A stretch of 64,000 bases of DNA from an uncultured virus (IMG/VR IMGVR_UViG_3300010048_000003) (lineage: Duplodnaviria; Heunggongvirae; Uroviricota; Caudoviricetes), in the IMG/VR virus record IMGVR_UViG_3300010048_000003; one strand, given 5' to 3'. Below are positions 1 through 64,000 of this stretch, one piece after another. Under the pieces are notes generated by a model. The model did no database searches and was not told the origin of the DNA. It was given only the letters and a program-made list of their open reading frames with translations. Numbering within the stretch: the first letter of the stretch is position 1; every line of letters starts with the position of its first letter. Made by a program: the position numbers and the translations under genes.

Positions 1-213
1 CTCAACTGGGTGGTCGGAGTGGTGCTGGAGGATGAATGCGTTCGGCATGAATTCCTTGACGGCGTCTATACATTCCGAGCATAGCTCGATAGGCTGGAAC
101 TCGTCATCCCCGACGTACTCGCCATTTTTGGTGTACTGGAGTCTTGCGACTCGAAGGACGAAGGTTGTGTTGATGCATTGCTTATCGCATACGTCGCAGA
201 AGGTTTTCTTCAT
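1..213 (-). CDS. Hypothetical Cys-containing protein (runs off the window edge)
   Basis: Manual translation MKKTFCDVCDKQ...LCSECID. ATG lies right after the stop of the upstream gene; two CxxC pairs. Confidence 0.6.
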   Translation of the reverse strand, partial: MKKTFCDVCDKQCINTTFVLRVARLQYTKNGEYVGDDEFQPIELCSECIDAVKEFMPNAFILQHHSDHPVE

Positions 214-214
214 T

Positions 215-922
215 TCAGTGTGTCGCTACCCATTCTGCTATGTCCTTCCGGAGTCGGAGCCAGAGCTGGTACAGGTCGCGTACCCGCTCGCCGGGTACGT
301 CCCTATCCCTATTATACGGCTGTTCGCGGAGATATACCTTATTGATTCCGTTATTTATCGCGTCAGCGGTCTGTTCCGGAAGGTCATCGACCGCCGCTAC
401 GATACGGTCAAGACCTACCTGTCGTACGAGATCCTGGTACTTGGTCAGGAAGATGCCGCCGCCAAAGTCTACTCCTTCAAAGATGACGGCGTCGTACTCG
501 ATGTTGTTCCGGCGTAGCCATTCCCGCGTATCGGGGTCGATGTTGTCGAGCCGCAGGTACGGGCGCGTAGTACAGATCCAGACTTCAACCCCTTCCGCGC
601 GGACGTTGTGTGTGAGCTCGGCGGCGTAGTCGTACACAGGCATGAAGCGCTTCAGTCCGCCCTGCCGGTAGGCGAGCTTACACTCGCGGTAGATGTGGTG
701 AGGTACGCCCATGAACTGACTGAGCGGTAGGCCGGGGTTGATCTTGGATGAGTCTGGCATATCCTGGCCGAGCCAGTGTTCTGCGAACCACAGGAAGTGC
801 TGATGGTAATTGCCTAGGGTACCATCGATGTCGAGCGCGACGACTGGCTTATCCCCGCCGCTACGGAAAATGCCTGATTCGAACATTTCCTTGATCTCAG
901 GTCCTGTCATGAATCGGCTCAC
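215..922 (-). CDS. HAD-superfamily phosphatase, 5'(3')-deoxyribonucleotidase-like
   Basis: Motif I LDIDGTL, motif II ICTTRP, motif IV AVDD. Confidence 0.8.
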   Translation of the reverse strand: MSRFMTGPEIKEMFESGIFRSGGDKPVVALDIDGTLGNYHQHFLWFAEHWLGQDMPDSSKINPGLPLSQFMGVPHHIYRECKLAYRQGGLKRFMPVYDYAAELTHNVRAEGVEVWICTTRPYLRLDNIDPDTREWLRRNNIEYDAVIFEGVDFGGGIFLTKYQDLVRQVGLDRIVAAVDDLPEQTADAINNGINKVYLREQPYNRDRDVPGERVRDLYQLWLRLRKDIAEWVATH

Positions 923-1191
923 TTGATAGTCATCTTGGCCGCGTCCGATAGGATGAGGTCGTATGCGGCGTTCATGTTGATGTCTTCGGCATGAGAGAAC
1001 CTAGAGGCGATGTGGATGACCTTGCCGAAGATCTTGTACTGGTGTACGTGGTAGGCCATCTGATGTAGATCTATCGGCCGGTCTAGTTCATGTATGCCGG
1101 TATCGATGACGTCGTACGCGACGACGCGAATGCCTGTGATGTCATGTATCTGTCCACGAGCCGGGCCGTCGATGAACAGGGTGTTCGTCAT
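919..1191 (-). CDS. Hypothetical protein
   Basis: ATGA overlaps on both sides; MTNTLFIDGPARG N-terminus typical of small phage proteins. Confidence 0.6.
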   Translation of the reverse strand: MTNTLFIDGPARGQIHDITGIRVVAYDVIDTGIHELDRPIDLHQMAYHVHQYKIFGKVIHIASRFSHAEDINMNAAYDLILSDAAKMTIK

Positions 1192-1964
1192 TTCAGGATC
1201 TCCATCACTTCCGGATAAGCTTTGTGAACGAGATAGCTCTTTTCCCATTTGCCGTACCGGCCGATCCGGGAAATCTCAGGATGACACGTACAGTCGGTAC
1301 TGAGAGGCTTAGCGACAGCAGCTAGCGATTCGCCATTGCTAGGACGTTGTGACCATTCAGTTGTCCGGTAGCCGAAGACGCATGCGCTACGGTACCAGGT
1401 ATGTTCGTCGGTTCCGTCACAGACAATAGTGTCATCGACACTATTCTCTTGTGTCATACTCCCGGTCGCGTATATGACGTGATGCCTGAAGATATGACGT
1501 CGATCGCTACATAGTGCGGGTGCGGGAATGGTTGAGATCATCACGCTAGGGTTGGCGCGGCGTACCTCGGTCGGTAGCTCGCCATCTGAGATGGTTGGAG
1601 CTATAAGGAACTGTACTTGGCCGGGGGTCTCGTGAAGATGCATCCACATCGCCGAGTACGTCATCCTGATATCCCAGGCTTCATGTTCTCCGACAAAGTC
1701 TTCGGGCGAGACCTTGCCCATCCAGCCGTCGCCGTACACCTTGTAACGGTACTGTTCTGGCGTACCGCGCAAGGTGTAGTTGACTACGGTATGTGGCACT
1801 TGTTCGTATCCGGGGACCGGGGCATGGAGGTACTGACATCCATACTGTCGACTACGGCGGTCAGTATTGCTAACGAGCATGACGGTAAGGCCGGACCTGA
1901 CGACAGCCGTAGCTGCCGCCAGACCGGACGGTCCGCAGCCCAGGATGACTACGTCAACCGACAT
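1188..1964 (-). CDS. FAD-dependent oxidoreductase, UDP-galactopyranose-mutase-like
   Basis: Rossmann motif VVILGCGPSGL. YGCQYLH resembles Glf YGxHxFH, and C-terminal IGRYGKW resembles Glf GRLGxY. Shorter than Glf. Confidence 0.65.
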   Translation of the reverse strand: MSVDVVILGCGPSGLAAATAVVRSGLTVMLVSNTDRRSRQYGCQYLHAPVPGYEQVPHTVVNYTLRGTPEQYRYKVYGDGWMGKVSPEDFVGEHEAWDIRMTYSAMWMHLHETPGQVQFLIAPTISDGELPTEVRRANPSVMISTIPAPALCSDRRHIFRHHVIYATGSMTQENSVDDTIVCDGTDEHTWYRSACVFGYRTTEWSQRPSNGESLAAVAKPLSTDCTCHPEISRIGRYGKWEKSYLVHKAYPEVMEILK

Positions 1965-2329
1965 AATATGAATCTTCCATACTCATCTCGTTCCCTCCTG
2001 AACGCTGCTTCTCTTCTCATTGGCGCTATTCTCTTTTGTGATGCGGACATCTTGCTTTTTATTCCATCGAGTCCGTTGTGTCTTTTTGTCTCCCATCCCT
2101 TCCGGTATATATCATCATAAAGGCGATGACATTTTACGCACATAGGCTGATAGTTGTTTATGTCTAGTTCATCAGTGTCGTGAACGTGAGCCCATTCCTT
2201 GGCATTTTGGCCGCATGTACTACACGCGTACTTTTTGGCCTTTCCGCGTTCACGACTAATTCTTTGATGTATACCGTTGTATGTGACGTTATCTTTGTAT
2301 CGTTCTGGGTGGTTGTTATACTCCTTCAT
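1949..2329 (-). CDS. HNH endonuclease
   Basis: CSTCG...WAHVH...NYQPMCVKCH. Confidence 0.75.
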   Translation of the reverse strand: MKEYNNHPERYKDNVTYNGIHQRISRERGKAKKYACSTCGQNAKEWAHVHDTDELDINNYQPMCVKCHRLYDDIYRKGWETKRHNGLDGIKSKMSASQKRIAPMRREAAFRRERDEYGRFILCRLT

Positions 2330-2330
2330 C

Positions 2331-2684
2331 TTAGCCGATGTTGAATATGCGCTGATACAGCAGTTCCTGCTTGTGGAGTAGTATTTGGCGAACTTCGGAG
2401 GTATTCTTCTTGAAGTGCTGCATCGCAAGGATGGCTGTGAGTGCCTGGTCGGCTAGCTCGTCGAGACGTTCCTCTGGCGTCGCGTATACGCCCTTGCGTG
2501 GGTTCTGGCCGGTAACGCCGATCTGGGCATCTACTGCCTCGCCTAGCTCCTCGATGCCCTTGGAAATCCGTGCCCAGTCCTGAGCCAGGGGCTGGTCCTT
2601 GTATTCCTGGCTGACGTTCTCGTCGAGCCATTCATCGACACGGTGGATGATCTGCCAGTCGATCGAATCCTCAAGATAGCTCAT
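2331..2684 (-). CDS. MazG-like nucleotide pyrophosphohydrolase
   Basis: KGIEELGEAVDA...GQNPRKG...DELADQ acidic motifs. Confidence 0.8.
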   Translation of the reverse strand: MSYLEDSIDWQIIHRVDEWLDENVSQEYKDQPLAQDWARISKGIEELGEAVDAQIGVTGQNPRKGVYATPEERLDELADQALTAILAMQHFKKNTSEVRQILLHKQELLYQRIFNIG

Positions 2685-3289
2685 CCTGTGATCCTCGTGA
2701 TTCGGGGGTTGGCGCGGGTTAGCGTGTAGCCTGGGATCTGCCGGTAGCAGACTGTGCTGTTGAAGCTCTGGTAGAACGTGAACTGGTGGAGCGGCGCGGG
2801 CGGCGGCCCGAACGCCTCGGCGATTGCCTCCTGGGTGCTGTGGTCCGAGTACTCAGAAGTCACGGTACGGTCGAAGTGCCATCCTTGGTTGCGGTCGGTA
2901 ATCCCGATCGCGTACCTGGTACCGCCAAGGTACCTGATGTGTACCGAGACGTAGTCTCCCTGGCGAGCTACTTCTGGCACCGCAACATAAGGGTTCGGCC
3001 AGGCCTGAGTCCATACCTTGTACGTAGTATGGCCGTAGCGTTCTGTAGCAGTGAATCCCGCGCGCTCCCTGCCATGATGCCCGAGACCGGCCCATATTGA
3101 AGTTGCTGTTGTTCTGGAACCGGTACTGGCCGACCCGAATAGCCACCAGGCGGTAGTCATTACGGATGTCGGCCCGGCCGCGCATCCCTCCCAGCCTAGG
3201 ACTGATGTTGTTGGAGTTCCCGTGAATGCGGTTGCTGCCATTACCGCTGTTATTGCTGCTGATACTATCATGGCCATTCTCCGGACCAA
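2681..3289 (-). CDS. Secreted protein, possibly G1 glutamic peptidase-like fold
   Basis: Signal-peptide-like N-terminus; SIWAGLG, GDYVSVHI and QEAIAE resemble peptidase G1 motifs. Confidence 0.45.
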   Translation of the reverse strand: MVRRMAMIVSAAITAVMAATAFTGTPTTSVLGWEGCAAGPTSVMTTAWWLFGSASTGSRTTATSIWAGLGHHGRERAGFTATERYGHTTYKVWTQAWPNPYVAVPEVARQGDYVSVHIRYLGGTRYAIGITDRNQGWHFDRTVTSEYSDHSTQEAIAEAFGPPPAPLHQFTFYQSFNSTVCYRQIPGYTLTRANPRITRITG

Positions 3290-3364
3290 ACGGCCCGGAG
3301 GAATTCCGCATGGGTTTCCCTCCGGAGCCGTTCAATCTCTGCCGCTAGGTTCCTGGCGATGGGG

Positions 3365-4186
3365 TTAAAATGGAGGCTCGTTGTCGTCGCCGCCGCCACG
3401 GGCACGACCCCGGCCGCGAGCTGGCGCGGGTTTTGCTGCGGCGGGCTTCGCAGTCGCTCTGGCGCCGCGCTGGCCACGGGCCGGAGCGGGCTTCTCCGGC
3501 TCTTTCGACGCCGCGCGGGTACGGGTACCCCGAGCCGGGGCAGCGGGCTTCTCCGGGGCGCTACGGGCGCTGGCACGGCCCCTTCCGCGCGACGGGGCCG
3601 GTTCCGGTTCCGGCTCCTCCTCAGGCTCCTCCTCAGGCTCCTCCTCAGGCTCCTCCTCTTCGTCTACTGGTTCTTCGTCGGACTCCTCCCATGGGAGCCA
3701 TTCCTTCACGGCGGGCTTGTACTCGCCGTTGTAGCGCTCCCGGTCGGTGATGATGCGGCCCCAGGCCTCATCATTCTCCTCGCCCGGATGGAAGGTGCCG
3801 ATTGAATTGATGGGCGCGCCGTTCTGGTCGTCCTTGTCGGCTACGTCCGTCTTCGTCTTGACGTCCTTGAGCGTGATCCCGTAGTTGTCGAGGAACGGGG
3901 CCCAGCGGAACTTGGCGCCGCCGATCAGCGCGTAGTTGAGCCAGAACGGGCAGCCGTTGAATTCCTCTTCATCGCCATCGTTCTCGGCGGCGAGCCAGAG
4001 GATCTTGAGCATCGGGTCGCCGTTCTGCGTTCGCGTCCACCACATCTTGCGAACGAAGCCGGACAGCTCGGTGTCCTTTGGCGGGACTTCGCCATCGTAG
4101 GTGTCGAACGTCTCGGTTGAGTACTCGATCGCATCGAGTTCATCAACGTCGAGGTCTTCCGTGTCCTCTTTGCGGAGGCGTACCAT
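3365..4186 (-). CDS. Probable single-stranded DNA-binding protein
   Basis: Follows the exonuclease and AAA genes; acidic low-complexity linker; C-terminal DDNEPPF tail. Confidence 0.6.
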   Translation of the reverse strand: MVRLRKEDTEDLDVDELDAIEYSTETFDTYDGEVPPKDTELSGFVRKMWWTRTQNGDPMLKILWLAAENDGDEEEFNGCPFWLNYALIGGAKFRWAPFLDNYGITLKDVKTKTDVADKDDQNGAPINSIGTFHPGEENDEAWGRIITDRERYNGEYKPAVKEWLPWEESDEEPVDEEEEPEEEPEEEPEEEPEPEPAPSRGRGRASARSAPEKPAAPARGTRTRAASKEPEKPAPARGQRGARATAKPAAAKPAPARGRGRARGGGDDNEPPF

Positions 4187-4389
4187 CAGTTTCCCTTTTC
4201 GTGATCGTGATCTAGATATTGTTGATGGAGGCGGTGATCTGCTGTGTGTTCTCCCTTCGTGATATACAGCAGTAGGTTGTGCCGCTTAATGACGTGTTTC
4301 TTGAGCCAGTCAGCGGACTGAGTGTCTGGGTCGACCAGTAGATCTGGTTGTGCGGCGGGATACGGTTTCTGTCTGCGTGTCGGAGGAAT
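4186..4389 (-). CDS. Small His-rich hypothetical protein with apparent ATT start
   Basis: AGGAG then ATT CCT CCG ACA; open for 67 codons to a TGA overlapping the next ATG; not in the ORF track. Confidence 0.5.
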   Translation of the reverse strand: MPPTRRQKPYPAAQPDLLVDPDTQSADWLKKHVIKRHNLLLYITKGEHTADHRLHQQYLDHDHEKGN

Positions 4390-5248
4390 CGCTTGCTCCT
4401 ATCGCCTTTTCGATTGCCTGGATCATCTTGGACATCTCGAAGAAACTGCCTTCTTCGACGTCCCAGAACTTACCTAGTGCGATATACCGGTCCTTGGCGT
4501 ACCAGGGCGGCATCGGCTGGCACAGAGCGCGTCGGAGAATAGCGCCACGCATTTCCCGGGATTCCCGCGCCACCGCATAGTAGAGTGCGACGGAGAACTG
4601 GGCGCTGACGTAGTCGGAGATCTCGCCTTTCTTGCCCAGGAGATGAGGGATGATACGCTCCTCACCCTCGGCATCGTCGGCGGTCATACTGGTGGTGATG
4701 AAGATGACGTTGAACTTCCCGTCGATCAGGCGATCAGTCCAGCGCTTGAAGCCGTTCTGGTACTTCTGGTGGTTCTGGATCGCAGGGATGTCGAGGTCGC
4801 GCTGCGGATTGATCTCGTTCTCGCGCTGGAGAATCCAGCGCATGTACATCTCCTGCATCTTGGTGCCGGAGTCGACCACGAGCCAGTCGTCGATTGTGAA
4901 TTCAGCTTCTGCCTTCTTAACCCCGGCGATCGCATGTTCCCAAGACGGGCAGCGCCACAGCTTGGCCTGGCTGCCTACCGCGCGGGCGCTGGCGATCCCT
5001 TCCGTCTCGGTCGAGAGGAACGTCACGTTGCGGGAACCGTCCGCCGCGCCGCCTGCTAGAAGGGTCTTACCGTGTCCGGATGGGCCGTGAATTAGAATGT
5101 TGATCGCGGCGCTCTGTCCGGAACTTGAAAGATCTTCTTCTTTGATTTCGACATCCGCTTCCATCATGGAGAGCGGTGCTTCTCGTGACTGCTTAGCCGA
5201 CTGGCGCGGAATTCCTCGGGCACCGCGCAGGCCCCGTGTAGGCGGCAT
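4310..5248 (-). CDS. AAA ATPase (Sak4/RecA-like recombinase)
   Basis: Walker A GPSGHGKT, Walker B LVVDS, AKDR motif; adjacent to exonuclease and SSB. Confidence 0.75.
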   Translation of the reverse strand: MPPTRGLRGARGIPRQSAKQSREAPLSMMEADVEIKEEDLSSSGQSAAINILIHGPSGHGKTLLAGGAADGSRNVTFLSTETEGIASARAVGSQAKLWRCPSWEHAIAGVKKAEAEFTIDDWLVVDSGTKMQEMYMRWILQRENEINPQRDLDIPAIQNHQKYQNGFKRWTDRLIDGKFNVIFITTSMTADDAEGEERIIPHLLGKKGEISDYVSAQFSVALYYAVARESREMRGAILRRALCQPMPPWYAKDRYIALGKFWDVEEGSFFEMSKMIQAIEKAIGASDSSDTQTETVSRRTTRSTGRPRHSVR

Positions 5249-6228
5249 TAGATAGCACTCTTCCTCATATCTGCGTAGGGATCTGCTTGCCGGTAGTTGT
5301 TCTTGAGAACTTCATAGAAGGCATGTTCGTTACCGCGCTCGTGAAGTCCACATGGAATCCAGAAAGGACAACGAGGGCAGTCCTTCGTCGGCGTCTTGGT
5401 TATAGGGATTTGCCTTGTGCGTACCGCATTCATCACGGTCACTTCGTCAGCTATTCGCATCAGCTGGGTATTCTGTTCTTTTGGACTACGTTCCTTCAGC
5501 TCCCGCACGAACGGGAGCGGCGGCTGCTTCTTGGAGATGGAACCGTCCTTGTTAAGATAGTTGCCATCGCTGTCCTGCGGTCGGTCATCGCCTTTTGTTT
5601 TCCTGAGGAAATTGTAGATGATTCCCTCGATATGCTCACTCGCTTTCAGAATGCCATTCGCCTGAAGGGCTTGTGACGCGACCGCCCAGTAGGAACCGGC
5701 CTGATCGTCTAGCTCCAGGTAGGCGGTTGCGATCTGTGCCGCGGTCTTGTTTTCAAGCAGGTAGATAAGTCCGTCTTCAAGATTGCGAAGAACGCCATCC
5801 CATCGCGAAGCGAAGTGAGCAATAGGCTTGCCATGTCGCATGATGCGAACCTTGAATGGTTGCTCTACGGAGATGATCTCCCATTGTTCATCGGCGCCAT
5901 AGTACTCGATATATTCCTCAAGCATGGCGTAGCCGAGTTCGCGAGCGTCAACCCATACCGGCTCATCGAATGTCTCATCAAAGTATGTTTTGGCGAAACC
6001 AATCTCGTCGCCTACCCAGTCATCCCAGAAGTCGGCTGGGTGTATTCCTCGTTTTGTCCCTCGCTTATACCATTGTGCTAGGGCTTCGTGGACACCAATG
6101 CCGAACCATAGAGCGTCGGCTTGCGGGCTTCGCTGCTTATAGCCCATACGGTACTCAAGCCACCACCTGAATACGCAACGCTTGAAGGTGGCGCGTTCGC
6201 TAGTCCGAAGTATTGGTAGATTGTCCAC
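5248..6228 (-). CDS. Cas4-like PD-(D/E)XK exonuclease
   Basis: RTSER..FKRC, WDGV...LENKT, C-terminal CPRCPFWIPC; GGAGG before GTG at 6228. Confidence 0.8.
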   Translation of the reverse strand: MDNLPILRTSERATFKRCVFRWWLEYRMGYKQRSPQADALWFGIGVHEALAQWYKRGTKRGIHPADFWDDWVGDEIGFAKTYFDETFDEPVWVDARELGYAMLEEYIEYYGADEQWEIISVEQPFKVRIMRHGKPIAHFASRWDGVLRNLEDGLIYLLENKTAAQIATAYLELDDQAGSYWAVASQALQANGILKASEHIEGIIYNFLRKTKGDDRPQDSDGNYLNKDGSISKKQPPLPFVRELKERSPKEQNTQLMRIADEVTVMNAVRTRQIPITKTPTKDCPRCPFWIPCGLHERGNEHAFYEVLKNNYRQADPYADMRKSAI

Positions 6229-6366
6229 GATCCCTCCTAACGCCTTCAGGGTCCCAGACGGCCGTTCGACACGGGAGACCAAATGCCGTCTGGGACGCTC
6301 AGGGCGCAGGTTGGGCCAGGCCCGGCCTTCAACCCTGGGCGGGGAAGAGGAGACCGGGCCTGACGT

Positions 6367-7116
6367 CTAGTAGGGTGCCTCCGCACCGGCCTTGGCCGGC
6401 GTACGGCCCCTGCGTCGTGCGGGAGCTGGCGGCGGTGCCGCAGCGGCAGCGGCGGCGGCCTTGGATGCGTTCGACGGTCGACCGCGCTTCCTTGGTGCCG
6501 GCTCTGGCTCGGGTTCGGGTTCAACTTCGTCCTGGCGGCCAGCGCGGCGCGCTTCCCGGCGGGTGATGTTGAAGTCGGACTTCTGGAAATGCGGATACAG
6601 GGATGAGCCGAGAACCAGGAGCTTGTCCACCGGGACATCCTCCAGCGCGGCGACGTTGTCCTCGAACCACGTCACGTAGTCGGTCATCGTTGGCGACAGA
6701 TCCTTGTCCAGATACTTCTGGTAGTCGATCTGGCCATTCTCTTCCGGCTCTGGTGCCGGAGGCGGCGCTGTCTGGGTGGACCTACGTCCCCTGGCAGGCG
6801 GCATATGCGTGTCCTCTCGTTCGGACTTCGCTGAGGGGGTTCCCTTACTCTCCCGAGTATACGCCATCCGGCGAGTGGGCGCTACCCCCTTTCTAGATTT
6901 TTCTCGATGATCTTCGAGCGTGAACCGGCCGCGTCCGAGGTAACGCAGGGTAATGAATCCAGCCGAATTCGGTACCTTCCATTCCTTGTTTGGACGGCGC
7001 TTATCCATGGCTGTATAGTTAAGCGCTAGGTAGGCGTTATCCTCGCTGTAGCCGTACTCATTCATCAGTTCGGCAGCGATCGTCCTAACTCCGCGTCCAA
7101 TCATGGCAGTTGCCAC
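6367..7116 (-). CDS. Hypothetical protein; probable internal start at 6804
   Basis: 249-aa ORF; an internal promoter and RBS precede ATG 6804; core resembles the 18009 and 21313 products. Confidence 0.6.
   Translation of the reverse strand: MATAMIGRGVRTIAAELMNEYGYSEDNAYLALNYTAMDKRRPNKEWKVPNSAGFITLRYLGRGRFTLEDHREKSRKGVAPTRRMAYTRESKGTPSAKSEREDTHMPPARGRRSTQTAPPPAPEPEENGQIDYQKYLDKDLSPTMTDYVTWFEDNVAALEDVPVDKLLVLGSSLYPHFQKSDFNITRREARRAGRQDEVEPEPEPEPAPRKRGRPSNASKAAAAAAAAPPPAPARRRGRTPAKAGAEAPY
6856..6884 (-). promoter_or_regulatory. sigma70-like promoter
   Basis: TAGCGC-N17-TATACT. Confidence 0.65.
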
Positions 7117-7354
7117 AGTATCCCTCGAATACGTCGTCTGAACTGTGTGATATGTGTCCGCATCGCGGACAGGTAAAGCCTGGCGGTTCCGGTCGCGCTA
7201 CTTCGCCCTTTGGCCTGCGCACGATTTCGTCGGCGTAATCCTCGCAGGCCTGGTACTCTTCCGGGGTAAGCGGATCAGGCCATTGCTTCCCGAGTAGATG
7301 GACCTTGTCGGCGAATGCCTCGTACCACTTGTTGTCGAGTTCTTCCTCAGTCAT
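7085..7354 (-). CDS. Hypothetical zinc-ribbon protein
   Basis: FTCPRCG...GYCGNCHDWT. Confidence 0.55.
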   Translation of the reverse strand: MTEEELDNKWYEAFADKVHLLGKQWPDPLTPEEYQACEDYADEIVRRPKGEVARPEPPGFTCPRCGHISHSSDDVFEGYCGNCHDWTRS

Positions 7355-7430
7355 GGTAGCTGCAATACGAATATCGTAATGACGAATGCTACCAGAACTA
7401 CCGTCAGAGCTATGATGAATATCTTCTCTA

Positions 7431-9362
7431 TCACCCGTTGTCCGTTCCGGCAATAGCCATTTCGCTAAGCTTGACTGGACTCGCGGTCTCGACAGCGGCG
7501 CGCTGCTCATCATTGAGGTTCGCGATCCACTCGTCGATCGTGCCGACTGAGACTAGTCGGTAGATCGTCACCTGGTGGATGCGGCTTACCCGGTGAATCC
7601 GCGAGAACAGCTGTTCGTCACGGTCGGAGATCCATGGCATGTCGAGCACGACCATCTCGTCGGCCGCGTCGAGCGTGATTGATTCGCCGCCCGCGTCACG
7701 ATTTATACATACCACCCGGAGGGAATCGTTTGGGTCTTGGAACCGCGTGACTAGATCCGCGCGGTCTCGGTCTGACGTTGCCCCTGTTAGCGTCAGCACC
7801 TCAAGCCCTTGCGCTCGAATCTCGCGGGCGGCTAGCTCTACCATGGAGGAGAAGCTGGAAGCTACGACCACTTTCTGTCCGGTGTCCTCCCGCTCCTGAA
7901 TGAATTCAAGTAGCCATTCGATCTTGTTTGATGGTAGGACCGGGATAAGGTGTTGTCGGCCTTCACCGCCTCGGTCGTGCGTCGCGGTAGCGAACTGCCG
8001 GAGTCGCGTGATCTCGGCAAGTACGCCCGTCGCGGTGATCTTACCGCTCTCAAGCTGGGCTTCCGCGAGCGACTCCATCGACCAGTATGCCTTCGACTGT
8101 TCCGGCGTCATGTCGAGCTGAACGTAACACGGGCTGTTCGGGTCGTTAGGGTCGATAGGCGTACCAGCGTACATGATCTCCGGTAGGTCTGGCGCGGCTT
8201 CTGCCTTATTGCGCTTCAGGTAGTAGGGCCGGAGCATCTTGTCCCATGTCTCCATATCCCTAGGCTCTAGTACCTTGTCACCGCCACCTACGATCTTGCC
8301 ATATGTCCCCTCCTCGACACCGAAGTGTAGTCCGGCCCATCGCCAGTAGCTGCTGAACACGTCGGGCCGAAGCCAGTTGAGTGTACCCCAGCCCTTCTCA
8401 AGCTTGGAGCGGAACGGCGTGCCGGACAGGGCAATGGCTAGGCCATTCGGCCGGAGCTGCTTCCTGACCTTTGACGCGCCGAACCGGCCTAGCGTGATCC
8501 GCTTGGACTGGATGTTCGCGGTCGAGGCGAGGATGTTGTGTGATTCATCGAATACGATGGCATCCCACTTTTGCGAAGCGAAGAACGGGAAGTCGAACGT
8601 CGCATGATACTCATGACGAGGATGTCCGTACGGAGCTGACCCGTTGAAGGCGCACTCGCCATTCACTCCGGATGGACAGTGTTCCTTACGCTTGGCCCGG
8701 ATCATCTCGATGTTGATGATAAGCATCTTGCGGCCGCCATGGTATGTGTAGTAGTCGTACATCACGGCTTCACGTTCGGCTCTTGTTCCTTCCGCAACGA
8801 ACGTCTTGATCGTCGGGGTCCAGCGCAGTGTCTCGCGCTCCCACACAGTTCGCTTCGCGGTCTTGCGACACGAAACAAGAATTTCCTGCGCGTCGTTCTC
8901 AATCAATGCCGCGAGCGTCTGGAGAGTCTTGCCGAGTCCTGGGTCATCACCGAGGATCACGTTCTTGCCGGCCAGGATGAAAGCCGTACCTGCTATCTGA
9001 TACTTCCGGTTGAGCATCGCCGCCATCAGGTCGGGCGCTTCCTCAGCGACCCGAGTGAAGGTTATGTTGTGAATGTTCTCTTCGCGCATCTCCTCTAGGT
9101 GGCGTTCCTTCGCCACTTCCTTGCGAGCCCAGTCAGCTAGTGCCGGGAGGATCTCAAGCTCATCACCGAACTCCTTGCGGAGTGCTCGGCAGGAATCCAT
9201 CGTGAGCGGATAGGACCACCCGAGGAATATGCTCGGAGTCACGCTCCTGTCCCAGTCGGCACGAGCGCCGGGAACTCTCTTGGCGGCACGCGGACCCTGA
9301 CCACTCTCATAATCGATTTTGGCTAGGACTCGCTTCCCGTCCGTCGTTACTATCGCCTTCAT
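7431..9362 (-). CDS. SNF2-family helicase
   Basis: DDPGLGKT, FDESH, LSGTP, SRIHRVS motifs. Confidence 0.9.
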   Translation of the reverse strand: MKAIVTTDGKRVLAKIDYESGQGPRAAKRVPGARADWDRSVTPSIFLGWSYPLTMDSCRALRKEFGDELEILPALADWARKEVAKERHLEEMREENIHNITFTRVAEEAPDLMAAMLNRKYQIAGTAFILAGKNVILGDDPGLGKTLQTLAALIENDAQEILVSCRKTAKRTVWERETLRWTPTIKTFVAEGTRAEREAVMYDYYTYHGGRKMLIINIEMIRAKRKEHCPSGVNGECAFNGSAPYGHPRHEYHATFDFPFFASQKWDAIVFDESHNILASTANIQSKRITLGRFGASKVRKQLRPNGLAIALSGTPFRSKLEKGWGTLNWLRPDVFSSYWRWAGLHFGVEEGTYGKIVGGGDKVLEPRDMETWDKMLRPYYLKRNKAEAAPDLPEIMYAGTPIDPNDPNSPCYVQLDMTPEQSKAYWSMESLAEAQLESGKITATGVLAEITRLRQFATATHDRGGEGRQHLIPVLPSNKIEWLLEFIQEREDTGQKVVVASSFSSMVELAAREIRAQGLEVLTLTGATSDRDRADLVTRFQDPNDSLRVVCINRDAGGESITLDAADEMVVLDMPWISDRDEQLFSRIHRVSRIHQVTIYRLVSVGTIDEWIANLNDEQRAAVETASPVKLSEMAIAGTDNG

Positions 9363-9368
9363 ACCTAT

Positions 9369-9397
9369 AGTCTACCCGATCCGGGGCCTGATAGCTA
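9369..9397 (-). promoter_or_regulatory. Promoter, probably giving a leaderless helicase mRNA
   Basis: TAGCTA-N17-TAGACT with ATG 6 nt downstream. Confidence 0.6.
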
Positions 9398-9546
9398 GGG
9401 GTTAGGGGGATTTGTTTTCGATTACATCGGATTCGGGGTCGACGTCTGGCTCCGGTTCGCGCGGTGTTGGTGTGAGAGTCTGTAGGTACTCAGCATATCG
9501 CTGAGCTATGCTACACCATCCAGGAATTGCTCCTCTTAGGATCGGG

Positions 9547-9795
9547 CTATAAGTCATGATTTGCCTTTCGTCCGTTGCCGTTTGGGAAGCGGAGCGGACA
9601 CTTGTAGCCGCATGTCTTAGTGTGCTCGTTCCGGACGGAGTGGAGCGTCTTGATGACCTTGTTGCCGCAGTCACACTCCAGGCTGACTATTCTCTGTACG
9701 CGATCGTACATCTTCGCGTGTGGCAGCTCCTCGATCACCGTCAGGCGGCCGAACCTGTCCCCTGGACTCACCTTGATACGTTGCGGGCGTGCCAT
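9547..9795 (-). CDS. Homing-endonuclease-associated Cys domain without a nuclease domain
   Basis: GDRFGRLTV...CDCGN...TKTCG pattern. Confidence 0.55.
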   Translation of the reverse strand: MARPQRIKVSPGDRFGRLTVIEELPHAKMYDRVQRIVSLECDCGNKVIKTLHSVRNEHTKTCGYKCPLRFPNGNGRKANHDL

Positions 9796-9920
9796 TGTCG
9801 AGCCTTTCGATCTGGTGGAATATGTGGCTGAATAGCTCGACCGACACAGCGTCAAGATCGTCAACGCTATTGGCCTCGTGGAGTGCGATAAGCACTGTCG
9901 TTAGTGCTTCGCGCAGTTTC

Positions 9921-10730
9921 TCAGAGGCGATCAAGACTGCCTCCATGTATTGCGGAGGCTTCCTGCCAGCCCGGGATGAAGTCATCGAGCATGCGCTGCC
10001 AGGCTGTCCTGAGCGGTTTATCAGGTGTGTTCGTGTAGTCTGGCCACATGCCGTGAATGATGGTCATACACTCTCGCTCGGCGGCCGTGCGCTTCTCTGG
10101 CGCCCTGAAGCGTGTATTGATACCGCCGGGCGCATAGCGCTTGCCGATTGGGTCAACCTTGACATCACAGTGAACGAGCCACGGAATTCCGTTCTTGATT
10201 CCGTGCCGTGCTAGTTCAGCATCCTCGCCGAGTGAGTGTAGCCTGATGTCAAAGTTTCCGCAATCAAGTGTTTTGCTGATGTTCAGGGCGAACACCTGGA
10301 ATCCCCAGCCACCCGGACATAGGATAGGTCCGTGATTACGGGATACCGCGCCCTGAGACATCAGGTCGTGAATGCTACGTGTTGCGCCAATGCCCAGGAC
10401 GCCTGGTTTCTTGGCTTCCTCCAGGAGTTCGTACATGTCTGTGCCGTTCTTCGGGCGCAGGTCATCGTCAGCCATGATGATGGCATCGAGAGCGGTACGG
10501 CTAGCGTGCTTGACACAGTAGTTGCGAACATAGCCAATACCGCGACCGTTCGATGGAGTGGGCAGGATGTAGACTTCCTTGCCCCACTTCATCTCTCGCT
10601 TGACGGCGGTATAGGTGGCGTACTCGTACCGGTCAACTACCAGCCTGACCTGTAGGTCTTGCTCAAGCCAGTACGGCACCACAGTCCTGATGTTGCCGGT
10701 ACGGCCCATAGTTGGAATGTAGACGACCAT
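9921..10730 (-). CDS. Glycosyltransferase, TET-associated (TAGT/GREB1-like) GT-A type
   Basis: VYIPTMGR, GIGYVRN, IIMADDD, GED and PGG motifs in the order typical of TAGT-like enzymes. Confidence 0.7.
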   Translation of the reverse strand: MVVYIPTMGRTGNIRTVVPYWLEQDLQVRLVVDRYEYATYTAVKREMKWGKEVYILPTPSNGRGIGYVRNYCVKHASRTALDAIIMADDDLRPKNGTDMYELLEEAKKPGVLGIGATRSIHDLMSQGAVSRNHGPILCPGGWGFQVFALNISKTLDCGNFDIRLHSLGEDAELARHGIKNGIPWLVHCDVKVDPIGKRYAPGGINTRFRAPEKRTAAERECMTIIHGMWPDYTNTPDKPLRTAWQRMLDDFIPGWQEASAIHGGSLDRL

Positions 10731-10738
10731 ACAACCTC

Positions 10739-11317
10739 CTATCCCTTACTGCGGCACTCGGGTCCAATCCCGAGTTCGCGCGATGTCTGATCCGTAAGGT
10801 GCCTGTTGCACCTTCGGCATCGGCCTAGCTCGACGCCGTAGCGCGTGCCGCAGACATCGATGCCTTCTGCTAGGATTGCTTCGAGCGCGGCAAACCTCGT
10901 GTCGCGGCTGACGTTCATGTCCGGCTTGCCGCCGACGATCCGCTTCACGAACGTACGACCAGCATACGTACCCTGCTCCGGCCGGTCAACTCGCCAGAAG
11001 TCGAAGTCCTGGTTGCCGGTAAGGCTCTTGGTCGCGTAGTGTCCGCGCGGGATTCCGCTGTACCGCTCGTTGTCAATTGCTATCTTGGGAGCCGTGATCT
11101 TCTCGGGGCATTGGCCTATGTGTGAAACTTGCCAGCCGTTCTCGGTCTTGTCGATCCTACCGGCTTCGGCCGGTACGTTGTTCTTACACTTGCAGCACGT
11201 TCCGGCGTACCGGTTTGACCGGTAGGCCTGCTTCACTGGCGCAGGCTGGCTGAAGCATGTCCGCACTTCGTCGATTGTGTCATGGTAATGAGCGCCATTA
11301 CCGCACTTAATCGGCAT
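10739..11317 (-). CDS. Zinc-finger protein, DUF6011-like C-terminus
   Basis: GRCRRCNRHLTDQTSRELGIGPEC. Confidence 0.7.
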   Translation of the reverse strand: MPIKCGNGAHYHDTIDEVRTCFSQPAPVKQAYRSNRYAGTCCKCKNNVPAEAGRIDKTENGWQVSHIGQCPEKITAPKIAIDNERYSGIPRGHYATKSLTGNQDFDFWRVDRPEQGTYAGRTFVKRIVGGKPDMNVSRDTRFAALEAILAEGIDVCGTRYGVELGRCRRCNRHLTDQTSRELGIGPECRSKG

Positions 11318-11352
11318 TTAAACTCCTGATTCTCCGCTCGCTTTCTAGTTAG

Positions 11353-11381
11353 ATCTTACCCTAACTCGGCGCTGAAGTCTA
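11353..11381 (-). promoter_or_regulatory. sigma70-like promoter
   Basis: TAGACT-N17-TAAGAT. Confidence 0.6.
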
Positions 11382-11391
11382 GTCCAATCCT

Positions 11392-11631
11392 CTACCAGCC
11401 GCGATGACCGGGGAACCCGTGCTTTAGCTTGCGCTGTTTGCGTTGTATACGGACGTAGTTCTTGCGATTGCGCTTAGCATTGCGGCATTCAGTATGCCCT
11501 ATGCCGGAGCATTTGTTACATATACAGCTTTGCCAGGAAGTATCCCAACAGAAGAAGCACTTACATCTACACACCCCATCAAGGTTCATTGGGTGGAATA
11601 GCTTGTGTCTGAAAAACCTCTGGATGTACAT
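11392..11631 (-). CDS. Cys-rich basic hypothetical protein
   Basis: Abutting ORF in the leftward gene run. Confidence 0.5.
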   Translation of the reverse strand: MYIQRFFRHKLFHPMNLDGVCRCKCFFCWDTSWQSCICNKCSGIGHTECRNAKRNRKNYVRIQRKQRKLKHGFPGHRGW

Positions 11632-11852
11632 TATCGTGCTTTGACAATCTCTACATAATATGTGTCGTCGTAGATTTCCTCCCAGCTGTCCTGTACCTGC
11701 TTGGCCTTGTAGTATGAGTCTACAGTTCTCCTCTTGACTTCGCGGCCATTAGCTCGCCGGAGTATTGCGATATGCTTGTTCTTCTGCTCGGCACGGCCAT
11801 CCCTGTTTTCGCCTCGCATGGCCCGGCTGCTGTGAGATCTGTTGAGTGCCAT
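11631..11852 (-). CDS. Hypothetical protein
   Basis: TAATG coupling on both sides. Confidence 0.55.
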   Translation of the reverse strand: MALNRSHSSRAMRGENRDGRAEQKNKHIAILRRANGREVKRRTVDSYYKAKQVQDSWEEIYDDTYYVEIVKAR

Positions 11853-12235
11853 TAGTCTATGATCCCGTTGTCTCGCATCGCTTGTTCATCCATTCCTCCC
11901 ATGATCTGCTCATCGAGCGGAGTAATGGTCACCGCTGCAGTAGCGGCGCCATTTTTCACACATGTACTGCAGGAGACGCTCGGGTGATGAATACACTCAT
12001 CACATGCCCACTTAATGCGGACGTGCTCCTGCTGGCAGATTGCCTTATACTGCCTGGTCGTCGGGTTGCCGCATGGAATCTTGAGCGGGCCGGTTAGAAC
12101 CTCGCACTGCTTTGTTGCGCTTGCGACGCCTTCCTGTACCATATTCGTGATCCTTTCGTAGTGGTTCGAGCCATGCCAGGAATTCATCAATTTCCTGATC
12201 GATGCGCTGCTCCTTTTGATTGTACCAGATCATCA

Positions 12236-12442
12236 TTATCCTTCCGCTAGGGAAATGTATTTCGGGAGTGCTTCCCAGAGTTCTAGTTCATCGCTGTCAG
12301 TTACATATATCAGGTACCATCCTTCCTTATCAAAATCATCATAATGCGTAGGCAATATCGCATGTACAACTCCTTCGTGTGTGTATACATCTTCGACATT
12401 GATGATGATTCTAGTCCCCTCTGGGAATGGATGTATAACCAT
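12236..12442 (-). CDS. Hypothetical protein
   Basis: Coupled ORF in the leftward run. Confidence 0.5.
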   Translation of the reverse strand: MVIHPFPEGTRIIINVEDVYTHEGVVHAILPTHYDDFDKEGWYLIYVTDSDELELWEALPKYISLAEG

Positions 12443-12663
12443 TCTTCTGACACCTTGACCCAGAAGTGTCGTGGGCCGCCGGACTTCATGAAGAAGCTGA
12501 TGCGGGTGCCTTGTGGCGTTACCGGAGTGACTTTCATGTGATCGACACCCTCCGGCAATCCGAGAGTCTTGAACGTCGGCAGGTCTGAGTTATCGGCCGT
12601 GAGGAATAGCTGGATGTGATTCCTAACGAAGTCACGTACTGGGTCACGGAGCTTACCACTCAT
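12310..12663 (-). CDS. Hypothetical protein (in-frame TTA at 12436-12438 at the junction with the next gene)
   Basis: AGGAG RBS; the ORF runs about 130 nt into the next gene after the TTA. Confidence 0.55.
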   Translation of the reverse strand: MSGKLRDPVRDFVRNHIQLFLTADNSDLPTFKTLGLPEGVDHMKVTPVTPQGTRISFFMKSGGPRHFWVKVSEEWLYIHSQRGLESSSMSKMYTHTKELYMRYCLRIMMILIRKDGT

Positions 12664-12829
12664 ATTCTGTTCTCCTAGAGGTAGTTGTGTACTATCTCGA
12701 CATAGTCCTCAGTCAAGATGATCGTGATGATGATGCCGTTCATTGCGCCAAGCTTGAGGCTGGCTATGTATAGAAACTGACAGGTTCGAAGGATGAACCA
12801 GATCTCATCGATTAGCCTGTCACTATGGT

Positions 12830-13084
12830 TCATAGCAGATCGCTTGTCTTGACGTTGCTTGGCGCGGTATAGATACTGCTGCGTGTGCCTGAAAACTGGC
12901 TAATCGTCCTGAGGCGAGCAGTAACGCCAGGGTGGGCATCATCCATATGCTTCTGGAGAGCGGCCATTGCCTGGCGCGGAGCACTAACACTCTGGCTGCC
13001 GAATGGTAGTGGACTATGTATCGGGCATGTGAACTGCCATACCCCATCTTTGATATGGGTAGCAGTTAGTACTTCGAGTGCCAT
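12830..13084 (-). CDS. Hypothetical protein with C/H metal-binding residues
   Basis: Directly downstream of a promoter and RBS. Confidence 0.55.
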   Translation of the reverse strand: MALEVLTATHIKDGVWQFTCPIHSPLPFGSQSVSAPRQAMAALQKHMDDAHPGVTARLRTISQFSGTRSSIYTAPSNVKTSDLL

Positions 13085-13110
13085 TGTCGTCCTTCCTAGG
13101 CGCTACGCCT

Positions 13111-13140
13111 ATTATACCGTACCACGGCGTTTGCCGGGAA
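13111..13140 (-). promoter_or_regulatory. sigma70-like promoter
   Basis: TTCCCG-N18-TATAAT followed by GTAGCG. Confidence 0.55.
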
Positions 13141-13348
13141 GCGATCCCGACTTTTCAAACTCCTCTCTTTTCTTGTCGTACTCTGCGCGGATCTCTTCTG
13201 TTGCCCGGTAGTACTCGGTCATGTCGATGTTGCCTGCGGCAAGGATCTTCTCCAGCCTGTACTCGGCCGCGTCTGCGGCGAGTTGTGCCCGCTCATGATT
13301 GCGGAACGCGCTGACGGCGATGTCTGTAATAGAGCTTGAGACGGTCAT
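13112..13348 (-). CDS. Hypothetical protein
   Basis: GGAGG RBS before MTVSSS. Confidence 0.55.
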   Translation of the reverse strand: MTVSSSITDIAVSAFRNHERAQLAADAAEYRLEKILAAGNIDMTEYYRATEEIRAEYDKKREEFEKSGSLPGKRRGTV

Positions 13349-13471
13349 TGTTCCTCCTGTAGTTGTGCTAGCCACGACACCGGGTGGTGGGTCGCTGGGT
13401 CCTTTGCGGCCGTCCCCTTCACCTGCTAGCTCTCACGTACCGCCTCCCGTGTATGTGAGTGCTCAATATAG

Positions 13472-13624
13472 TTACTTGATGACTACGTGACCCTGCTCGG
13501 CGAGCTTCTGTGCTTCCTGGAGTATGGTCTTGAGACCTTCAGTGCCGTTGACAGGACCACGTGCATCTACAGTGATGTCTCCGGCTTCGCCAACGGTGAT
13601 CAGCACCGTGATCCTGCGTGCCAT
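13472..13624 (-). CDS. Small hypothetical protein (50 aa)
   Basis: Manual translation MARRITVLITVGEAGD...; GAGGGG RBS; downstream of a promoter. Confidence 0.55.
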   Translation of the reverse strand: MARRITVLITVGEAGDITVDARGPVNGTEGLKTILQEAQKLAEQGHVVIK

Positions 13625-13697
13625 ACCAACCCCTCTTTCAGGAGGGTAACCCTCCTCTTTTGACGCTTCCCTTTTCGGCGCTTCGCGCGCCTACCCT

Positions 13698-13726
13698 AGT
13701 ATACCGCTGCCAGGGCCGTAGCGGAA
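13698..13726 (-). promoter_or_regulatory. sigma70-like promoter
   Basis: TTCCGC-N17-TATACT. Confidence 0.6.
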
Positions 13727-13760
13727 GCCCTAGCCGTTTTGAGTTTAGGCTAGGGCTTCC
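13723..13760 (-). terminator. Hairpin, probable terminator
   Basis: GGAAGCCCTAGCC...GGCTAGGGCTTCC 13-bp inverted repeat after the DUF2786-like gene. Confidence 0.5.
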
Positions 13761-13791
13761 CTACCGGCGCGCGGAGCCGACGCCGCTACGG

Positions 13792-14745
13792 CTATGACAG
13801 GGCCTTGTGGTTCCCGCTTGTCGCTTCCGGGTTCAGCTTGGCTGTGTTGGCGTGGCCGACGCCCTTGCCGTAGGCCGTGGCGTTGTAGACTGTTTTCTTG
13901 CCGGCCATGGCCCGGGCATTCGGGAAGTCATCAGACATGGCGGCGGCGATGTTCTGACTCTTGTCTGCGAGCACCAATTCCGCGCCGGAGCCACGCTGGC
14001 CGGATATCTCACGCAGGCGCTGCTTGATCCTGGCGAGGTAGCCGCTGGCTGCGTTCCGTCGGTAGGTCATGCTACCGTTCGGCGCGACCCGCACCGCCTG
14101 TTCGCCGCGCCGCTTGATCTCCCGGTTATAGGCGGCCTTGATGACCCCGATAGCCTGGGACCAGGGCTTCCGCTCCCCGGTATTCCGGTTGACGTACATG
14201 TTAACCGGCTCATGAGACTCTGGCGGAACCTGGTACCAGCCATACGCCTTGGCAATGTCGAACCAGTTGAGCCCGGCGTTGTGGAGCTCATAGGCGTTCT
14301 GTTCCAGTGTCTTGTTCGGGTCTGGCTGCGGGAAGATCGCGCCTGACATGTGGAGGAACAGGCTGGTGTAGAGCAGTTCGAAGTACCGCAGGTCAGACTC
14401 GTAGCCGTACACCCAGCAGTAGTCGCGGCCGGTGGTTGACCCAGCGCTGATCCAGATGGAGGAGCACTTACAGAAGCTGGAGACGATGTTGACGAGCGTT
14501 GCCATCTCCGTGAGGAATGGGTTGTCCGAGTCGCTGAGTTCGATGCGTATGCGAGTCGGCTTGGCGGCGACAGGTGCCTTGCGCATCGTCTGCCATTCCT
14601 CGACGGCATACTTCTGCATCATGGCATCAGCCCGTTCGCGACAGGCATTCGCCTCATGAGCCGCGTTGGGGTCCTTGGACATCTCCAGAGACTCAGCCTT
14701 GGCGATCAGGCCGCGAATCTTGTCCAGTACTCCTGCGAGTTCCAT
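13792..14745 (-). CDS. DUF2786-domain protein
   Basis: LDKIRGLIAKAES...EANACRERADAMMQKYAV; VYGYESD. Confidence 0.75.
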   Translation of the reverse strand: MELAGVLDKIRGLIAKAESLEMSKDPNAAHEANACRERADAMMQKYAVEEWQTMRKAPVAAKPTRIRIELSDSDNPFLTEMATLVNIVSSFCKCSSIWISAGSTTGRDYCWVYGYESDLRYFELLYTSLFLHMSGAIFPQPDPNKTLEQNAYELHNAGLNWFDIAKAYGWYQVPPESHEPVNMYVNRNTGERKPWSQAIGVIKAAYNREIKRRGEQAVRVAPNGSMTYRRNAASGYLARIKQRLREISGQRGSGAELVLADKSQNIAAAMSDDFPNARAMAGKKTVYNATAYGKGVGHANTAKLNPEATSGNHKALS

Positions 14746-14751
14746 TGTCTC

Positions 14752-15051
14752 CTACTTCTTGGTGTCGTTGTTAGTCGGGCGCTCACGATCAGCTATGACG
14801 ATGGTGTCTGGCTTGGTCTCGCTGATCTCGTCAGTGTTCGGGTAGTAGCCACGAACATACTGACCGACCGCGCCATGCCGGAGTTCACCGCCGTTCAGGC
14901 GCGGCTCGATGATGACCTGGCCGTTGGCGATGTTAGGGCTGACCCACTCGACATCATCCATCGTCGCGAGTTGCGATGCGTGGTAGACGTGCGTAGTGCC
15001 GAAGATGACCGGTGTCGACTGGCCATGGAACTTGACGAGTACATAGAACAT
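14752..15051 (-). CDS. Hypothetical protein
   Basis: TAATG-coupled ORF. Confidence 0.55.
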   Translation of the reverse strand: MFYVLVKFHGQSTPVIFGTTHVYHASQLATMDDVEWVSPNIANGQVIIEPRLNGGELRHGAVGQYVRGYYPNTDEISETKPDTIVIADRERPTNNDTKK

Positions 15052-15395
15052 TACTGCTCCCTATCTGGTGGGGTGTATTCACCCTTCACGATTAGTGTCA
15101 CCCAGACGTCGCCGCTGGCGTCGTATGGGTTGATTGATGCGACTTCCAGTTCTTCATTGTTCAATGAGAACCTGATCGAGGTGTCTGGCGCGGTATCAAT
15201 GAGAACTATGCTGAGTTCCTCTTTAGTGATCTCCATGTTCTCTCTCTGCTTGTTTGCGCTCGATGAACGCATCCATTGTTTCCATGTCTGGTGCGACGTA
15301 CATGAACTCATCGAGACATGCGTCGCACCAGGCGACATTATAGAACTTGGTGAGTAGCTGCCCGCAGCATAGGCATACGGGCAGCACCGGAATCG

Positions 15396-15686
15396 TCACA
15401 CTTCCTCGAAGCCGCACTCAGGGTCATCCTGGTACGGCTTCATCCTGATTGTCTTGCCGATCTCGCCGCCCTGCTCATAGTAGTCGTCGATCAGGGACAC
15501 GTACGAGATGAAGTCATCCTGGACGTCAACGAACTCGCCGTTGAACAGCAGGTAGCTGTTCTCATCCTTGGTCGATGAGATCTCCAGTACGGCGCCAGGA
15601 CCTTCGACCTGTTGGACGCGGTAGACGCCCTCACTGGTCTCGGTGACGTCGACCGGCTCGGTGATGGCCCATTCGAAACTGTTCAC
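15396..15686 (-). CDS. Acidic hypothetical protein
   Basis: GGAG RBS; GTGA overlap. Confidence 0.55.
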   Translation of the reverse strand: MNSFEWAITEPVDVTETSEGVYRVQQVEGPGAVLEISSTKDENSYLLFNGEFVDVQDDFISYVSLIDDYYEQGGEIGKTIRMKPYQDDPECGFEEV

Positions 15687-15955
15687 TTTTCTCCTTGGTA
15701 GTGCTTGATGACGGCGACGATGATCCATAGCGGAACAACCGCAATCTGTAGTGCCCAGACAAACGCTAGCGAGCCAAGCCATACAGCATAGATCGCTACG
15801 TAGATCACGAACATGAAGCTGATGATCAGCAACCAGAGTCCACAGCCGGCATAGATCCTAGGCAGGTGAACACTCATGACTGCGTCACTCATACTGCGGT
15901 TGATATTCCTGCTCGCCGTTGGGGCGAACCAGAAGACGCCATTGACGTCGTCCAT
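15683..15955 (-). CDS. Membrane protein
   Basis: Two hydrophobic segments. Confidence 0.6.
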   Translation of the reverse strand: MDDVNGVFWFAPTASRNINRSMSDAVMSVHLPRIYAGCGLWLLIISFMFVIYVAIYAVWLGSLAFVWALQIAVVPLWIIVAVIKHYQGEK

Positions 15956-15994
15956 CTCATTCCCTTTTCTGTCTCGCGGTTTCCCGCTACGCCT

Positions 15995-16023
15995 AGTATA
16001 CCCGGTCAGCGGGCCTGAAGCGA
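15995..16023 (-). promoter_or_regulatory. sigma70-like promoter
   Basis: TCGCTT-N17-TATACT. Confidence 0.65.
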
Positions 16024-16140
16024 ATATTGTTTCCGGTCTGTCAGCGCCCGGATTCCCGGGCGTACCGTCCTACCGGCCGCCGCGCGGCATCCCCTGACAG
16101 AAGCTGCGCAGCGGCCTGACAACGATTGCTCCGGGCCGTC

Positions 16141-17133
16141 CTACCGGAGTCCGGTTCGCTTGCGCTTGACGTCTCCAAGTGGGAGCAGTGTCGGCAGCTC
16201 TCGCTTTGGCTTCTTGGGAGCGACACTGTCGAGTCCGAATGCCGCGCCAAGGCTGCCATCTCGTGGCCGGACGGTCGCGGAGTTGACTCGTACTGTCTCG
16301 CCTGTTGGGCTGCCTTCGTCATCCAGGATCTGATCATCCCAGCTGCATGGCTCAATGTAGTAGCCGAAGCTGTCGAACCCAGGCCCATACTTGGACTTCT
16401 CACTAGACACGGTAGCGTGCTGAAGTCCGTTGATCATGCCGTCCGGCTCCATCTTGATGACGAAGTCGGCTGAGTTGAACAGCCGCTTGGCGCCGAGCAT
16501 CTCACGGCCATCCTTGGTTGGATGAGCTACGGCGAGCACGACGCAGTCGAGTTCACGAGCCATCATCTTCATGCCCTGGACGACTCGGTTGGCCGAGGCA
16601 TCATTGGAGATGGACAAGGATGGAGTGAAGTCGGCCAGTGAATCGAGGATGACCAGCGCTAGGTCTGGAACCTGCTTGAGAACGTCGATTGCGTTCCGCA
16701 AGCTCTGGCTCATCCTGCCGGAGTTCTCAAGCGGCATCACGAACGGGTCAGTCATGAAGTACAGGTTATCGTCTGTATACTCGGGCAGACCGTCGAGCCA
16801 TGCGCTGGCTGCTTCGTCATCGTTCGTGTTGACTGCGAGTCGCGCTGCCACATTGAGCCGGTCATCACGTTCCCGAGCCAGTCGTGCCTGCTTGCGAACG
16901 CCTGCGTCATACAGGCCTTCACCTAGACAGACGACGACTGAACCCTTGGCAGTTTTCCTGCCGAAGAACTCTGTGCCGTTCGCGATGGCTAGCGCTAGCT
17001 CGCCATTGACGAGCAGTGACTTGCCCCACCTTGACTCGCCCCAGAGGAATCCTGTCCCGATGAATGGGATCATTCCTTCAACCAGATATTCTGGCGGGCT
17101 GGTATCAAGATCTTCCGCATTCACCAGCGGCAT
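16141..17133 (-). CDS. RepA/AAA_25-like ATPase (helicase-like)
   Basis: YLVEGMIP, Walker A GESRWGKS, Walker B VILDS, VAHPTK. Confidence 0.8.
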   Translation of the reverse strand: MPLVNAEDLDTSPPEYLVEGMIPFIGTGFLWGESRWGKSLLVNGELALAIANGTEFFGRKTAKGSVVVCLGEGLYDAGVRKQARLARERDDRLNVAARLAVNTNDDEAASAWLDGLPEYTDDNLYFMTDPFVMPLENSGRMSQSLRNAIDVLKQVPDLALVILDSLADFTPSLSISNDASANRVVQGMKMMARELDCVVLAVAHPTKDGREMLGAKRLFNSADFVIKMEPDGMINGLQHATVSSEKSKYGPGFDSFGYYIEPCSWDDQILDDEGSPTGETVRVNSATVRPRDGSLGAAFGLDSVAPKKPKRELPTLLPLGDVKRKRTGLR

Positions 17134-17176
17134 CTCTTCACTTCCCTCCCTGTCCGCGCGTTTCCGCGCTACGCTA

Positions 17177-17205
17177 ATTATACCTTATCAGAGTCCGCTG
17201 CGGTA
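17177..17205 (-). promoter_or_regulatory. sigma70-like promoter
   Basis: TACCGC-N17-TATAAT. Confidence 0.6.
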
Positions 17206-17330
17206 GGGCTTGTTTAGGCCCTGTCAAGGCCGCGTCGCGACGGCGTACCCGAGTACGGGAGCCGTCGCGCACGGTTCTGACAGGAGCTGTTCAGTACTCT
17301 GACAGCGATTGCTAGCGGCGCGGACGCGCG

Positions 17331-17531
17331 CTAGGACGGGTTGCCGTAGCCGTGGCTAAATGGCCCGGCTCCTGGGTCATGTCGTGCGTGCTTGCCGACT
17401 GGCCTCATGGACTTGATCTGCTCAAGCGGGATCAGGTCCCATGTGCCATCCTCCTGCCTGATGAGGACCATAGCATTGGCCTCATCCTCGGACATCTCGC
17501 TGAGCCTGGCGATGACTTGTTCTTTGGTCAT
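17331..17531 (-). CDS. Hypothetical protein
   Basis: GAGGAG RBS before MTKEQV. Confidence 0.5.
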   Translation of the reverse strand: MTKEQVIARLSEMSEDEANAMVLIRQEDGTWDLIPLEQIKSMRPVGKHARHDPGAGPFSHGYGNPS

Positions 17532-17778
17532 GGCTACTCTCCTCGGCTTGAATGAGTGACGGAAATACCACGAGAGGTCATAATCCAGGAACCTGAATCT
17601 GGGTATGCGAACCACGTCCCTTCTTCAAATACCGCGACACCTCTCACGTTGTCCTCGGTATACTTGGGGCCATGAAGCAGCTCTGCGACTGCTTCGCGAA
17701 TTGACTGGTCAGTTGCTCTCTGGATCAAGTCCTTCCTGCCCCTCTTGACCTGGCCGTGCTTGTGCCCGAAGCTAGTCA

Positions 17779-18012
17779 TCACAGCCTTTCGTTGTCCTCG
17801 ATGACTAGCTCCAGTGCCATGCCGTCGACATGCCACTTGCCCTTGATGACCACGGTGAACGTCTCATCGCCGTGGACCTCAATGGAGTCAGTCGGCATCT
17901 CCATGAACTGAGCGATGTACCGGGCAATGGCGCTCTCAGCCACCAGGTCGATGTTGGTGTCTGGCTCGTGTTCGACGTCTGCCTCAGTAACTGAGAACCG
18001 CTTGTACTTCAT
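17779..18012 (-). CDS. Hypothetical protein
   Basis: MKYKRF start with ATGA overlap. Confidence 0.5.
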   Translation of the reverse strand: MKYKRFSVTEADVEHEPDTNIDLVAESAIARYIAQFMEMPTDSIEVHGDETFTVVIKGKWHVDGMALELVIEDNERL

Positions 18013-18497
18013 GCGGCGTCCGAGACGTTCAGGTCTGACGACTGGAAGTAGCCGTACGCCTTGCTGGCGATCATGACGATCCGCATGGTGGCGTCGTCGC
18101 TGGGGTCGATCTCCAGGCCTGGGTACTCCCTGGCGATCCACTGGGTGAACTGGACCATGGCGCGCGGGATTGGCTTGGCTGCCCACTGCTGGGCACCGGT
18201 CACGCGCTTCGTGCCGTTCGCCTTGGCCTTCCCCTTTTGGGCCGGTTGCGGCTCGTACTCCGGCAGATCGTCAGTGCAGTTCTTGAAGTCCATCTCCTCC
18301 CACAGGTATGGCTTGAAGCCTTCCTCATCCTTGTGGTCGTTGTTGATGTCGGACCAGTGGTCGGAAGCGAATGCCTCCTTGCTGGTCCAGTCGAACTGGC
18401 CCATCTCGATCTGGTCAGCCTCGCGAGGCTTGCGGTGGGAGCAGCCCTTGCGGTGGATGATGACTGAGTCGCTGACACGCCATGCCATGAGGAACAT
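18009..18497 (-). CDS. Hypothetical protein, paralog of 21313..21684
   Basis: Shared C-terminal IPRAMVxFTxWIAREYPGL...IASKAYxYFQSSDLNV. Confidence 0.75.
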   Translation of the reverse strand: MFLMAWRVSDSVIIHRKGCSHRKPREADQIEMGQFDWTSKEAFASDHWSDINNDHKDEEGFKPYLWEEMDFKNCTDDLPEYEPQPAQKGKAKANGTKRVTGAQQWAAKPIPRAMVQFTQWIAREYPGLEIDPSDDATMRIVMIASKAYGYFQSSDLNVSDAA

Positions 18498-18540
18498 GAT
18501 TTTCGCTTTCTGTTTGACGCGGGTCTTTCCCGCTACATCT

Positions 18541-18569
18541 AGGATAGCCGATGCTAAGGTGCTGCGCTA
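18541..18569 (-). promoter_or_regulatory. sigma70-like promoter
   Basis: TAGCGC-N17-TATCCT. Confidence 0.6.
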
Positions 18570-18596
18570 GGGCAGCACCCTAACAAATTCGGATTG

Positions 18597-18743
18597 TTAC
18601 TCTATGACGTCCTCGTCATCATACTCGTATTCCGGTGGATCTGGGTACATCTCGTCATAGATGCCCATTTCGACATCCTCTGGTGCCTCGAACAGCGGGC
18701 CTGGGTCGCCGTAGTTGTCGAGGTTGTCGTCAAAGCCCCTCAT
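18597..18743 (-). CDS. Very acidic 48-aa protein
   Basis: Manual translation MRGFDDNLDNYGDPGPLFEAPEDVEMGIYDEMYPDPPEYEYDDEDVIE. Confidence 0.55.
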   Translation of the reverse strand: MRGFDDNLDNYGDPGPLFEAPEDVEMGIYDEMYPDPPEYEYDDEDVIE

Positions 18744-19008
18744 TGTTGCCCATGACCTCTCTGGCCAGTTCTGGCCGGTTGGTGGCGACCTGGAACCAGC
18801 CGGTCACGTCGATCATGTCCTGCGTCAGCGGGCTCATGTTCTCTGCGACCGACGTTGGGTCGGCGATTGCGTCGGCTAGGCTGCGCAGGCAATCAGCAGC
18901 GAACTCACGTGACATTCCACAGGCAAGCGCGTGGCGCGTTGCGACAGTGGTCATCATCGTGAGCCAGTTGTAGTTGGTCTCTTCCTGGTCAGGGATTTCG
19001 GATGTCAT
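18730..19008 (-). CDS. Hypothetical protein
   Basis: GAGG RBS; lies in the early gene run. Confidence 0.55.
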   Translation of the reverse strand: MTSEIPDQEETNYNWLTMMTTVATRHALACGMSREFAADCLRSLADAIADPTSVAENMSPLTQDMIDVTGWFQVATNRPELAREVMGNNEGL

Positions 19009-19435
19009 CTGTCCTCTCCTCCAGTGTTAGGCAGATTCCGTTGATGACGTCAAGGATGTCGTCATCACTGACGCCTGCCTTGGCTGCCTTGTGTACGGCA
19101 GCAATCATCTCGTTGGCGAATGTCTCTAGCGGTGTCTCGTCCATGGGTTTCCTTCTGTTAGCAGCCGCAGCTTCCATTAACGGAGCGGTACTCGAAGCAG
19201 TCGTGGCACAGGTTTTGCTTCACGATCCTGAATCCGCCGTCAAACGCGCGGTCAGCGGCCTTGTCCGCCGCGATCATCGCGCGAATGCCGCCGGTCGGCC
19301 GACGGTCGACAACGAGGTCGACACGGTTCTGGATTCCGCCGTGGCGAGATCCGCTCGTGTATTGCGCCTTCACACTGTCTAGCATTCTATTTTCCATTTC
19401 TTCGATTGTCCGCGCCGTTTTCGGCGCTACGCTAA

Positions 19436-19464
19436 AGTATACCGCGCCAGGACGGGCTGCGCTA
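19436..19464 (-). promoter_or_regulatory. sigma70-like promoter
   Basis: TAGCGC-N17-TATACT. Confidence 0.65.
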
Positions 19465-19553
19465 GTGTTCAGTCCCTGAGCACGGAACAATCTCGAAACT
19501 TGTTTCCGCTGCGTCAGGAGGCAGTCCCTCTGCGGAGGGTACCCTCCTTGCGG

Positions 19554-19799
19554 TCAGAATTCATAGCAGATGATGACCGGCTTGTTGAAGTACTTGGCAT
19601 CTGTGGTCGGTGATGGCGCAACAAGCCAAACACGATCATCAATGCCCATAGCCACTGCCCACTTGACTGCGTGGTTCATGTCTGGGAACGCGATGAATAT
19701 ACACGTGATGTTGTGATCATCGACATCAGCAACCGCACGGTAGAATGCGATTGCCTCATTGACGTGATCAAGCGGTGTCAGCTCAGCAACGGGCTCCAC
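19554..19799 (-). CDS. Hypothetical protein
   Basis: GGAGG RBS before GTG. Confidence 0.55.
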   Translation of the reverse strand: MEPVAELTPLDHVNEAIAFYRAVADVDDHNITCIFIAFPDMNHAVKWAVAMGIDDRVWLVAPSPTTDAKYFNKPVIICYEF

Positions 19800-20006
19800 A
19801 CGACCTCCTCATGCTTGGGTGGCTTGGCGTCATTCGGGAACTTGTCCTGACGACAGTATACACCAGGATGAATGCGGTATGCGTTGATCTCGATCCTGAT
19901 CCTGTCGTCAGTCGTCTGCGGTGGCCATTGCTGGTCACACAGGAAACATGTCCACGTCGTCTTGCGCGGAATTCCGGTATTCACTTGTATTGACCCTCCT
20001 TGTTGG

Positions 20007-20261
20007 TCAGTCCTCGTGGACGAGGTTCATGAGTGCTCGTGCTGCCTTGTGTGGGTTGTGGTAGCGTCGCACGGCACGCTCTGGCATGCCATCACCAGGA
20101 CGGAAGGCAACCGCCCATCTGGTTTCTGCTTCACGCTCGACAATGACCCTCTGGACTTCGCCAGGCTTGGCGCCAGAGACTGTCATCGTTCTGCCCTTGC
20201 CACGGCCGATGTTCATCGTCCATAGCAGGCCCACAACGAGATCTTCGTGGTCCATAAGCAT
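20007..20261 (-). CDS. Hypothetical protein
   Basis: AAAGGA RBS before MLMDHED. Confidence 0.5.
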   Translation of the reverse strand: MLMDHEDLVVGLLWTMNIGRGKGRTMTVSGAKPGEVQRVIVEREAETRWAVAFRPGDGMPERAVRRYHNPHKAARALMNLVHED

Positions 20262-20407
20262 TCCTTTCTTGAGTTTTGACAGTCCATCTGAGGACTGGAA
20301 TGCCGGAGGGTATCTGTACCCTCCGGCAAACCAGCTACCAGATGTCACCTATGTCTTTGGGGTCTGGATTCATGGAATCCTCGCCAACGAGCATGACTAG
20401 CAGGCGA

Positions 20408-20626
20408 TCAAGCCACGCGGTCATTCGCCAGCTCCACTCGGTTGCCCATGCGGTCGCAGGTGTAGCCATAGCCAAGCTGCATGAAGAGGACCCTAGCAGC
20501 ATTGGCGGCATCATCACGCTCACGATCAAGCATGAAGTTCGGCTGGTGGAGCGCAGCCATGAGGACATGCGCTACAGAGTCGGCTTCACGCTGGGTCATA
20601 CCCAGTGCGATGTTCTCACTGTTCAT
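20408..20626 (-). CDS. Hypothetical protein
   Basis: ORF in the early gene run. Confidence 0.55.
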   Translation of the reverse strand: MNSENIALGMTQREADSVAHVLMAALHQPNFMLDRERDDAANAARVLFMQLGYGYTCDRMGNRVELANDRVA

Positions 20627-20795
20627 TTTTCTGTTTTCCCATCGGTGTCAAACAGGAGGGTATCCCTCTTGTTTTTGGGGGCATCTTGCTGAGGAGGGTA
20701 ACCCTCCTTTTTGTATTGCCAGTCCTTGCGGACTGGAATGCCTAGGGAATTGATTTTCCCTAGACAAACCAGATCACAGGATTGTTGTTGTCGTG

Positions 20796-21149
20796 TTACT
20801 TGTCCCAGTACTCGCCATGCTCGGCGAGGTTACAGCCGCACTCTAGCACTGCCCAGGACAGACCCTCCCCGGCAAAACCGGAGTTGTAACCGGAGCGCAC
20901 GATCCGTGTTGGCCCATGCTTTTCGCATTCTGCCGCGTCATCGTGTTCGGGGATCTCCTTCCAGGAATTGTCCTGGTCCTCAGGGATGAGTTCGAACTCA
21001 TCTGCCGGATTGGGGATCTCCCCTGCTGCTGCCTTGGCTGCCTCGACCACGCGGTCGGAATCGGCATGCCGCGGCACATAGTGTGTTGTCGCGGCGATCG
21101 AACTGGCGACGGCATTTTCGACGTCGCAGTTGTGCGCGTGCTTGGCCAT
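20796..21149 (-). CDS. Hypothetical protein
   Basis: GAGGAG RBS; CEKHG...LECGC. Confidence 0.6.
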   Translation of the reverse strand: MAKHAHNCDVENAVASSIAATTHYVPRHADSDRVVEAAKAAAGEIPNPADEFELIPEDQDNSWKEIPEHDDAAECEKHGPTRIVRSGYNSGFAGEGLSWAVLECGCNLAEHGEYWDK

Positions 21150-21312
21150 TTGGCTCCTCTATGTTGTTTTTCGACCTGGCTCTTCAGCTCGGGTAGGTCA
21201 GCTCCCGAAGACACAACACGCCCATCGGTGCTATGTTTCGCCTGTATTCGATTTTCGGTAAAGCGGAGGGTTACCCTCCGGATTTCTCCGGAGGGTAATC
21301 CTCGCGAAATTC

Positions 21313-21684
21313 CTAGACGTTAAGGTCCGACGACTGGAAATACCGATACGCCTTACTCGCGATCGTAACGAGCCGCTCCGTACGATCGTCCGCGCGGCCG
21401 TTTTCGCCTAGCGCGATTCCGAGTCCCGGATATTCCCGCGCGATCCACTTCGTAAAGCCGACCATAGCGCGCGGGATATCCTTAGTCCCGTAATTCCCGG
21501 GACCGGAATTTCCGCGCGACGCGATAGCCGCCTCTTTTTCGGCGCGTAGCGACTCGATTTCCGCGCGAAGCCTCGCGATTTCGAGTAGTTCGCTCTCGGA
21601 AACCGGCGCGGGAAGAGTAGACGTCTTTTCCGAGACTTCGCCCTTAGCCGGGGTCGCCTTAGAGGAAATAACGCTTCGCTCCAC
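21313..21684 (-). CDS. First early gene, with CA/TG-purged coding sequence
   Basis: Paralogous domain to 18009..18497; directly downstream of two tandem promoters. Confidence 0.75.
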   Translation of the reverse strand: MERSVISSKATPAKGEVSEKTSTLPAPVSESELLEIARLRAEIESLRAEKEAAIASRGNSGPGNYGTKDIPRAMVGFTKWIAREYPGLGIALGENGRADDRTERLVTIASKAYRYFQSSDLNV

Positions 21685-21770
21685 TTTTTTCTCTTTTCTA
21701 TTTCGGGGTAGCCGAATTAAGCCGGACTTTTCCGGGTTTCGGGTACGCCTATTACGAGCCCGTCGAGGGG

Positions 21771-21941
21771 CGATTTTTAGAAAACGCTACCGCTTTTTAC
21801 GCGCCGCGCTTTTTCGCGAAATTCGCGTTTCCGCGTTTCCCGCTACCGCTAGTCTACCCGAGTTTCGCGTTTTCCGCTAATCGGCTCGTTTCGCGTCGCG
21901 AAAGTCCTAACCGATTTTAAGGAAACGCTACCGCTTTTACG
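21771..21941. repeat. Imperfect ~30-bp direct repeat pair
   Basis: CGATTTTTAGAAAACGCTACCGCTTTTTACG (21771) and CGATTTTAAGGAAACGCTACCGCTTTTACG (21912). Confidence 0.75.
21851..21879 (-). promoter_or_regulatory. Early promoter
   Basis: TAGCGG-N17-TAGACT. Confidence 0.65.
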
Positions 21942-21990
21942 AGCGAGTCGCGAACCGTCGCGATCCGGAACTTCCCGGCCCGACGAAAAA

Positions 21991-22019
21991 AGACTACCCG
22001 ACCGGTTTCCGGGAAGCGA
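21991..22019 (-). promoter_or_regulatory. Early promoter
   Basis: TCGCTT-N17-TAGTCT. Confidence 0.6.
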
Positions 22020-22244
22020 ATAAGTCTTTCGAAGGACTAGTCTTCGGATTTCGTTCGAATTACGGAAGGGGTAAATTCGAAAACCGCGCCGCGCGTCGCG
22101 AACGGCCGGAACCGCTACGATACCCCTAGACGGGCCGGAAAGGCGCCTCTCGCGCGACGAAACGCCGGTCGCGGGTATTAGCTAGGGTCCGTTTTCCGAC
22201 GCCGCTACGGCGAAAAGATATCGAAAGACTTTTACCAATAGTCG

Positions 22245-23078
22245 TTCGTAGTCGAGTAAGGTCAAACGTCGCGATCGTAGTCGACTAAGGTCAAACGTCT
22301 CGTACGTAGTCGACTAGACGATCGTAGTCGAGCGCTACGTTTGTAGTCGACTAGCTCGTTCGTAGTCGACTACCCAAAGGTAACGATTAGGTTACGGATT
22401 TGGTATATAACGATCTCGTAACGCTCTATCGTAGTCGACTACTAGACTGCAGTCGACGACGTCGACGACTACGAACGTAGTCGACTACTCAAAGACGTAC
22501 GAACGTAGTCGACTAGTCAAACGTAGTCGACTAGTCAAACGTAGTCGACTACTCAGATACGTACGAACGTAGTCGACTACTCGACTACAATAGAGCGCTA
22601 CGATTGTAGTCGACTACTCGATTGTAGTCGAGTTCGCGATTGTAGTCGACTACTCGACTACAATAGAGCGTCGCGAGTGTACTCGACTACAAACGAGCGC
22701 CATCGGTGAGGGTGGCGAATTCTCGAAGCCCATCGGTCGCAGTAGGGAGTTCCTATTTGCAGTCGACTACAGTCAGGGAGTTCCTATTACAGACGACTGG
22801 GGTCGAGTGGGATGGACTGCAGTCGACCGGGGTCAGATGGGGTCGACTACCCCCGGCTGCACTCGATGCGAGGCGAACCCAATCGAGCGCAGGTGACTGG
22901 GCTGGACTGTAGTCGACCCCAAGCGAGCCCATCGGTGGCCCATCGGTCGCAGTCGACTACACCCAGAGTGCAGACGTAGTCGGTCGATCGTCCTCAACTG
23001 CATTCGAGTGTAGTCGACCGCAATTTACTGCACGCGACGCCCATCGGTGACGATTGGCCGCAGTCGACTGCAGTCGAG
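22245..23078. repeat. Array of GTAGTCGACTAC-like palindromes with CCCATCGGT repeats
   Basis: More than 20 full or partial copies with irregular spacing. Confidence 0.9.
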
Positions 23079-23199
23079 GCCCATCGGTGGGGGGCGACCC
23101 CCTGGGAGGAGGCTTCTCCCAGACCACGAAGTGTAGTCGTCTAGAATCGCAACTAATTTCGATATCTGTTCTGTATTGGCTTCATTGGCATATACGGAC

Positions 23200-23233
23200 A
23201 AAAAAAAGGGGCCCAGCCGAAGCCAGGCCCCTT
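23200..23233 (-). terminator. Intrinsic terminator
   Basis: GC-rich hairpin followed by a T8 tract on the minus strand, just after the 23247 gene. Confidence 0.7.
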
Positions 23234-23246
23234 CTTGCTAGGTGGG

Positions 23247-23921
23247 TTACGGAATGGTGTTCCACATGAACGTGGAGGCGTGGTTGTGGCTCACGTTCAC
23301 CAGCCGCTGTGCGTCCACGTTACCGGACAGGTGCCCGGGCGCGTCGATCGCGAGGTGGTGATCGCTGTTCGCCGCCTGCGGGGCCCAGAGCACGAACGTG
23401 TAGCCGTGCGTGGCCGGGTTGACGAACGGAGCGGTATCGGTCAGGATGAAGGCCTGGTTGGCCGCACCGTCGCAGCTCTGGAGCGTGGTCTTCGTAGCGC
23501 TCGGCTGGAGGCACCATCCCGAGTCCTGCCCGAACGGCGTGAACTCGATGGAGACGATGGCGTCGCCGCCGTAGTGGAGGACATCGAACGCGGTCATGCC
23601 GTCGCTGCCGTCACCGACGAAGTCGTCGTAGTTGAGGGTGAAGTCCTGCGAACCGTCCTGGAGGTCGTTGGAGATGTTCATCTGAACATTCGCTCCGGCC
23701 TTGGGCGTGCCGACGACAGTCAGGCCCGCGTCCGAACGCGGGTAGAAGTCGTGCGAGCTGATCGCAGACTGCGCCACCACGATGCCCGAACAGCCGTCGA
23801 ACATTGCCTGGCAGGCGTCAGTCGCGTCGGCGGGCCGGACGTTCGCCGAGGCAACCCCACCCGCTGCCGCGAAGACGCCGAGCACTGCTGCTGACATGAG
23901 TACTGCTGACTTGCGGAACAT
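23247..23921 (-). CDS. Secreted protein, ricin-B-lectin-like
   Basis: Signal peptide ending ASA; WCLQ...LQSCDGAANQAF motif. Confidence 0.6.
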   Translation of the reverse strand: MFRKSAVLMSAAVLGVFAAAGGVASANVRPADATDACQAMFDGCSGIVVAQSAISSHDFYPRSDAGLTVVGTPKAGANVQMNISNDLQDGSQDFTLNYDDFVGDGSDGMTAFDVLHYGGDAIVSIEFTPFGQDSGWCLQPSATKTTLQSCDGAANQAFILTDTAPFVNPATHGYTFVLWAPQAANSDHHLAIDAPGHLSGNVDAQRLVNVSHNHASTFMWNTIP

Positions 23922-24042
23922 ATGATGTTCCCTTTCTGTCGCGCAGGTTGCTTTCCCAACCTGCTATCCCTCCCCTGAGGAGGCTTTAGTTCCGGCCGCG
24001 TGCCGGCGACTTCTGGGGAGAGTTTGACACGCGACCGGAAGA

Positions 24043-24150
24043 TCATGACGTCTTGATGACGTTGAGTTCGACTGGAGGCTTGCCGTCCGGCTTGATCCGG
24101 ACGCGCTGGCTCCAGGCGTTCTGGCTCAGGATGGTGACCTTGGTACTCAT
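24043..24150 (-). CDS. Small hypothetical protein (35 aa)
   Basis: GAGGA RBS; MSTKVTILSQNAWSQRVRIK... Confidence 0.45.
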   Translation of the reverse strand: MSTKVTILSQNAWSQRVRIKPDGKPPVELNVIKTS

Positions 24151-24211
24151 TAGTTCCTCACTAGGGTGCGAATGATGTCAGCATGGACTTGGTGTTTGGC
24201 TTCGGCCATAC

Positions 24212-24613
24212 TCACCCGGAGAACCTGGCCGTGATGTCGTGAACGCTCGCGCCGGTGTCGAGAACTTCCTGATTGCCCTCAGCCTTGATCCGGCGGGAAA
24301 GCTCCCTGCGGATAGCCGCGCGGTGTTCCGCTGACATGAAGAATGGGTTGCCCTCCATGTACTCGCGCGGGCTATAGTGATGCGGGTACTTGTAGCTGTT
24401 CTTGGAGGAGTCCGGCGACCAGGAGCTGGTAAGGTACCGCGCCCGAACAACTCCACATCCTCGCTGGCACGGCCCGAGCATCACGTGCGCTCCATGCGGA
24501 CGGCGCTCAAGGTGACCGTACAGTTCTGCTGACCAGATATGACCGAGATCCCAGCAAACGAGGATGACGGTATCTGTCTTCTGTATCCATTTCTTAAAAC
24601 CATGTTCTAGCAT
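24212..24613 (-). CDS. Hypothetical Cys/His protein
   Basis: CWDLGHIW...CQRGCG...YKYP. Confidence 0.6.
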   Translation of the reverse strand: MLEHGFKKWIQKTDTVILVCWDLGHIWSAELYGHLERRPHGAHVMLGPCQRGCGVVRARYLTSSWSPDSSKNSYKYPHHYSPREYMEGNPFFMSAEHRAAIRRELSRRIKAEGNQEVLDTGASVHDITARFSG

Positions 24614-24919
24614 CCAGATTTCGCCTTCTCAGTAGGGGGAGTGGTAGGCCGGGAGGATTTGTGAATATGGACGTCGCCCGTCGAGTGCGTCTCTTGGGGT
24701 TGAAACGACGGGCTGGGATCTCGGCCTACCACTGGATCTTGCTGTCGGCTAGATCTCTCGAATCGCATCACCTCCGTTCCTGAAGCCTGACCGGGAAGCG
24801 AGAGGTTGAGGAGATACCGCACCTGGTAGGGGGACCACCAGGCACTATACCCGCTTGCGATACGGTAGCGGCTAACTTCCATTCCTATCCTAACCTCCCC
24901 TCGCTTCCCGGCTACGCCT

Positions 24920-24948
24920 ACTATAGCGCGTCGGGCCGGAAAAGGGAA
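24920..24948 (-). promoter_or_regulatory. sigma70-like promoter
   Basis: TTCCCT-N17-TATAGT. Confidence 0.6.
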
Positions 24949-24951
24949 CCC

Positions 24952-25497
24952 CTAATTTCGCCCATAATATTCGGCAAGGTAAGGCCACAAAGAGTTCGCC
25001 CACTCCGGGTTCTCACGAGCGCGTCGCAAGGCTGTTATGCCATGTCGCAATGCCGCGCGGACATGATCGCTGCCTTTTACCCATAGCCGCCACCTGTGGA
25101 GGCGTTCATCTGTTACTGTACCGAATGCGAGGGTACGTGACTGGAAATGGAGGGTTGCGTCGGCGAGTAGTTTCTGTTCTTGGAGGAGTGTCATCATCGC
25201 GCCTAGGCGTACGGGAGATAGAGCCTCCGGATCTGTGGAGTGGAATGTTGGGTCCTGATCCCAGGCTTCCATGATCATGGCAGGACCAACTTTGTAGTCT
25301 AGACCCTGAATCTCTCGTACAAGCCGGGCTAGCTCGATTGCCTGTTGTGGCTCCGGCCCCGTGAACTCGCCCCAGTCATGCTCGATGATCGAAGACGGGG
25401 CATCTCCAAAAATACAGTCGGCCGGTACTGTAATGTTGTACCAGCCGGTCGTTCCTCCGGGGTCAATGCCCATGACGTGGATATTCTTTGGCGCCAT
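24952..25497 (-). CDS. RuvC-like Holliday junction resolvase
   Basis: MGIDPGGTTGW, IMEAW, DHVRAALRH. Confidence 0.75.
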   Translation of the reverse strand: MAPKNIHVMGIDPGGTTGWYNITVPADCIFGDAPSSIIEHDWGEFTGPEPQQAIELARLVREIQGLDYKVGPAMIMEAWDQDPTFHSTDPEALSPVRLGAMMTLLQEQKLLADATLHFQSRTLAFGTVTDERLHRWRLWVKGSDHVRAALRHGITALRRARENPEWANSLWPYLAEYYGRN

Positions 25498-25593
25498 GCT
25501 TCTCCCCTCAGTGCCGAGCCGGCCAGACAGCGGCGCTCGCTCCTGACCGGCTCGGGCGGCTACCGGGAAAGCGAAACCGGAACCCGCACTAGT

Positions 25594-25622
25594 ATCCTAC
25601 TCTACCGGCCGGTAAAAGGGAA
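25594..25622 (-). promoter_or_regulatory. sigma70-like promoter (divergent pair)
   Basis: TTCCCT-N17-TAGGAT. Confidence 0.55.
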
Positions 25623-25652
25623 GGGGGCAAAGAAAAAATCTTTTCCCGGGGG

Positions 25653-25681
25653 TAGCTTTGGGACATGTTCCGAGGTATACT
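25653..25681 (+). promoter_or_regulatory. sigma70-like promoter for primase/helicase
   Basis: TAGCTT-N17-TATACT. Confidence 0.65.
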
Positions 25682-25780
25682 AGGGGTTTCCGTCCGGTTA
25701 CGGCGGGGTAAACATACACCAAGGGAAGTCGGCGGGCCAAGAGGAGTAGTCCTGGCCCGCCCGAGTGAGGAGGGGCTCAC

Positions 25781-26791
25781 ATGAACGAGTCTACCGCGTC
25801 CGGCGGGAAAAGTAAAGACCTACGCGGAGAGAAGCATTTCCCATTCCGTGATGCCGCTCGGATCTATCGCGAGCGTGGCTGGACTGGTACAATTCCGGTT
25901 ACCCGGCAGGGCACGAAAGCACCCTTGGCAAAAGGCGTGACCGGACACAACGGAGTTGACCCAGACGACATACGCCTAGCGGAATTGATCACCGAATTTC
26001 CGACCGCTAATATAGGGATTCGGCTGCCATGGGATATCATAGGAATTGATGTCGATGCATACGAAAACCGGGGTGGCGACAGAACGATATGGAACCTACA
26101 GTCTAGGCTAGGGATATTGCCTCAGACCTGGCGCTCTACCTCGCGCGATGATGGCATGTCGGGAATCTACCTGTACTATGCTCCGCGCCGAGATGAGTGG
26201 GTGTGGATTACTGATCTTGGAGTCGGGTCTGGAGTTGAGATAGCTCAGTTCCACCATAGGTTCGCGACAGTAGAACCGTCAGTACATAACTCAACTGGGC
26301 GGATTTACCGGTGGTGGTACGGCGATCGTGAAGCAGGGAAACCGCGCCCGACAGATTTGCCATGGCTACCGCCTGAATGGGGTAAGTACCTACTATCCCC
26401 GCGCGAGTATGTCGTGAAAGGTGCGGCACAGGAAGCTGAAGTTGTCGCATGGTATGGGAAGGTATCAGGAGGGGCGATGTGTTACTACATGAAGAATGCT
26501 TCTGAAATAGAGGCAGGCAAGATACGGGCAGCGGCAGTTCTCGGCGGACTACACGACACGATTGTCGCGACGGCGATGTTCCTATGTACTAACGCGGCCG
26601 AGGGACATAAGGGACTTGACTACGCTCTTGGGGTCTGCGAAGATGCCTTCATGAACAGCGGGAGGAGGCGAAACCTACGTTCGGAATGGAAGGGCGCTGT
26701 CAACAGCGCAATGGCCAAAGCGGCTGCCCTTCCGCAAGCCAAGGGTGACGAGTGCTCGAAGTTCGTGTCACCATGGCGGAGAACATCATGA
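25781..26791 (+). CDS. Bifunctional DNA primase/polymerase
   Basis: ANIGIRL..IIGIDVD, PSVH...GRIYRW. Confidence 0.85.
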   Translation: MNESTASGGKSKDLRGEKHFPFRDAARIYRERGWTGTIPVTRQGTKAPLAKGVTGHNGVDPDDIRLAELITEFPTANIGIRLPWDIIGIDVDAYENRGGDRTIWNLQSRLGILPQTWRSTSRDDGMSGIYLYYAPRRDEWVWITDLGVGSGVEIAQFHHRFATVEPSVHNSTGRIYRWWYGDREAGKPRPTDLPWLPPEWGKYLLSPREYVVKGAAQEAEVVAWYGKVSGGAMCYYMKNASEIEAGKIRAAAVLGGLHDTIVATAMFLCTNAAEGHKGLDYALGVCEDAFMNSGRRRNLRSEWKGAVNSAMAKAAALPQAKGDECSKFVSPWRRTS

Positions 26792-27963
26792 GTAACAACA
26801 GTGACAACGGGAACCGGCCACTACGACGTGGCGGCGTCACGTACGTCGATAGCAATTGGCAAAGCGATGTCAATTCTGCCAGCAACGGACATCGCGTCGG
26901 GAAGGTGACTCTCGCAAGCGACTATACAATGAAGAAAGTCCATTGGGGATGGGCTAATGGCAGACACGAGCGAATCCCGATAGGCGAGCTAACCCTAACA
27001 GCAGGACATGGCGAAGCGGGGAAGAGTACGTTCAATCTTGGCCTTATAGCTCAGCTTACGCTAGGCGAACTAGATGGGTACTGGTATGGAAAGCCTCAGT
27101 TCTGTATCATAGCTGCCTCGGAGGATGACTGGGAGCGGACCATCATACCACGTCTTGTCGCGGCCGGGGCGGATCTCGATATGATAGGCGGTCTTGAAGT
27201 TATTACACAAGAGACTCCGGACGGCGAGATCATCAGCTTGCCAAAAGATTACGGCGAGCTAGAAGCAGCTATCGACAAGAACGATGCCTCATGGGTGTTC
27301 TTCGACTCGATAGTCGGGGCGATAGACCTAGCCCGTGACACGAATCATGGGCAACATGTACGAGACATCCTGATGAAGCTACAGTCTATCGCACGACGGC
27401 AGAACTGTGTCATAATCGGGAACGTACACTTCAACAAGAACAATGCCGCGGACGCCATGGAGCGAATGTCTGGATCACAAGAGTTCCGGAACGTCTCCCG
27501 AGCCGTCATATACCTGGCAATGGATGAGGATGGGATAGGCGTAATCTCGAAGCAAAAGAACAACCTAGGACGGTCATGGCCGTCTATTGCCTACAGGATT
27601 GAAGAGATCCTAGTTGATGAAGAACAGGAAATTACAGCCGGCACAATCATGTTCCTAGGCACAACTGACAAGGATGCTTCCGAGATAATCAACAGGAAGC
27701 CCGCCAGGAAGATGTCAGGCGCGCTAGTCGACCTTATCGACGCGCTTCAGGCGATATTTAAGGTGCAGAAAACATGGAAGAAAGAGGACATAATAAACCA
27801 GCTAAGAGAGGCTGGAGCTAGTACCAATGAGGCTACTTTGAATAAGGCCGTGGATAAGCTTGGAATCGAGAAAAAAGCAGTCTATAAAAAGGCCGGAAAG
27901 GGTATCGATTACTGGGAATGGACCGTCGAAAAAAGCGGCTCAAAACAAAGTCCTCGGATCTAG
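26788..27963 (+). CDS. AAA_25/RepA-like replicative helicase
   Basis: Walker A GHGEAGKS, SEDD, VFFDS, HFNK, KNNLG. Confidence 0.85.
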   Translation: MSNNSDNGNRPLRRGGVTYVDSNWQSDVNSASNGHRVGKVTLASDYTMKKVHWGWANGRHERIPIGELTLTAGHGEAGKSTFNLGLIAQLTLGELDGYWYGKPQFCIIAASEDDWERTIIPRLVAAGADLDMIGGLEVITQETPDGEIISLPKDYGELEAAIDKNDASWVFFDSIVGAIDLARDTNHGQHVRDILMKLQSIARRQNCVIIGNVHFNKNNAADAMERMSGSQEFRNVSRAVIYLAMDEDGIGVISKQKNNLGRSWPSIAYRIEEILVDEEQEITAGTIMFLGTTDKDASEIINRKPARKMSGALVDLIDALQAIFKVQKTWKKEDIINQLREAGASTNEATLNKAVDKLGIEKKAVYKKAGKGIDYWEWTVEKSGSKQSPRI

Positions 27964-28062
27964 GCGATAGACCCGGGCACCGCCTCCCCCTCTATATCGA
28001 ATTTATATATATATATATAGAAGATATAGCCTAGGGGGCGGTGCCGGACCCTATCGCCTAGA
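27959..28062. other. Probable replication origin: inverted repeat around a (TA)n core
   Basis: TCTAGGCGATAG/CTATCGCCTAGA and GGCACCGCC/GGCGGTGCC arms flank an AT-only centre; directly after the helicase. Confidence 0.55.
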
Positions 28063-28088
28063 CCGGAAGCGTTTGAGAAGGGTGCAAA

Positions 28089-28286
28089 ATGAACGACCGG
28101 GAAGACGCTATCAAGATGCTAAACTGGCTAGTCGAAAATCCGGGTTCTACGGCCTATGAAATCTCGATTGGAGCAGGTATTTCAGACCCTTATCGGGCGT
28201 TTTCTTTGCTAGCGGCTTTGGAGGTTGCCGGAGCCGTTTCAAGGCGTACGGCAAAGTCTAAGGTCAAATGGACGATTATGCCGTAG
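28089..28286 (+). CDS. Small winged-HTH protein
   Basis: NPGSTAYEIS...LAALEVAGAVSR...KW. Confidence 0.65.
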   Translation: MNDREDAIKMLNWLVENPGSTAYEISIGAGISDPYRAFSLLAALEVAGAVSRRTAKSKVKWTIMP

Positions 28287-28318
28287 TCGACCGTCGTCGG
28301 GCTAATCCGATTCGGGTC

Positions 28319-28347
28319 TAGACGGATCGGTCGCGATCGAGTACGAT
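28319..28347 (+). promoter_or_regulatory. Promoter of the packaging operon
   Basis: TAGACG-N17-TACGAT. Confidence 0.65.
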
Positions 28348-28356
28348 ACTACCTAG

Positions 28357-28468
28357 GCACCGAATGTCGCACTGAGGCGGTGGATCAGGATGGAGGGTTT
28401 CGGCCCAATGGAGGTTTGTGGCGCGGGATCATTCCCTTGTCCTGCGTCCGGTGGTAGTGCGACGGTGC
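28357..28468 (+). ncRNA. Candidate structured RNA or leader
   Basis: Nested pairings GCACC/GGTGC, GTCGCACT/AGTGCGAC, CAGGA/TCCTG, GAGGG/CCCTT. Confidence 0.4.
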
Positions 28469-28496
28469 GCTCGGGCACTTCCCTCAGGGTGTCCCT

Positions 28497-29036
28497 ATGA
28501 GCGCCGGTAGCTGGCGCAAGACGCCCCTGCCTCCAGGGTGGGGGCGTCTACGCATGATTGTTCTGGCGCGGGATCGCGTATGCCAATGGGGCCTACTCCA
28601 TGATGAAGAGGGGCCTTGCGGACAGGATGCGACTGAGTGCGACCACATGGGCGATGCCAATGACCATCGCCTGGAGATGCTGCGGGGTCTTTGCTTGTCA
28701 CACCATCGTCGGCGGTCAAATCTACAAAGCAACGTACGACACACGTTGCGCAAGAGGCCGCAAGACCCACATCCGGGTGTCATTCGTGGTGCTCGTGATG
28801 TACATACTGAAGGTGAGATGTTGTTATGCCTCCTGCCCCATTTGTCCCGATCCAGAAGCATCGGGAACCTGGCCCCGACGAGAAGATATGTCCGCCGTGC
28901 AATGGCACCGGCTCGGTCGACGCGCACGTGTGTAAGATCTGCCATGGCGCGGGCGTGGTGCCGAAGGACTGGAAGTCGGGAGACGGGCCAGTTATGCCGA
29001 AGGGTAAGTTATGCCTGCTCCAAAGAAGAAGCCTGA
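28497..29036 (+). CDS. Terminase-associated HNH endonuclease
   Basis: VLARDRVCQ...ECDH...LRGLCLSHH...PHPG; recognisable similarity ends shortly before the in-frame TTA at 28824. Confidence 0.8.
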   Translation: MSAGSWRKTPLPPGWGRLRMIVLARDRVCQWGLLHDEEGPCGQDATECDHMGDANDHRLEMLRGLCLSHHRRRSNLQSNVRHTLRKRPQDPHPGVIRGARDVHTEGEMLLCLLPHLSRSRSIGNLAPTRRYVRRAMAPARSTRTCVRSAMARAWCRRTGSRETGQLCRRVSYACSKEEA

Positions 29037-29182
29037 GAATCGTACGGGCGCGGGTACTGGTGGCGGTGATGACCCGCGCTTCCTGGCTGTGTCGACCGGG
29101 GAGTCTAAGCGCAAGGACATCCCGATCCCAGAGGCGAATCCGAACTGGCATCCGCAGGCACAGTCCTGGTTCCGGGCGCTAG
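28826..29182 (+). CDS. DnaJ-type zinc-finger mini-protein
   Basis: CPPCNGTG...CKICHGAG; in-frame TTA at 29009. Confidence 0.6.
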   Translation: MPPAPFVPIQKHREPGPDEKICPPCNGTGSVDAHVCKICHGAGVVPKDWKSGDGPVMPKGKLCLLQRRSLRIVRARVLVAVMTRASWLCRPGSLSARTSRSQRRIRTGIRRHSPGSGR

Positions 29183-29466
29183 CGCTTAGCGGCCAGTCGG
29201 AGTTCTATGAGGCTTCCGACTGGGCTACGGCCGTCATGGCGGCGCAGATCTATGACATCTTCCTGCGTACGTACCGGGCGAACCTACTGCCGGTATTCGA
29301 GCGGCTGTCGGCTCGGCTCGGCGTGACGGTCATCGACCGCAAGAAGAACAGAATCGAACTCACTGATCAGGATGTCACTGATCAGGATGAGGAAGCGGCT
29401 GACGATGCCGTGATCAAGTGGCACGGACGTCTCGGCATAGTGAGGACGGGGACGGACGATGGTTGA
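29011..29466 (+). CDS. Terminase small subunit
   Basis: WHPQAQSWFRALALSGQSEFYEASDW...LGVTVIDR..RIEL, typical of actinophage TerS; position. Confidence 0.8.
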   Translation: MPAPKKKPENRTGAGTGGGDDPRFLAVSTGESKRKDIPIPEANPNWHPQAQSWFRALALSGQSEFYEASDWATAVMAAQIYDIFLRTYRANLLPVFERLSARLGVTVIDRKKNRIELTDQDVTDQDEEAADDAVIKWHGRLGIVRTGTDDG

Positions 29467-30283
29467 CTTCAACCCGGCTGAGATCCGGGGGTTCCACGGG
29501 CGCTGGATCTTTGGCGGCGAACACCACAAGCACGTCCGCAATGCCATTCGCAAAATCGAACGCGGCGCGGCGGACACGATTACGCGCGATGAGAAGACTG
29601 CTCTTCGGCGTCATCAGATACTACAGGACAGGATGGCAGTCGAGACTGCGGGCCGCGAAGCTAGGTCAGCTGGGATCTCGCGAGAAGAACTCCACAAGGC
29701 GATGGCACAGTATGGTGTCGCTAGGCAGGAGCAGCTACAGGCCCGGAAGGAAGCCCTACATCAGAGCATCACCGAGGAGACCAGGCGGCGTGACGCCGCG
29801 CGGGATGCGTCCAGGGCGGCTGACCGGGAGCAACGCAACAAGGACTTCGCTGAGCGCGACAAGGCAAGGCGTGAGGAACGCGCGGCCAGCGACAAGAAGC
29901 GCGAGGAGGAACGCAAGAAGCGGGACAAGCAGCGTAGGCAACAGCGCCGTCGCGGCGGACTGGGACGCGGCCTGCTTGGGGCGGGGCGTGCGCTCGGCGG
30001 GGCTGCCCGGCTAGGCATGGGGCTGGCTAGGCTCGGGATATACCTGCACAGCCACAAGAAGGCGGCGGCCAAGGCTAAGGCTAAGGCCAAGAAGAAGGCA
30101 CCGGCAAGGAAGAAGACCGCAGTACGGAAGGCAGCTCACAAGGTTGCGGCACAGCGGCGTATCGCAGCACCAAAGCCGCCGAAGGGCCTGACTGCTCATC
30201 CGGCCAAGGGCGGCAGGGCGCAGGTCGCTAAGCCGAGTGCGGCCGTGATGAAGCAACTCGCTACGTATGTAGCTACCAAGTAG
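29459..30283 (+). CDS. Highly basic hypothetical protein
   Basis: FNPAEIRGFHGRW N-terminus, coiled coil, K/A-rich tail. Confidence 0.65.
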   Translation: MVDFNPAEIRGFHGRWIFGGEHHKHVRNAIRKIERGAADTITRDEKTALRRHQILQDRMAVETAGREARSAGISREELHKAMAQYGVARQEQLQARKEALHQSITEETRRRDAARDASRAADREQRNKDFAERDKARREERAASDKKREEERKKRDKQRRQQRRRGGLGRGLLGAGRALGGAARLGMGLARLGIYLHSHKKAAAKAKAKAKKKAPARKKTAVRKAAHKVAAQRRIAAPKPPKGLTAHPAKGGRAQVAKPSAAVMKQLATYVATK

Positions 30284-30305
30284 GTTTGCGAGAGGTGGTG
30301 ATTGA

Positions 30306-31974
30306 ATGAGTACATTGGTAGCGCCACGTGACAGACTGGTTACGCTTCCTGAAGGCTTGCCTGAGCTTACGCTTGGGTGGGAAGCGATTCACTGGGCATC
30401 CAAGTACCTTTTACCTCAAGCAGCCAGACGGGCCGGACGCCGGGAACCGGTGGGAGTTCACGGAATCGCAAGTGCGATTCATACTTTGGTGGTATGCGCT
30501 AACGCCCGAGGGGCGCTGGATGTTCTATCACGGAGTGCGCCGGTACCCAAAAGGTGCCGGGAAGTCTCCGTTTGCCGCGGTGTTGGCGATGATCGAGCTA
30601 CTCGCGCCTGTCCGCTTCTGGCGATGGGACTCCGACGCGCCGGGCGGCGTCGTTGGGAAAGCGGTGTCGATGCCGCTCGTACAGATTGGCGCAACGTCAC
30701 ATGACCAGGCCAACGTCAACACAATGCGGATGGTGCGGGCGCTACTGCCCAAGAAATCGCGAATCCTGCGAGACTATGATGTCGAAGCTGGCAAGACAAT
30801 ATTCCATGTGCCAGGCGGAGGACAACTCATGGTCATCACGAGTTCGCCAACTACCGAAGAGGGTGCTCTTGTCACCTTTGCGATACTTGATCAGACCGAG
30901 TCGTTCACTGCCACCAACGGAGGAATAGCGCTTGCCGAAGTCATGGACCGTAATGTTGGTAAGTCCGGCTCGCGGATTATCGAGACGTCAAATGCCTGGG
31001 AGCCGGGCGCGGGGACGGTAGCCGAGACTACATTCGATGCGTGGGTGTCGCAAGAAGAGGGCAAGCTCAAAGGGAAGGGTAAGATCCTGTATGATTCGCG
31101 AATGGCCCCTCCTGATGTTGATTTCGATGACGTATCATCCATACGCAAGGCGGTTGAATTCGCGTATGGCGATGCTTTCTGGGCTGATACTGATGATATC
31201 GTTGAGAATCGTATCCTCTCGCCGCGTACGCCGCTAGATGTGTCCAAGCGATTCTACCTAAACTGGCCGGAGTCGGCCGAGGATGCGTGGACCACGCAGC
31301 AGAAGTGGGCACGACTGTCAGATCCAGAATTCAGGATCAATGACGGCGACGATATTACTATGTTCTTCGATGGATCGAGGACTGATGACGCTACTGCACT
31401 GGTTGGATGTCATGTGGAAACTGGTTTCGTTTTCACTCTTGGTGTTTGGGAGCCGCTGGGTACGCGTAATGTACCGGTTGATGAAGTCCACTTTGCTATA
31501 CGGTCGGCACAAGAGAAGTGGAATGTTTGCGCATTCTTCGCGGACGTCAATGAGTGGGAAGAGTCAACGAAGATTACGTGGCGTGAGTGGTTTGAAGAGG
31601 GCCTTGATATATGGGCTGTCCCTTCTGGGCGTGATCCACAGCCTGTAGCATGGGATATGCGCTCGCATACTGCGGAGTTTACGCAGGCATGCGAGATGGT
31701 GCTTAGCGAAATCGAGTCTCCGGGTGATCCAGTATTCTGGCATGATGGAGACTCGGCGCTAGGACGGCACGTTGTTAATGCTCGGCGTCGGCCGAACCGC
31801 TGGGGCATAAGTATTGGTAAGGAAGCACCTAAGTCGCCAAAGAAAATCGACGCCTGTGTTTGTATGATTGGCGCGAGGCATGCTCGTCGGCTTGTACTCG
31901 GATCTAAAGCGTACAAGGAACGCCGGGCTATGGCAGCCAAGAGCGGCAAGCGCAGAGTATGGAGTTTTTCATGA
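30306..31974 (+). CDS. Terminase large subunit; needs a 7-nt bypass or +1 shift at 30408-30417
   Basis: N-terminus TLGWEAIHWASKYL in one frame; LKQPDG, PKGAGKS and FFDGSRTDDATAL in the +1 frame. Confidence 0.9.
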
Positions 31975-33539
31975 TCATCGGGACGAATCAGGTAGTGGAG
32001 ACGACGCAAAAGGCTCTTGCGTCGCGAGAGGCTGAACAGAATAGGCTGCGCCGGATCGGGAACTACGTACGTGGCCGGCAAGACCCACCCTACATCCCGC
32101 GCGGTGTTAATGCTGAGTACCGGTGGATAGCCAAGAAGGCACGGCGGAACTTTTTGCCTCTCATCATCTCTGTTATCTCAGAGAACCTCCATGTGGACGG
32201 ATACAAGCCGACCGGCACGACGGCTAATGAGATGGCATCTCCGCAGAAGCCTACTCCGGAATGGGATGCGTTCCGCGCGAACCGGATGGTGTCTCGGCAG
32301 CACGGCGTTCATCGCGCGGTCATCAAGTACGGTTCTGCGTACACCGTTGTGTTGCCTGGACAGCTTACCTCGGACGAAGAGCAGCCTGCTAACGTGCCGG
32401 TTATCCGGCCGGTTAGCCCGCGTAGGATGACGGCATTCTATGCTGACGATATAGATGATGAGTGGCCGCAATTCGCAATCGAGGTGAACGTCGTCAACAT
32501 GCCTAATGGCACAGCACGCATGTTGGTGTACGTTTATGATGAAGCGAACCGGTACATACTAACCGGCGATGCCGCTGTCGATCCGTCTCAGGCCAACATC
32601 CATCTTGCGGAAGCAGGTGATGTTCTGCTCAACGGGCAGCAGGTAATCTCGGCGCATGAGATGGGTATATGCCCGGTAGTGCGGTTCCTGTATGAAGTTG
32701 ACCTGGATGCCGAAGAGGATTGTATAGGCGAGATCGAGCCGCTTATGCCGATCCAGGACCAGATCAACTTCGACACGTTCAACCTGATGATCTCGACGCA
32801 GTTCGCTGCGTTCAGGCAGCGGTATGTCTCCGGTATGTCGCCGGTCGATGAGGATGGCCGGGAAACTATGCCGTTCCGGCCGGGCGTTGACCGCGTATGG
32901 GCGTCGGACGATCCGACAACGAAGTTTGGAGAATTTGGTGAAACCGCACTCCAGCCATACTCTCTCGTGCGAGAAGATGGAATACGGCATATGTCAACTG
33001 TCTCACAGATTCCGCCGTATCATCTTTTGGGACAGGTCGCAAATATGTCAGCAGAAGCGCTCGCAGCTGCTCGCGACGGACTCGACCGGAAGATTGAAGA
33101 ACTGCAAGCGGGACAGACAGATCCCTGGCGAAACGTCTTCAGACTTACGTGTCTAGCTCAGGGCAACACTGCCGGATGGAATGACCTGTTCGGCACAATT
33201 CTGTGGCGCGACACGTCAGCACGGTCCTTCGCGGCGACGATTGATGCGCTTGGCAAGCTGACGCAGATGCTTGGCGTGCCTGCTGAGGAGTTGTGGTCGC
33301 GAGTGCCTGGAGCTACGTCAGATGACGTCGCGTCGTGGCAGCTGGCATACCAGAGGGAGCAAGCTCAGCAGATCGTACAACAGATGATAGCGCAACAGCA
33401 GGCAGCTGCGGCTGGTGCCGGTGCTATGCCTCCTGGTGCTCCTCCTGGCGCTCCCATTCCTCCGGGCGGACAGCTCCCGCCTGGTCCAACTCCCGGCGCT
33501 GTTCCTGGTGCGCCGCCTGCTATTGGGGCTGGACCGTGA
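31971..33539 (+). CDS. Portal protein
   Basis: SPP1-gp6-like features (YVRGRQ, NFLPLII, GEIEPL..IQDQIN, AFRQR); position. Confidence 0.9.
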   Translation: MIIGTNQVVETTQKALASREAEQNRLRRIGNYVRGRQDPPYIPRGVNAEYRWIAKKARRNFLPLIISVISENLHVDGYKPTGTTANEMASPQKPTPEWDAFRANRMVSRQHGVHRAVIKYGSAYTVVLPGQLTSDEEQPANVPVIRPVSPRRMTAFYADDIDDEWPQFAIEVNVVNMPNGTARMLVYVYDEANRYILTGDAAVDPSQANIHLAEAGDVLLNGQQVISAHEMGICPVVRFLYEVDLDAEEDCIGEIEPLMPIQDQINFDTFNLMISTQFAAFRQRYVSGMSPVDEDGRETMPFRPGVDRVWASDDPTTKFGEFGETALQPYSLVREDGIRHMSTVSQIPPYHLLGQVANMSAEALAAARDGLDRKIEELQAGQTDPWRNVFRLTCLAQGNTAGWNDLFGTILWRDTSARSFAATIDALGKLTQMLGVPAEELWSRVPGATSDDVASWQLAYQREQAQQIVQQMIAQQQAAAAGAGAMPPGAPPGAPIPPGGQLPPGPTPGAVPGAPPAIGAGP

Positions 33540-34372
33540 ACGGGCTTCCTAGTACGTCGGCGCAAACAGGCGGTGTTCTGTTTGTGCGATACAGGAACAA
33601 CCAGAATATGATTGCGCAAGGAGTGTCGCGATCGATTGCTGGTATGTGGGCTTCTATTGTTGATCCTAATAACTTCGCCACTACATGGAAGACGCTCGAA
33701 CCAATCATACAGGGCATCGTAGACCTGAATCACGGGATGTCTGCTGCGGATGCTGCGCAGTACTACGGCCTATCGCGTTCAGTTGCCGGGTATTATGGCA
33801 CGTCTGTGCCAGGAGCGTACCTAAACCCTGATTACCTCTCGGTACTAACTCGGAATACGGGGCTACAGAAATTCCTCAGCTTCGTTGGGAATGGTTACGA
33901 ACCGGCCATCGCATCTAAGATGGCTATGCGTTATCTTATAGGCAACAGCATTCGCGTAGTGCTGAATGGTGGGCGGGATACGGTAACAAATGCAGTCGCG
34001 AATGACAACGGCGCATTGGGTTGGGAACGTATTGTCGAGCCTAGGACTTGTAGCTATTGTTCTGGGCTTGCTGCTAGCGGTGGTGTACATAAGGCAGGGA
34101 CGATTGTATTCCATGCGCACGATAATTGCCAGTGCCTGGCTCGCGCGGTATTTCAGGGCCAGCATTCGGCTAATCTTGCTCTTGCTTCTGAATGGTCGCG
34201 AGAGACGGCAGGAAAGAGTGGCAAGGACGCAGTAGCGGCCTGGGAAAAGTACTGGAGTGGTAGAAATGGCAGCAGCGGGAACGGCGGTAGCGGGACAGAA
34301 GCTCAGGCAACGCCTACAGGCCAAGGGGCAGGCAATGCCGCCGTCGCAAACCAACAAGTCCAACTCGCCTAG
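33536..34372 (+). CDS. MuF-like minor head / capsid maturation protein
   Basis: GRDTV..GWERI...CSYCSGLA...AHDNCQC. Confidence 0.8.
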   Translation: MNGLPSTSAQTGGVLFVRYRNNQNMIAQGVSRSIAGMWASIVDPNNFATTWKTLEPIIQGIVDLNHGMSAADAAQYYGLSRSVAGYYGTSVPGAYLNPDYLSVLTRNTGLQKFLSFVGNGYEPAIASKMAMRYLIGNSIRVVLNGGRDTVTNAVANDNGALGWERIVEPRTCSYCSGLAASGGVHKAGTIVFHAHDNCQCLARAVFQGQHSANLALASEWSRETAGKSGKDAVAAWEKYWSGRNGSSGNGGSGTEAQATPTGQGAGNAAVANQQVQLA

Positions 34373-34556
34373 GTTCCCGATCCAGGCACGGACGGGGCCG
34401 AACTCCCTGGCATCGGCCATCAAGGCGGTTGGACGTGCTAGGCCCAATACCCCGGCCGAGCACGAGAAGGTCCGGCGCTACATCAAGAGGGTGGCCAAGG
34501 CGAAGGGGTGGGGCAAGGACATCCCCGATACCTGGACCAAGAAGGGCAAGAAGTGA
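34266..34556 (+). CDS. Small basic head-module protein
   Basis: FPI...LASAIKAVGRA...VRRYIKRVAK...IPDTW. Confidence 0.65.
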   Translation: MAAAGTAVAGQKLRQRLQAKGQAMPPSQTNKSNSPRFPIQARTGPNSLASAIKAVGRARPNTPAEHEKVRRYIKRVAKAKGWGKDIPDTWTKKGKK

Positions 34557-34813
34557 TGGGCGAGAAGCCGGTCATGGGTGATAAGTTCATTTATCACAAC
34601 CAGGACGTGTACGGTTATGGGCGCCAGGCTAAAGGCTCAGCGCTTACTGACGAGATGCACAATCTGGATCTTCACGATGGCACCGAGGTGGAGTTCATCG
34701 AGTTCGATGCCGACTCAGGATGGCCAATCATCGAGTGGACAGACTCCACGGGGCTGGGTCGTATCACAACGATCGATCCGATTCTATTCGACAACCAATT
34801 CCTACCAGCTTAG
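34556..34813 (+). CDS. Hypothetical protein
   Basis: TGATG coupling. Confidence 0.6.
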   Translation: MGEKPVMGDKFIYHNQDVYGYGRQAKGSALTDEMHNLDLHDGTEVEFIEFDADSGWPIIEWTDSTGLGRITTIDPILFDNQFLPA

Positions 34814-34823
34814 GAGAAGTAGG

Positions 34824-35285
34824 ATGCCTAACCTATCTCAAGGACAGATGTTCCAGTACGCGGAGCAGCAGGCTCTCAATGCGGTGTTCCTGAAGGCGCA
34901 GTCGCCTGCGGTCGCGAACACCTACCTAGCGCTCTCGACCACGGCGGTTGGCGCGCTCGCATCTACCGAGGTCTCGATGGCCGGCGCAACGATCAACGAG
35001 TACCCGACGGCATCCGGCTACGCGCGGCAGAACTTCAACCCCACGGCGGCATCGGCGGCGTCCCCGTCACAGCTCTGGAACTCGGCGCAGATTACCTGGG
35101 GGCCATTCACGGCCGCGCCGGGTACGTGCGTCTGGGGCATCGCGTGCGACGCGGTGTCCGGGACTGCGGCCCACACGATCGCAGCATTCCTGCTCTCGTC
35201 CACACGTACCCCGGCAATCGGGGACTCGCTACAAGCCGCCGCCGGCACCGGCGCGGCAGGCGTCGGGTTCATCTGCCAGGTGTGA
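34824..35285 (+). CDS. Structural protein (fibre or decoration-like)
   Basis: YLALST...GYARQ...NSAQITWG pattern; AGGAG RBS. Confidence 0.65.
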   Translation: MPNLSQGQMFQYAEQQALNAVFLKAQSPAVANTYLALSTTAVGALASTEVSMAGATINEYPTASGYARQNFNPTAASAASPSQLWNSAQITWGPFTAAPGTCVWGIACDAVSGTAAHTIAAFLLSSTRTPAIGDSLQAAAGTGAAGVGFICQV

Positions 35286-35286
35286 C

Positions 35287-35574
35287 ATGGGTCTACAGCT
35301 AGAACCTCAGGTCTTTGATCTGAAGGTTCCCCGGTTCCCGCCGTGCGAAGCTGTGGTGCGTCCGGATACAATCTGTGGCGCTACACCTACCGCACAGTAT
35401 CATCGCATATGCGTTGTGATCTCGCACTGTGATCAGATATGGCTATGTCCAGTACATGCGGCGATCGTCTCGGCAGGCGGGGCGATCTGCCGTAAATGTG
35501 CGGTGAATGGAGGGATTGTTCCTGTACGTGTGTCGCGGGTCATCATGCTTCCGGTGAGGCTGCCTAGGAGGTGA
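35287..35574 (+). CDS. Cys-rich hypothetical protein
   Basis: Multiple Cys/His residues. Confidence 0.5.
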   Translation: MGLQLEPQVFDLKVPRFPPCEAVVRPDTICGATPTAQYHRICVVISHCDQIWLCPVHAAIVSAGGAICRKCAVNGGIVPVRVSRVIMLPVRLPRR

Positions 35575-35577
35575 GTT

Positions 35578-38500
35578 GTGCTATATGAGGCATTCACAGA
35601 CGACCCTAGTTCTGCTATTACCTACACAGGCACGTGGACTCATAACTCGGTAGGTGGCGGAGCATATAACGGAACACAGTCCTACTCGAATACAACAAAT
35701 AACACTGCTGCCTTTTCGTGTGCCGGTAATCAGCTACAGGTACAGTTCACGACCGACGTTAACCGGGGCATAGCTCAAATTGTCCTTGATAGTGGTCCTC
35801 CTATTGTTCTTGATACGTACGCTACTGCCCCTGGTACAGTACGGTCGCCGGTACTTCCGCTTACGCCAGGTATGCATACGGTGACGGTGACGGTAACTGG
35901 CTCGAAGAACTCGGCATCGAGTGGTACGTATATTGGGATTGACGCTTTCGTTGTTTCAGATTGGGGCATACTCCCGAACCTCCCGGCTACGTTGTTTGGA
36001 CAGGAACTGGATGGGTTCTCCGGGCAGACAGTATTTATTGATGATGCTAGCGGGAATCCTAATCTTGCTATTGGGTCGCAATGGGTTCCGGTAGCGGCCG
36101 ACTCTCGGTTCCTGAATGGTACGTATCACTGGACTGGAGGCGGCGGTTCATGTACATTGACGTTCACCGGAACGTGGGTAGCGCTTTACGGGTACCTGGG
36201 GCCTGACCAGGGCTACGCCTCGATGGTGCTAGATGGCGGAGCCGGGGTACAGGTCGATATGTACCGTCCCACAGCTCAGTCTAAAGTCATAACTTATTCA
36301 GTTAGTGGACTTGCGTACGGTACGCATACGCTTACGTACCAGGGCACCGCATCCGGCAATCCGTCGTCGTCCGGGCATACGCTGATCCTTGATGCGTTTA
36401 TGTACGGGTCGAATCCGCTGCCTACGGCTACCGGCGTACTCGTCAATGTGATGGGCATAAACGGCTCGGCCGTGACGCCTAGCTCTGGCGCGGGTACGTT
36501 CTATGATATCGGCGTCATATCCGGTACGGCACTGGCTGTCGCTTCTACGTCTGGCGCGGTTACTGCTATCGGCGCTATATCCGGTATGTCAAATTCCGGG
36601 TACGCTATGAATGCTACAGGCCTAGCGTCTACGGCATTTGGCATAAGCGGGTCAGCTTCTACGGTATCTGTAGCTAATGGTGCGGTTGGCAGGGTAGCGC
36701 TGATATCCGGGTTGTCGGCTACCGGAGTTAATCCTACTGGTAGTGGAGTCCCTGTAGTACTCGGGACACACAATGGTCCGGTGACGACGGCGCATGCGTG
36801 TACAGTTACGGCTTCCCCGGCCGGAGCACAGATTGTAGTTGTTACGGCATTCGGCCAGAACGGCGTCGTGTGTACGTCGCTTACGGATACTGTTGGGAAC
36901 GTCTATGCGCTTATAGGCAATCACGCTATCAACGGGACGACTGCGTACTGTCAGGTGTGGCAGGCTCAGAATCCGGTTCAGCCGTTCGTAGGCGGTAGCG
37001 TCATCACGGCGGTGCCTAGCTCGAACGCTCAGTGCGATATGATGGCGCTAGCGATACCCGGATGTATGGGGTTCTCGCTTGTGGATGGCGAGGATGGTGT
37101 TGGCCCGGCTACGCTGGTAACTTCAACAGGCCCGCTCTCAGGGACGTTCCCGCAAAGTGTGTTGGCCATCCAGTATAACTGGTCGCTGCTGAATAACTGG
37201 AATGCGCCGACGAACTCGCTAGTTGGTGGTTCGGGTACCATTAATGGGAACTCTGCTGGCTTTATGTCGGCAGGATGGCAGAGCGCGCCGAACGCTAGCG
37301 GCGTATCGGTGTCGAGCAGCTTTACGGGTGGCGCACCTGCGTGGACTCGTATGTTGTTCACGGCTCCGGTAGTCGTAGCTGCGGCGAGTGGGTCGGTTGT
37401 TCTAAATGCCGTTACGTCGGGCGTATCAGTTACTGCGTCAAGTACGAGCGGCTCGCTTACTGCTTTGGGCGCACTTACCGGATCGTCGGTCACGGTGTCC
37501 GGCGCCAACGGCACCGTTGTCCGATTGGGCGTACTGGCTGGTTCATCCACGGCCGCAAGTGGTGGTAGCGGGAGCGTTACTGCTACGGGTGTTCTAGCCG
37601 GTACGTCTGTTTCAGTATCAAGTACTAGTGGCACGCTGTCGAATGTGCCTGTACTAGTAGGCAGTTCCGCTACCGTATCGACTGCTTCCGGCACGGTCAT
37701 TCGTAACTCGGTACTGTCCGGATTGTCGGCTACGTCGGCCGGGTATGCGCTAGGCACTGCTGATATAGCTGGCAGCCCGATTATCGATGTTAGTGGCATA
37801 AGCTCTACTCTTTCTGCGTCTAGCGGACCTGCGCTTACGACCGTCATGGCGGTTAGCGGTAGTTCATCAGGGGTCTCTGTCGCTACCGGGACCATGGGTC
37901 TTGAGGCGCTTATCTTCGGGGCATCCTCGACGGCTTCTAGTGGGTATGGCACTGTCGCGTATGATTATGCTATCGTAGGCAGTTCGTCTTCTGTATCTTC
38001 CGGAAGTGGCACGCTTGGGACCGTCTCGCCGGTGTCAGGTGTATCGTCTGCAGTTGTTGTTAGCTCCGGCACGGTATCACTCGAAATACTCATAGAAGGT
38101 TCGTCGGCGACTGTTAGCCTGGGCGGCGGAACGCTTGGTTACATTTATGTGATCAATGGTTCGTCTGTAACCGTATCTGATGCAGTAGGCGTCGTCGCTC
38201 TTGAGGAGGAGATTTCTGGAGCCTCGACGACTAGTTCCCTGACATATGGTGCTATAGGACTTGAGATACTCATCTCCGGATTGTCAGCTACGGGGTCGGC
38301 TGGGTCAGGTTCGGTTGTCCTAGATATTGCGATTGACGGGTCGTCGGTTACTGTTACTGATGGCGATGGCTCCATCGTACTCGTGATAGAGATCGATGGC
38401 CTGTCGGCAACGATATCATCTGGCGCGGGATCGCTTGTCGACTTTAATGCGGTAGATGGTATGTCTTCTACCGTCTCGTATGCTCATGCCTATATCAATC

Positions 38501-38700
38501 CTCCATTCAAGCCGACTGATCTCCCGGCGTATATTCAGGCGACTATCTTTGTGTGTACGGTACCTGCTGGTATTTATGTCGAGGGTGTTGAAGCTACGAT
38601 CTATGCCGAAGTCATTCCTGCTCTAGTTGATGCTGATGTTGTGGATGCTGATATATATGCCGAGGTAGTTCCGGCTACGCTAACGACGAATATGGGGTGA
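35578..38700 (+). CDS. Large fibre-like protein with carbohydrate-binding-like domains and S/G/T repeats
   Basis: Two N-terminal jelly-roll-like repeats and ~20-aa GxSxxxSxxxGxL repeats. Confidence 0.7.
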   Translation: MLYEAFTDDPSSAITYTGTWTHNSVGGGAYNGTQSYSNTTNNTAAFSCAGNQLQVQFTTDVNRGIAQIVLDSGPPIVLDTYATAPGTVRSPVLPLTPGMHTVTVTVTGSKNSASSGTYIGIDAFVVSDWGILPNLPATLFGQELDGFSGQTVFIDDASGNPNLAIGSQWVPVAADSRFLNGTYHWTGGGGSCTLTFTGTWVALYGYLGPDQGYASMVLDGGAGVQVDMYRPTAQSKVITYSVSGLAYGTHTLTYQGTASGNPSSSGHTLILDAFMYGSNPLPTATGVLVNVMGINGSAVTPSSGAGTFYDIGVISGTALAVASTSGAVTAIGAISGMSNSGYAMNATGLASTAFGISGSASTVSVANGAVGRVALISGLSATGVNPTGSGVPVVLGTHNGPVTTAHACTVTASPAGAQIVVVTAFGQNGVVCTSLTDTVGNVYALIGNHAINGTTAYCQVWQAQNPVQPFVGGSVITAVPSSNAQCDMMALAIPGCMGFSLVDGEDGVGPATLVTSTGPLSGTFPQSVLAIQYNWSLLNNWNAPTNSLVGGSGTINGNSAGFMSAGWQSAPNASGVSVSSSFTGGAPAWTRMLFTAPVVVAAASGSVVLNAVTSGVSVTASSTSGSLTALGALTGSSVTVSGANGTVVRLGVLAGSSTAASGGSGSVTATGVLAGTSVSVSSTSGTLSNVPVLVGSSATVSTASGTVIRNSVLSGLSATSAGYALGTADIAGSPIIDVSGISSTLSASSGPALTTVMAVSGSSSGVSVATGTMGLEALIFGASSTASSGYGTVAYDYAIVGSSSSVSSGSGTLGTVSPVSGVSSAVVVSSGTVSLEILIEGSSATVSLGGGTLGYIYVINGSSVTVSDAVGVVALEEEISGASTTSSLTYGAIGLEILISGLSATGSAGSGSVVLDIAIDGSSVTVTDGDGSIVLVIEIDGLSATISSGAGSLVDFNAVDGMSSTVSYAHAYINPPFKPTDLPAYIQATIFVCTVPAGIYVEGVEATIYAEVIPALVDADVVDADIYAEVVPATLTTNMG

Positions 38701-38703
38701 AGC

Positions 38704-39075
38704 ATGACTGTCACGATGGAGTTTCCGCAAGAGACCGCGATGCCGGTCCAGCAGATGGCTATGTACTTCCCACAGGGGAATGACATCCAGGTGACTGCGC
38801 ACTATCCGAATATTCCATCAGGAACTGCCGGAGCAAAGTCGGAGTTCTACTATAAGACTGACCGGACGGTTCCGGACAATGACCCGACGACGAAGGTGTA
38901 TACGGCGCAGGTTGTTGATGATCCCAACAACCAGACGGCGACGATGTCGCAGTTCCTGATCCCGGCGGCCGACAATGGCGTAGTCGGATCACAGTGGTGG
39001 AGGATCGACGTAATCGATCAGTACAGCAACAGGAGTACGGTCGGGTTCGGGATACTGCTAGTGGAGGCTGTGTGA
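38704..39075 (+). CDS. Structural/adaptor protein
   Basis: beta-rich; QGND...WWRIDV..GILLV. Confidence 0.55.
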   Translation: MTVTMEFPQETAMPVQQMAMYFPQGNDIQVTAHYPNIPSGTAGAKSEFYYKTDRTVPDNDPTTKVYTAQVVDDPNNQTATMSQFLIPAADNGVVGSQWWRIDVIDQYSNRSTVGFGILLVEAV

Positions 39076-39332
39076 TGGCTCAGTCAGAAGAGCATTCAAA
39101 TATGCCGGCTCAGCTCCTGAAGTACTGGACTGAAGGAGCCGGAGCGGCCAAGCTTCACTGGGGAGTTCCCGGTGACTTTGATACCTGCCTCGCGGTAGTT
39201 GGCAAGTACGTGCCGGCCGCGATGGTCAAGGGGATGTGCGCCAATCTACATAGGCGCGCAACCGGAGGATGGCCCGGGCATGCTCCGGGCCTAGAAGAAT
39301 CTCTCTCGGAAGCTCGGAAAAAGAGGGGCTAG
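39075..39332 (+). CDS. Small head-module protein
   Basis: YWTEGAGAAKLHWGVPGDFDTC...CANLHRRATG.WPG pattern seen in actinophage head modules. Confidence 0.65.
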   Translation: MAQSEEHSNMPAQLLKYWTEGAGAAKLHWGVPGDFDTCLAVVGKYVPAAMVKGMCANLHRRATGGWPGHAPGLEESLSEARKKRG

Positions 39333-39358
39333 ACGCGGGAGCGAAGCCGTAGTATAAT
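39330..39358 (+). promoter_or_regulatory. Promoter for scaffold/capsid genes
   Basis: TAGACG-N17-TATAAT. Confidence 0.7.
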
Positions 39359-39386
39359 CGCGCTAGGTACGATGGGAGTGTAGCTG

Positions 39387-40049
39387 ATGAGCGCAGACGC
39401 AGGAGATGCCGGTACTGGCCCCGCAACGGGGCAAGGTTCTCCAGCCGGAACGGCAGGCGTAGGCTCTACTGACGACGCTGATGGCACAACCGGCCAGCTC
39501 GAAGGTCAGGGCGAAGGGGCGCAATCCGATGAGGATCTTGCTGCCCAGGTAGTCCACTGGAAGGAAATGGCCAAGAAGAACGAGCGGCGGGCCAAGGAGA
39601 ACTCCGCAGCGGCGGCTCGGCTCAAGACCATCGACCAGGCCAATATGACTGAGCTTGAGAAAGCTCAGGCGGCACAGAGGGAAGCGGAAGCAGCTCGTGA
39701 CGAAGCGCTGGCAACGCACGCTCGCGTCATGGCTGCGGCCGCTCACAACCTTCCCGTGGAACTCATTGATATCCTCGGCACCGGAACGGACGATGAGATC
39801 AATGAGCGAGCAGAGCTACTCCAGACATCAATCGAAGAGATGGCTCAGGAGATAGCGGAACAGCTCATAGCCGACAAGGTAGCTTCTGGGGAGCTAGTAG
39901 TCGGTCAAGGCGCGAACCGGAACGGCGCTGCGCCGCAACAGCAACTGGCCGCACGGCCGGTTGAGTCCTTGAGGCCGGGTTCGGCCCCAGCTGGCGCAAC
40001 GCCAAACACACCAGAGCAATGGTTCCGCCAACTGCTCCACGGATCGTAG
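39387..40049 (+). CDS. Capsid scaffolding protein
   Basis: WKEMAKKNE..AKEN, MTELEKA, coiled coil; directly before the capsid gene. Confidence 0.8.
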   Translation: MSADAGDAGTGPATGQGSPAGTAGVGSTDDADGTTGQLEGQGEGAQSDEDLAAQVVHWKEMAKKNERRAKENSAAAARLKTIDQANMTELEKAQAAQREAEAARDEALATHARVMAAAAHNLPVELIDILGTGTDDEINERAELLQTSIEEMAQEIAEQLIADKVASGELVVGQGANRNGAAPQQQLAARPVESLRPGSAPAGATPNTPEQWFRQLLHGS

Positions 40050-40084
40050 CGTTACAGTTCCGCTGTGACGCGGAAGGGCCTTCA

Positions 40085-41224
40085 ATGGCTGGCGTTTACA
40101 ACGAGGGTATCTTCAGGAGTTCAGGAACTCCTGACCCTCTCGTGCCGCAGCCCCTTGCTGCGACCATTATCCAGGAAGCCCCAAAGGCTTCCGCCGCACT
40201 CACGCTCATGAACCGGACGACCCTGTCCTCGAAGACCCAGCGCATGCCAGTGCTCGACGTGCTGCCCATGGCGTACTGGGTCGGCGGCGACACCGGCATG
40301 AAGCAGACGACCCAGATGGCATGGCAGAACGTCATCATGGTCGTCGAGGAACTCGCTTGCATCGTGCCGATCCCGATCGCATACCTTGACGATGCGGAGG
40401 TGCCGCTCTGGGCGCAGGTTCAGCCCAGGATCACCGAAGCGGTCGGGGCGCTGATCGACTCGGCCGTGCTGTGGGGAATCAACAAGCCGACTACCTGGGG
40501 CGAGTCTGTCTACGTCGGCGCGTGTAACTCTCAGCACTACGTCCTTGAGGGCGCGGGCGTTGACCTTGGTCAGGATGTCTCGACTCTCGGCCAGATGATG
40601 GCTCAGACCGGGTACACCCTCTCGGGCTTCGCTGCGATGCCGGGCATGAACTGGAAGCTGGTCGGAATCCGGTCGGCTCAGGGCATCCCGATCTACCAGC
40701 CGGACATGACCGGCAAGCCGGGCGGCACGCTTTACGGTTACCCGCTCTCGGAAGTCAACAACGGTTCATGGCAGATGCCGACGCTGACGTCCGGTGCGAC
40801 GTTGCTCTGCGGCGACTTCTCCAAGGCCATCATCGGCATGCGGCAGGACATCTCCTTCAAGATGTTCACCGAGGGTGTCATCTCGGACGACACCGGCAAG
40901 GTCATCCTCAACCTCATGCAGCAGGACGCTGTGGCGATGCGGATGGTCATGCGTCTCGCCTACGCGACCGTCAACCCCGTCACCGTCCTGAACAAGGGCA
41001 AGACGATTACCCAGCGGTGGCCGTTCGGGACTGTTCTGGCCAAGGGCTTCACGACGCCGCCGCCGTCCGCCCCAATCAACGTCATCGGCACCTACCCCGG
41101 TGGCACGATGGCCGCCGTCGAGGGGGCGGTCGTCAATGAAGAGGATGCCGCCGAGGAGGAGGCAAGTACTCCTGCCAGGTCGCACTCTCGGCGCGGCACC
41201 CGCACGAATGGTGGAGAGGAGTAA
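40085..41224 (+). CDS. Major capsid protein (HK97 fold)
   Basis: LVPQPLAATII, RMPVL..LPMAYWVG, EELACIVPIP, GDFS, NLMQQDAVAMR. Confidence 0.9.
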   Translation: MAGVYNEGIFRSSGTPDPLVPQPLAATIIQEAPKASAALTLMNRTTLSSKTQRMPVLDVLPMAYWVGGDTGMKQTTQMAWQNVIMVVEELACIVPIPIAYLDDAEVPLWAQVQPRITEAVGALIDSAVLWGINKPTTWGESVYVGACNSQHYVLEGAGVDLGQDVSTLGQMMAQTGYTLSGFAAMPGMNWKLVGIRSAQGIPIYQPDMTGKPGGTLYGYPLSEVNNGSWQMPTLTSGATLLCGDFSKAIIGMRQDISFKMFTEGVISDDTGKVILNLMQQDAVAMRMVMRLAYATVNPVTVLNKGKTITQRWPFGTVLAKGFTTPPPSAPINVIGTYPGGTMAAVEGAVVNEEDAAEEEASTPARSHSRRGTRTNGGEE

Positions 41225-41229
41225 CAGTC

Positions 41230-41877
41230 ATGGGAACGCTGCCCAGCCTTGCCACGCCCGATGATATCGCGGCGAGGCTGGGCCGCAACCTCAACCAGGT
41301 GGAAGCCGCGCGTGTGCAAGGACTGCTTGACGACGGGTCAGGTATCCTACGCCGATACTGTCGGCGTGACTTCCTGTACTACACCAGCGACACGATCACG
41401 ACCACGGCCGACGGCGGTATCATCAAGCTGACGTCATGGAAGCCGATTCAGTCGATCGATAAGATTGTGGCGCTATCCGGCACGCCTGGTATCCAGGACA
41501 TCCAGGTGACCTGGTACCACTTTGATGCTGTCGACAAGATCACCGTGTTCAACCCGTCGCTATCCGGCATCATCAACCTGCCGGAGATCTGGTACGAAGA
41601 GACATTCTGGTGGGGCGGCTCATTCACGGTCACCGGCGCGCATGGATTTGCTGACGTCCCGGCTGACGTCGTCGCCGTGTTGTGCAACGCGTGCTGCTCC
41701 GAGCTAGCGACGCCTACGCAGTCCGCAACTCTGATGAGTGAGTCTGTTGGGGCTTACTCGTTCTCGATGCGTCGTACGTCCGGCGCGGGATTGAATGCCG
41801 CGCTCATCGATGCCGGTATGAAGACCGCTCTACAAGATTACAGGCAATCGTACGGAACAATGAAGGTGAAGCTGTAA
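41230..41877 (+). CDS. Head-to-tail adaptor
   Basis: LATPDDIAARLGR...ESVGAYS. Confidence 0.8.
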   Translation: MGTLPSLATPDDIAARLGRNLNQVEAARVQGLLDDGSGILRRYCRRDFLYYTSDTITTTADGGIIKLTSWKPIQSIDKIVALSGTPGIQDIQVTWYHFDAVDKITVFNPSLSGIINLPEIWYEETFWWGGSFTVTGAHGFADVPADVVAVLCNACCSELATPTQSATLMSESVGAYSFSMRRTSGAGLNAALIDAGMKTALQDYRQSYGTMKVKL

Positions 41878-42155
41878 TGACCGTTAGCTGCGCTATGAAT
41901 GCCGCGCCGAGTTCGCCGAACCATGGCGACACGGTTACCGTTACGTACACTGTTGATGGGAACGACCCGATCTCTCCGCAGACCGTGTCTATCACCGGCA
42001 CGGTCGTGGTCGGCGGCGTCAGTCAGGACGTCTCAACCTCGATCACGCTGCCAGGGACTCCGGCCGCGTCCGTCTCGTACGAGGTGCCGGTTTGCTCCGG
42101 TCTCTCATTCGTCTCAACGTCCGATCCATCAGTGTTCACAGCGGTCGTTCCGTGA
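41877..42155 (+). CDS. Small Ig-like beta protein
   Basis: T/V-rich beta-strand pattern; TAATG coupling. Confidence 0.55.
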   Translation: MTVSCAMNAAPSSPNHGDTVTVTYTVDGNDPISPQTVSITGTVVVGGVSQDVSTSITLPGTPAASVSYEVPVCSGLSFVSTSDPSVFTAVVP

Positions 42156-42289
42156 CAGTGACGATCTCCGGCGTGGTTGTCGTGGGCGGGGTTAGATACC
42201 CGCTCACGACGGAGGTCGTATTGCCTGATTCTGATTCCGCGCCTGCGGAGGAGGTGAAGTTATGCCTATCGACTGGCAGTGGGTGGTGA
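42152..42289 (+). CDS. Small partial duplicate of the preceding gene
   Basis: TVTISGVVVVGGV resembles TVSITGTVVVGGV; GTGA overlap; in-frame TTA at 42260. Confidence 0.45.
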   Translation: MTVTISGVVVVGGVRYPLTTEVVLPDSDSAPAEEVKLCLSTGSGW

Positions 42290-42630
42290 TGAAGAACTTC
42301 GCCGTGTCCATGACACTGGTGCGGCGGGTATTGAGCGGTACGCTGGATGAGTACGGCAATGACGTATACAACGATGTGTTGATCCAGGTTCCGCAGTGCG
42401 TGTTCGTCCCTGCCGGCAGTTCCGAGAATCTTATCTTCACTGACCAGGTTTCTCAGACAGATACCATATTCTTCCCGCCTGGTATTGTTGTTACCGCGCT
42501 CGACGCGGTAATCTACAACGGGGACACTTACGAGATCCAGGGTGAGCCGAGCTACTGGACGTCACCATTCTCCGGGCGGGAATCTCCCATCCGGATCAAT
42601 GTGACTCGGATTACGGGCGTGACGGTATGA
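42262..42630 (+). CDS. Head-to-tail stopper
   Basis: DEYGN...YEIQGEPSYWTSPFSG. Confidence 0.75.
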   Translation: MPIDWQWVVMKNFAVSMTLVRRVLSGTLDEYGNDVYNDVLIQVPQCVFVPAGSSENLIFTDQVSQTDTIFFPPGIVVTALDAVIYNGDTYEIQGEPSYWTSPFSGRESPIRINVTRITGVTV

Positions 42631-42962
42631 CTGATGCCTCGTTTACCGCAAAGCCTGATGGCGTCCACAAGATGCTTAATTCACACGACATGGTTCGCGC
42701 AATGGAAATGCATGCTGAAGAGATCCGTATGCGTGCCGAGGTTATTGCTCCGATCTATACCGGGAAGGATGATCCACACCCAGGGCGTTACAAGGCAAGC
42801 TTCAAGGTGAAGTCACATACTGATGGAGGTGCTACGTTCGATAGAGCGGAAGCCTTTGTCTACAATGACGCGCCGGAAGCGTTCTTTGTAGAGTTCGCTC
42901 ACTGGGGCGCTGAGCCGGAACACATTCTAGCACGGGCGGCGTTCCGCCCATTCAACGGGTGA
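42627..42962 (+). CDS. Neck protein (HK97 gp10-like position)
   Basis: AP...GRYKASF...AFFVEF..HILARAA. Confidence 0.7.
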   Translation: MTDASFTAKPDGVHKMLNSHDMVRAMEMHAEEIRMRAEVIAPIYTGKDDPHPGRYKASFKVKSHTDGGATFDRAEAFVYNDAPEAFFVEFAHWGAEPEHILARAAFRPFNG

Positions 42963-43360
42963 TGGCGATGACTGTTCCAGTATTCCCTGATCCCGAGACG
43001 ATGTTGCTCACATTGCTTGCCCCGGCGAATCCTAGCTATCGATTTGCTACGATCATGCCGGCGTCGAATCCTGACACGATAACTGTACTTATCCGGCGTA
43101 CCGGCGGCGGCAATAAACATATAGGACTTGACCGGCCTACTATTGACATTGATATATTTGGACCTAAGCCCCAGGTTGGGAATGTCTCTGCTGCTGCGCG
43201 GGATATCCAATCGCAAATCTTGTCGCTCATGAGCGCGATGGCACCGAACGGAGGAGTTATACAGCACGCCTCAACTATAACTGGTCCTAGACAACTTCCA
43301 GAGGTGAACCCAAACTACGTCCGCTATTCCGCAACATACGAACTTCAAACTCATTCCTAG
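42962..43360 (+). CDS. Tail terminator
   Basis: RRTGG...LDRPTIDID...RYSATY. Confidence 0.75.
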   Translation: MAMTVPVFPDPETMLLTLLAPANPSYRFATIMPASNPDTITVLIRRTGGGNKHIGLDRPTIDIDIFGPKPQVGNVSAAARDIQSQILSLMSAMAPNGGVIQHASTITGPRQLPEVNPNYVRYSATYELQTHS

Positions 43361-43370
43361 GAGGAATGTA

Positions 43371-44093
43371 ATGTCACCTACAAAGCAAGACTCAGCAGCA
43401 GAAGCCTATGACCTTCCCGTTCCGCTCGCAGGCTTGCCTACCCCTTCCACCGGCACGTACAAGAACTCCGACATGCTCTACGCGGCCGGGGATGTCGTCA
43501 TCTGGGTCGGGCAGCCGAACAACGCATCGCCGCCGACGGGCTTTGAGGACCCATCCTCGCTCGGTGTCGGCGTCTACAAGTGCTGTGGATGGGCCGACGT
43601 AGCCGGTTACATCTTCAAGCTCGACGAGACCATCAAGGACATCCCGGCAGCCGGGCTGCTGACGCCGGTGCGGTCGATCCTTACCGGCGGCGTCAAGACG
43701 GCTCAGGCTACCTTCCTGGAGGCGCTCAATCCGTACGTTCGTTCCCTGTACGATGACATACCGGTCTTCCCGGTGACGTCCTCGCCGCTCAAGCCGCCCA
43801 CGACCGCGACCACGGCCCTGCCGGCGAACTCGGTCACGTACATCTTGCCGGACCCACCGGCCGACAACCGGTACTCATTCATCTTCGACTCAATCGACGG
43901 CGCGAAGCGACAGCGCTTGTACGCGCCGTTCGCGAAGGTCACCGCGCGTGGCAACGACCAGGTCCAGCAGGGCGACATCGTCATGACAGACATGACGGTT
44001 ACGTTCTACCCCGGCACGATCGGGACCACCACCAACGCGGTCGTCCAGCGGACGATTAACTACGGCGAGTCGATGACGACGTACTTCACGTGA
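43371..44093 (+). CDS. Major tail protein
   Basis: Position; FIFDSIDG.KRQRLY...VTFYP. Confidence 0.8.
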   Translation: MSPTKQDSAAEAYDLPVPLAGLPTPSTGTYKNSDMLYAAGDVVIWVGQPNNASPPTGFEDPSSLGVGVYKCCGWADVAGYIFKLDETIKDIPAAGLLTPVRSILTGGVKTAQATFLEALNPYVRSLYDDIPVFPVTSSPLKPPTTATTALPANSVTYILPDPPADNRYSFIFDSIDGAKRQRLYAPFAKVTARGNDQVQQGDIVMTDMTVTFYPGTIGTTTNAVVQRTINYGESMTTYFT

Positions 44094-44916
44094 TGAGTGA
44101 GGACTTGGGACTGGGACCGGTAACCCCAGAAGAAGTTTCCGTCGACATCGACCTGGACCTCATGGACGAGATCCTGCGCAAGGAGGTCGTCGGCGAACCG
44201 ACAACGGTCAAGCTTGACGGCAAGATCGTTCACGTGTCCCATGCCAAGAGCTGGTCATCTACCGCGATGCGTGCGGCGGCGGCCGGTGACTGGGACACGT
44301 GGGCTCGCGAGGTCATCGATGACGATGCGGAGTTCCAGACATGGGTCGCAGCCGACCTGCGTAACTACCAGGTCGAGGCAGTGTTCAACGAGTGCGGTAG
44401 GCAGTCTCGGATGAACATGGGAAAATCCAGAAAGCGCTCTGGATCACCACAGAATTCCCGGAGGAGGTAGAGGCAGATCTACAGCGCTATTATGGTATAG
44501 CTCTGGCTAGTCTCGGCGCGGAACTTTCGTGGCGTAAGCTGCTAGTGCTAGTCGAATTTCTTCCGCCGGAGGGTGCGTTGAATACTGCGATTCGGAATCG
44601 GACGCCGGAAGAGCAGCTTGATGCGTCGGCTGGTGATCCAGCACAGGCTCCCTGGAGTACTGTTGAGACACTCCTAGCTTCCCTGATTGATGAGATTAGG
44701 CACCAGAGCTGGATGTATGCTTCAGTAAACTCAAAGTCTGGGAACATACGGCGGCCTGAGCCTATTCGTCGTCCTGGTGGTACGAAGCGTAGGGGTCGAA
44801 AGATCTTGCGCATGAGTGATGTCCGGGCGCTCGACCCGCGCATGAGGGACATGAGTGACAACGAGATACGCAAACTGATGAACAGCCCTAGCTTCCTGGA
44901 GGTGCCCGATGACTGA
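44093..44916 (+). CDS. Tail assembly chaperone pair (short form ends at 44470; long form via -1 frameshift)
   Basis: Slippery G GGA AAA at 44419-44425; -1 frame open to 44916 (VEADLQRYYG..LSWRKL). Confidence 0.85.
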
Positions 44917-47900
44917 TATCGTCGTAGGATCAGTTTCAGTCGGCGTCGTGCCGGACGCTAGAGGCTGGGATGAGAAGATGCGGCAGCAGATTGTCGAGCC
45001 GTCTCGGGCTATAGGCGATGAAGCCGGAACGGAGATGGGCAAGGCAATCACCGACAAGATGGGTAAGTCAGGAGATTCAGCAGGAGGTGCGTTCGACAAG
45101 GAATTCAAGAGGCGTATAAAGGCTGCGCTTGATTCACTACCGAAAGCGCAGCTTGACGCCGACTCGACGCAACTCGATCAGAGACTTGATGGTATACGCG
45201 TCAGGATCAAGGAGATCTATGATTCAAAACTGATAGATCCGACAAAAGCGGCTCACGAGATCGATCGTATCATGCTTGACCTGAAGAGGCTCAAGCTCGA
45301 AGCCGGCAAAGACATGCCGCTCAACATAAGCTACGACTCGCAAAAGGCTTTGGACATCCTCTATAAGCTGCGCGGGATTGGGCCACAAGGCGCTACGAAG
45401 GGTGGTCTACTCTCTACCATATCAAAGGATGTATCGGGTCTTGAGAATGCTGCGAACAGCCTATCGGGCGCAACCTCGGCGGGTACCGGTATCTTTGGCA
45501 GCCTTTCGAGTCTTTTTGACAGATTCACAGGGTTCTTCGGCGGGGGCGGTGGCGGCGGTGGCGCTGGCGGAGTAGCCGGGGAAGTTGCCTCTGGTGGCGA
45601 GAGTGCTGGCATGGGTCTCTCAGGACTTCTCACGTCACCTGCAGCTATTACGGCTATGGTTGCTGCGGGCATCGCCGTGTTGCCGTTTATCCTACAGGCG
45701 GCTGGTAGCATAATAATTGGTACTATGGGCACCGGTATCCTTGGCCTTGGGATTATCGGCGCTCAGATGGGTGGCAAGCTTGCTAAGCCTGAAGCTCATT
45801 TCGGTGCGGATTTTTCGTCATTCCTTAAGCAGTCAGGAGCGCCCCTAGTTCCGGTTCTCACTCAAATTCTCAACTTCGCCGGTAGCTTGATGAAGACTCT
45901 GACGCCGACCTTCGTTCAGGCTATGAAGGATATTGCTCCAGCGTTCCAGCAATTTGCCGATGCCTTTATCAAGGCGCTTATGCAGCCTGGAGTTCAGAAG
46001 GCGATCATTGATGTGGCGAATGCTTTCGGGCTCATGCTACAATCTATGACTACCGTTCTGGCTAGTAACATGGCATCCTTTGCTAAGGCAATTGATGATC
46101 TAGCGAACACGATTGCGAAAAATCCACAAGTGTTTGCTGATATGATCAACTTCCTATCAAAGGCTGTCGTTCTTGCTATTGATATCGTCAACTGGGGAGC
46201 GAAAATTGCCGGGTATATTGAGAAGCATCCATTGCTTGAGGCGATACTCAAGTGGACGCTGATTCCCGGGTATGGAGTAGTCAAGACCGGGCAGGCTGCG
46301 CAAAGTAGAGGCGGGGCTGGTGGAGCGATACCGCTGTCTGATCAATGGTTTAACAACCTAGGTTCATCTTTGTGGCATGGTTTGATGAAGGCTACGTCCA
46401 CTCCTCCGGCTGGTGCGCCTGCTAAGATCTCAACTCCGTTTGTTGGTCCGGTAACTGGTGCTCGTCCAGTACTGACTCATACCTTCATAGGCCCGAGTGT
46501 ACCGTCTAATGTAGCGGCTAGCGGTATTCCTGGTGGTGGAGTTCTTCACGACATACTTCATGGAGCTATGAGTTTCCTGACATCTGGGAATATTGTACAG
46601 CCTACGACTCCAGGACAACCTGGTGTACCTGCTGGGTTCGTTGGGCCGGTAGCTGCCAAGGCGCCAATACTTGGTCCGGCGGTTCCGTATCCAGGAACGA
46701 ATGTAAAGCCTGGCATTAGCGTTCCTGGCGAACTTAATAAGTGGCTTGCGCTCGGGCCAGCGGCCGGACATATTGCGAACATAGGCGTTATGATAGGTCA
46801 TGGGTTCGAAACGGCCTATAACGTTGCTGTTCATGGTATGTCTCTATTGAGCGGTAAGATAGCGTACGGCTGGAACCGATATGTGAAGCCGTTCTTTACA
46901 AAGACTATTCCACAGAACTTCCATAACTGGTTCTTTGACGCAATACACTGGCTTGAGAAAACTGGCGAAGACCTGATTACTGGATTGTGGAATGGTGTAA
47001 CCACAATCTGGAATACTGATATCGTGCCATTCTTCACCAAGACGATACCTCAGAACTTTACGAATTGGTTCTGGGATGCGATTCACTGGCTGGAGAAGAC
47101 CGGCTCTGATATCATAACCGGTATGTGGAATGGCATCAAGACGGCCTGGACTACTGTTTCGAACTTCTTCACCAAGACGATACCGCAGAACTTCAGTAAC
47201 TGGTTCTCGAATGCTGTGACCTGGCTTACTGGTGCCGGCAAGGATATCGTCAATGGATTGCTTGCTGGCGTATCTGACTTCTTCAAGGGTGCTAGTAGCG
47301 TCAACCAGTGGTTCCATGACAATGTCTATATGCCAATCCTCACAAGCATCAAGAGCGTGTTCGGGATTTCGTCGCCTGCGAAGAAGATGCATCCTATTGG
47401 CGCGAATCTTATCACCGGTATCATACACGGCATGATGGGCGAAGGCAAGAAGATCGGCCACTTCATCGCGCAGATCTTCGGGTCGTGGCCACATGCGATT
47501 CTATCGTATGTGTCTAAGGGCTTGCTATCTGAAAAGGGTCTCCCAAAGGCGGCCATGAATGCTATTGGCAGCGCCCTAGGATGGGGGCAGAAGGCACTGA
47601 AGGGCGGTCTCGGTGCGGCTGCTAATATTCTTGGCGGCTTCTGGAACTTCATAACCGGGAAGTCAGCTGGCAAGGTCGGCGCGGGCGTAGAGCAGTGGCG
47701 CAATACTGTGTTGAAGGCGCTTGCTATAACGCATCTCCCCTCGGCATACACAGATCTTGTTCTACGTCAGATGCAAACTGAGTCGGGCGGCGATCCGAAT
47801 ATCGTCAATACATGGGACTCTAATGCTAGGGCCGGTAATCCGTCGCGCGGTCTTATGCAGACTACTGGCACTACGTTCGCGGCGTTCCACGTTCCCGGTA

Positions 47901-48244
47901 CATCATGGGACATCTACGATCCGCTTGCGAATATTGCTGCTGCGCTTAACTATGCGGTACATACTCGCGGCGTCGGGATAGGCCCCGGTAGAGGACAGCT
48001 TGGCGGTGGGTCAGGGTATGACCTTGGGGGATGGCTACCTCCGGGCGTAACGATGGCAGTGAACCGTACCGGTAAGCCAGAAGCTATATTCACCCAGGAT
48101 CAGCTTGATCGTATGGGTGGTACGCAGTATCACGCTCACTTCGACGGACTGACCGGCGCAGTTATCGAGGGTCATGTTCAGACGGCATTTAAGCTTATGG
48201 AGATGAGGAACGGCGCTCTACAAAGACAGGGGAGGCGGTCATAG
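44909..48244 (+). CDS. Tape measure protein with C-terminal lytic transglycosylase domain
   Basis: VGSVSVGVVPD start, W/F-periodic repeats, QTESGG..N.WDSNA..G.PSRGLMQ. Confidence 0.9.
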   Translation: MTDIVVGSVSVGVVPDARGWDEKMRQQIVEPSRAIGDEAGTEMGKAITDKMGKSGDSAGGAFDKEFKRRIKAALDSLPKAQLDADSTQLDQRLDGIRVRIKEIYDSKLIDPTKAAHEIDRIMLDLKRLKLEAGKDMPLNISYDSQKALDILYKLRGIGPQGATKGGLLSTISKDVSGLENAANSLSGATSAGTGIFGSLSSLFDRFTGFFGGGGGGGGAGGVAGEVASGGESAGMGLSGLLTSPAAITAMVAAGIAVLPFILQAAGSIIIGTMGTGILGLGIIGAQMGGKLAKPEAHFGADFSSFLKQSGAPLVPVLTQILNFAGSLMKTLTPTFVQAMKDIAPAFQQFADAFIKALMQPGVQKAIIDVANAFGLMLQSMTTVLASNMASFAKAIDDLANTIAKNPQVFADMINFLSKAVVLAIDIVNWGAKIAGYIEKHPLLEAILKWTLIPGYGVVKTGQAAQSRGGAGGAIPLSDQWFNNLGSSLWHGLMKATSTPPAGAPAKISTPFVGPVTGARPVLTHTFIGPSVPSNVAASGIPGGGVLHDILHGAMSFLTSGNIVQPTTPGQPGVPAGFVGPVAAKAPILGPAVPYPGTNVKPGISVPGELNKWLALGPAAGHIANIGVMIGHGFETAYNVAVHGMSLLSGKIAYGWNRYVKPFFTKTIPQNFHNWFFDAIHWLEKTGEDLITGLWNGVTTIWNTDIVPFFTKTIPQNFTNWFWDAIHWLEKTGSDIITGMWNGIKTAWTTVSNFFTKTIPQNFSNWFSNAVTWLTGAGKDIVNGLLAGVSDFFKGASSVNQWFHDNVYMPILTSIKSVFGISSPAKKMHPIGANLITGIIHGMMGEGKKIGHFIAQIFGSWPHAILSYVSKGLLSEKGLPKAAMNAIGSALGWGQKALKGGLGAAANILGGFWNFITGKSAGKVGAGVEQWRNTVLKALAITHLPSAYTDLVLRQMQTESGGDPNIVNTWDSNARAGNPSRGLMQTTGTTFAAFHVPGTSWDIYDPLANIAAALNYAVHTRGVGIGPGRGQLGGGSGYDLGGWLPPGVTMAVNRTGKPEAIFTQDQLDRMGGTQYHAHFDGLTGAVIEGHVQTAFKLMEMRNGALQRQGRRS

Positions 48245-49152
48245 TGTCAGTAGCTCCGGTACCGCTAAACATATCGTACGTCGATCCAGACGGGAACACC
48301 TGGAACTTCTCCGACTACACGATGGCGAATGGGTATTGCTGCTCGGCTATCTCCGGTATCGACGGCTTCCCTGTCATGATGCAAACACTTCCGATGCTTG
48401 ACGGTACGGCTATTCCGATCACATATCTACCTCAGCCTGGTACTGTTGGTCTAGCCATTCTGCTAGCTCGTCCTTCATCAGACGATGAGCACGACTACTA
48501 CACGCTACTTGACAATTTTGTACGTGCGTTCATATGTCGTCGTAACGAGGTACCGACTCCGGGCACGCTTATAATTCAGCGGTTCCCTCCGAACGGCCCG
48601 ACTCGGCAGATCAACGTATTTACACTGACCGGACTCGATAATCCTGATGTTGGCAAGAACAATACGATGCTGTATACGCTTGCTCTTCAAACGCCGAATC
48701 CGTTCTGGAGTGATCTTTCTGCTACTCAGGTCAATTTTTCGATGCCTGCTGCGGGTGCTGGTATTCTTCCTGAGTTGCCGGTCCAGCTTAGCAGTCCGTC
48801 TGTTTTTGGGACCAACACTGTTACGAATAATGGTACCGCGCTTGCGTGGCCTACCTGGACTATTACAGGACCGGGGACTCCAACGATAACGAATCAGACG
48901 ACAGGGTTGTCATGGGCTCTGAATACCGCTGTGCCAGCCGGACAACAAGTTCAGGTTGTGACGCAACGCGGACAGCAAATGGCTGTTAATATTACGACAG
49001 GAGCTAATGTCTGGGGTCAGCTAGTCATGAATACGCCACGTAACTTGTGGCCGCTTGTAGGCGGCCGGAACGTTATTAGCGTAACTATGCCAGGATCAAC
49101 TTCGGCATCGAAGGTGAACATGAGCTACTTTAATCAATGGAACCGAGCATGA
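48244..49152 (+). CDS. Distal tail protein
   Basis: Follows the tape measure gene; PNPFW, NNGTALAWPTWTITGP, WPL..G.N. Confidence 0.8.
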   Translation: MSVAPVPLNISYVDPDGNTWNFSDYTMANGYCCSAISGIDGFPVMMQTLPMLDGTAIPITYLPQPGTVGLAILLARPSSDDEHDYYTLLDNFVRAFICRRNEVPTPGTLIIQRFPPNGPTRQINVFTLTGLDNPDVGKNNTMLYTLALQTPNPFWSDLSATQVNFSMPAAGAGILPELPVQLSSPSVFGTNTVTNNGTALAWPTWTITGPGTPTITNQTTGLSWALNTAVPAGQQVQVVTQRGQQMAVNITTGANVWGQLVMNTPRNLWPLVGGRNVISVTMPGSTSASKVNMSYFNQWNRA

Positions 49153-52100
49153 GCGTTGACCAGTTTCTCATTAACCCGGACTTTGCGGACGAGTACTTCG
49201 AGGGTGGTACTCCTGGTAATGTTATTGATACTACTCACACGACCTTCAACAATGTAACGAATTCTTATGCTAATGCTTATTTCAGCATTTTTGGGTATGC
49301 CGGTCAGGGCTGTAATGCTTGGGGGCAAACCTATACATTTGGCAATGACGTCGGGATGGGCGGCTGGAATGTACTACCGTCGAGTGGGCAGGCCTACTCA
49401 CAAATAGCTAATTTTCAGTCATACCCGCCGCGTAACGTTATCATTGCTAGGATGCAGACATCTGCGAGCGCAGCTATAGCTGATCTTGTTCTTCAGACTA
49501 ACGGTTACCTACAGATAGTCAACAACTCTAGCGTCGGACTAGTTACCAGCAACAAACCGGTTCCGCTGAACAAATGGGTCATGATCAACTTCACCGTCTT
49601 CCCTGATCCATCAAAGGGATACGCGAAGATTGACATATTCTATTCACCTACCGAGGCAGTGCCTGACGACACTTCCTCTATGAACAATCTTGCGATACCA
49701 GGCGGTTCGCCGGGCAAGGCATGGTTCGGTCTTGAGACTCGATTCGCAGTAACATGGAATGCTGAAGCCATAACGAATCTCAGTTCCTCGGTAGCAGTTG
49801 CCTCATCGCTCGCGGTATTTCAGGCGAACGGCTTTACATATACTGATACTAATTTCGGACATAATCAGACGATACCTAATCCCGCGTCGGCTACGTTTAC
49901 TTCGACGCATACGAAGTCGGTTGACTGGGGCGTTGAGCTTCACACGATTCCGTATGCCTATGGGGCATCACCTGCGCCATCGATCAATTATATCAATACT
50001 TACAACCAGTTTGCCGAGATTCCGCAGGGTGTTAATATAGGCACTTACACTGGCGCGTCCGCTACTTCGCATACGTGTACTGTTACCGGCGGTGGTTCGC
50101 TCGCTAATTGCGGCATCTTCGTCGCCGTTGCGATGGGAGGATTCGGCGCTTCATCTGCTACTGTAACTGATAGTGCAGGGAATGTTTACACGCAGGTTGG
50201 ATCACTAAATCTTGATGGCTATACTAATGTTCCGCTGCTTGTATTCCAGGCTAACCAGCCGTCAAAGGCATTGATTAGTGGAACAAGTACTGTTACGGTA
50301 ACGCCGAATGCTGCAACCCCATGTAATTTCTCAATCACTTATGTTTATAATCTGACTGCGATGGTGACGTTGCGGGATAGTGAGCATGCTACAAGTGCTT
50401 CGATATCGACTGCTACCGGAGCACTACCTTCTATCGCTCAGACTGTTTTGACTTTTATATACAGCGGTGGTGCTGGCGGAACTCCGGCATTTGGATCAAA
50501 TACAACTTTTGTGAGTAATACGCAAGGACAGGGTGTTGGCCTAGTCACAGTCGGGTTCCAGACGAATACTGGTTCAGGCAGTGTCGCGACGACAGCGACC
50601 CTACCTTCCGGTTCAGCTGCATGGTGTGCCATGACGTTTAGTGCTACGACTGTAGTCGTTACCGGGCATTTCAATATTCAGCAGGCAGTTGCTAGCCGGT
50701 ACGTATACATCATGGTGTGTACTTCCGGCGCGGTAAGTGGTTCACCAGTCATTGCCGATAATCACGGGAATGCGTATTCACAGATAGCATTCATTGCGCT
50801 TCCGACTGGGCAGCGCGTATTCCTGATGCAGTCGAATGCTGCTGTTACGTTCGCCATCAATGACTGGTATACTATCACATCCGGGTATGCGATTAATGGC
50901 TGGTCTGAAGTCTTTTCAATGATCGGCCTAACGGCTACAGCTACGGTATATGATGATACCGGTACGAGTGCTACGCCTACGGTCCCGAATGTCACCATAG
51001 GGACTGGCAATCACGCAGTCCTATGGATAGGCGGTAATGATACTGAAGCTGAGGTAGTTCCGGTTGGGTTCACCCACCTTAATCCAGGCAGCGGTTCCGG
51101 GGGAACTGGTGGATACGCGGGCGTATATGCTGGACTAGGTGTAGCGTATTATGCTGATCGTACCGGTACGATGGTAATCAATCCGGACTGGATATATGAT
51201 GACTTCAATGCTGCAATAGTTTATACTGGTAATTGGGGCAACACTCAGAACGGCCAGAACTTGACACCGCCTGCGACGTGGTATGGTGGTACGCAGCACT
51301 TCTCGAATATCACGGGGAATTATGCTACGCTTAACTTCAACATGCCTATGAGCGGTAGTCTGTACGTTCAGTTCTCTGTCGATACGAACAGAGGTATAGG
51401 ATCTATATCAATTGATGGCGGAACTGCTGTCCTTATTGATACGTATTCATCAACTCTACATAATAACTTCATTGTATGGGAATCTCCAGTTCTGGCTAGA
51501 GGTAGCCATACGATAGTCATTACGGTAACCGGAACGAAGAATGCGGCTTCATCTGCTTACTATGTCGGTATTGATGCATTCTCGAATATGCCCATTGTAA
51601 GTGGGTATGGTACTATACCGTCTGGTGATTCTTCACTAGTTAATATCGTGTCGACTAATGTTGCTACATCAGGTTCATTCTCAGTTACCGATACTCAGGG
51701 CAATGCTTATACCCTCGTGATGTCAAATACGGCTCCTGGCAATGTCGTGTCGCAGTTCGTATTCGCTTGCCTGAGCCCGAAGGCGCTTGGTGCGAGCGAT
51801 ACAATTTCGGTTACCTGTACTACGTACTTTGAGGGGTATGCGTCTGCGTACGGTATGCAGGGACTATACTCGCTTCTCGCTACGGCTCCTGGCGGCAGTG
51901 TTACTTCTAATACTGTTGATATGAAAGTGAGCGTTTCTAATTCGTGGGCTCCTGTACTTATATCCGCGACGGTCGCGGTTATAGGATCGGTACCGTCGCC
52001 TAATGGCCTATGGACTGCTATAGATAACTTGGCTATGTCTGGCACCCTCGCCGGAACGATATCGCAGAACCTATCGTTTAACGTGATGTCAAATGGTATG

Positions 52101-53390
52101 CCGACTAACTGGGGATATTATTTTGACAATTGTTCAGTTAAGCTTTTCACGAGCGTGCCTGCGCCACCTGATCAAACGGTATGGGTCGATGTACTTAACA
52201 CCAACTTCGTTAGTCAAGGTATGATCCAGTTCGCGACTGTCACCGCGACGCTCTACTACAATGCGGTTGGAACATGGACTATCCTAGCGCCGTACTCGGA
52301 CTGGTTGTGGAAAATCGCTACCGGCGGTGACTTCATCGTCAGAGTTAACTGGCGCAACATGTTTGAATTTGGTGGCAAATGTGAACAGCCAGGGTACGTC
52401 GATTCGATGCCTGGCTCGACCGGCGCGGGATCTGGGCCATCAGGTAGTTACTCCGGTCCATTTATAATGCTGACCGGTGGTGACTATCTTCAGATACTCG
52501 CAAACCGGATATGCTATCCAGATCCTACTAGCGACTGGGCACATCAGCGTCCATCGAATAAGGATATAGTTGTCAATGTCCCGCTTGAGACAGCTATCAA
52601 GCATTATGTTTCGGTGAATGCTGGACCTGGTGCATTGTCTGCGCGTAGACATCCATCACTAGTTATCGCTACTGATCAGGGACGTGGTCCGGCTGTAAAC
52701 TATAGTGTTCAGTTCACGTCGGGCGTTGATCTTGGCCTGCTCGATGTTATACGCGCGCTTATCGCGCAAGCCTACCCGACGAATGTTGCTGGAGGTATGG
52801 GGTTTAGGATTACCAGAACAGGCACCAATCTTACATTCGACGTCTTCACGCCGGTTGATAAGTCGCAGACTGCGTACTTCTCGGAACAGCTCGGGAACCT
52901 TACATCCATCAACTTCTCTTTGACAGATCCAACATGTACTGATGCTCTTGTACAAGGTGTTAATAGGTTCGTGTCACAGACTAATTCGGCCGTCACCCCA
53001 TGGACTAAGACTGAGGTGTATGTTGATGACACTTCGAATGCGGATGCTAAGACTCTTACTACCACGGCACAAAATGAATTGTTCTCCGGTACATTCGGGC
53101 CTACCATGGGCGTAACCGCTTCCGATACGCCGTTCTGTATTTATGGACGTGATTATGTACTAGGCGATATAGTGACTGTCGAAGTCCGTACGACTCCGAC
53201 GCTCATATCGTATACTGATGTTGTTTCTAGTGTACAGCTTACTGCCGATCCTTCACAAAGTCCGATACTGAATGTTATCCCCACAATAGGGAACTCTACT
53301 GATCCAACGTCCTCGGGCAAGACCCTTACCAATCAGCTTACTGCGCGTATCAAGAAACTTGAGAAGAATATGCGGGCCAAGGGAAGATGA
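49149..53390 (+). CDS. Large minor tail protein: adhesion domains fused to a C-terminal baseplate hub domain
   Basis: C-terminal ~400 aa with YNAVGTW and YGRDYVLGDIVTV; lectin-like N-terminal modules. Confidence 0.75.
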   Translation: MSVDQFLINPDFADEYFEGGTPGNVIDTTHTTFNNVTNSYANAYFSIFGYAGQGCNAWGQTYTFGNDVGMGGWNVLPSSGQAYSQIANFQSYPPRNVIIARMQTSASAAIADLVLQTNGYLQIVNNSSVGLVTSNKPVPLNKWVMINFTVFPDPSKGYAKIDIFYSPTEAVPDDTSSMNNLAIPGGSPGKAWFGLETRFAVTWNAEAITNLSSSVAVASSLAVFQANGFTYTDTNFGHNQTIPNPASATFTSTHTKSVDWGVELHTIPYAYGASPAPSINYINTYNQFAEIPQGVNIGTYTGASATSHTCTVTGGGSLANCGIFVAVAMGGFGASSATVTDSAGNVYTQVGSLNLDGYTNVPLLVFQANQPSKALISGTSTVTVTPNAATPCNFSITYVYNLTAMVTLRDSEHATSASISTATGALPSIAQTVLTFIYSGGAGGTPAFGSNTTFVSNTQGQGVGLVTVGFQTNTGSGSVATTATLPSGSAAWCAMTFSATTVVVTGHFNIQQAVASRYVYIMVCTSGAVSGSPVIADNHGNAYSQIAFIALPTGQRVFLMQSNAAVTFAINDWYTITSGYAINGWSEVFSMIGLTATATVYDDTGTSATPTVPNVTIGTGNHAVLWIGGNDTEAEVVPVGFTHLNPGSGSGGTGGYAGVYAGLGVAYYADRTGTMVINPDWIYDDFNAAIVYTGNWGNTQNGQNLTPPATWYGGTQHFSNITGNYATLNFNMPMSGSLYVQFSVDTNRGIGSISIDGGTAVLIDTYSSTLHNNFIVWESPVLARGSHTIVITVTGTKNAASSAYYVGIDAFSNMPIVSGYGTIPSGDSSLVNIVSTNVATSGSFSVTDTQGNAYTLVMSNTAPGNVVSQFVFACLSPKALGASDTISVTCTTYFEGYASAYGMQGLYSLLATAPGGSVTSNTVDMKVSVSNSWAPVLISATVAVIGSVPSPNGLWTAIDNLAMSGTLAGTISQNLSFNVMSNGMPTNWGYYFDNCSVKLFTSVPAPPDQTVWVDVLNTNFVSQGMIQFATVTATLYYNAVGTWTILAPYSDWLWKIATGGDFIVRVNWRNMFEFGGKCEQPGYVDSMPGSTGAGSGPSGSYSGPFIMLTGGDYLQILANRICYPDPTSDWAHQRPSNKDIVVNVPLETAIKHYVSVNAGPGALSARRHPSLVIATDQGRGPAVNYSVQFTSGVDLGLLDVIRALIAQAYPTNVAGGMGFRITRTGTNLTFDVFTPVDKSQTAYFSEQLGNLTSINFSLTDPTCTDALVQGVNRFVSQTNSAVTPWTKTEVYVDDTSNADAKTLTTTAQNELFSGTFGPTMGVTASDTPFCIYGRDYVLGDIVTVEVRTTPTLISYTDVVSSVQLTADPSQSPILNVIPTIGNSTDPTSSGKTLTNQLTARIKKLEKNMRAKGR

Positions 53391-53391
53391 C

Positions 53392-54333
53392 ATGAGCACA
53401 TACGACGCACGGCCGAGTGCTTTCACTCAGCTGACTACGACGGCAGAGTGGGAATACTTCATGTCTGCTGCTGGCGTCTGGGATGGCATCGACGGGCCCA
53501 ACAGCTTTGTGCCGTCAATTAGCGGCACTACACTTACCATCTCGGCCGGTTCTTGTCAGATCAAAGGACAGCTCTGGCGTGCGGATGCGAATGTGTCCTA
53601 TACAATGCCGGCTACTGACCCGACGTATGACCGGATAGACATCCTCACTCTCCAGCTTTCCCGTACCGCGTCGACATCACCGACCGTAGTATCGCCGTAC
53701 ATTCAACAAGGTGTCGCTGCTGCGACGCCTGTGCCTCCCGCTCTTTCTCAGACCCCGACTGGTCTATGGCAGATTCCTATTTGCCAGTATACCGCGCACC
53801 ACGGCGGCACGACGTATGATACTCTCCTGGACATCAGGCAGTTCTCTGGGCGTACCGTCATCAACATGACATCGAAGTATCACCCAAGTCCGGCGAATAC
53901 CTGTCTCGGAATCGAGACGGATACTGGTAACGTCTATGTCTGGTATCCTGGCAGCGCTAAGTGGGTGTTCCTAGGACCAGGCGCGAACCCGATCGATCCA
54001 TGGAAGCAGGTCAACCTGATCAATGGCTGGGCGAATGCTGCAGCGCCTGCGCCGCAGGTTTCATACCATTACGGCTTGAGGAATGGCAGCCTAGAGCTTA
54101 ATGGCGAGCTACGCCAGGCAGCAGCTCCGACCAATGCGATCTTTGGCGTACTCCCAATCAACTACCGGCCGACGAGCAATCAGATGCAAGCATGTGGCGC
54201 AACGGCTGGTGTGAGCGGAGCTACTAGTCCATACGTTCAGCTTGATACAGCCGGGAACCTCTCGGTTCAGGGTGTGACTATTTCAGCGAATCCAATCATA
54301 GTTTTCAGTGTCCTGTTTGCGCTGGATTTTTAG
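53392..54333 (+). CDS. Minor tail protein
   Basis: RIDILTLQL...PPALSQT..GLWQIPI. Confidence 0.7.
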   Translation: MSTYDARPSAFTQLTTTAEWEYFMSAAGVWDGIDGPNSFVPSISGTTLTISAGSCQIKGQLWRADANVSYTMPATDPTYDRIDILTLQLSRTASTSPTVVSPYIQQGVAAATPVPPALSQTPTGLWQIPICQYTAHHGGTTYDTLLDIRQFSGRTVINMTSKYHPSPANTCLGIETDTGNVYVWYPGSAKWVFLGPGANPIDPWKQVNLINGWANAAAPAPQVSYHYGLRNGSLELNGELRQAAAPTNAIFGVLPINYRPTSNQMQACGATAGVSGATSPYVQLDTAGNLSVQGVTISANPIIVFSVLFALDF

Positions 54334-54340
54334 GAGTGAC

Positions 54341-55312
54341 ATGACTACGTATGATGCTCGTCCTAGTGCCTTTACGCAGATGACGACTACGTCTGAGTGG
54401 GAGACATTCTGTTCGGCTGCGAATATTTATGACGGTGTTGATACCAGCAACAGCTTCGTGCCGTCCCTCGATACTGCCGGGCGTAATGCCGTCATGAGCG
54501 CCGGTGACTGTCTCATCAAGGGCATGTTGTGGCGAGCGGATGCGAGCGTATCGACGCCTATTCCAGCTGCTGAATCCCAGGACCGGATTGACTATCTTGT
54601 CCTCCAGCTGAACCGCGCCGCGACGTCTTCACCGGCCGTCATTCAGCCGATTGTCGTTAAGGGCACTGCAGCAGCTACTCCGGTGCCACCGACTCTCACT
54701 CAGAACTCGACCGGAATTTTCCAGATCCCGATATCGCAGTGGACAGCACACTCGACCGGCGTACTTGACACAATGTACGACGCAAGGTTGTATACTCAGC
54801 GAACGCCCCGGAAGATCGCGAACATAGGCTCTCACATAGCGAACAGCACGAACTACTACAGTGTACACCAGTCAGTATACGTTCCGCCTCTCGATGCGGC
54901 AGCTGGCGCGGTAGTCCATAGGTTCAGGGTTGCTGGGAACGGTACGCAGGCGACAGGTACCGCCGTACAGATGAACTGGCAGCTCGCCTACCAAGGCAAC
55001 ACGATTACGGCGGTCGGGGACAGTGGAGGTATTCCTGCTGGCGCGGGATTCAACTGGCTTTGTGATATGGATTTCATGATATTCCCTGACGGCTCGGCGA
55101 TGCTCCTTAGTACTATGGTGCAGTCCCGATCAGTCAACACGCCTGGTACTGCGCAAAGTACGAAGACTCAGTCCCAGACATTCGCAGCCGGATACATCAA
55201 CATAGGTCAGGGCGGAAGCATGGCGCTACAGATTGGATGGGCGTCAATAACGGGGTCTCCAATCGCTACCGGTCTCGGCTTCGTATATGAAAAGCAGCAG
55301 GTGAGTGTTTAG
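54341..55312 (+). CDS. Minor tail protein, paralog of the preceding gene
   Basis: Near-identical N-terminus YDARPSAFTQ. Confidence 0.7.
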   Translation: MTTYDARPSAFTQMTTTSEWETFCSAANIYDGVDTSNSFVPSLDTAGRNAVMSAGDCLIKGMLWRADASVSTPIPAAESQDRIDYLVLQLNRAATSSPAVIQPIVVKGTAAATPVPPTLTQNSTGIFQIPISQWTAHSTGVLDTMYDARLYTQRTPRKIANIGSHIANSTNYYSVHQSVYVPPLDAAAGAVVHRFRVAGNGTQATGTAVQMNWQLAYQGNTITAVGDSGGIPAGAGFNWLCDMDFMIFPDGSAMLLSTMVQSRSVNTPGTAQSTKTQSQTFAAGYINIGQGGSMALQIGWASITGSPIATGLGFVYEKQQVSV

Positions 55313-55496
55313 TCTTGACTCCATCTTCTACGGCGGCCTGGTTGCCGTCGGGATTATCGTAGCTACTGCGATATATGATGAGATCAAGATTAATGCTTAC
55401 GAGAGAAACCTCGGGGTACCGCCCTGTGTGAGGAAAGGGAAGAGAAGATGGATTATGAGGAGAAGCGCGAGGATGAGGCACCGCGCGATCCACTAG
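55305..55496 (+). CDS. Small membrane protein
   Basis: One hydrophobic segment. Confidence 0.45.
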   Translation: MFSLDSIFYGGLVAVGIIVATAIYDEIKINAYERNLGVPPCVRKGKRRWIMRRSARMRHRAIH

Positions 55497-55630
55497 CGCC
55501 GCATCTCCGGCAGGTCACTCCGGTAGTCGAGCCTGCCGAAGAGGGGCACGAGTTCTGGGCGAACCCAGGAGACGACGAAAGGCCAGAGTCAGATCTGGCT
55601 CAGCTTACCAGAGGTGCGGAGGAGCAGTAG
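55448..55630 (+). CDS. Small acidic protein
   Basis: Abuts the endolysin start. Confidence 0.5.
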   Translation: MDYEEKREDEAPRDPLAPHLRQVTPVVEPAEEGHEFWANPGDDERPESDLAQLTRGAEEQ

Positions 55631-56425
55631 ATGACACTCACAAGGGTTTGGATTCCTAGCCCCAACTACAGCAGCCGGGGCGGTTCCTCGGTACGCCTGA
55701 TCGTACTCCACACGGCCGAAGGGGCAACGACGTACGAGTCCCTGGGGAACTACTTCGCCAGCAGCAGCTCAGGAGTCTCTTCTCACGTCGGCATCGATGA
55801 CAAGCGCGGCAAGTGCGGCGAGTACGTCTCGCGCGGGAACAAGGCGTGGACGCAGGGGAACGCTAACCCGGTGTCGGTCGCCGCCGAGCTGTGCGGGTTC
55901 GCGTCCTGGTCGGACTCGACCTGGCGGAACTCGCACAACAACATGCTCCTGAACGCGGCCGACTGGGTCAGGGAAGAAGCAGCCAAGTTCAACATTCCGA
56001 TCACGAAGCTCACCGCTTCGCAGGCACAGGGGAGTGGTCGTGGAGTCTGTCAGCACCGAGACCTCGGAACCTGGGGCGGAAACCACTCCGACTGCGGGAA
56101 CGGATTCCCCATGGACTACGTCCTGGATCTGGCTCGGGGCGGAACTCCACCACCGTCGGGAGGTGGAGGCGGTGGAGGCGGTTCGGTTCCGACGCTTCAT
56201 GTCGACTACTTCGGCCCGGCCAACGGCCACAACTACAACTGCTCGGACGTTCAGGTATGGCAGGCCCAGATGTCGTCGCGCGGATGGACGATCAGTGTAG
56301 ACTGTCATTACGGGCCGCAGTCCGAGAACGTCTGCCGTCAGTTCCAGTCAGAGAAGGGACTGAGCTATGACGGCATGGTCGGTCCCGAAACGTGGAATGC
56401 GGCATGGACCGCGCCGGTAACCTAG
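55631..56425 (+). CDS. Endolysin: N-acetylmuramoyl-L-alanine amidase plus peptidoglycan-binding domain
   Basis: IVLHTAEG, SSH, AW, HRD, HSDCG; Gly linker; FQSEKGL..DGMVGPETW. Confidence 0.9.
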   Translation: MTLTRVWIPSPNYSSRGGSSVRLIVLHTAEGATTYESLGNYFASSSSGVSSHVGIDDKRGKCGEYVSRGNKAWTQGNANPVSVAAELCGFASWSDSTWRNSHNNMLLNAADWVREEAAKFNIPITKLTASQAQGSGRGVCQHRDLGTWGGNHSDCGNGFPMDYVLDLARGGTPPPSGGGGGGGGSVPTLHVDYFGPANGHNYNCSDVQVWQAQMSSRGWTISVDCHYGPQSENVCRQFQSEKGLSYDGMVGPETWNAAWTAPVT

Positions 56426-56697
56426 CCCGAGCACTCGTCTGGCATCTGTGGCGAATACTGTCGGTGTTCATAGCCGCGCTGATCATCAACGTAGTCGCCA
56501 CAGATGTCGTCAAGAGTCTCAGCAAGGAATCAATCCTTGACTGTGTCATCATCGCAGCATTCATTGCGTTCGGTGCTGAGATTATCGGTCCGCGCGCATT
56601 CACCGGAGGGAGGCGTCGTGCTAAGCCAGCAACAACTGTGGGACCTGGAACTGGAACAGCTATACAAGGAACGGGAGACGACGGACCCCGACCCTGA
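56404..56697 (+). CDS. Probable holin
   Basis: Two hydrophobic segments, directly after the endolysin. Confidence 0.5.
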   Translation: MDRAGNLARALVWHLWRILSVFIAALIINVVATDVVKSLSKESILDCVIIAAFIAFGAEIIGPRAFTGGRRRAKPATTVGPGTGTAIQGTGDDGPRP

Positions 56698-57223
56698 GAT
56701 GTGGCGGTGGAGTCCTCTTGAACTGCGTGAGTTCGACAGGATGCTTACTGTCGCTATCCACATGTTCCCAGGACAGCACGAGATCTCGTTCTGTGAAGCC
56801 GGATGCGGTATCGGCACAAAGCTATACCTGGCCGAGAAGTATCATGGCCTGACGGCGGTAGGCTACGAGATCTCTGAAGACTATCTAGCCAAGGCACTCG
56901 CCATAGAGGTCGATGCCCGGTACATGGACCTGCGGACGGACTCGCCGCCGTGGGCCGAGTATGATATCGTGTATACCGCGCGACCGTTCAAGGATGACGA
57001 GTTCGAGTCAGCCTGGGAGTCTTCGGTTCAGCGCGCGATGCGTCCCGGCGCGGTATTGATGATGGCCTACACGGCGCATAAGCCGTATGCCTGGCCGTGT
57101 TACTACCGGGCGCCATTTCGGGGCGTATGGGTGAAGCCGCAACCGCGTATCCCCGGCGTATACGACCAGATGATCAGGCGGCAAGAACCGCATGATCCGC
57201 TAGTGAAGGAGCCGGGCCCATGA
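56618..57223 (+). CDS. Class I SAM-dependent methyltransferase
   Basis: EAGCGIG, GYEIS, YDIVY, MRPGA. Confidence 0.8.
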   Translation: MLSQQQLWDLELEQLYKERETTDPDPEMWRWSPLELREFDRMLTVAIHMFPGQHEISFCEAGCGIGTKLYLAEKYHGLTAVGYEISEDYLAKALAIEVDARYMDLRTDSPPWAEYDIVYTARPFKDDEFESAWESSVQRAMRPGAVLMMAYTAHKPYAWPCYYRAPFRGVWVKPQPRIPGVYDQMIRRQEPHDPLVKEPGP

Positions 57224-57507
57224 CAGAGAGATCGCCAGAAGTAACACCATTGGCCAAGCCTGCGGTGCCTGCGACGTACTCGGCGCTCATAAGCGGTAGT
57301 GGCTGGTATGTCATCTGGGGATCAACTGCGCCGAATCCTGGCATGACTCAGATGATTATTGCCTTCGGACTTGGCACTACTAGCAACGTCATCGAGCCAA
57401 TAGTGTCTAGTGCAGGTGTCCCTACTGCCGCTACATCTATCAGTACCGACTACCTGCTAGCGAACCCGCAAGAGAACCAGGCCTATACCGGCCTTACTGG
57501 TACGTAG
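57220..57507 (+). CDS. Hypothetical protein
   Basis: ATGA overlap. Confidence 0.5.
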   Translation: MTERSPEVTPLAKPAVPATYSALISGSGWYVIWGSTAPNPGMTQMIIAFGLGTTSNVIEPIVSSAGVPTAATSISTDYLLANPQENQAYTGLTGT

Positions 57508-57717
57508 TCGGCCGGTTACGTAGAGCGACGTATAGCTACGCGGCTCTAGGATCGATTCTAAGAGCCTATCGAGCCTAGCCGTACCCGAGAGTCCCGGGAG
57601 GGGGAGATAGGCCCGCTCCGTTCGGCTCCGGGCCGGCAAGGAGTCTGTCTTTCGGGCCGGTTCGGAGCCGGTAGGGCCGAGGGGTATGGTTTAGACATAG
57701 TCGACCGTAGTCGACTC

Positions 57718-58329
57718 CTAGATGATGTGAGTCTTGAGGTGGCCGATGTTGACCGAGGTGTCGACGCAGATATTGTATCCTAGGCTGATCGCTCGAATAC
57801 AGAAGGTGACATCCTCACCGGCAAGATATTCGCCCATCGGGATCTCCTGGAACCACTGGGCGGCCTTATTGGGCAGCTTCTCCTGGATGTCTAGGAACAC
57901 CTGCCGGTGGACTAGGAGGCAGCCCGCGCCGGTCGCGTCCACGTCAACAACCTCGCCTTGTTCATACTCGGTGATGGCCCGGTATGCCGGCGTCCCGTTC
58001 TCGTCATCAGGCTCACGCCGGAACATCGACGGGTACTTCGGGAGGTCATTGATATGAACGAGTCCGCCTATGATCGCCTCGTTACGCTTGAGTAGGCGCT
58101 CGATCGTATTCCGGTTGAAGACGGTATCGGTATCGGCCATATATAGCCACTTGTTACCAGACTCTAGGAACTGCTCGACTAGTTTGTTCCGCGCGGTCGA
58201 TATGTTAGCGCTCGACCAGTAGTCAAGGGTGTCGATACTCATGTACCGGATGAGGTTCACCAGCGAGTGCATAAACCCGGCGTGGACGTGATCGTTGTGG
58301 ACGTACCCGATAGTGACTGAGGTTGTCAT
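57718..58329 (-). CDS. GT-A (family 2-like) glycosyltransferase
   Basis: ARNKLV..FL..WLYMADTD, ATGAGCLLV, GEDVTFC, GHLK. Confidence 0.85.
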   Translation of the reverse strand: MTTSVTIGYVHNDHVHAGFMHSLVNLIRYMSIDTLDYWSSANISTARNKLVEQFLESGNKWLYMADTDTVFNRNTIERLLKRNEAIIGGLVHINDLPKYPSMFRREPDDENGTPAYRAITEYEQGEVVDVDATGAGCLLVHRQVFLDIQEKLPNKAAQWFQEIPMGEYLAGEDVTFCIRAISLGYNICVDTSVNIGHLKTHII

Positions 58330-58330
58330 A

Positions 58331-58576
58331 TCACTTCCCATGTTCGTGATCAACTTCGCCGTACAGGCTTAGCCGGTGTATGGTGTCGTGGAATGTGCGA
58401 TAGCACTCTTCAACGTAGTCGCTGGCGAATGGTGGTAGAGTGTACTGTCCGGCGAGAGATTCGCTATGCCTAACGGACATATGTTTTCTGAAGTTCCATT
58501 CATCCATGTCATCAGCATTCCTGACGACTATCTTGAGATCTACATTCTCTTGCGGTGTCATGGTTACCTCCATCAA
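58331..58576 (-). CDS. His-rich hypothetical protein
   Basis: KHMSVRH...HDTIHRL..DHEH. Confidence 0.6.
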   Translation of the reverse strand: MMEVTMTPQENVDLKIVVRNADDMDEWNFRKHMSVRHSESLAGQYTLPPFASDYVEECYRTFHDTIHRLSLYGEVDHEHGK

Positions 58577-60822
58577 TTATCAGGATCGAGAACCCATATC
58601 TCATCTACCGTGATAGGCGTGCCGAATCCGGAGATCCGGTTGCCGGATATGATGACTACATCATGATTGATCTTGATTGTCCCTAGCTTGCCCTGGATAG
58701 TCGGGAACCGGAACCGGTTGACCCTAGCATATACCTCTTCGTCGCCTACATCGTAGCAGTGTAGGGTAGCTCGTTTGATGAGGTCAGGGCGCTTGATGGT
58801 CTTGAGGATCTCCTCCACTTCCTTGCCGGTACGGGACCGTTCGTCTTCGACTATGTCTTTGTACTCGACCTTTCTGACCATCCCCATATAGATGACTTGC
58901 TTACCGAATCGCCAGATCTTGTGGGTATGATGTTGGTCTACTGTCATCGCGGCGAGCTGATCCCCGCTATGCGTCGGGAGGGGAGCGAGTCCCTTGCCCG
59001 GACCCCTGAGGAATCGCCTGACCGACGATAGGCGCTTCTCCGTCCGGTACAGCCCGAATGGGTCTTTCGCTAGCGTCCACTCCTCCATACGGGCGATAGT
59101 CTTGTCGCCTAGGCCGGGAATCGCCTTGAGTTCAATCCAGTCATCGAATCCATAGTGACCACCGAATGCCTCTATGCGTTCTGCGATTGCCGGGCCGACC
59201 TTTGGCATCTGACGCCATCCGGCGACTAGCCCGACATTCGGCACTGCTTGCCAGGTGGCGCGGGATAGCTGTAGTGATGGCGGCTTAACGTCTATGCTAT
59301 GAGCTAGGGCGTCACGCATAAGACGGAACTGAGTGTCGGCTACTGTGGCTTTTGCCAGGCTCGCCGCGTAGAACTCGACTGGATAGTTTGCCTTTAGCCA
59401 TGCCGTCCAGAATGCTAGCATCGAGTAGGATACTGCGTGCGCGATATTGAAGGCATAAGTGCCGGAGGTTACGAGCCGGTTCCAGATCTTCTCGGCCATC
59501 TCCCGGTCGATGTTGTGGAGTCGTTTCGCACCCTCTGCGAACTCATCGAAGTTCTGCTGGAATGCGGCTTGGCCTGCTTTCTTCGCGATGATGCGCCGGA
59601 TGTGGTGGACGTTCGTCCAGGACAGATCCCCTACCTCTTTGAGACAGCGGAGGATATGTTCCTGGTAGATCATTTGTCCGTAGGTGTCCTTCGTGATCTC
59701 ATCCACGATGGGGTGTAGAGGGGTAGCTCGTTTACGACCGTGACGTACTTCGATGTACTCTGCGGTCTGTCCGGAAAACAAAGGGCCAGGACGCGATAGC
59801 GCATTGATGTCCGTGATATGCATGAAGTGATCTGGATGAACGTCTCGGTTGACAAGCCGAGTAGCTCTACCTTCAAACTGAAATACTCCCACGACGTCTC
59901 CAGAGCGGAATATCTCGATTGCTCTAGGATCAGTATCCGGTATGGCATATAGATCCTCCAGAGTTAGTCCGGTCATCCGGAGACAACGAGAGATCATCCC
60001 CATAGTCGATAGGCCCAGGAAGTCTAGCTTGAGAACGCCGACATACTCGGCGTCATACTTGTCGATTGAGAGTACACGCTCTCCGTCCTTCTCGTATACC
60101 GCGCAGACGTCGGTGAGCGGAGAGTTGGCTACCATTAGGCCGCAAGCATGGACGGACATTCCGCGTACGTCGCTCTCTAGGCGACTTGCTTTTGCGAGGT
60201 CAGGGTACTCATCAAGGACTGCCTTCGCAGCCGGGAACATCTCAAAAGTGTCTTCGAGCGTAGCGTCGGCTCGCGAGTCGCCACCCGACCTCTCTATGGC
60301 TAGATTCGCTACTGCTTCTTTTGCGTAGAGCGGTATGCGATAGACAGTCGAAACGTCAGCAAGACTATTCTTGGCACGGTACCGGACGAAGTTGCCTATG
60401 TGGCCGACACATTCCGCACCGTACTTGTAGGCGATGTAGTCATAGACCTTGAAGCGTTCTTCGTCAGAACAGTCGACGTCGATGTCGGGCGGGTCGTGTC
60501 GGGTAACGTCAAGGAATCGTTCAAAGATCATACCCGGATACTTCCATGGATTGATCTCGGTGATCCTTGTCATATAGGCTACGTCGGACGCGGCGGTGCT
60601 GCCCCGGCCGGGGCCTATCGCTACATCATTGTCCTTAGCCCAGCGGATCGTGTCGGAGGTGAATAGCATGAAGTCGGCTAGGTCTTTGCCGAGGATCATA
60701 TCCATCTCTCGGCGGATTCGCGCGCCGTGCCAGTCCTGTTCGACCTGCGGTAGCCTGCCTATTCGGCGATAGTTCCAGCCCTGTCGAAGCCAGTACCACA
60801 ATAGATCATCAGAGTCGCTCAT
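58573..60822 (-). CDS. dnaE: DNA polymerase III alpha, polymerase part of a split gene
   Basis: GPGRGS, PDIDVD, SVHACG, LKLDFLGL, YQE, YAFNIAHA. Confidence 0.92.
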   Translation of the reverse strand: MSDSDDLLWYWLRQGWNYRRIGRLPQVEQDWHGARIRREMDMILGKDLADFMLFTSDTIRWAKDNDVAIGPGRGSTAASDVAYMTRITEINPWKYPGMIFERFLDVTRHDPPDIDVDCSDEERFKVYDYIAYKYGAECVGHIGNFVRYRAKNSLADVSTVYRIPLYAKEAVANLAIERSGGDSRADATLEDTFEMFPAAKAVLDEYPDLAKASRLESDVRGMSVHACGLMVANSPLTDVCAVYEKDGERVLSIDKYDAEYVGVLKLDFLGLSTMGMISRCLRMTGLTLEDLYAIPDTDPRAIEIFRSGDVVGVFQFEGRATRLVNRDVHPDHFMHITDINALSRPGPLFSGQTAEYIEVRHGRKRATPLHPIVDEITKDTYGQMIYQEHILRCLKEVGDLSWTNVHHIRRIIAKKAGQAAFQQNFDEFAEGAKRLHNIDREMAEKIWNRLVTSGTYAFNIAHAVSYSMLAFWTAWLKANYPVEFYAASLAKATVADTQFRLMRDALAHSIDVKPPSLQLSRATWQAVPNVGLVAGWRQMPKVGPAIAERIEAFGGHYGFDDWIELKAIPGLGDKTIARMEEWTLAKDPFGLYRTEKRLSSVRRFLRGPGKGLAPLPTHSGDQLAAMTVDQHHTHKIWRFGKQVIYMGMVRKVEYKDIVEDERSRTGKEVEEILKTIKRPDLIKRATLHCYDVGDEEVYARVNRFRFPTIQGKLGTIKINHDVVIISGNRISGFGTPITVDEIWVLDPDN

Positions 60823-61001
60823 ATAATTTCCCAGCTTCCATGGAATGCGTTAAAGAACCAGTCATTCCGGCCGTATAGGGAAAGCTCATTGAAAAGAAAT
60901 TCATGATCCATCTCGTCACTGTAGCCGGTATCGATGATGTAGAAACCGCATATCGCACAGAGGCCGACGACATGACTGATGTAGATGTCCTGCTTCACCA
61001 T
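60819..61001 (-). CDS. Small ORF inserted between the two dnaE parts
   Basis: Overlaps both neighbours; CAICG. Confidence 0.55.
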   Translation of the reverse strand: MVKQDIYISHVVGLCAICGFYIIDTGYSDEMDHEFLFNELSLYGRNDWFFNAFHGSWEII

Positions 61002-61942
61002 GGCTCCCAGTCGGAGTCTTTGATTGGGTAGGTAAGTCGTTCTGCCTTTGGCAGGGTTACCGTACATTGCTCGGCTATGCGCTCAGTATTGAGGATAGCC
61101 TCCCATGCTGCGGCGCGGGATAGGCCGGTCTTCATCAGGCGTTCGCCGAGTTGCTTGTCGGACTCGGGGAACGTCATAGGGACGTCATAGTTCCAGGCGC
61201 GTAGTGCGTCGTCTATGGATTGGTTCTTTCGGTGTACTGCGTGGAGTATAGCCTGCATCTCAGAATCTGCTGGTCTGGGGTAGTGGACATCACACGTTGC
61301 GACAAGTGGAACTCCAGTCTCCCGGCTGAGACGTTCGTAAGCTGGATTGATGCGGCAGGTCTTTTCAAGCTCGTAGAAGGGCTGGACTTCGAGGTAGTAA
61401 TTGGCCCCAAATAGAGAGGCAAAACGGCGGATGACGCGTCGTGCGTCATCCCATCCATAACCGTCTCTAGACGTGGGATCGGCGATCCCCTTGCCTCCGA
61501 CAAGAGCGCATGCGAGCATGCTACCAGTGCATCCTGAAAGTACGACAAGATTCTCGTGATTGTCGACCAGATTCTGTCCAGAAACTGTCGGATGGTAGTG
61601 ATGATCTCGCCAAGACTGTGTGACAAGGCGGTTGAGGTTTCGGTATCCATTTGCGTTCTCCGCGAGGATCGTGAGGTGATACTTCCATTGGCTACGGTTT
61701 TCGCCTACCGGCCCGCAGTACGCCTCTAGCCCAAATATCGGCTTCAGCCCTAGCTTCAGGGCGGCCTGCTCGAACTGGAAGTGACTAGACGTACCGCCAT
61801 GCTCTGTAAGGGCTTGCGCGGTATAGCCTAGCTCTACAGCCCGCGCTACGTGGATAGCTGGTAGCTTGTGGCCATCACCGTGACTGAAGGTCGAATGGTG
61901 TAAGTGGTGAAGTGATACGTAGCGTATCTTGTTCTTCACCAT
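60995..61942 (-). CDS. dnaE: DNA polymerase III alpha, PHP domain of a split gene
   Basis: HSTFS.GDG, ALTEHG, KPIFGLEAY, HLTILA, TCDVHY. Confidence 0.9.
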   Translation of the reverse strand: MVKNKIRYVSLHHLHHSTFSHGDGHKLPAIHVARAVELGYTAQALTEHGGTSSHFQFEQAALKLGLKPIFGLEAYCGPVGENRSQWKYHLTILAENANGYRNLNRLVTQSWRDHHYHPTVSGQNLVDNHENLVVLSGCTGSMLACALVGGKGIADPTSRDGYGWDDARRVIRRFASLFGANYYLEVQPFYELEKTCRINPAYERLSRETGVPLVATCDVHYPRPADSEMQAILHAVHRKNQSIDDALRAWNYDVPMTFPESDKQLGERLMKTGLSRAAAWEAILNTERIAEQCTVTLPKAERLTYPIKDSDWEPW

Positions 61943-62070
61943 AGATCACCTCCGGATATATGATATGGCGGTTCGGACAAAGCTATTGACAGTACCAATA
62001 GCAGTAGTAGTAGTGCTAGGATGATACCCGAGACTAGTATATCGCGCCAGTCGTACGTACGTCTAGTCAT
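61936..62070 (-). CDS. 44-aa single-pass membrane protein
   Basis: Manual translation MTRRTYDWRDILVSGIILALLLLLLVLSIAL...; overlaps both neighbours. Confidence 0.55.
   Translation of the reverse strand: MTRRTYDWRDILVSGIILALLLLLLVLSIALSEPPYHISGGDLW
62036..62065 (-). promoter_or_regulatory. Possible promoter for dnaE
   Basis: TAGACG-N18-TATACT. Confidence 0.5.
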
Positions 62071-62615
62071 AAGATGACTCCATTCGGCCTGAACTTTCCG
62101 ATCAGAGAGACCATGGTACGGGCTTGTGGCTCGGCCATCTCTAGGCGATCTGCCAGGGAGTGGTAGTAAACCTGGTCGAGCCGTGCTACGCAGATGACGT
62201 CAAGGATTGCCTGGGCGTGTTCGCGTGCATCCTTGAAGTCCCACTGTCCGACTTCGACACCGCGCAGGATGATTACTAGGAATGGCTGTTTGGTCCGCTG
62301 ACTAATGCCGGGGATTAGCTCTAGCGGCGTGCCGGTATCCGGTAGGTGACGGTATGGCCGGAAGTTGTCCGCGATAAACCGCGCAGCAGTTGTCTCGCTG
62401 ATATCTGCTGCCTTCATCTGGGCGAGGATAGATGCCTCGTACTCGGCAATATGGGCAACCTCCAGTATCGCAAGTGAGTACTGGAGTGCCTCTTCGTCGG
62501 TAAGGGTGATCGAGTCGTCCGGCGTAAAGTCCAGAGTGACGTTGTACGAGCCGCCCGGCAATAGCTCGCTCTTGACCCAGATAGAGCCTTCGCTTGTGTT
62601 GTTTTTCTTGTTCAC
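62067..62615 (-). CDS. Hypothetical protein
   Basis: GTGA-coupled ORF. Confidence 0.6.
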   Translation of the reverse strand: MNKKNNTSEGSIWVKSELLPGGSYNVTLDFTPDDSITLTDEEALQYSLAILEVAHIAEYEASILAQMKAADISETTAARFIADNFRPYRHLPDTGTPLELIPGISQRTKQPFLVIILRGVEVGQWDFKDAREHAQAILDVICVARLDQVYYHSLADRLEMAEPQARTMVSLIGKFRPNGVIL

Positions 62616-62977
62616 CCTGGGTCCCCCATCTCGCCCCACTTCGGGCCGTGATTCTTCAAGCGCATGTAGAACCCCGCGAAGTTGATAAGGTCTACTGCGC
62701 CGTTCTCGTAGTACTCGTTGCGCTCCCAGCTGAAAAGCCGGAGCCGGAATGCGTTGTCCATGATGTCATGAACGAGTCCTTTCCAGCCGCGTTTCATCCA
62801 GAAGAACTTGGCGTCTTCGTCATCCTCCTGTCGGAAGTAGCCGCGCTTACAGATGATAGCTAGGGCTTCTGTGAATGGGCCGGAGAGCTGTTCGATGGCA
62901 TCGAGGTTTGGGTCAAGACCTACGTCCGTAAGGTACTTGAATGCCGCGTCGCGAGTCAGTTCCTGTCTACTGCTCAT
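62612..62977 (-). CDS. All-alpha nucleotide-modification-associated protein (DUF1599/MazG-like)
   Basis: W..RGWKGLV.DI.D...RL...AVDLINFA pattern; near thyX. Confidence 0.55.
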   Translation of the reverse strand: MSSRQELTRDAAFKYLTDVGLDPNLDAIEQLSGPFTEALAIICKRGYFRQEDDEDAKFFWMKRGWKGLVHDIMDNAFRLRLFSWERNEYYENGAVDLINFAGFYMRLKNHGPKWGEMGDPG

Positions 62978-63308
62978 GATCCTTTCCTTTCTGTAGGATT
63001 TGTTGGAGCGTCCATGTCCCCTTGAGTTCGATGGTTTGCGGGATTTCGCAGACACGGCACCTCACAAGTACGATAGTCACTGCCGGAGTACGGAGCTGAG
63101 GGTGATTGCTGAAGACGGGGTGCCAGATGTCGAGCGTTTCCCACTTGTGTACGTGAGAGTTTGGCGTATCGGCATCGATCGGGGCGAATGGGCCGGTAGT
63201 AGGCTCTGGCGCGGGGTTGGGTTTCTTGTCGTGCGGGCTATCGCCAAAGTCTTGTCCAGGTGGCATGTAGTTTTGCTCCATTTCTTCGTGGCTAGTCCAG
63301 TCAGACAT
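62967..63308 (-). CDS. Hypothetical protein
   Basis: HVHKW...CRVC. Confidence 0.55.
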   Translation of the reverse strand: MSDWTSHEEMEQNYMPPGQDFGDSPHDKKPNPAPEPTTGPFAPIDADTPNSHVHKWETLDIWHPVFSNHPQLRTPAVTIVLVRCRVCEIPQTIELKGTWTLQQILQKGKDHEQ

Positions 63309-64000
63309 TCGGAGACTTCCGAGCTGCGTTATGCTGGAGGGGTTCGAGCGGGTTGATGTCGGTCCAGGTGTCCGGGGGATCTCCGGCTGCCGAGTGTGCG
63401 TTCACACGGTCGCGGATGACGCACCACCGGTCGATCGGGGAGTTGAAGCCGCAGCTGCCGGTCTGGTAGCAGATCGGCTTGAATAGTTTCGCGATAGCCG
63501 CCTGCTGCCATCTTTCCTCGGGCGGCCCATAGTTGAGGATGGCCCGGATCATTTCGGCCCAGACCAACTTCCATTCGGACTGAGCCTGGGAGCAGAGCCG
63601 GTTCCCTGACTGGGCTACTAGGTTCCGGAGGTCGGTGTGGTAGTGGACTCTTGTCGTGATGTTCGTCGGGAGTAGGCCGCGCGCATCTTCGGCGGGCATC
63701 CCGTCATTCACGAGCTGGTTGTACGCTCGGCCTACGGTAGCGACGGTATCATTCCAGATGACGCGCCAGGGATGGTCGTCGGCCTTTCCCTCCAGGCTCG
63801 GCGGCTCGGCTACTTCCCAGGCAGCGTTTTCCTTGACCGCGAAGCGCATGGACTCCTGAACGAACACGGCTGTACGCTGCCGGACAAGCTGGTGCGTAAA
63901 GGCCCGCGTCACGCCGTCGATGAAGAAGTGGAGATTGATGAACTCCAGCGGCGCAGAAATCTTGCTCTTCTTGAAGCCGTCGAGCCATTCGAGTGCCTGA
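63301..64000 (-). CDS. thyX: ThyX-like flavin-dependent thymidylate synthase (5' end outside the window)
   Basis: APLEF..F.IDGVTRAFTHQLVRQR-x7-SMRF, EDARGLLP, RLC..AQ.EW. Confidence 0.85.
   Translation of the reverse strand, partial: QALEWLDGFKKSKISAPLEFINLHFFIDGVTRAFTHQLVRQRTAVFVQESMRFAVKENAAWEVAEPPSLEGKADDHPWRVIWNDTVATVGRAYNQLVNDGMPAEDARGLLPTNITTRVHYHTDLRNLVAQSGNRLCSQAQSEWKLVWAEMIRAILNYGPPEERWQQAAIAKLFKPICYQTGSCGFNSPIDRWCVIRDRVNAHSAAGDPPDTWTDINPLEPLQHNAARKSPNV

Follow-up and report, generated by a model that had tools for sequence, protein, structure and literature searches.

Why would a phage keep TG and CA out of its promoter hexamers? CA is the TG step seen from the opposite strand, and in the phage studied here, an actinophage-like siphovirus of soil origin, the genome-wide TG/CA content is normal (rho 1.01). 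For the window, the whole stretch of 64,000 nucleotides analyzed, the original prediction had listed about 17 promoters with -35 and -10 hexamers free of both steps, and had favored modification of the phage's own DNA over an injection-order effect. Per base, the window background is 0.129 TG/CA in coding DNA, and intergenic DNA devoid of promoters has 0.109 (479/4382). Closure of the circular map adds 715 bases, which contain only an HNH gene and the start of the ThyX-like gene. Megablast retrieved no close cultured relative, the sole match being a capsid fragment.

All 17 predicted promoters were present with the listed hexamers, each upstream of a same-strand gene, and have a SigA/sigma70-type layout, namely, a TAnnnT -10 box, a T-starting -35 box, and a spacer of 17 nt (15 promoters) or 18 nt (2 promoters, at 13140 and 62065):

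6856..6884 (-), predicted promoter TAGCGC-17-TATACT
9369..9397 (-), predicted promoter TAGCTA-17-TAGACT, helicase
11353..11381 (-), predicted promoter TAGACT-17-TAAGAT, upstream of the DUF6011 and TAGT genes
13111..13140 (-), predicted promoter TTCCCG-18-TATAAT
13698..13726 (-), predicted promoter TTCCGC-17-TATACT
15995..16023 (-), predicted promoter TCGCTT-17-TATACT
17177..17205 (-), predicted promoter TACCGC-17-TATAAT
18541..18569 (-), predicted promoter TAGCGC-17-TATCCT, before the paralog at 18009-18497
19436..19464 (-), predicted promoter TAGCGC-17-TATACT
21851..21879 (-), predicted promoter TAGCGG-17-TAGACT, within the TG/CA-free cassette
21991..22019 (-), predicted promoter TCGCTT-17-TAGTCT, within the cassette
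24920..24948 (-), predicted promoter TTCCCT-17-TATAGT, in an 83-bp TG/CA-free run
25594..25622 (-), predicted promoter TTCCCT-17-TAGGAT, RuvC-like gene
25653..25681 (+), predicted promoter TAGCTT-17-TATACT, primase
28319..28347 (+), predicted late promoter TAGACG-17-TACGAT, HNH/terminase, in a 79-bp TG/CA-free run
39330..39358 (+), predicted late promoter TAGACG-17-TATAAT, scaffold/capsid, in a 92-bp TG/CA-free run
62036..62065 (-), predicted promoter TAGACG-18-TATACT, DnaE

As claimed, no -35 hexamer starts with TTG (0/17), and neither hexamer contains TG/CA (0/17). The reported lack of extended -10 boxes is also real, with TG at -15/-14 in 0/17, although about one would be expected and the absence is not significant in these 17 alone; the pooled promoters described below gave 0/79 at -15. 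The three TG/CA-free patches were recovered to within 1 nt, at 24881-24963 (83 bp), 28280-28358 (79 bp) and 39282-39373 (92 bp). The promoters are not TG/CA-free as a whole: no more than 6 of the 17 lack the step throughout from -35 to -10, and the other 11 carry it within the spacer or at the junction with the -35 box. The same 11 -35 hexamers combined with TAnnnT match 43 places at spacers of 16 to 19, and the 17 predictions therefore rest on context. Several early promoters have a common downstream sequence. One further TG/CA-free run contains no promoter from the original list:

57499..57717, intergenic region between convergent genes, containing a TG/CA-free run of 139 bp that is free in relatives too

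The original list was compiled by eye, with the caveat that TTG-type promoters might have been overlooked. This concern was not borne out, since scans blind to the -35 box revealed no TTG excess. Among 117 anchors chosen on the -10 box only, TTG at a spacer of 17 or 18 occurred twice vs 2.3 expected, and TAG at -35 occurred 9 times vs 3.0 expected. A fixed rule permitting TTG retrieved 12 promoters in the window (0/12 TTG). Unbiased motif discovery (EM, no -35 prior) in the window and 8 relatives gave 79 sites, 2 of them with TTG; the motif did not converge cleanly for groups B and D, whose -35 counts are left out. A consensus promoter scanner found 8 sites vs 8.9 expected, because it requires likeness to TTGACA. 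The appropriate consensus for comparison is probably the actinobacterial TTGCGA, which also contains TG (PMC1616969, where consulted).

TAG-type -35 boxes are also present in 9 of 21 promoters from cultured relatives without avoidance, and in Konstantine, so that TAG alone is not diagnostic. The pattern might thus be ordinary actinobacterial promoter grammar combined with shared descent: SigA would tolerate TAG and TTC -35s, a few ancestral promoters would have been copied, and the absence of TG/CA would be incidental. The poor conservation of mycobacterial -35s (described in the sections of PMC1616969 consulted) and the downstream sequence shared by early promoters fit this alternative, which nevertheless cannot yield a depletion that extends beyond the hexamers and is absent from control phages. 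Around -17..+10, TG/CA drops to about 0.02-0.04 per base vs 0.11-0.13 elsewhere. The 79 EM promoters contained 8/395 at -17..-12, 21/553 at -7..+1 and 27/711 at +1..+10, vs 12/105, 13/147 and 28/189 in the same zones of 21 control promoters from four cultured relatives lacking TAGT. Under the fixed rule, core TG/CA amounted to 7/192 in the window, 47/1104 in relatives and 33/224 in three H/R phages, where 10/14 hexamers contain TG/CA.

Spacers apparently retain TG/CA on one helical face. Residual TG in 17-bp promoters was phased with R=0.42 (p=0.0003), in a test that was picked after the profile had been seen and on related promoters that are not independent; the 18-bp set, unused in choosing the offset, gave R=0.62 (p=0.0003). 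At the offsets expected for the A or C of CA, p was 0.74 and 0.61. In a total of 24 tests, TA and GG likewise reached p<0.01 at certain offsets, and EM groups B, C and E had no helical phase. The original prediction named no base. Precedent and geometry point to the T of TG, and, given modification at TG, we assign the mark to T with high probability. A mark not on T but on the G of the step, of the 7-deazaguanine type, or on some further base is very unlikely. The offset for G (2.5) fits too (R=0.34, p=0.0003), and adjacent G marks are also compatible with TGCA depletion, but the best offset is that for T, the TAGT and ThyX-like genes point to pyrimidines, and scans of 91 proteins against PHROG and 67 against Pfam revealed no deazaguanine pathway family.

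Avoidance also extends over one whole cassette, for which a paralog serves as internal control:

21244..22236 (-), cassette of 993 bp with 4 TG/CA (about 123 expected) and 56% GC, containing two predicted promoters, one gene and a downstream hairpin
21313..21684 (-), cassette gene encoding 123 aa, with a low-complexity N-terminus, a long helix and a conserved helical domain of about 55 aa
18009..18497 (-), paralog sharing the C-terminal domain, its TG/CA content normal (75 in 489 bp)

A repeat-rich region adjoins the cassette at the head of the small-gene arm, and assemblies break in that region. The TG/CA survivors occur only in the GTG start and in Met, Trp and Gln codons and are thus codon-forced. 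That the step was lost by mutational erosion, through deamination of the C in CA as in fungal RIP, is extremely improbable. The cassette has a small TA excess (1.19), as erosion would have it, but the composition contradicts this, with GC unchanged and CG showing the largest rise (1.98), and neither the restriction of survivors to codon-forced sites nor the genome-wide ratio suits it. Relatives carry TG/CA-free runs of 689 bp (G003), 684 bp (G008) and about 1 kb (G015), and their cassette genes have no ATG, GTG or TTG near the Shine-Dalgarno site; judged from sequence, the starts appear to be ATT, ATT and ATC, respectively. Six listed strain differences within the cassette create no TG/CA, a number too small to weigh. 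Promoter grammar and descent can produce neither the 993-bp block nor the probable ATT/ATC starts; already contradicted for the cassette, that alternative is quite unlikely.

Avoidance at promoters is spread over 6.9-62 kb, late head/packaging promoters included, with normal DNA between them. This distribution, together with the precedent of phage 14-1 described below, strongly favors self-modification over injection order, as originally proposed. The location of the cassette beside the repeats where assemblies break would suit first-entering DNA that is kept clear of a host recognition site, in the manner of T7 or T5. A restriction site of two bases is hard to credit, though, and the cassette of G003 is inverted relative to the window (contigs of four runs contained no inversion joint at the cassette), making injection order highly improbable.

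We also considered that the DNA is modified at TG, but that a host modification-dependent nuclease or sensor of the END or type IV kind drives the avoidance; the unmodified cassette would survive and make an inhibitor, and the promoter pattern would be secondary. END nucleases attack hypermodified phages, and Pbunaviruses encode an inhibitor that they need (PMC12191111, according to the preprint sections consulted). A whole gene free of TG with a non-canonical start suits a need to stay uncut, and the cassette protein is small and of no known family: it had no Atlas match and fell into no Pfam family, Foldseek gave nothing at E<=0.001, and the best VIA Z was 3.8, search failures that do not demonstrate a new fold. 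This alternative does not account for three observations: the 15 promoters that lie elsewhere than in the cassette show avoidance in the shape of the polymerase footprint, the spacer is permissive, and 14-1 has lost TTG. As a general account it is unlikely; for the cassette alone it may be correct.

Candidate genes for making such a mark, and further annotated genes, are:

9921..10730 (-), TAGT-family (PF20691) GT-A glycosyltransferase, candidate writer (E 6.5e-10, 39.7 bits, cut-off 27.5)
63301..64000 (-), divergent ThyX-like gene, its 5' end beyond the window and read on G001
1188..1964 (-), FAD oxidoreductase, candidate sugar-donor enzyme, loosely like UDP-galactopyranose mutase or amine oxidase
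215..922 (-), HAD phosphatase/nucleotidase-like gene
2331..2684 (-), MazG-like protein, assigned by eye from sequence (no match in Pfam or NCBIfam)
58573..61942 (-), split DnaE-type DNA polymerase, nearest cultured matches in mycobacteriophage cluster D (46%)

The PF20691 match covers residues 2-92 of TAGT, the GT-A model is confident, and the DD motif (D89/D90) is conserved. The best fold matches of the model are protein O-glycosyltransferases, and virion proteins are the targets of some mycobacteriophage glycosyltransferases. A tblastn search with TAGT against 50,697 phage records gave no match, and a search of bacterial genomes gave one weak unrelated match and hence no host clue. The ThyX-like protein has RQR for RHR, no equivalent of His53 and an RLC motif. 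No TET/JBP dioxygenase was found among the window proteins (PF12851 in 0/5 records, three of them at least 90% complete), and neither a 5hmU DNA kinase nor an aGPT-Pplase/amino-acid transferase in Pfam (67 proteins) or PHROG (91 proteins), scans that very remote homologs could escape; the route to the sugar acceptor is therefore assumed. That TAGT writes the mark, while the ThyX-like and FAD enzymes supply acceptor and donor, has in our judgment an even chance.

TGCA ratios were 0.16-0.35 in the close TAGT group, 0.26 in YuA and 0.58-1.07 in cultured relatives without TAGT. Possession of TAGT does not predict a TG/CA-free block: among 16 TAGT-bearing records, 3 have a block and G011 a weaker one, and G004, G006, G010, G014 and G018, each at least 90% complete, have none.

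From what was observed directly (a conserved sequence pattern, the genes present and the TTG loss in the mapped promoters of 14-1), we consider it probable that the phage places a bulky modification on the T of its own TG steps and that its promoters were recoded against a clash with RNA polymerase. Modification at TG as such is very probable. Avoidance in promoters and one gene most likely arose because a sugar on the T of TG would block transcription; a block of bacterial RNA polymerase at promoters by bulky groups in the major groove has been reported (PMC11550810, in the sections consulted). The group would lie in the major groove, most likely as a sugar on a C5 substituent of thymine. As the phage has no RNA polymerase of its own, the host SigA holoenzyme would have to read modified DNA, and selection would have purged TG/CA from the positions at which this enzyme holds the groove or melts the helix, i.e., in the -35 hexamer and from -16 to about +10. 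TAGACG, TAGCGC and TCGCTT would then be the nearest TG-free versions of TTGACA, TTGCGC and TTGCTT, and the spacer would tolerate TG mainly on the face turned from the enzyme. The cassette would have to act before anything else copes with the mark, hence its freedom from TG/CA from promoter to terminator. Its protein might, with somewhat less than even likelihood, license transcription through, or survival of, the modified genome. We put forward only tentatively the full account, in which a soil-actinophage clade would glycosylate T at TG via an undescribed flavin ThyX-like and TAGT route, without TET/JBP or kinase; the mark would strongly block host RNA polymerase, imprinting footprint and helical face on the promoters. 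The block would also have forced a modification-free "boot" cassette to use non-ATG starts, and the new small protein encoded there would enable the polymerase to transcribe modified DNA.

Phage DNA hypermodification is usually regarded as free armor against nucleases. The present finding points to a transcriptional cost that reshapes promoter consensus, codon choice and start codons, and hidden modifications, with their sequence context, would become detectable from sequence alone. If true, TTG loss at -35 would be a general test of this kind by which TG-hypermodified phage genomes could be recognized, and the start-site data for Pbunavirus already show it. The divergent ThyX, TAGT, the FAD protein and the putatively first-expressed cassette protein are candidates for biochemistry, and cultured 14-1, with its mapped non-TTG promoters, makes a direct test possible today. 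The open literature, subscription papers not being covered, held no paper tying phage -35 choice or TG-free regions to a phage's own TG modification; according to the portion consulted of a 2019 paper, the effect of hypermodification on promoter strength was still to be studied (PMC6449724).

Among known systems, actinophage clusters D, AE, BN and DV (PBI1, Leopard, Rooney, Xenia2) share with the window DnaE, the ThyX-like, FAD oxidoreductase and HAD phosphatase set, RuvC, primase and a similar promoter layout with frequent TAG -35s. They differ in having no TAGT match, no TG/CA depletion at promoters and a TTG start in 6/21 -35s.

Base J influences transcription. Base J and phage TET/JBP plus glycosyltransferase systems (PF20691; PMC13229309; 10.1101/2023.12.21.572611) resemble the window in the TAGT match above the Pfam cut-off, whereas neither a TET/JBP dioxygenase nor a ParB partner was found in the window; the characterized phage cytosine systems act at GpC, as far as the consulted text of these two sources goes.

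Preference of T hypermodification for TG has been described in M6, ViI, SH-Ab 15599 and Pbunavirus (PMC6449724, PMC8989533, PMC13458397, PMC12191111, each in the parts consulted), and it relates the window to the 5hmU-derived systems of M6/YuA, ViI, phiW-14 and SH-Ab 15599. YuA in addition has strong TGCA depletion and mostly non-TTG -35s (TTTACT, TCGCCT, TAGCCC), with TTG in 3/12 promoters from 14 of the 21 YuA rows of PMC10914365. These phages differ in their ThyA-type hydroxymethylase, 5hmU DNA kinase and amino-acid/amine transferase, none of which was detected in the window.

Pseudomonas phage 14-1 (Pbunavirus, like F8) has a chemically demonstrated sugar-modified T in a TG motif (PMC12191111, the 2025 preprint of Yee et al., in the sections consulted); the modification was measured there and is inferred for the window phage. 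Its FAD (gp66, E 0.14) and HAD (E 0.25) proteins match those of the window weakly, the TAGT profile has no match in it at E<=1, its mapped promoters show neither depletion outside -35 nor helical phase, and it has no long TG/CA-free block, nor has YuA. Both 14-1 and the window phage depend on the host polymerase and encode DnaE, HAD, FAD-binding, MazG-like and DUF6011 genes and a divergent ThyX (tblastn 31% identity, E 1e-29) with the same loss of His residues and the RLC motif. The mapped -35s of 14-1 include TAGACG, TCGCTT and TTCCCT, hexamers also used in the window. In the start-site maps consulted (PMC10914365), TTG at -35 of mapped sigma70 promoters, counted by eye for the last three phages, amounted to 1/26 in 14-1, 48/59 in PAK_P3, 8/10 in LUZ24 and 4/4 in LUZ19. 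Loss of TTG at -35, a signature derived in this analysis, is thus common to 14-1 and the window (0/12 by the fixed rule, 0/17 in the listed set).

All 17 promoters of the original prediction (window 6856..62065) were present with the hexamers and spacers described. The same patterns match 43 places overall, and it is genomic context that sets the 17 apart. In the window, 34% of T-starting hexamers lack TG and CA (TG on the other strand), and the resulting chance of 17/17, 1e-8, is nominal, as promoters may have been picked on TG/CA absence; tests blind to the -35 hexamer were therefore used. At 117 window anchors picked on the -10 box only, the -35 position contained TTG twice (2.3 expected) and was enriched in TAG (9 vs 3.0 expected); at 680 anchors in eight close relatives, TTG occurred 16 times (16.3 expected) and TAG 60 times (19.2 expected). 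Two features are referred to below:

9921..10730, minus strand: TAGT, a PF20691-family glycosyltransferase and candidate writer of a DNA mark
21244..22236, minus strand: the cassette, a nearly TG/CA-free block

Run without a -35 prior on 239 upstream regions from the window and the eight relatives, EM motif discovery returned 79 sites, including 39 TAG, 23 TTC, 6 TCG and 2 TTG. In 90 regions from the partial genomes of four cultured relatives lacking TAGT, it gave 21 sites, including 6 TTG and 9 TAG. For the difference in TTG, Fisher p=0.0009, on samples that are not independent. TTG promoters thus do not appear to have been missed by eye. A TAG -35 by itself is not peculiar to this phage.

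Genome-wide, CA/TG is normal in the window (1.01). Positions -17..+20 of the 17 promoters contain 17 TG/CA vs 76 expected; those at -22..-17 are at background level, and 11/17 promoters retain TG/CA in the spacer. The pooled rate from -17 to +10 is 0.02-0.04 per base, compared with 0.09-0.15 in the same zone of controls without TAGT and 0.109 in promoter-free intergenic DNA. With one fixed rule for all genomes, core rates were 0.036 (window), 0.043 (relatives) and 0.147 (three cluster H/R phages). The TG/CA-poor zone is a footprint. The late promoters stand out as the cleanest, suggesting that progeny DNA carries the mark by the time it is transcribed.

The top-strand T of the remaining TG is located at -20..-23 and -39..-46, and the bottom-strand T at -18, -26..-30 and -47..-52. 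Assuming a 10.5-bp period and the 3-bp cross-strand offset expected for T C5 groups in the major groove, these TG share one phase (R=0.42, p=0.0003; window alone, R 0.67; relatives alone, 0.34, p=0.014; 18-bp promoters, 0.62). The offset expected for G also fits; those for A and C fail. Sigma contacts lie near -34 and -14, and the common phase, at about -19, -29 and -40, would face away from them. This is suggestive only, because the test was designed after the profile had been seen, the promoters are related by descent, and TA and GG likewise reach p<0.01 at some offsets.

The cassette (993 bp, 56% GC) contains four TG/CA, all within the gene at 21313-21684 (the GTG start and one codon each for Met, Trp and Gln) and none at its codon junctions, whereas the 489 bp of a paralog (18009-18497) contain 75, of which 32 fall at codon junctions. 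Its TG/CA loss reflects selection on DNA rather than mutation bias. Neither injection order nor ordinary promoter drift nor deamination accounts for the distribution of the avoidance, the codon-forced survivors or the controls, in agreement with the original judgment that injection order fits less well. The related records G003 and G008 have free runs of 689 and 684 bp containing the same gene, and in G015 a block of ~1 kb spans the circular join. The G003 and G008 genes have their first ATG ~90 codons in, and 15 nt upstream of an ATT there is an in-frame stop; in G015, AGGAGG lies 8 nt upstream of an in-frame ATC. From these sequences, non-canonical starts appear to be used. Among 16 TAGT-bearing records fetched, three contain the block, a weaker, TGC-rich one is seen in G011, and no block is present in five with a completeness rating of at least 90%; in one of these five, G004, the sequence breaks at the flank, so that the block may be missing there. 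The protein family has about 60 representatives and matched no known family or fold.

The cassette is oriented oppositely in G003 (51594-52475) and G008 (727-1590) to the window and G011, its G003/G008 flanks are TG-rich and strand-biased, and no inversion joint was seen in contigs of four runs. Seven copies of CCGATGGG surround it (20645-23087; also in G003, G008 and G011) and seven of the palindrome GTAGTCGACTAC lie just upstream (22362-22653); both are candidates for sites bound by a phage protein. Another palindrome, GGAGGGT-n-ACCCTCC, stands between early genes (13641, 19534, 20693, 21265). In run X3, 19989-20261 is missing from one strain and ACCCTCC stands at the joint, which suggests that early genes are gained and lost as modules.

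Other TG/CA-free runs and their surroundings were as follows:

27979-28042: 64-bp run after the primase, with a long TA tract, within an inverted repeat; a possible replication origin
57499-57717: convergent junction of late and replication operons (also G003 23714, G008 31493, G007 22569, G012 21643), free over 139-224 bp in several genomes, the sequence itself not conserved; it may hold a small RNA, a terminator or an origin that has to stay unmarked
56618-58329: SAM methyltransferase (in 11/16 TAGT records) and second glycosyltransferase flanking that junction, which may act on virion glycans or the DNA sugar

The promoter/cassette pattern is real. Most likely, the T in TG of the phage DNA bears a bulky C5 sugar; bulky major-groove groups are reported to stop bacterial polymerase at promoters (PMC11550810). 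Promoters would be recoded wherever polymerase contacts DNA, and the cassette would be expressed first, mark-free; alternatively, it may serve nuclease escape. TAGT, a GT-A glycosyltransferase, has 111 matches, nearly all metagenomic and none in cultured phages; G012 carries two in tandem (3132-4759). The genome also encodes a ThyX-like enzyme without His53 and His79 equivalents, an FAD protein loosely resembling UDP-galactopyranose mutase, a HAD phosphatase and a MazG-like protein; searches for TET/JBP and 5hmU kinase detected neither. In the close group, TGCA, which places two T's across one groove, occurs at 0.16-0.35 of its expected frequency regardless of flanks, similar to YuA (0.26) but unlike relatives without TAGT (0.58-1.07) and 14-1 (0.73).

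By gene content, the window is a nearly complete lytic siphovirus genome, in which neither tRNA nor RNA polymerase genes were found. With 715 further bases from the overlapping record G001, which contain only an HNH gene and the ThyX-like gene start, the map becomes a circle of 64,715 bp. DnaE best matches mycobacteriophage cluster D (46%), and the 126 records with the FAD oxidoreductase all belong to actinobacterial phages, suggesting an actinobacterial host; the runs containing the phage are soil metagenomes.

TG-context modification itself is already known. Thymidine hypermodification prefers TG in M6, ViI and SH-Ab 15599 (PMC6449724, PMC8989533 and PMC13458397), and the T in TG bears a sugar modification in the Pbunaviruses F8 and 14-1 (PMC12191111). 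New are the promoter-wide TG/CA footprint, its possible helical phase, a candidate pathway built on TAGT that lacks TET/JBP, and the matching TTG loss at the mapped promoters of 14-1, whose modification has been characterised chemically. In the open-access literature no report tying promoter TG loss to TG modification was found, and the phenomenon is amenable to direct test. Cultured actinophages of clusters D, DV, AE and BN share divergent ThyX, FAD and HAD genes and frequently have TAG -35s; their DNA may also be modified. In G005, G010 and G014, CA/TG is depleted genome-wide (rho 0.74-0.85), as are CCAA/TTGG and, in G005 and G014, CCGA/TCGG, and TG is tolerated just downstream of the -10 box; their target context may differ.

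The mapped sigma70 promoters of 14-1 almost never have TTG at -35, unlike those of other phages of the same host species. In the start-site table of the PMC10914365 supplement, TTG at spacer 16-19 occurs in 1/26 14-1 promoters; by-eye counts for phages assumed unmodified were 48/59 (PAK_P3), 8/10 (LUZ24) and 4/4 (LUZ19). The accessible text of that paper draws no tie from rare TTG to DNA modification. The window phage and 14-1 have in common the divergent ThyX (31%, E 1e-29), DnaE, HAD, FAD-binding, MazG-like and DUF6011 genes, and the -35 hexamers TAGACG, TCGCTT and TTCCCT; the -35 change thus also occurs in a phage whose TG modification is established. However, TAGT gives no match in 14-1, where TG/CA outside the -35 is undepleted (0.10-0.14), with no phase and no long free run, and in YuA 3/12 usable promoters have TTG, which speaks against a simple equivalence. 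The wide footprint and cassette are more extreme in the window phage, perhaps because the group is larger or the polymerase more sensitive.

Follow-up and report, generated by a model that had tools for sequence, protein, structure and literature searches.

Restriction-site avoidance is the outcome of selection that removes short words recognised by a DNA-targeting enzyme. The first-step-transfer or pre-early region in T5-like phages, like ocr at the leading end of T7, owes its definition to timing and to a location at the end that enters. Base J (glucosyl-hydroxymethyluracil) from kinetoplastids is a glycosylated thymine derivative linked to transcription termination. Thymine marks are also found in phages. 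According to a preprint, the Pbunavirus phages F8 and 14-1 carry a sugar-type hypermodified thymidine in a TG motif, and known modification genes can be absent from such phages (Yee et al. 2025, PMC12191111). O'Toole et al. 2026 (PMC13229309) describe phage T-dioxygenases as sequence-specific enzymes, with post-replicative thymine oxidation priming glycosylation: the ParB-dependent T-dioxygenase 5mYOX176 prefers NTG, then NTA; glycosyltransferases co-occur in 31% of T-dioxygenase contigs and C5-methyltransferases in only 6%; thousands of 5mYOX-type contigs are without a Tet_JBP annotation; and motif-free regions are not described.

Here we analyse a window of 64,000 nt (the whole stretch of DNA that was studied, IMG/VR IMGVR_UViG_3300010048_000003), which covers almost the entire genome of a soil siphovirus, uncultured and of the actinobacteriophage type, and which contains a cassette almost completely purged of the dinucleotides CA and TG:

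21243..22236: CA/TG-free island of 993 nt with 4 CA/TG (O/E 0.05 and 0.02) and a CG O/E of 1.98

A search of the literature for such a CA/TG-free cassette returned no description. Unlike restriction-site avoidance, the purge concerns a two-base word, is total and confined to 1 kb, and alters the amino acid content of the encoded protein, which has 0 Cys and 0 His, and also the start codon in two lineages. Like the T5 pre-early region and T7 ocr, the island is proposed here to be a small self-contained cassette that has to function while the remaining genome is still unsafe or unusable; a dinucleotide ban is not what defines the T5 and T7 regions. Should the cassette escape a TG-directed thymine mark, as discussed below, it would share with base J a glycosylated thymine whose placement controls the range of RNA polymerase; unlike eukaryotic base J, which is placed at chosen regions, here the region would be made unmarkable by its sequence. 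TG is the two-base unit that matters in F8 and 14-1 (PMC12191111) as it is here, although these are Pseudomonas myoviruses whose modification has been measured, unlike the unrelated soil siphovirus, which is known from sequence alone. The island genomes share a glycosyltransferase with some of the T-dioxygenase contigs of PMC13229309, and the lack of a C5-methyltransferase with most of them, but differ from the 5mYOX176 system in that Tet_JBP and ParB_N were not detected and that TA shows no depletion in the island, with an O/E of 1.2-1.4.

A transcription unit without CA and TG

The island covers a candidate promoter region, a coding sequence and a candidate terminator hairpin, and ends at 21243; the stretch of ~1 kb is a transcription unit (a monocistronic cassette), with gene 21313..21684 as its coding part:

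21313..21684, minus strand: island copy of the shared domain, 123 aa, disordered at the N-terminus, with a coiled coil (30-56) followed by a small, helical domain at the C-terminus (64-123)
21264..21300, minus strand: inverted repeat just past the stop codon (GGAGGGTTACCCTCC / CCGGAGGGTAA), a candidate terminator
21771-21797 and 21912-21938, minus strand: two 27-nt repeats, 93% alike, reading AAAAGCGGTAGCGTTT..TAAAAT-like on the minus strand, candidate tandem promoters without a -35 element
22240..23140: dense palindrome array GTAGTCGAC(TAC), directly upstream of the island

Within 21243-22236 there are CA/TG-free runs of 554, 219, 111 and 92 nt, the longest of which compares with a mean of 63 nt and a maximum of 96 nt in 200 Markov-1 simulations; over the whole window the CA/TG O/E is 1.00/1.01. 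The avoided unit is the dinucleotide CA/TG and not specific 4-8-bp recognition sites. The remaining 14 dinucleotides have O/E values of 0.70-1.98 in the window's island and 0.48-1.96 in the islands of two relatives. CG is approximately two-fold enriched in all three islands (O/E 1.88-1.98) and AA, TT, GA and TA are also raised, which a plain ban on CA/TG would lead one to expect. CA and TG are both missing from the same strand, in the flanks as well, which indicates a constraint on duplex DNA rather than on RNA; an RNA-level cause was rejected for this reason, with both dinucleotides also missing from untranscribed DNA. Foreign origin was likewise rejected, given that the relatives keep the island in synteny and that no organism is known to lack CA/TG.

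The island gene contains four CA/TG, the minimum that its protein permits: these lie in the GTG start, Met74, Trp80 and Gln117, and the retained Met, Trp and Gln occupy invariant or nearly invariant columns across the protein family. Synonymous resampling, with codons drawn by window codon usage, gave 33.0 ± 4.1 CA/TG, the lowest of 20,000 sequences having 18 and none of the 20,000 having 4 or fewer. An initial sequence-only reading of this DNA had argued for selection at the DNA level, and this view is upheld: the gene is at its CA/TG minimum, the non-coding flanks are as free of CA/TG as the gene, two relatives keep the property and the same domain has normal or raised CA/TG elsewhere in the genome. 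Purifying selection on double-stranded DNA keeps the cassette 21243-22236 free of the TG/CA step.

An in-genome control for the encoded domain

The domain of the island protein is encoded twice more in the window:

18009..18497, minus strand: paralog of normal composition whose 162 aa comprise an alpha/beta domain of its own at the N-terminus (1-~98) and, C-terminally, the shared domain (~100-158)
6367..7116, minus strand: distant third paralog of 249 aa that carries the domain at ~133-185 and C-terminal basic motifs of the RGRP/RGRT type

The C-terminal domain that ORFs 18009-18497 and 21313-21684 had been said to share was recovered by BLASTP with 40/64 identities (63%, E 1e-24) and comprises 59-64 aa. 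A family profile built from 35 members, none of them from the window, matches exactly 3 of the 69 window proteins (E 1.4e-35, 2.1e-31 and 2.7e-11). The third copy had been noticed before and is real, but the ORF then assigned to it (6367-6804) is wrong: the true ORF, 6367-7116, is conserved at full length in relatives. Its pairwise similarity is weak (15/57 identities, E 9e-6; 15/59 identities, E 5e-5).

The difference in encoding between the first two copies is stronger than had been claimed, with 4 CA/TG in the island gene versus 75 in gene 18009..18497, where synonymous resampling gives an expectation of 62.6 ± 4.4; the third copy, with 75 against an expectation of 75.1, is unremarkable. 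Counted over the shared domain alone, the island copy has 3 CA/TG and the 18009 copy 27. Across the 59 aligned domain positions, 40 of which hold identical residues in these two copies, identical residues are encoded by CA/TG-containing codons 7 times in the 18009 copy versus 3 times in the island copy, and CA/TG at codon junctions occurs 11 times versus 0 times. The domain itself needs no CA/TG-free encoding, as paralog 18009-18497 demonstrates. Seven positions show Gln, Trp or Met in the 18009 copy but not in the island copy, whilst the reverse is never seen. As for the earlier proposal that Gln or Met was replaced at some positions of the island copy, its two examples, VGFTKW and VTIAS, are also present in family members and so prove little alone; it is the 7:0 asymmetry together with a normally encoded ortholog (locus L009) that carries the point. 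A promoter of its own had also been ascribed to every copy, which was not confirmed: the island copy is preceded by the two promoter-like repeats, the 18009 copy by a gap of 99 nt without a promoter consensus match on its strand, and the ORF of the third copy runs into its upstream neighbour, ORF 7085-7513.

Conservation of the island in relatives

Two collinear relatives (G003 and G004; 40-85% protein identity) share the same island. Their syntenic cassettes, L003 and L004, contain 3 and 4 CA/TG, with minima of 3 and 3 and ~36 expected, at a DNA identity to the window of 53-57% in the gene and 48-49% in the non-coding parts, a near-saturated divergence. The sharp limits of the island match the transcription unit in all three diverged genomes. 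Ahead of an internal Met, the island genes of G003 and G004 are devoid of ATG, GTG and TTG, so that translation is implied to begin at ATC or ATT. Among 6 island SNPs of a variant strain, 0 create CA/TG, versus 33% for random substitutions. Depletion in orthologs elsewhere, on which the sequence-only reading had wished to see its view checked, is mixed: L003 and L004 are depleted, whereas an orthologous cassette with the same upstream palindromes (L009) is not and another (L010) is approximately half depleted. With these two cassettes undepleted or half depleted, the CA/TG-free trait is lineage-specific, which fits a lineage-specific agent and not a property of the protein.

Neither a DNA search with 17500-23500 nor tblastn with both small proteins and the glycosyltransferase described below produced a match among 50,697 phage records; an alignment-based viral scan returned nothing beyond the same 3 contigs, and scans with P0034 and P0002, whose amino acid make-up is island-like, returned no locus. 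In the E. coli phage record PQ604604.1, gaps of 1359, 290, 288 and 265 nt consist of N and were rejected as islands. The genomes of F8 and 14-1, the only phages for which modified thymidine at TG has so far been published, have no CA/TG-free island (longest runs of 88 and 85 nt), from which it follows that a TG mark alone does not demand such a cassette.

Outside the island, the four longest CA/TG-free runs of the window (139, 92, 83 and 79 nt) are all intergenic, and two of them have counterparts in relatives:

57498..57637: CA/TG-free intergenic patch of 139 nt, matched in position by patches of 224 nt in G003 and 175 nt in G004
39281..39373, plus strand: CA/TG-free intergenic patch of 92 nt with GTAGTATAATCG (-10-like element), upstream of gene 39387

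At the place matching 39281..39373, G004 has a patch of 97 nt, and TATAAT-like -10 elements are present in the 92-nt patch and in the patches of the relatives at conserved positions. Intergenic DNA overall is barely poorer in CA/TG than coding DNA (11.1 vs 12.9 per 100 nt), and a general intergenic property was rejected on these densities.

DNA-modification genes

Only one clear DNA-modification gene was found in the window:

9921..10730, minus strand: TET-associated glycosyltransferase (TAGT; PF20691, 39.7 bits vs a cut-off of 27.5; phrog_842, E 1e-12)

Each of the three genomes with an island (G002, G003, G004) has a TAGT that exceeds the Pfam cut-off. The C5-methyltransferase PF00145 is found in 0 of the 4 island-phage records (G001-G004, the window phage being split into two halves, G001 and G002) and is present in G005, a genome without a visible island. 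As G005 is 98% complete and its TAGT is 60% identical, TAGT alone does not predict the island, although the G005 contig starts inside the palindrome array. No island was found in the 10-kb flanks of TAGT in 13 relatives (in the window, island and TAGT are 11 kb apart) or in the whole contigs of 11 TAGT relatives. A six-frame search of 4 records for the dioxygenase PF12851 (Tet_JBP) gave 0 matches at E <= 10, and ParB_N (PF02195) gave 0 matches at E <= 1 in 5 records. Three candidates for a hidden dioxygenase were rejected: 13792-14745 (DUF2786/DUF7168), 3365-4186 (DUF669-like) and 1188-1964 (a short FAD-binding protein, role unassigned).

What the cassette may escape

We give roughly even chances to the explanation that the cassette escapes a TG-context thymine hypermodification of the phage's own DNA. 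The agent would be a modification of the glycosylated hydroxymethyl-uracil type, made via the phage's TAGT and set on the rest of the genome, whilst the cassette, with no TG on either strand, would be unmarkable and could be read by unaided host RNA polymerase right at DNA entry; alternatively, the benefit could be that an unmarked cassette is invisible to nucleases sensing modified DNA. The small coiled-coil product of the island would then act first, with its two paralogs made later from ordinary, marked DNA. Counted in favour of this were the CA/TG minimum of the gene, the conservation of the island, the intergenic CA/TG-free patches, TAGT in the island genomes, the lack of a C5-methyltransferase, and the TG-preferring T-dioxygenase and Pbunavirus marks cited above; counted against it were the lack of Tet_JBP and ParB_N, the TAGT of G005 without an island, F8 and 14-1 without an island, and the merely slight CA/TG deficit of intergenic DNA overall.

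The cassette could instead avoid a host factor, namely a defence nuclease or DNA-binding protein recognising TG/CA sites on incoming DNA, the first-used gene being spared in the manner of T5-like pre-early DNA. This we consider unlikely, even though no enzyme making a hydroxymethyl base was found here in the PF12851 and PF02195 searches, and though one E. coli relative of Pbunavirus shows a ~3.5-fold CA/TG depletion (53 in 1351 non-N bases, 1750-3300) and Pantoea phage Kyle a weaker dip. When the 16 four-base palindromes are enumerated, CA/TG occurs in only 2 of them, so that the purge would remove ordinary restriction sites poorly, and we know of no nuclease with a two-base recognition site. 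The IMG/VR contigs break inside the repeat array, as do the Logan contigs from 4 of 4 soil metagenome runs, and an HNH gene and terminase at 28.5-32 kb suggest genome ends perhaps ~6 kb from the island.

CA/TG is the most flexible base step, and DNA beside the palindrome array might have to be free of it to accommodate a nucleoprotein complex serving an origin, partition or packaging, with the gene merely inside the zone. The island does adjoin an array holding most of the exact GTAGTCGAC matches in the window (24 of 28, at 22277-23018; whole-window expectation 0.66), interspersed with GCCCATCGGTG motifs; the array is itself CA/TG-poor (2-6 per 100 nt) and conserved beside the cassette at five related loci, including L003, L004, L009 and L010. 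Such an architectural role is nonetheless improbable: the limits of the island coincide with the transcription unit and not with the array, L009 has both array and gene yet normal CA/TG, and the further CA/TG-free patches, found at promoter-like sites, are remote from any array. More doubtful still is a local mutational footprint, in which every tolerated CA/TG was turned into CG by some context-specific process (A-to-G at CpA on both strands would be one), with protein function saving three codons. The two-fold enrichment of CG in three islands is what such a process would leave, but AA, TT, GA and TA rise too, the limits are sharp and fit the transcription unit in three diverged genomes, Pfam and PHROG scans returned no deaminase gene, and the loss of ATG, GTG and TTG starts in two lineages needs selection, not drift.

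That a gene sits at its dinucleotide minimum is direct evidence for a reader of phage DNA that resolves two bases, and the constraint is strong enough to override codon choice, amino acid choice and the initiation codon, at a cost of two amino acids here and of every canonical start codon in two lineages. The in-genome paralog is a rare built-in control that separates protein-level from DNA-level constraint, and the island offers a clean experimental handle through recoding or moving of the cassette. If the agent is a TG-specific thymine hypermodification, islands would predict from sequence which uncultured phages are modified, in which context, and which gene comes first. More tentatively, some phages that mark thymine in TG may keep an 'unmarkable' immediate-early cassette, from promoter to terminator, whose product (a coiled-coil protein, possibly of a histone-like, DNA-associated family) makes the marked genome readable or safe, and which arose independently in soil actinophage-type siphoviruses and enterobacterial Pbunavirus relatives; dinucleotide-free islands would in that event be a computational readout of both the target motif of an unidentified modification and the phage's first-needed gene.

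Fold of the island protein

The sequence-only reading took the family for putative regulators, the first of which may license expression of the remaining genome. The three paralogs have no match over the cut-off in Pfam, PHROGs or NCBIfam, and 15 relatives of the protein family have none in Pfam; a profile search against PDB sequences returned solely a designed coiled coil (E 0.12). Two structure models (pLDDT 87.1 and 89.6) were used for fold searches, which for the two models gave best VIA-align Z scores of 3.5 and 3.8 and best Foldseek E-values of 3.3 and 4.1, all of them weak. Histone-fold chains recur among the weak matches for the C-terminal domain, and members of the protein family are often fused to basic, DNA-binding-type tails.

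A putative transcription unit nearly free of CA and TG

Across the window, CA and TG occur as expected (O/E 1.00 and 1.01, respectively). The island at 21243-22236 (993 nt) holds four CA/TG in all, with CA/TG-free runs of 554, 219, 111 and 92 nt: 200 simulated windows from a first-order Markov model had longest runs of 63 nt on average and 96 nt at most. The features of this region are:

21264-21300: inverted repeat after the stop codon, the island starting just past the repeat; candidate terminator
21313-21684 (-): island gene, followed upstream by the 550-nt non-coding part of the island
21771-21797 and 21912-21938: two 27-nt repeats ending in a TAAAAT-like hexamer on the strand of the gene; candidate promoters
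22240-23140: GTAGTCGAC(TAC) palindrome array (GTAGTCGACTAC array), directly upstream of the cassette
20637, 21220, 22728, 22927, 22938, 23039 and 23079: second conserved motif, GCCCATCGGTG, flanking the island

Judged from this layout, the island appears to be a complete monocistronic unit with a putative promoter and terminator. Both CA and TG are missing from one strand, including from stretches unlikely to be transcribed, and thus the constraint acts on the duplex and not on the RNA. The island CG O/E is 1.98, and AA, TT, GA and TA are also raised, as expected if CA/TG were simply banned. Full-text literature searches turned up no phage gene cassette described as dinucleotide-free.

The island protein belongs to a family with two further paralogs

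A sequence-only reading had proposed that the proteins encoded by 18009-18497 (-) (162 aa) and 21313-21684 (-) (123 aa) share a C-terminal domain, and this was borne out over 59-64 residues (40/64 identical, E 1e-24). It had also placed a more distant copy in 6367-6804: the domain is indeed present there, but this ORF is a truncation of the real one, 6367-7116 (-) (249 aa), which is kept full-length in relatives. Pairwise alignments of this third copy are weak (25-26% identity, E 9e-6 and 5e-5). A family profile of 35 members, none taken from the window, matches three of the 69 window proteins, exactly these paralogs (E 1.4e-35, 2.1e-31 and 2.7e-11), and all three are present both in G003 and in G004, two island-bearing relatives.

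Of 1.84 billion representatives searched exhaustively, 51 belong to the family at E <= 0.001. The C-terminal domain is found in ~30 of these, and ~17 match the 162-aa paralog in its N-terminal domain only, which identifies this paralog as a fusion. Typical members begin with a Lys/Ala/Pro-rich or RGR-containing tail, followed by a short coiled coil and then the domain, whose consensus is G[HY]RAYATK..AM..F..WI.REFPE...RLV.IASKAY..FQ.SDLN; across 37 sequences Tyr113 and Gln117 are invariant, and Ala73, Trp80, Glu84, Pro86, Arg104 and Lys111 nearly so. The basic tails suggest that the family may have a DNA-associated role. The sequence-only reading had suggested regulators whose first member may license expression of the rest of the genome; the results speak neither for nor against this idea. 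Two AlphaFold models were confident (pLDDT 87.1 and 89.6), and neither matched a solved structure (best Foldseek E 3.3 and 4.1; best VIA-align Z 3.5 and 3.8). For the C-terminal domain, the weak rows of the structure comparisons repeatedly include histone-fold chains, a possible resemblance that we treat as a lead and not as a finding.

The island gene is encoded at its CA/TG minimum

Gene 21313-21684 contains four CA/TG, located in the GTG start and the codons for Met74, Trp80 and Gln117. Dynamic programming over all synonymous encodings gives a minimum of four for this protein, whilst 20,000 synonymous resamplings at window codon usage average 33.0 +/- 4.1 and never fall below 18. The 18009 gene lies above expectation (75 CA/TG observed vs 62.6 +/- 4.4 expected), and the third paralog is at expectation (75 vs 75.1). 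In the 59-position alignment, identical residues are written with CA/TG-bearing codons seven times in the 18009 copy and three times in the island copy, and codon junctions give 11 CA/TG vs none.

The protein itself also departs from its paralog: at seven positions Gln, Trp or Met in the 18009 copy is replaced by Gly, Asn, Tyr, Gly, Lys, Glu or Thr in the island copy, and the reverse, one of these three residues in the island copy alone, occurs at no position. The 122 residues past the start include no Cys, no His and one each of Gln, Met and Trp; these five amino acids make up 10.75% of the proteome (binomial P 6e-4). Two substitutions singled out from the sequence alone, VGFTKW and VTIAS, do occur in the island copy, but are weak evidence taken singly because other family members have both. 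The point is properly made by comparison with the normally encoded ortholog on L009, a short metagenome contig: GHRAYATK...AMIQFAKW vs PGNYGTK...AMVGFTKW in the window.

The ban is kept in diverged relatives

G003 and G004 share the gene order of the window (40-85% protein identity over ~50 genes) and carry syntenic islands of ~860 and ~850 nt with four CA/TG each and longest CA/TG-free runs of 684 and 689 nt. Their island genes contain three and four CA/TG (minima of three and three; ~36 expected), confined to Met, Trp and Gln codons plus one junction in the G004 locus (L004). Compared with the window island, DNA identity has fallen to 53-57% for the gene and to 48-49% for non-coding DNA: the sequence has diverged nearly to the level expected of unrelated DNA with the ban kept. 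In both genes (L003 777-1184(-), L004 4776-5171(+)) no ATG, GTG or TTG lies ahead of the internal Met, which implies an ATC or ATT start; the codon aligned to the GTG start of the window is ATC in both, preceded by a AAAGAAAAAGG stretch, and we infer initiation at ATC or ATT. In a variant strain from soil run X3, none of six differing positions in the island creates a CA/TG, vs 33% of random substitutions, a weak result by itself (P ~0.09).

The DNA-level selection proposed from the sequence alone is therefore upheld: the island gene stands at its CA/TG minimum, the constraint falls on the duplex, and the ban persists in diverged relatives. These sequence comparisons confirm the observation, the island gene forming the coding half of a TG/CA-free transcription unit that is conserved and specific to the lineage. 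Two short metagenome contigs, L009 and L010, carry the cassette too, an orthologous gene preceded by GTAGTCGAC palindromes and by CCCATCGGT motifs, with CA/TG densities of 10.3 per 100 nt (normal) and 5.8 per 100 nt (about half), and ten other family genes have 7-13 per 100 nt; the trait is thus graded and lineage-specific, and inherent neither in the protein nor in the cassette.

Repeats beside the island

The window contains 28 exact GTAGTCGAC palindrome matches vs 0.66 expected, 24 of them in 22277-23018. The array is kept beside the cassette in five related loci (the window, L003 1649-1870, L004 4296-4365, L009 43-394 and L010 2997-3457), and every assembly breaks within it; its role may be that of an origin, of a centromere-like site or of an operator array. 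The motif GCCCATCGGTG has seven window matches (<=1 mismatch) vs 1.76 expected, with many copies in L003, L004, L009, L010 and G005, a relative bearing the glycosyltransferase gene discussed below. Both dinucleotides, CA and TG, occur in this motif, which stands just beyond the island limits. Beside the palindromes of G005 (L053 100-900), CA/TG reaches 23-29 per 100 nt with CACACA-type repeats, the reverse of the island.

CA/TG-free patches elsewhere in the window

Outside the island, CA/TG avoidance is confined to particular sites, with intergenic DNA as a whole only slightly poorer in CA/TG than coding DNA (11.1 vs 12.9 per 100 nt). The four longest CA/TG-free runs (139, 92, 83 and 79 nt) are all intergenic, and the 139- and 92-nt patches recur at matching map positions in G003 and/or G004. 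A TATAAT-like hexamer is found in the 92-nt patch (GTAGTATAATCG) and in patches at conserved positions in G003 and G004 (GCTATAATCG); TTGACA, which itself contains TG and CA, is absent from all hexamer-bearing patches of the three genomes. Further short intergenic patches free of or poor in CA/TG lie at 24880-24963, 28279-28358, 27978-28042 and 13625-13791; in one of them a (TA)n run occupies ~27990-28020, close to the HNH-terminase junction, a possible location of the genome ends.

A thymine modification as candidate agent

All three island genomes encode a TET-associated glycosyltransferase (TAGT; window 9921-10730(-); PF20691, over cut-off; phrog_842); a second glycosyltransferase-like gene, 57718-58353, is not common to the relatives. 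Besides TAGT, candidate contributors to a modification, including a hydroxylating step, are an FAD protein (1188-1964), a HAD/kinase-like protein (215-922), the ThyX-like gene and uncharacterised neighbours. No C5-methyltransferase was found in the island genomes, and one was found in G005, which has TAGT and no visible island. Phage thymine dioxygenases are described as post-replicative and sequence-specific, one preferring NTC and another, ParB-dependent, NTG and then NTA, with glycosyltransferases in 31% of T-dioxygenase contigs (O'Toole et al. 2026, PMC13229309). Pbunavirus F8 and 14-1 are reported to carry a sugar-type hypermodified thymidine in a TG motif, and host END nucleases to act against hypermodified DNA at an early stage of infection (Yee et al. 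2025, PMC12191111); further literature comprises two glycosyltransferase papers (10.1101/2023.12.21.572611, PMC13390438), Burke et al. 2021 (PMC8256090) and a base J paper (PMC7055916). Taken together, TAGT, the absent C5-methyltransferase and the two precedent papers suggest that the island is most likely unmarkable, that is, a stretch on which a thymine mark could not be placed. That the agent would be TG-context thymine hypermodification we consider about as probable as its opposite.

Several observations stand against this reading. Searches for Tet_JBP (four records, E <= 10) and ParB_N (five records) gave no match, and two candidate dioxygenase ORFs were rejected as DUF2786/DUF7168 and DUF669-like. 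G005 has TAGT and no island in its contig, which starts inside GGTCGACTAC repeats, so that an island could lie past the break. The F8 and 14-1 genomes have no island (longest CA/TG-free runs of 88 and 85 nt, normal density). In favour of the reading, Pbunavirus and Wifcevirus both belong to Lindbergviridae; an E. coli phage whose terminase is 63.6% identical to that of 14-1 shows ~3.5-fold CA/TG depletion at 1750-3300 of its record, with a less marked dip in Pantoea phage Kyle. The larger gaps in this E. coli record are runs of N.

The phage genome

The plus strand from ~29 to 57.5 kb carries terminase, portal, capsid, tape-measure and lysis genes, and the minus strand genes for replication, recombination and nucleotide metabolism. 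The nearest portals are those of Curtobacterium and Arthrobacter phages (~39% identity), and nearly all of the 857 records matched by the portal are actinobacteriophages. Two IMG/VR contigs, one on either side of ~23,130, cover the window, and 20000-24000 is present in four soil-metagenome runs from four studies, at most three being independent as one may be the source sample. Gene content, portal matches, contig coverage and soil runs together show that the window spans nearly all of the genome of an uncultured siphovirus from soil.

A ThyX-like gene (63301-64000) runs past the window end and is full-length (297 aa) in G001 (L031 235-1556), one half of the same phage, where an HNH gene comes after it; in G004 a short-chain dehydrogenase gene occupies this position. 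In the co-occurring X3 strain 271 nt are missing and 294 other letters replace most of gene 20796-21149 (differences at window 19989-20261 and 20784-21073), so the early region is mosaic. The early genes adjoining the island, 18001-21000, have plus-strand CA O/E values of 1.35, 1.34 and 1.55 per kb: their coding strand is TG-rich, the opposite of the island.

Follow-up and report, generated by a model that had tools for sequence, protein, structure and literature searches.

A transcription unit almost free of the CA/TG dinucleotide in an uncultured soil siphophage, possibly kept exempt from context-specific DNA modification

An uncultured tailed phage, represented by a stretch of 64,000 nucleotides (hereafter the window), carries an island of about 1 kb from which the dinucleotide CA/TG has been almost entirely purged. 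The purged zone is one transcription unit, reaching from a palindrome array to a terminator hairpin, and its upkeep in diverged relatives fits selection at the DNA level. We propose, with a probability of roughly 0.4, that the cassette is kept unmodifiable by a context-specific DNA mark placed elsewhere in the genome. The genome maps as a 64.7-kb circle without a repeat where its ends meet, and the sequencing data used were the assembled contigs of four soil runs.

Results

The depletion is confirmed by a recount of the CpG-rich, 991-nt island (21245..22235, no strand assigned), in which four CA/TG remain against ~121 expected (CA 3 versus 58.5 and TG 1 versus 62.8 by dinucleotide count) and CG reaches 156 versus 78.4 expected. 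The preliminary description had reported only four in ~990 nt, all in codons of the ORF 21313..21684, and none from 21685 to 22235; the recount bears this out, placing them at 21335, 21446, 21463 and 21682, in codons 1 (GTG), 74 (ATG), 80 (TGG) and 117 (CAG), with zero from 21683 through 22235. CA/TG-free runs within the island measure 554, 219, 111 and 92 nt, compared with a longest run of 139 nt outside it in the 64-kb window. A run of 554 nt would occur somewhere in 64 kb with a probability of ~1e-27 and, in 200 genomes simulated with a first-order Markov model, the longest run averaged 62 nt with a maximum of 88 nt, ruling out chance as the origin of the 554-nt run. No comparable gap was found for the other strand-symmetric dinucleotides, except for a 298-nt CC/GG-free stretch within the adjoining repeat array. 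AA/TT (O/E 1.6-1.8) and GA are raised in the island.

The depletion is strand-symmetric and affects coding and non-coding DNA alike. Its left border lies just past the terminator hairpin, the early genes beyond which are normal or high in CA/TG, and rightward of the island a milder depletion (O/E 0.24-0.4) continues to ~22700. A foreign origin of the island was rejected, as its GC content equals that of the genome and paralogues of its gene are present there. A purely RNA-level constraint is unlikely, since two unrelated dinucleotides would have to be avoided, whereas one DNA step accounts for both. In the literature searched, we came across no account of a phage with a local zone devoid of CA/TG.

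The unit contains a single gene, P0001 (21313..21684, minus strand), encoding 123 aa with a coiled-coil region and, at the C-terminus, a conserved domain of unknown function. Its residual CA/TG are confined to the GTG start and to three codons invariant in the family (Met74, Trp80 and Gln117); the protein has neither His nor Cys, and no codon junction creates CA or TG, both as initially noted. In the island genes, the constraint goes as far as to eliminate canonical start codons, His and Cys, and leaves only a single, invariant Gln, Met and Trp. P0001 has no family or structure match in Pfam, PHROG, NCBIfam, PDB sequences or Atlas, and only seven homologues in a set of 5.8 billion proteins. 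Directly after its stop codon follows a terminator-like hairpin (21266..21303, minus strand) with 17-nt arms and a 4-nt loop, where the island ends; the island genes of L003 and L002 are followed by equivalent hairpins, as judged by eye.

Upstream of the gene lies a 551-nt non-coding leader with zero CA/TG (21685..22235, minus strand), in which 27 nt are directly repeated (21771-21797 and 21912-21938), a candidate for a promoter or operator in two copies. Among relatives its sequence is little conserved; a conserved non-coding RNA in it is unlikely, as the leaders do not align. No sigma-70-type consensus promoter scored inside the island, and scans of the window with Rfam (gathering thresholds) and for tRNAs returned zero matches. 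Adjoining the leader is an unstranded array (22248..23144) of 26 copies, with up to two mismatches, of the 12-bp perfect palindrome GTAGTCGACTAC, which matches 31 times in the window, 26 of them in the array, versus 2.49 expected. The palindrome itself is devoid of CA and TG, the array is partly CA/TG-depleted to ~22700, and its repeats are likely operator, iteron or centromere-like sites. Two minus-strand promoter-like sites (22649-22621 and 22631-22603) are located inside it. A further motif, CACCGATGGGCG, occurs on the minus strand at 21219..21230, between the island terminator, which it closely follows, and the next early genes, with five further minus-strand copies at 22727-23089; its window-wide count is not above chance, but six of its ten copies cluster near the island on a single strand, and it is also present around the islands of L002, L003 and L050.

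Equivalent islands of 684 and 689 nt, one per genome, are found in the relatives G003 and G004, whose proteins are only ~45-80% identical to those of the window phage. In all three genomes the island stretches from the palindrome array to a point shortly after the terminator (by eye in the relatives), the unit being inverted in G003 and G004 relative to the window with its internal layout unchanged and with CA/TG-rich, CG-poor flanks. Pairwise, the three islands differ at ~195-235 aligned positions, none of which makes CA/TG (log10 P about -39 to -43), and none of six island SNPs in a strain variant creates one, as random substitutions would in 33% of cases. Because the depletion is strand-symmetric, extends alike over coding and non-coding DNA and has been kept through this number of substitutions per pair, selection appears to act on the DNA itself.

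The island genes of the three genomes hold 3-4 CA/TG versus 45-48 expected and encode neither His nor Cys; those of G003 and G004 lack any ATG, GTG, TTG or CTG start. Each of the three genomes also holds a paralogue of normal composition (51-75 CA/TG versus 53-58 expected). In the window this is P0004 (18009..18497, minus strand; 162 aa), located in the main early operon, with 75 CA/TG versus 58 expected and a TGA stop. The C-terminal domain of the island gene recurs in a third protein (6367..7116, minus strand; hhalign probability 93.8%, E 1.8e-7) in the recombination/replication module. Eleven further loci of the island-protein family carry genes of normal composition. The 100%-complete relative G006, with the same candidate genes, is only partially depleted (O/E 0.12-0.5 over ~700 nt), and the gene at its depleted zone is ATG-started and of near-normal composition. 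At ten loci with a RuvC-like gene no island was seen in the DNA covered, eight of them extending at most 2,041 nt past the match, too short to tell. Queries with the palindrome-pair pattern and with a single helicase protein recovered only the same phage, and DNA and protein searches of cultured phages gave no match to the island region, P0001 or the glycosyltransferase homologue described below.

A candidate modification enzyme is encoded at 9921..10730 (minus strand) by a protein of a DNA-glycosyltransferase family, matching Pfam TAGT (PF20691) at 39.7 bits (cut-off 27.5) over only the first ~90 of 205 profile positions, and PHROG 842 (phrog_842, beta-glucosyl-HMC-alpha-glucosyltransferase) at E 1e-12. 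TAGT homologues score above the cut-off in G002, G003, G004, G006 and G007 and below it in G005. A ThyX-type thymidylate synthase (Pfam Thy1; 63301..64000, minus strand) is cut by the window end and comprises 297 aa in a sister contig; it is the only such enzyme found, with no match to a ThyA-type hydroxymethylase among the ORFs scanned. The same ORFs yielded no match to DNA kinase, Pplase or DNA methyltransferase families, and Pfam scans of the submitted ORFs no ParB-like protein. The region 215-922 matches phrog_415 ('polynucleotide kinase') and is HAD-phosphatase-like by a weak Pfam match. No Tet_JBP (PF12851) hydroxylase was detected among the window ORFs scanned or, at E<=1, in the records of three relatives (0/3); according to the available text of PMC13229309, many phage 5mYOX enzymes escape the Pfam Tet_JBP model. 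The DnaE-like polymerase and ThyX are common to the window phage, the Pbunavirus F8 and the Wifcevirus WFH at 29-36% identity (33% and 30%, respectively, between F8 and the window phage). This distant DnaE/ThyX replication module is all that the siphophage lineage and Wifcevirus share.

A second CA/TG-free islet of 139 nt (57498..57637, unstranded) lies where the late and DnaE operons converge. The equivalent position is CA/TG-free over 175 nt in G004 and 224 nt in G003; G005 has no gap of at least 76 nt there, and G006 one of 68 nt.

Discussion

The exclusion, its extent and conservation, its cost to the gene and the DNA-glycosyltransferase homologue are observations; we further infer a modification of the DNA, TG as its context and early readability as the advantage gained. 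In the proposed mechanism, the island would form a self-contained unit of regulatory leader, one small gene and terminator, from which selection would exclude the base-pair step TG:CA and thereby bar the phage's context-specific modification. The mark would most likely be a bulky thymine derivative, probably glycosylated, at the T of 5'-TG-3' on either strand. The cassette would then stay plain DNA in the virion, and host RNA polymerase and regulators could use it on genome entry; the neighbouring putative operator palindromes are similarly free of TG and CA. The constraint is strand-symmetric and blind to the coding/non-coding border, as would be expected of a property of duplex DNA. The preliminary description had likewise proposed a bulky modification of virion DNA in the CA/TG context, from which the region read first by host RNA polymerase is exempt. 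This stands as far as the strand-symmetric, conserved exclusion, the published TG context and the TAGT homologue are concerned, but neither the failure to find a hydroxylase nor the phages M6, F8 and 15599, which have no island, agree with it. A TG-context mark in the window phage is plausible.

In the available texts of the respective sources, thymine hypermodification in a TG context is reported for phage 15599 (dapT) and PhiW-14 (PMC13458397), modification of T in TG/TC for M6, ViI and PhiW-14 (PMC6449724), and a sugar-derived T in a TG motif for the Pbunaviruses F8 and 14-1 (PMC12191111). The modified T-before-G context of these phages (15599 infecting Acinetobacter) is the dinucleotide excluded here; the same texts describe the mark, not a mark-free zone. 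A CA/TG-poor region is absent from M6 (minimum O/E 0.60), F8 (0.51) and 15599 (0.81), and hence a TG mark is not in itself enough to impose an island. Genes for the 5-hmdU kinase pathway of M6, ViI, PhiW-14 and 15599 were not found among the scanned ORFs of the window phage. The pathway combining 5mYOX (TET/JBP) with glycosyltransferases is post-replicative, sequence-specific, acts on T and prefers TG; the ParB-dependent 5mYOX176, a phage T-dioxygenase, prefers NTG, and glycosyltransferases occur in 31% of such contigs, as stated in the available text of PMC13229309. Of this pathway, a TAGT-family glycosyltransferase was found here and a Tet_JBP domain was not.

Several observations speak against an unmodifiable cassette. 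No enzyme that would provide the acceptor hydroxyl was found in the scanned ORFs and records; the TAGT match is partial, and G006 is only partly depleted with the same candidate genes; the tetranucleotide TGCA is avoided genome-wide, which would be unexpected were TG shielded from a TGCA-cutting enzyme; and the early genes past the terminator, which also need to be transcribed from incoming DNA, are not depleted.

Small autonomous early units that function before the rest of the genome are familiar from T5-like phages (the first-step-transfer, or pre-early, region) and from T7 (the leading early region), but to our knowledge neither excludes a dinucleotide. T5-like first-step transfer comes with a long direct terminal repeat, unlike the window phage, which has a circular map and a flat contig depth (depth over the island is the same as in its flanks in X1 and X2). 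Of the promoters and terminator of its own that such an early region would have, the island shows a terminator-like hairpin and the duplicated 27-nt leader motif, but no scored consensus promoter. Avoidance of restriction sites or short palindromes is likewise selection against a short DNA word, as seen here genome-wide for TGCA; unlike such avoidance, the ban in the island concerns a whole dinucleotide, applies only locally and extends down to start codons and amino-acid content.

An alternative we regard as unlikely, raised in the preliminary description as avoidance of a defence recognising CA/TG-containing sites, is that the DNA is unmodified at TG and the cassette avoids a host defence or enzyme acting on unmodified TG/CA sites or on the TG step, for example a nuclease with a short motif, a toxin that modifies bases or cleavage of the topoisomerase type, whereby the DNA working first would be protected. 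TGCA is the most under-represented tetranucleotide in all five lineage genomes (O/E 0.16-0.33, z -12 to -16) and not in PBI1 (O/E 0.92), a classic signature of restriction pressure, and the CA/TG-poor cassette of WFH sits in a terminal repeat. Dinucleotide-specific defences do exist, such as CmdTAC with its reported GA specificity, but we know of no defence that recognises every CA/TG. Moreover, ~120 dinucleotides have been removed where only ~3 TGCA sites are expected per 1 kb, with 1 kb protected the remaining 63 kb would stay exposed, TGCA is not avoided in WFH (O/E 1.05), and its avoidance is equally strong in G005 and G006, in which no full island is seen (the G005 record begins inside the palindromes). 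Less likely still is that the same TG mark exists and the benefit is another one: the cassette could be unseen by Type IV or END-type nucleases, so that an anti-defence gene would still be expressible from it, or appear host-like to a phage shut-off factor, which would restrict its expression to the immediate-early phase, much as with T4 Alc. P0001 is small, of unknown family and the first unit beside the regulatory array, and a paralogue of normal composition in the main early operon is consistent with two expression regimes; however, P0001 is without any functional match, and the TG mark is itself putative. END nucleases act early on hypermodified phages, which need inhibitors to plaque, as indicated in the available text of PMC12191111, but a cut elsewhere in the genome would kill the infection anyway, and F8 needs an END inhibitor yet has no CA/TG-poor zone.

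Readings in which the purged zones have no relation to a mark or a defence appear weaker. They might be replication or segregation landmarks, the array and island acting as an origin or centromere-like element and the islet as a terminus, if priming, unwinding or protein spreading there did not tolerate the flexible TG:CA step or a priming or cleavage motif containing it. In agreement with this, 26 clustered palindromes adjoin the island, gene strand and AT skew switch at ~22 kb and ~58 kb, i.e. at the two CA/TG-free zones, half of the 64.7-kb map separates the divergence point (~25.6 kb) from the convergence point (~57.6 kb), and primase-polymerase and helicase genes are nearby. We nevertheless consider this quite improbable: the zone tracks gene and terminator borders exactly and includes a coding gene that is heavily burdened by it, no origin stands out clearly in the GC skew, the unit of G003 and G004 is inverted with the same internal layout, and the zone in WFH consists of small genes in a terminal repeat. 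A mutational cause, i.e. local context-specific mutation or biased repair from TG/CA to CG, such as T:G mismatch repair in a recombination hotspot, could explain why CG, one transition from TG or CA, is enriched about two-fold, and why the flanks in G003 and G004 are rich in CA/TG and poor in CG. Yet excluding CA and TG is in itself enough to raise CG, and AA/TT and GA are raised, too. The sharp borders coincide with the transcription unit, CA/TG has survived only in codons that do not vary within the protein family, and we know of no mutational mechanism confined to 1 kb for so long, which leaves this origin very hard to credit.

Returning to the unmodifiable cassette, the arrangement may extend beyond this lineage. 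WFH has a sole CA/TG-poor zone (O/E 0.12-0.5 versus a genome median of 1.18), a small-gene cassette in its 3,701-bp terminal repeat. Like the window phage, it combines a single local CA/TG depletion with CpG enrichment and small genes that have their own terminators; unlike in the window phage, the depletion is ~3- to 8-fold rather than total, start codons are normal, and there is neither a TAGT match nor TGCA avoidance. We tentatively suggest that dinucleotide-exclusion cassettes could be a general device of context-marking phages, a plain-DNA bootstrap unit in which the excluded dinucleotide reveals both the mark and its context, and that they may have arisen independently in the soil siphophage lineage and in Wifcevirus myophages. 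If so, a transcription unit that makes do with a reduced set of dinucleotides would represent a new kind of genomic feature and would allow context-specific DNA hypermodification of uncultured phages to be predicted from sequence alone. The question would then be what a bulky thymine mark blocks early on, be it promoter recognition, elongation, regulator binding or recognition by modification-dependent nucleases, and since cultured Wifcevirus phages carry the milder form, phage-host experiments are feasible. Whether or not the modification reading is right, the conserved and complete local exclusion of one base-pair step needs explaining.

Additional observations

Five small ORFs (11852-12190, 12310-12663, ~12830-13084, 14752-15051 and 55448-55630) are common to the three island-bearing genomes only, in a comparison of three genomes versus two, and have no family matches. 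The island is located ~6 kb from the HNH-TerS-TerL block, where a cos site is presumed by inference.

A CA/TG-purged transcription unit

Across 991 nt of the window (21245-22235), CA occurs three times against 58.5 expected from base composition and TG once against 62.8, and CG is doubled (156 against 78.4). The preliminary description of an island of ~990 nt with only four CA/TG dinucleotides is thus borne out. The four (positions 21335, 21446, 21463 and 21682) belong to the GTG start, ATG74, TGG80 and CAG117 of the minus-strand ORF 21313-21684; its 123-residue product, as had also been described, lacks His and Cys, and no codon junction creates CA or TG. None at all is present in 21683-22235. 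Within the island, CA/TG-free runs of 554, 219, 111 and 92 nt occur, and no run elsewhere in the window is longer than 139 nt. Given a CA/TG frequency of 0.124 per position, the chance that 64 kb would contain a 554-nt run is ~1e-27; genomes simulated with a first-order Markov model (n = 200) had longest runs of 62 nt on average and 88 nt at most. A comparison of all dinucleotides in the window shows the depletion to be peculiar to CA/TG, as no other strand-symmetric dinucleotide has a comparable gap apart from CC/GG, which is missing from 298 nt inside the adjacent repeat array. Milder CA/TG depletion extends beyond the island to ~22700.

Read along the minus strand, the region opens with the perfect palindrome GTAGTCGACTAC in an array at 22248-23144, which holds 26 of the 31 matches in the window (up to two mismatches; 2.49 expected), with copies of CACCGATGGGCG scattered among the palindromes and two promoter-like sites; the palindrome itself contains neither CA nor TG. 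Then follow a 551-nt leader with zero CA/TG and a 27-nt direct repeat, the island gene of 123 codons (21313-21684) and a hairpin with 17-nt arms (21266-21303), past which a further CACCGATGGGCG motif precedes early genes whose CA/TG content is normal or high. From this order, the purged zone is one transcription unit, from regulatory array through terminator.

Conservation of the island in relatives

The island gene family is small, with seven homologues in 5.8 billion proteins. Two IMG/VR relatives, G003 and G004, share ~45-80% protein identity with the window genome-wide, and each has a single CA/TG-free island (684 nt in G003, 689 nt in G004). Both islands adjoin the same palindrome and, by eye, close with a terminator hairpin followed by the island end. 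The leaders of the three islands are hardly alignable, and the 195-235 aligned differences between island pairs include none that makes CA or TG, against ~30% expected for random changes (log10 P from about -39 to -43). Likewise, none of six island SNPs in a strain variant from one soil run creates either dinucleotide. The only CA/TG common to all three island genes lie in codons for family-invariant Met, Trp and Gln. Ahead of the invariant internal Met, ATG, GTG, TTG and CTG are all missing from the open frame of G003 and G004, and the conserved block immediately upstream points to ATT or ATC as the probable start codon. All three genomes also encode a paralogue of ordinary composition (51-75 CA/TG against 53-58 expected), located at 18009-18497 in the window, where a third protein with the same domain is encoded at 6367-7116. 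The island flanks are the reverse of the island, being among the most CA/TG-dense, CpG-poor DNA of each genome (window 19500-20500; G004 52500-53300; G003 1-700 and 2800-3200).

A smaller CA/TG-free islet occurs where the late and DnaE operons converge (window 57498-57637, 139 nt; G004 23713-23888, 175 nt; G003 31492-31716, 224 nt). It folds strongly into hairpins (fold z-score -3.4), and its sequence is not conserved. The 100%-complete relative G006 carries the palindromes and a copy of the gene at the same place, with merely partial depletion (observed/expected ratio, O/E, 0.12-0.5 over ~700 nt), an ATG start and an islet of 68 nt. The sequence of a fourth relative, G005, begins within the palindromes, so that the island position is not covered. 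Most remaining contigs of the phage group end at the array, and assemblies repeatedly break there (window ~23130; loci L037-L045, L050 and L031); at 8 of 10 loci with the RuvC-like gene, at most 2,041 nt are left beyond the match. The neighbouring island is therefore hidden in most contigs.

Proposed mechanism and alternatives

The constraint is strand-symmetric, coding-blind and bound to a transcription unit, which indicates that the relevant feature is one of the DNA duplex, at the TG:CA step. Modification of T at TG is a concrete candidate, because phages hypermodify thymine specifically in this context. In Acinetobacter phage 15599, dapT is reported at nearly all TG, with PhiW-14 alike (PMC13458397), and M6, ViI and PhiW-14 are reported as modified at TG/TC (PMC6449724). 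The Pbunaviruses F8 and 14-1 are described as carrying sugar-derived thymidines at a TG motif and as being attacked early by END nucleases, which both must inhibit (PMC12191111). A phage T-dioxygenase is reported to prefer NTG, with glycosyltransferases most often encoded beside such enzymes (PMC13229309). The window lineage encodes a homologue of the TAGT (phrog_842) DNA-glycosyltransferase family (window 9921-10730), and the DnaE-like polymerase and ThyX of the window are distantly common to F8. On these grounds, the reading that we tentatively favour, and whose mechanism we infer, is that a cassette without TG:CA would be unmodifiable and remain plain DNA, available for immediate use upon entry.

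Several findings hold the probability of this reading near 0.4. Among the window ORFs scanned there was no match to a hydroxylase, a hydroxymethylase, a DNA kinase or a DNA methyltransferase, and three relatives' records likewise gave no hydroxylase. M6, F8 and 15599, for which T modification at TG or TG/TC is reported, have no CA/TG-poor region (minimum O/E 0.60, 0.51 and 0.81, respectively), which counts against an unmodifiable cassette; nor has mycobacteriophage PBI1, the nearest cultured relative. Depletion in G006 is partial despite the same candidate genes, and the early genes downstream of the island are TG-rich. In addition, all five lineage genomes avoid TGCA more than any other tetranucleotide (O/E 0.16-0.33). 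The window has 64 sites where 193 would be expected, eight of the 64 being gathered at 22448-23069 within the repeat array. Such avoidance resembles the effect of ordinary restriction on a TG-containing site that is left unprotected. TGCA is not avoided in PBI1 (0.92), and the value in M6 is similar to those of the lineage (0.34). Together, these points leave room for the same TG mark serving another benefit, for a host factor directed against unmodified TG/CA, for a role of the island as origin or terminus, and for mutation bias.

A CA/TG-poor zone in phage WFH

The cultured coliphage WFH (Wifcevirus) has a 3,701-bp direct terminal repeat, inside which lies its sole CA/TG-poor zone (O/E 0.12-0.5 against a genome median of 1.18). 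This zone, at 1600-3600 in the inner half of the repeat and in the identical right-end copy, is CpG-rich and contains small genes with annotated terminators. The WFH polymerase and ThyX share 29-36% identity with those of the window phage; unlike the window lineage, WFH has neither a TAGT match nor TGCA avoidance. With Wifcevirus reported to be distantly related to Pbunavirus (PMC11990801), CA/TG-poor cassettes thus recur in two phage groups that differ widely but both have ties to TG-marking relatives, the window being the most extreme form. Searches of the full-text literature, supplements aside, turned up no account of a phage zone from which CA/TG is locally excluded, which we rate as a categorically new genomic feature.

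Phage genome and host

The window is a nearly complete siphophage genome, with TerS, TerL, portal, capsid, tape measure and endolysin genes on the plus strand and replication and recombination genes on the minus strand. Two IMG/VR contigs of the same phage, both broken at the repeat array, close the map as a ~64.7 kb circle. DNA and protein comparisons with cultured phages gave no match to the island region, the island gene product or the TAGT homologue. The DnaE-like polymerase is 46% identical to those of Cluster D mycobacteriophages, and a FAD-oxidoreductase-like protein has relatives solely in Gordonia, Microbacterium, Mycobacterium, Streptomyces, Arthrobacter and Nocardia phages; from these similarities, the host is probably an actinobacterium.

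The DnaE-like polymerase is divided over two genes, one for a PHP domain lying upstream of the one for the polymerase core (58573-60822, 60995-61942). ORF 2681-3289 matches Pfam Peptidase_A4 (E 1.3e-9), an odd family for a phage early region, and is absent in G003-G006. The 273-residue protein of 3365-4186 has no family match; its C-terminal half is long, acidic and Pro/Ala/Arg-rich, and the tail, ending in DDNEPPF, resembles the SSB type by eye. Just upstream of the HNH-TerS-TerL block, a large inverted repeat surrounds a (TA)n run (27962-28062); it could serve as terminator, cos-related site or origin-like element.
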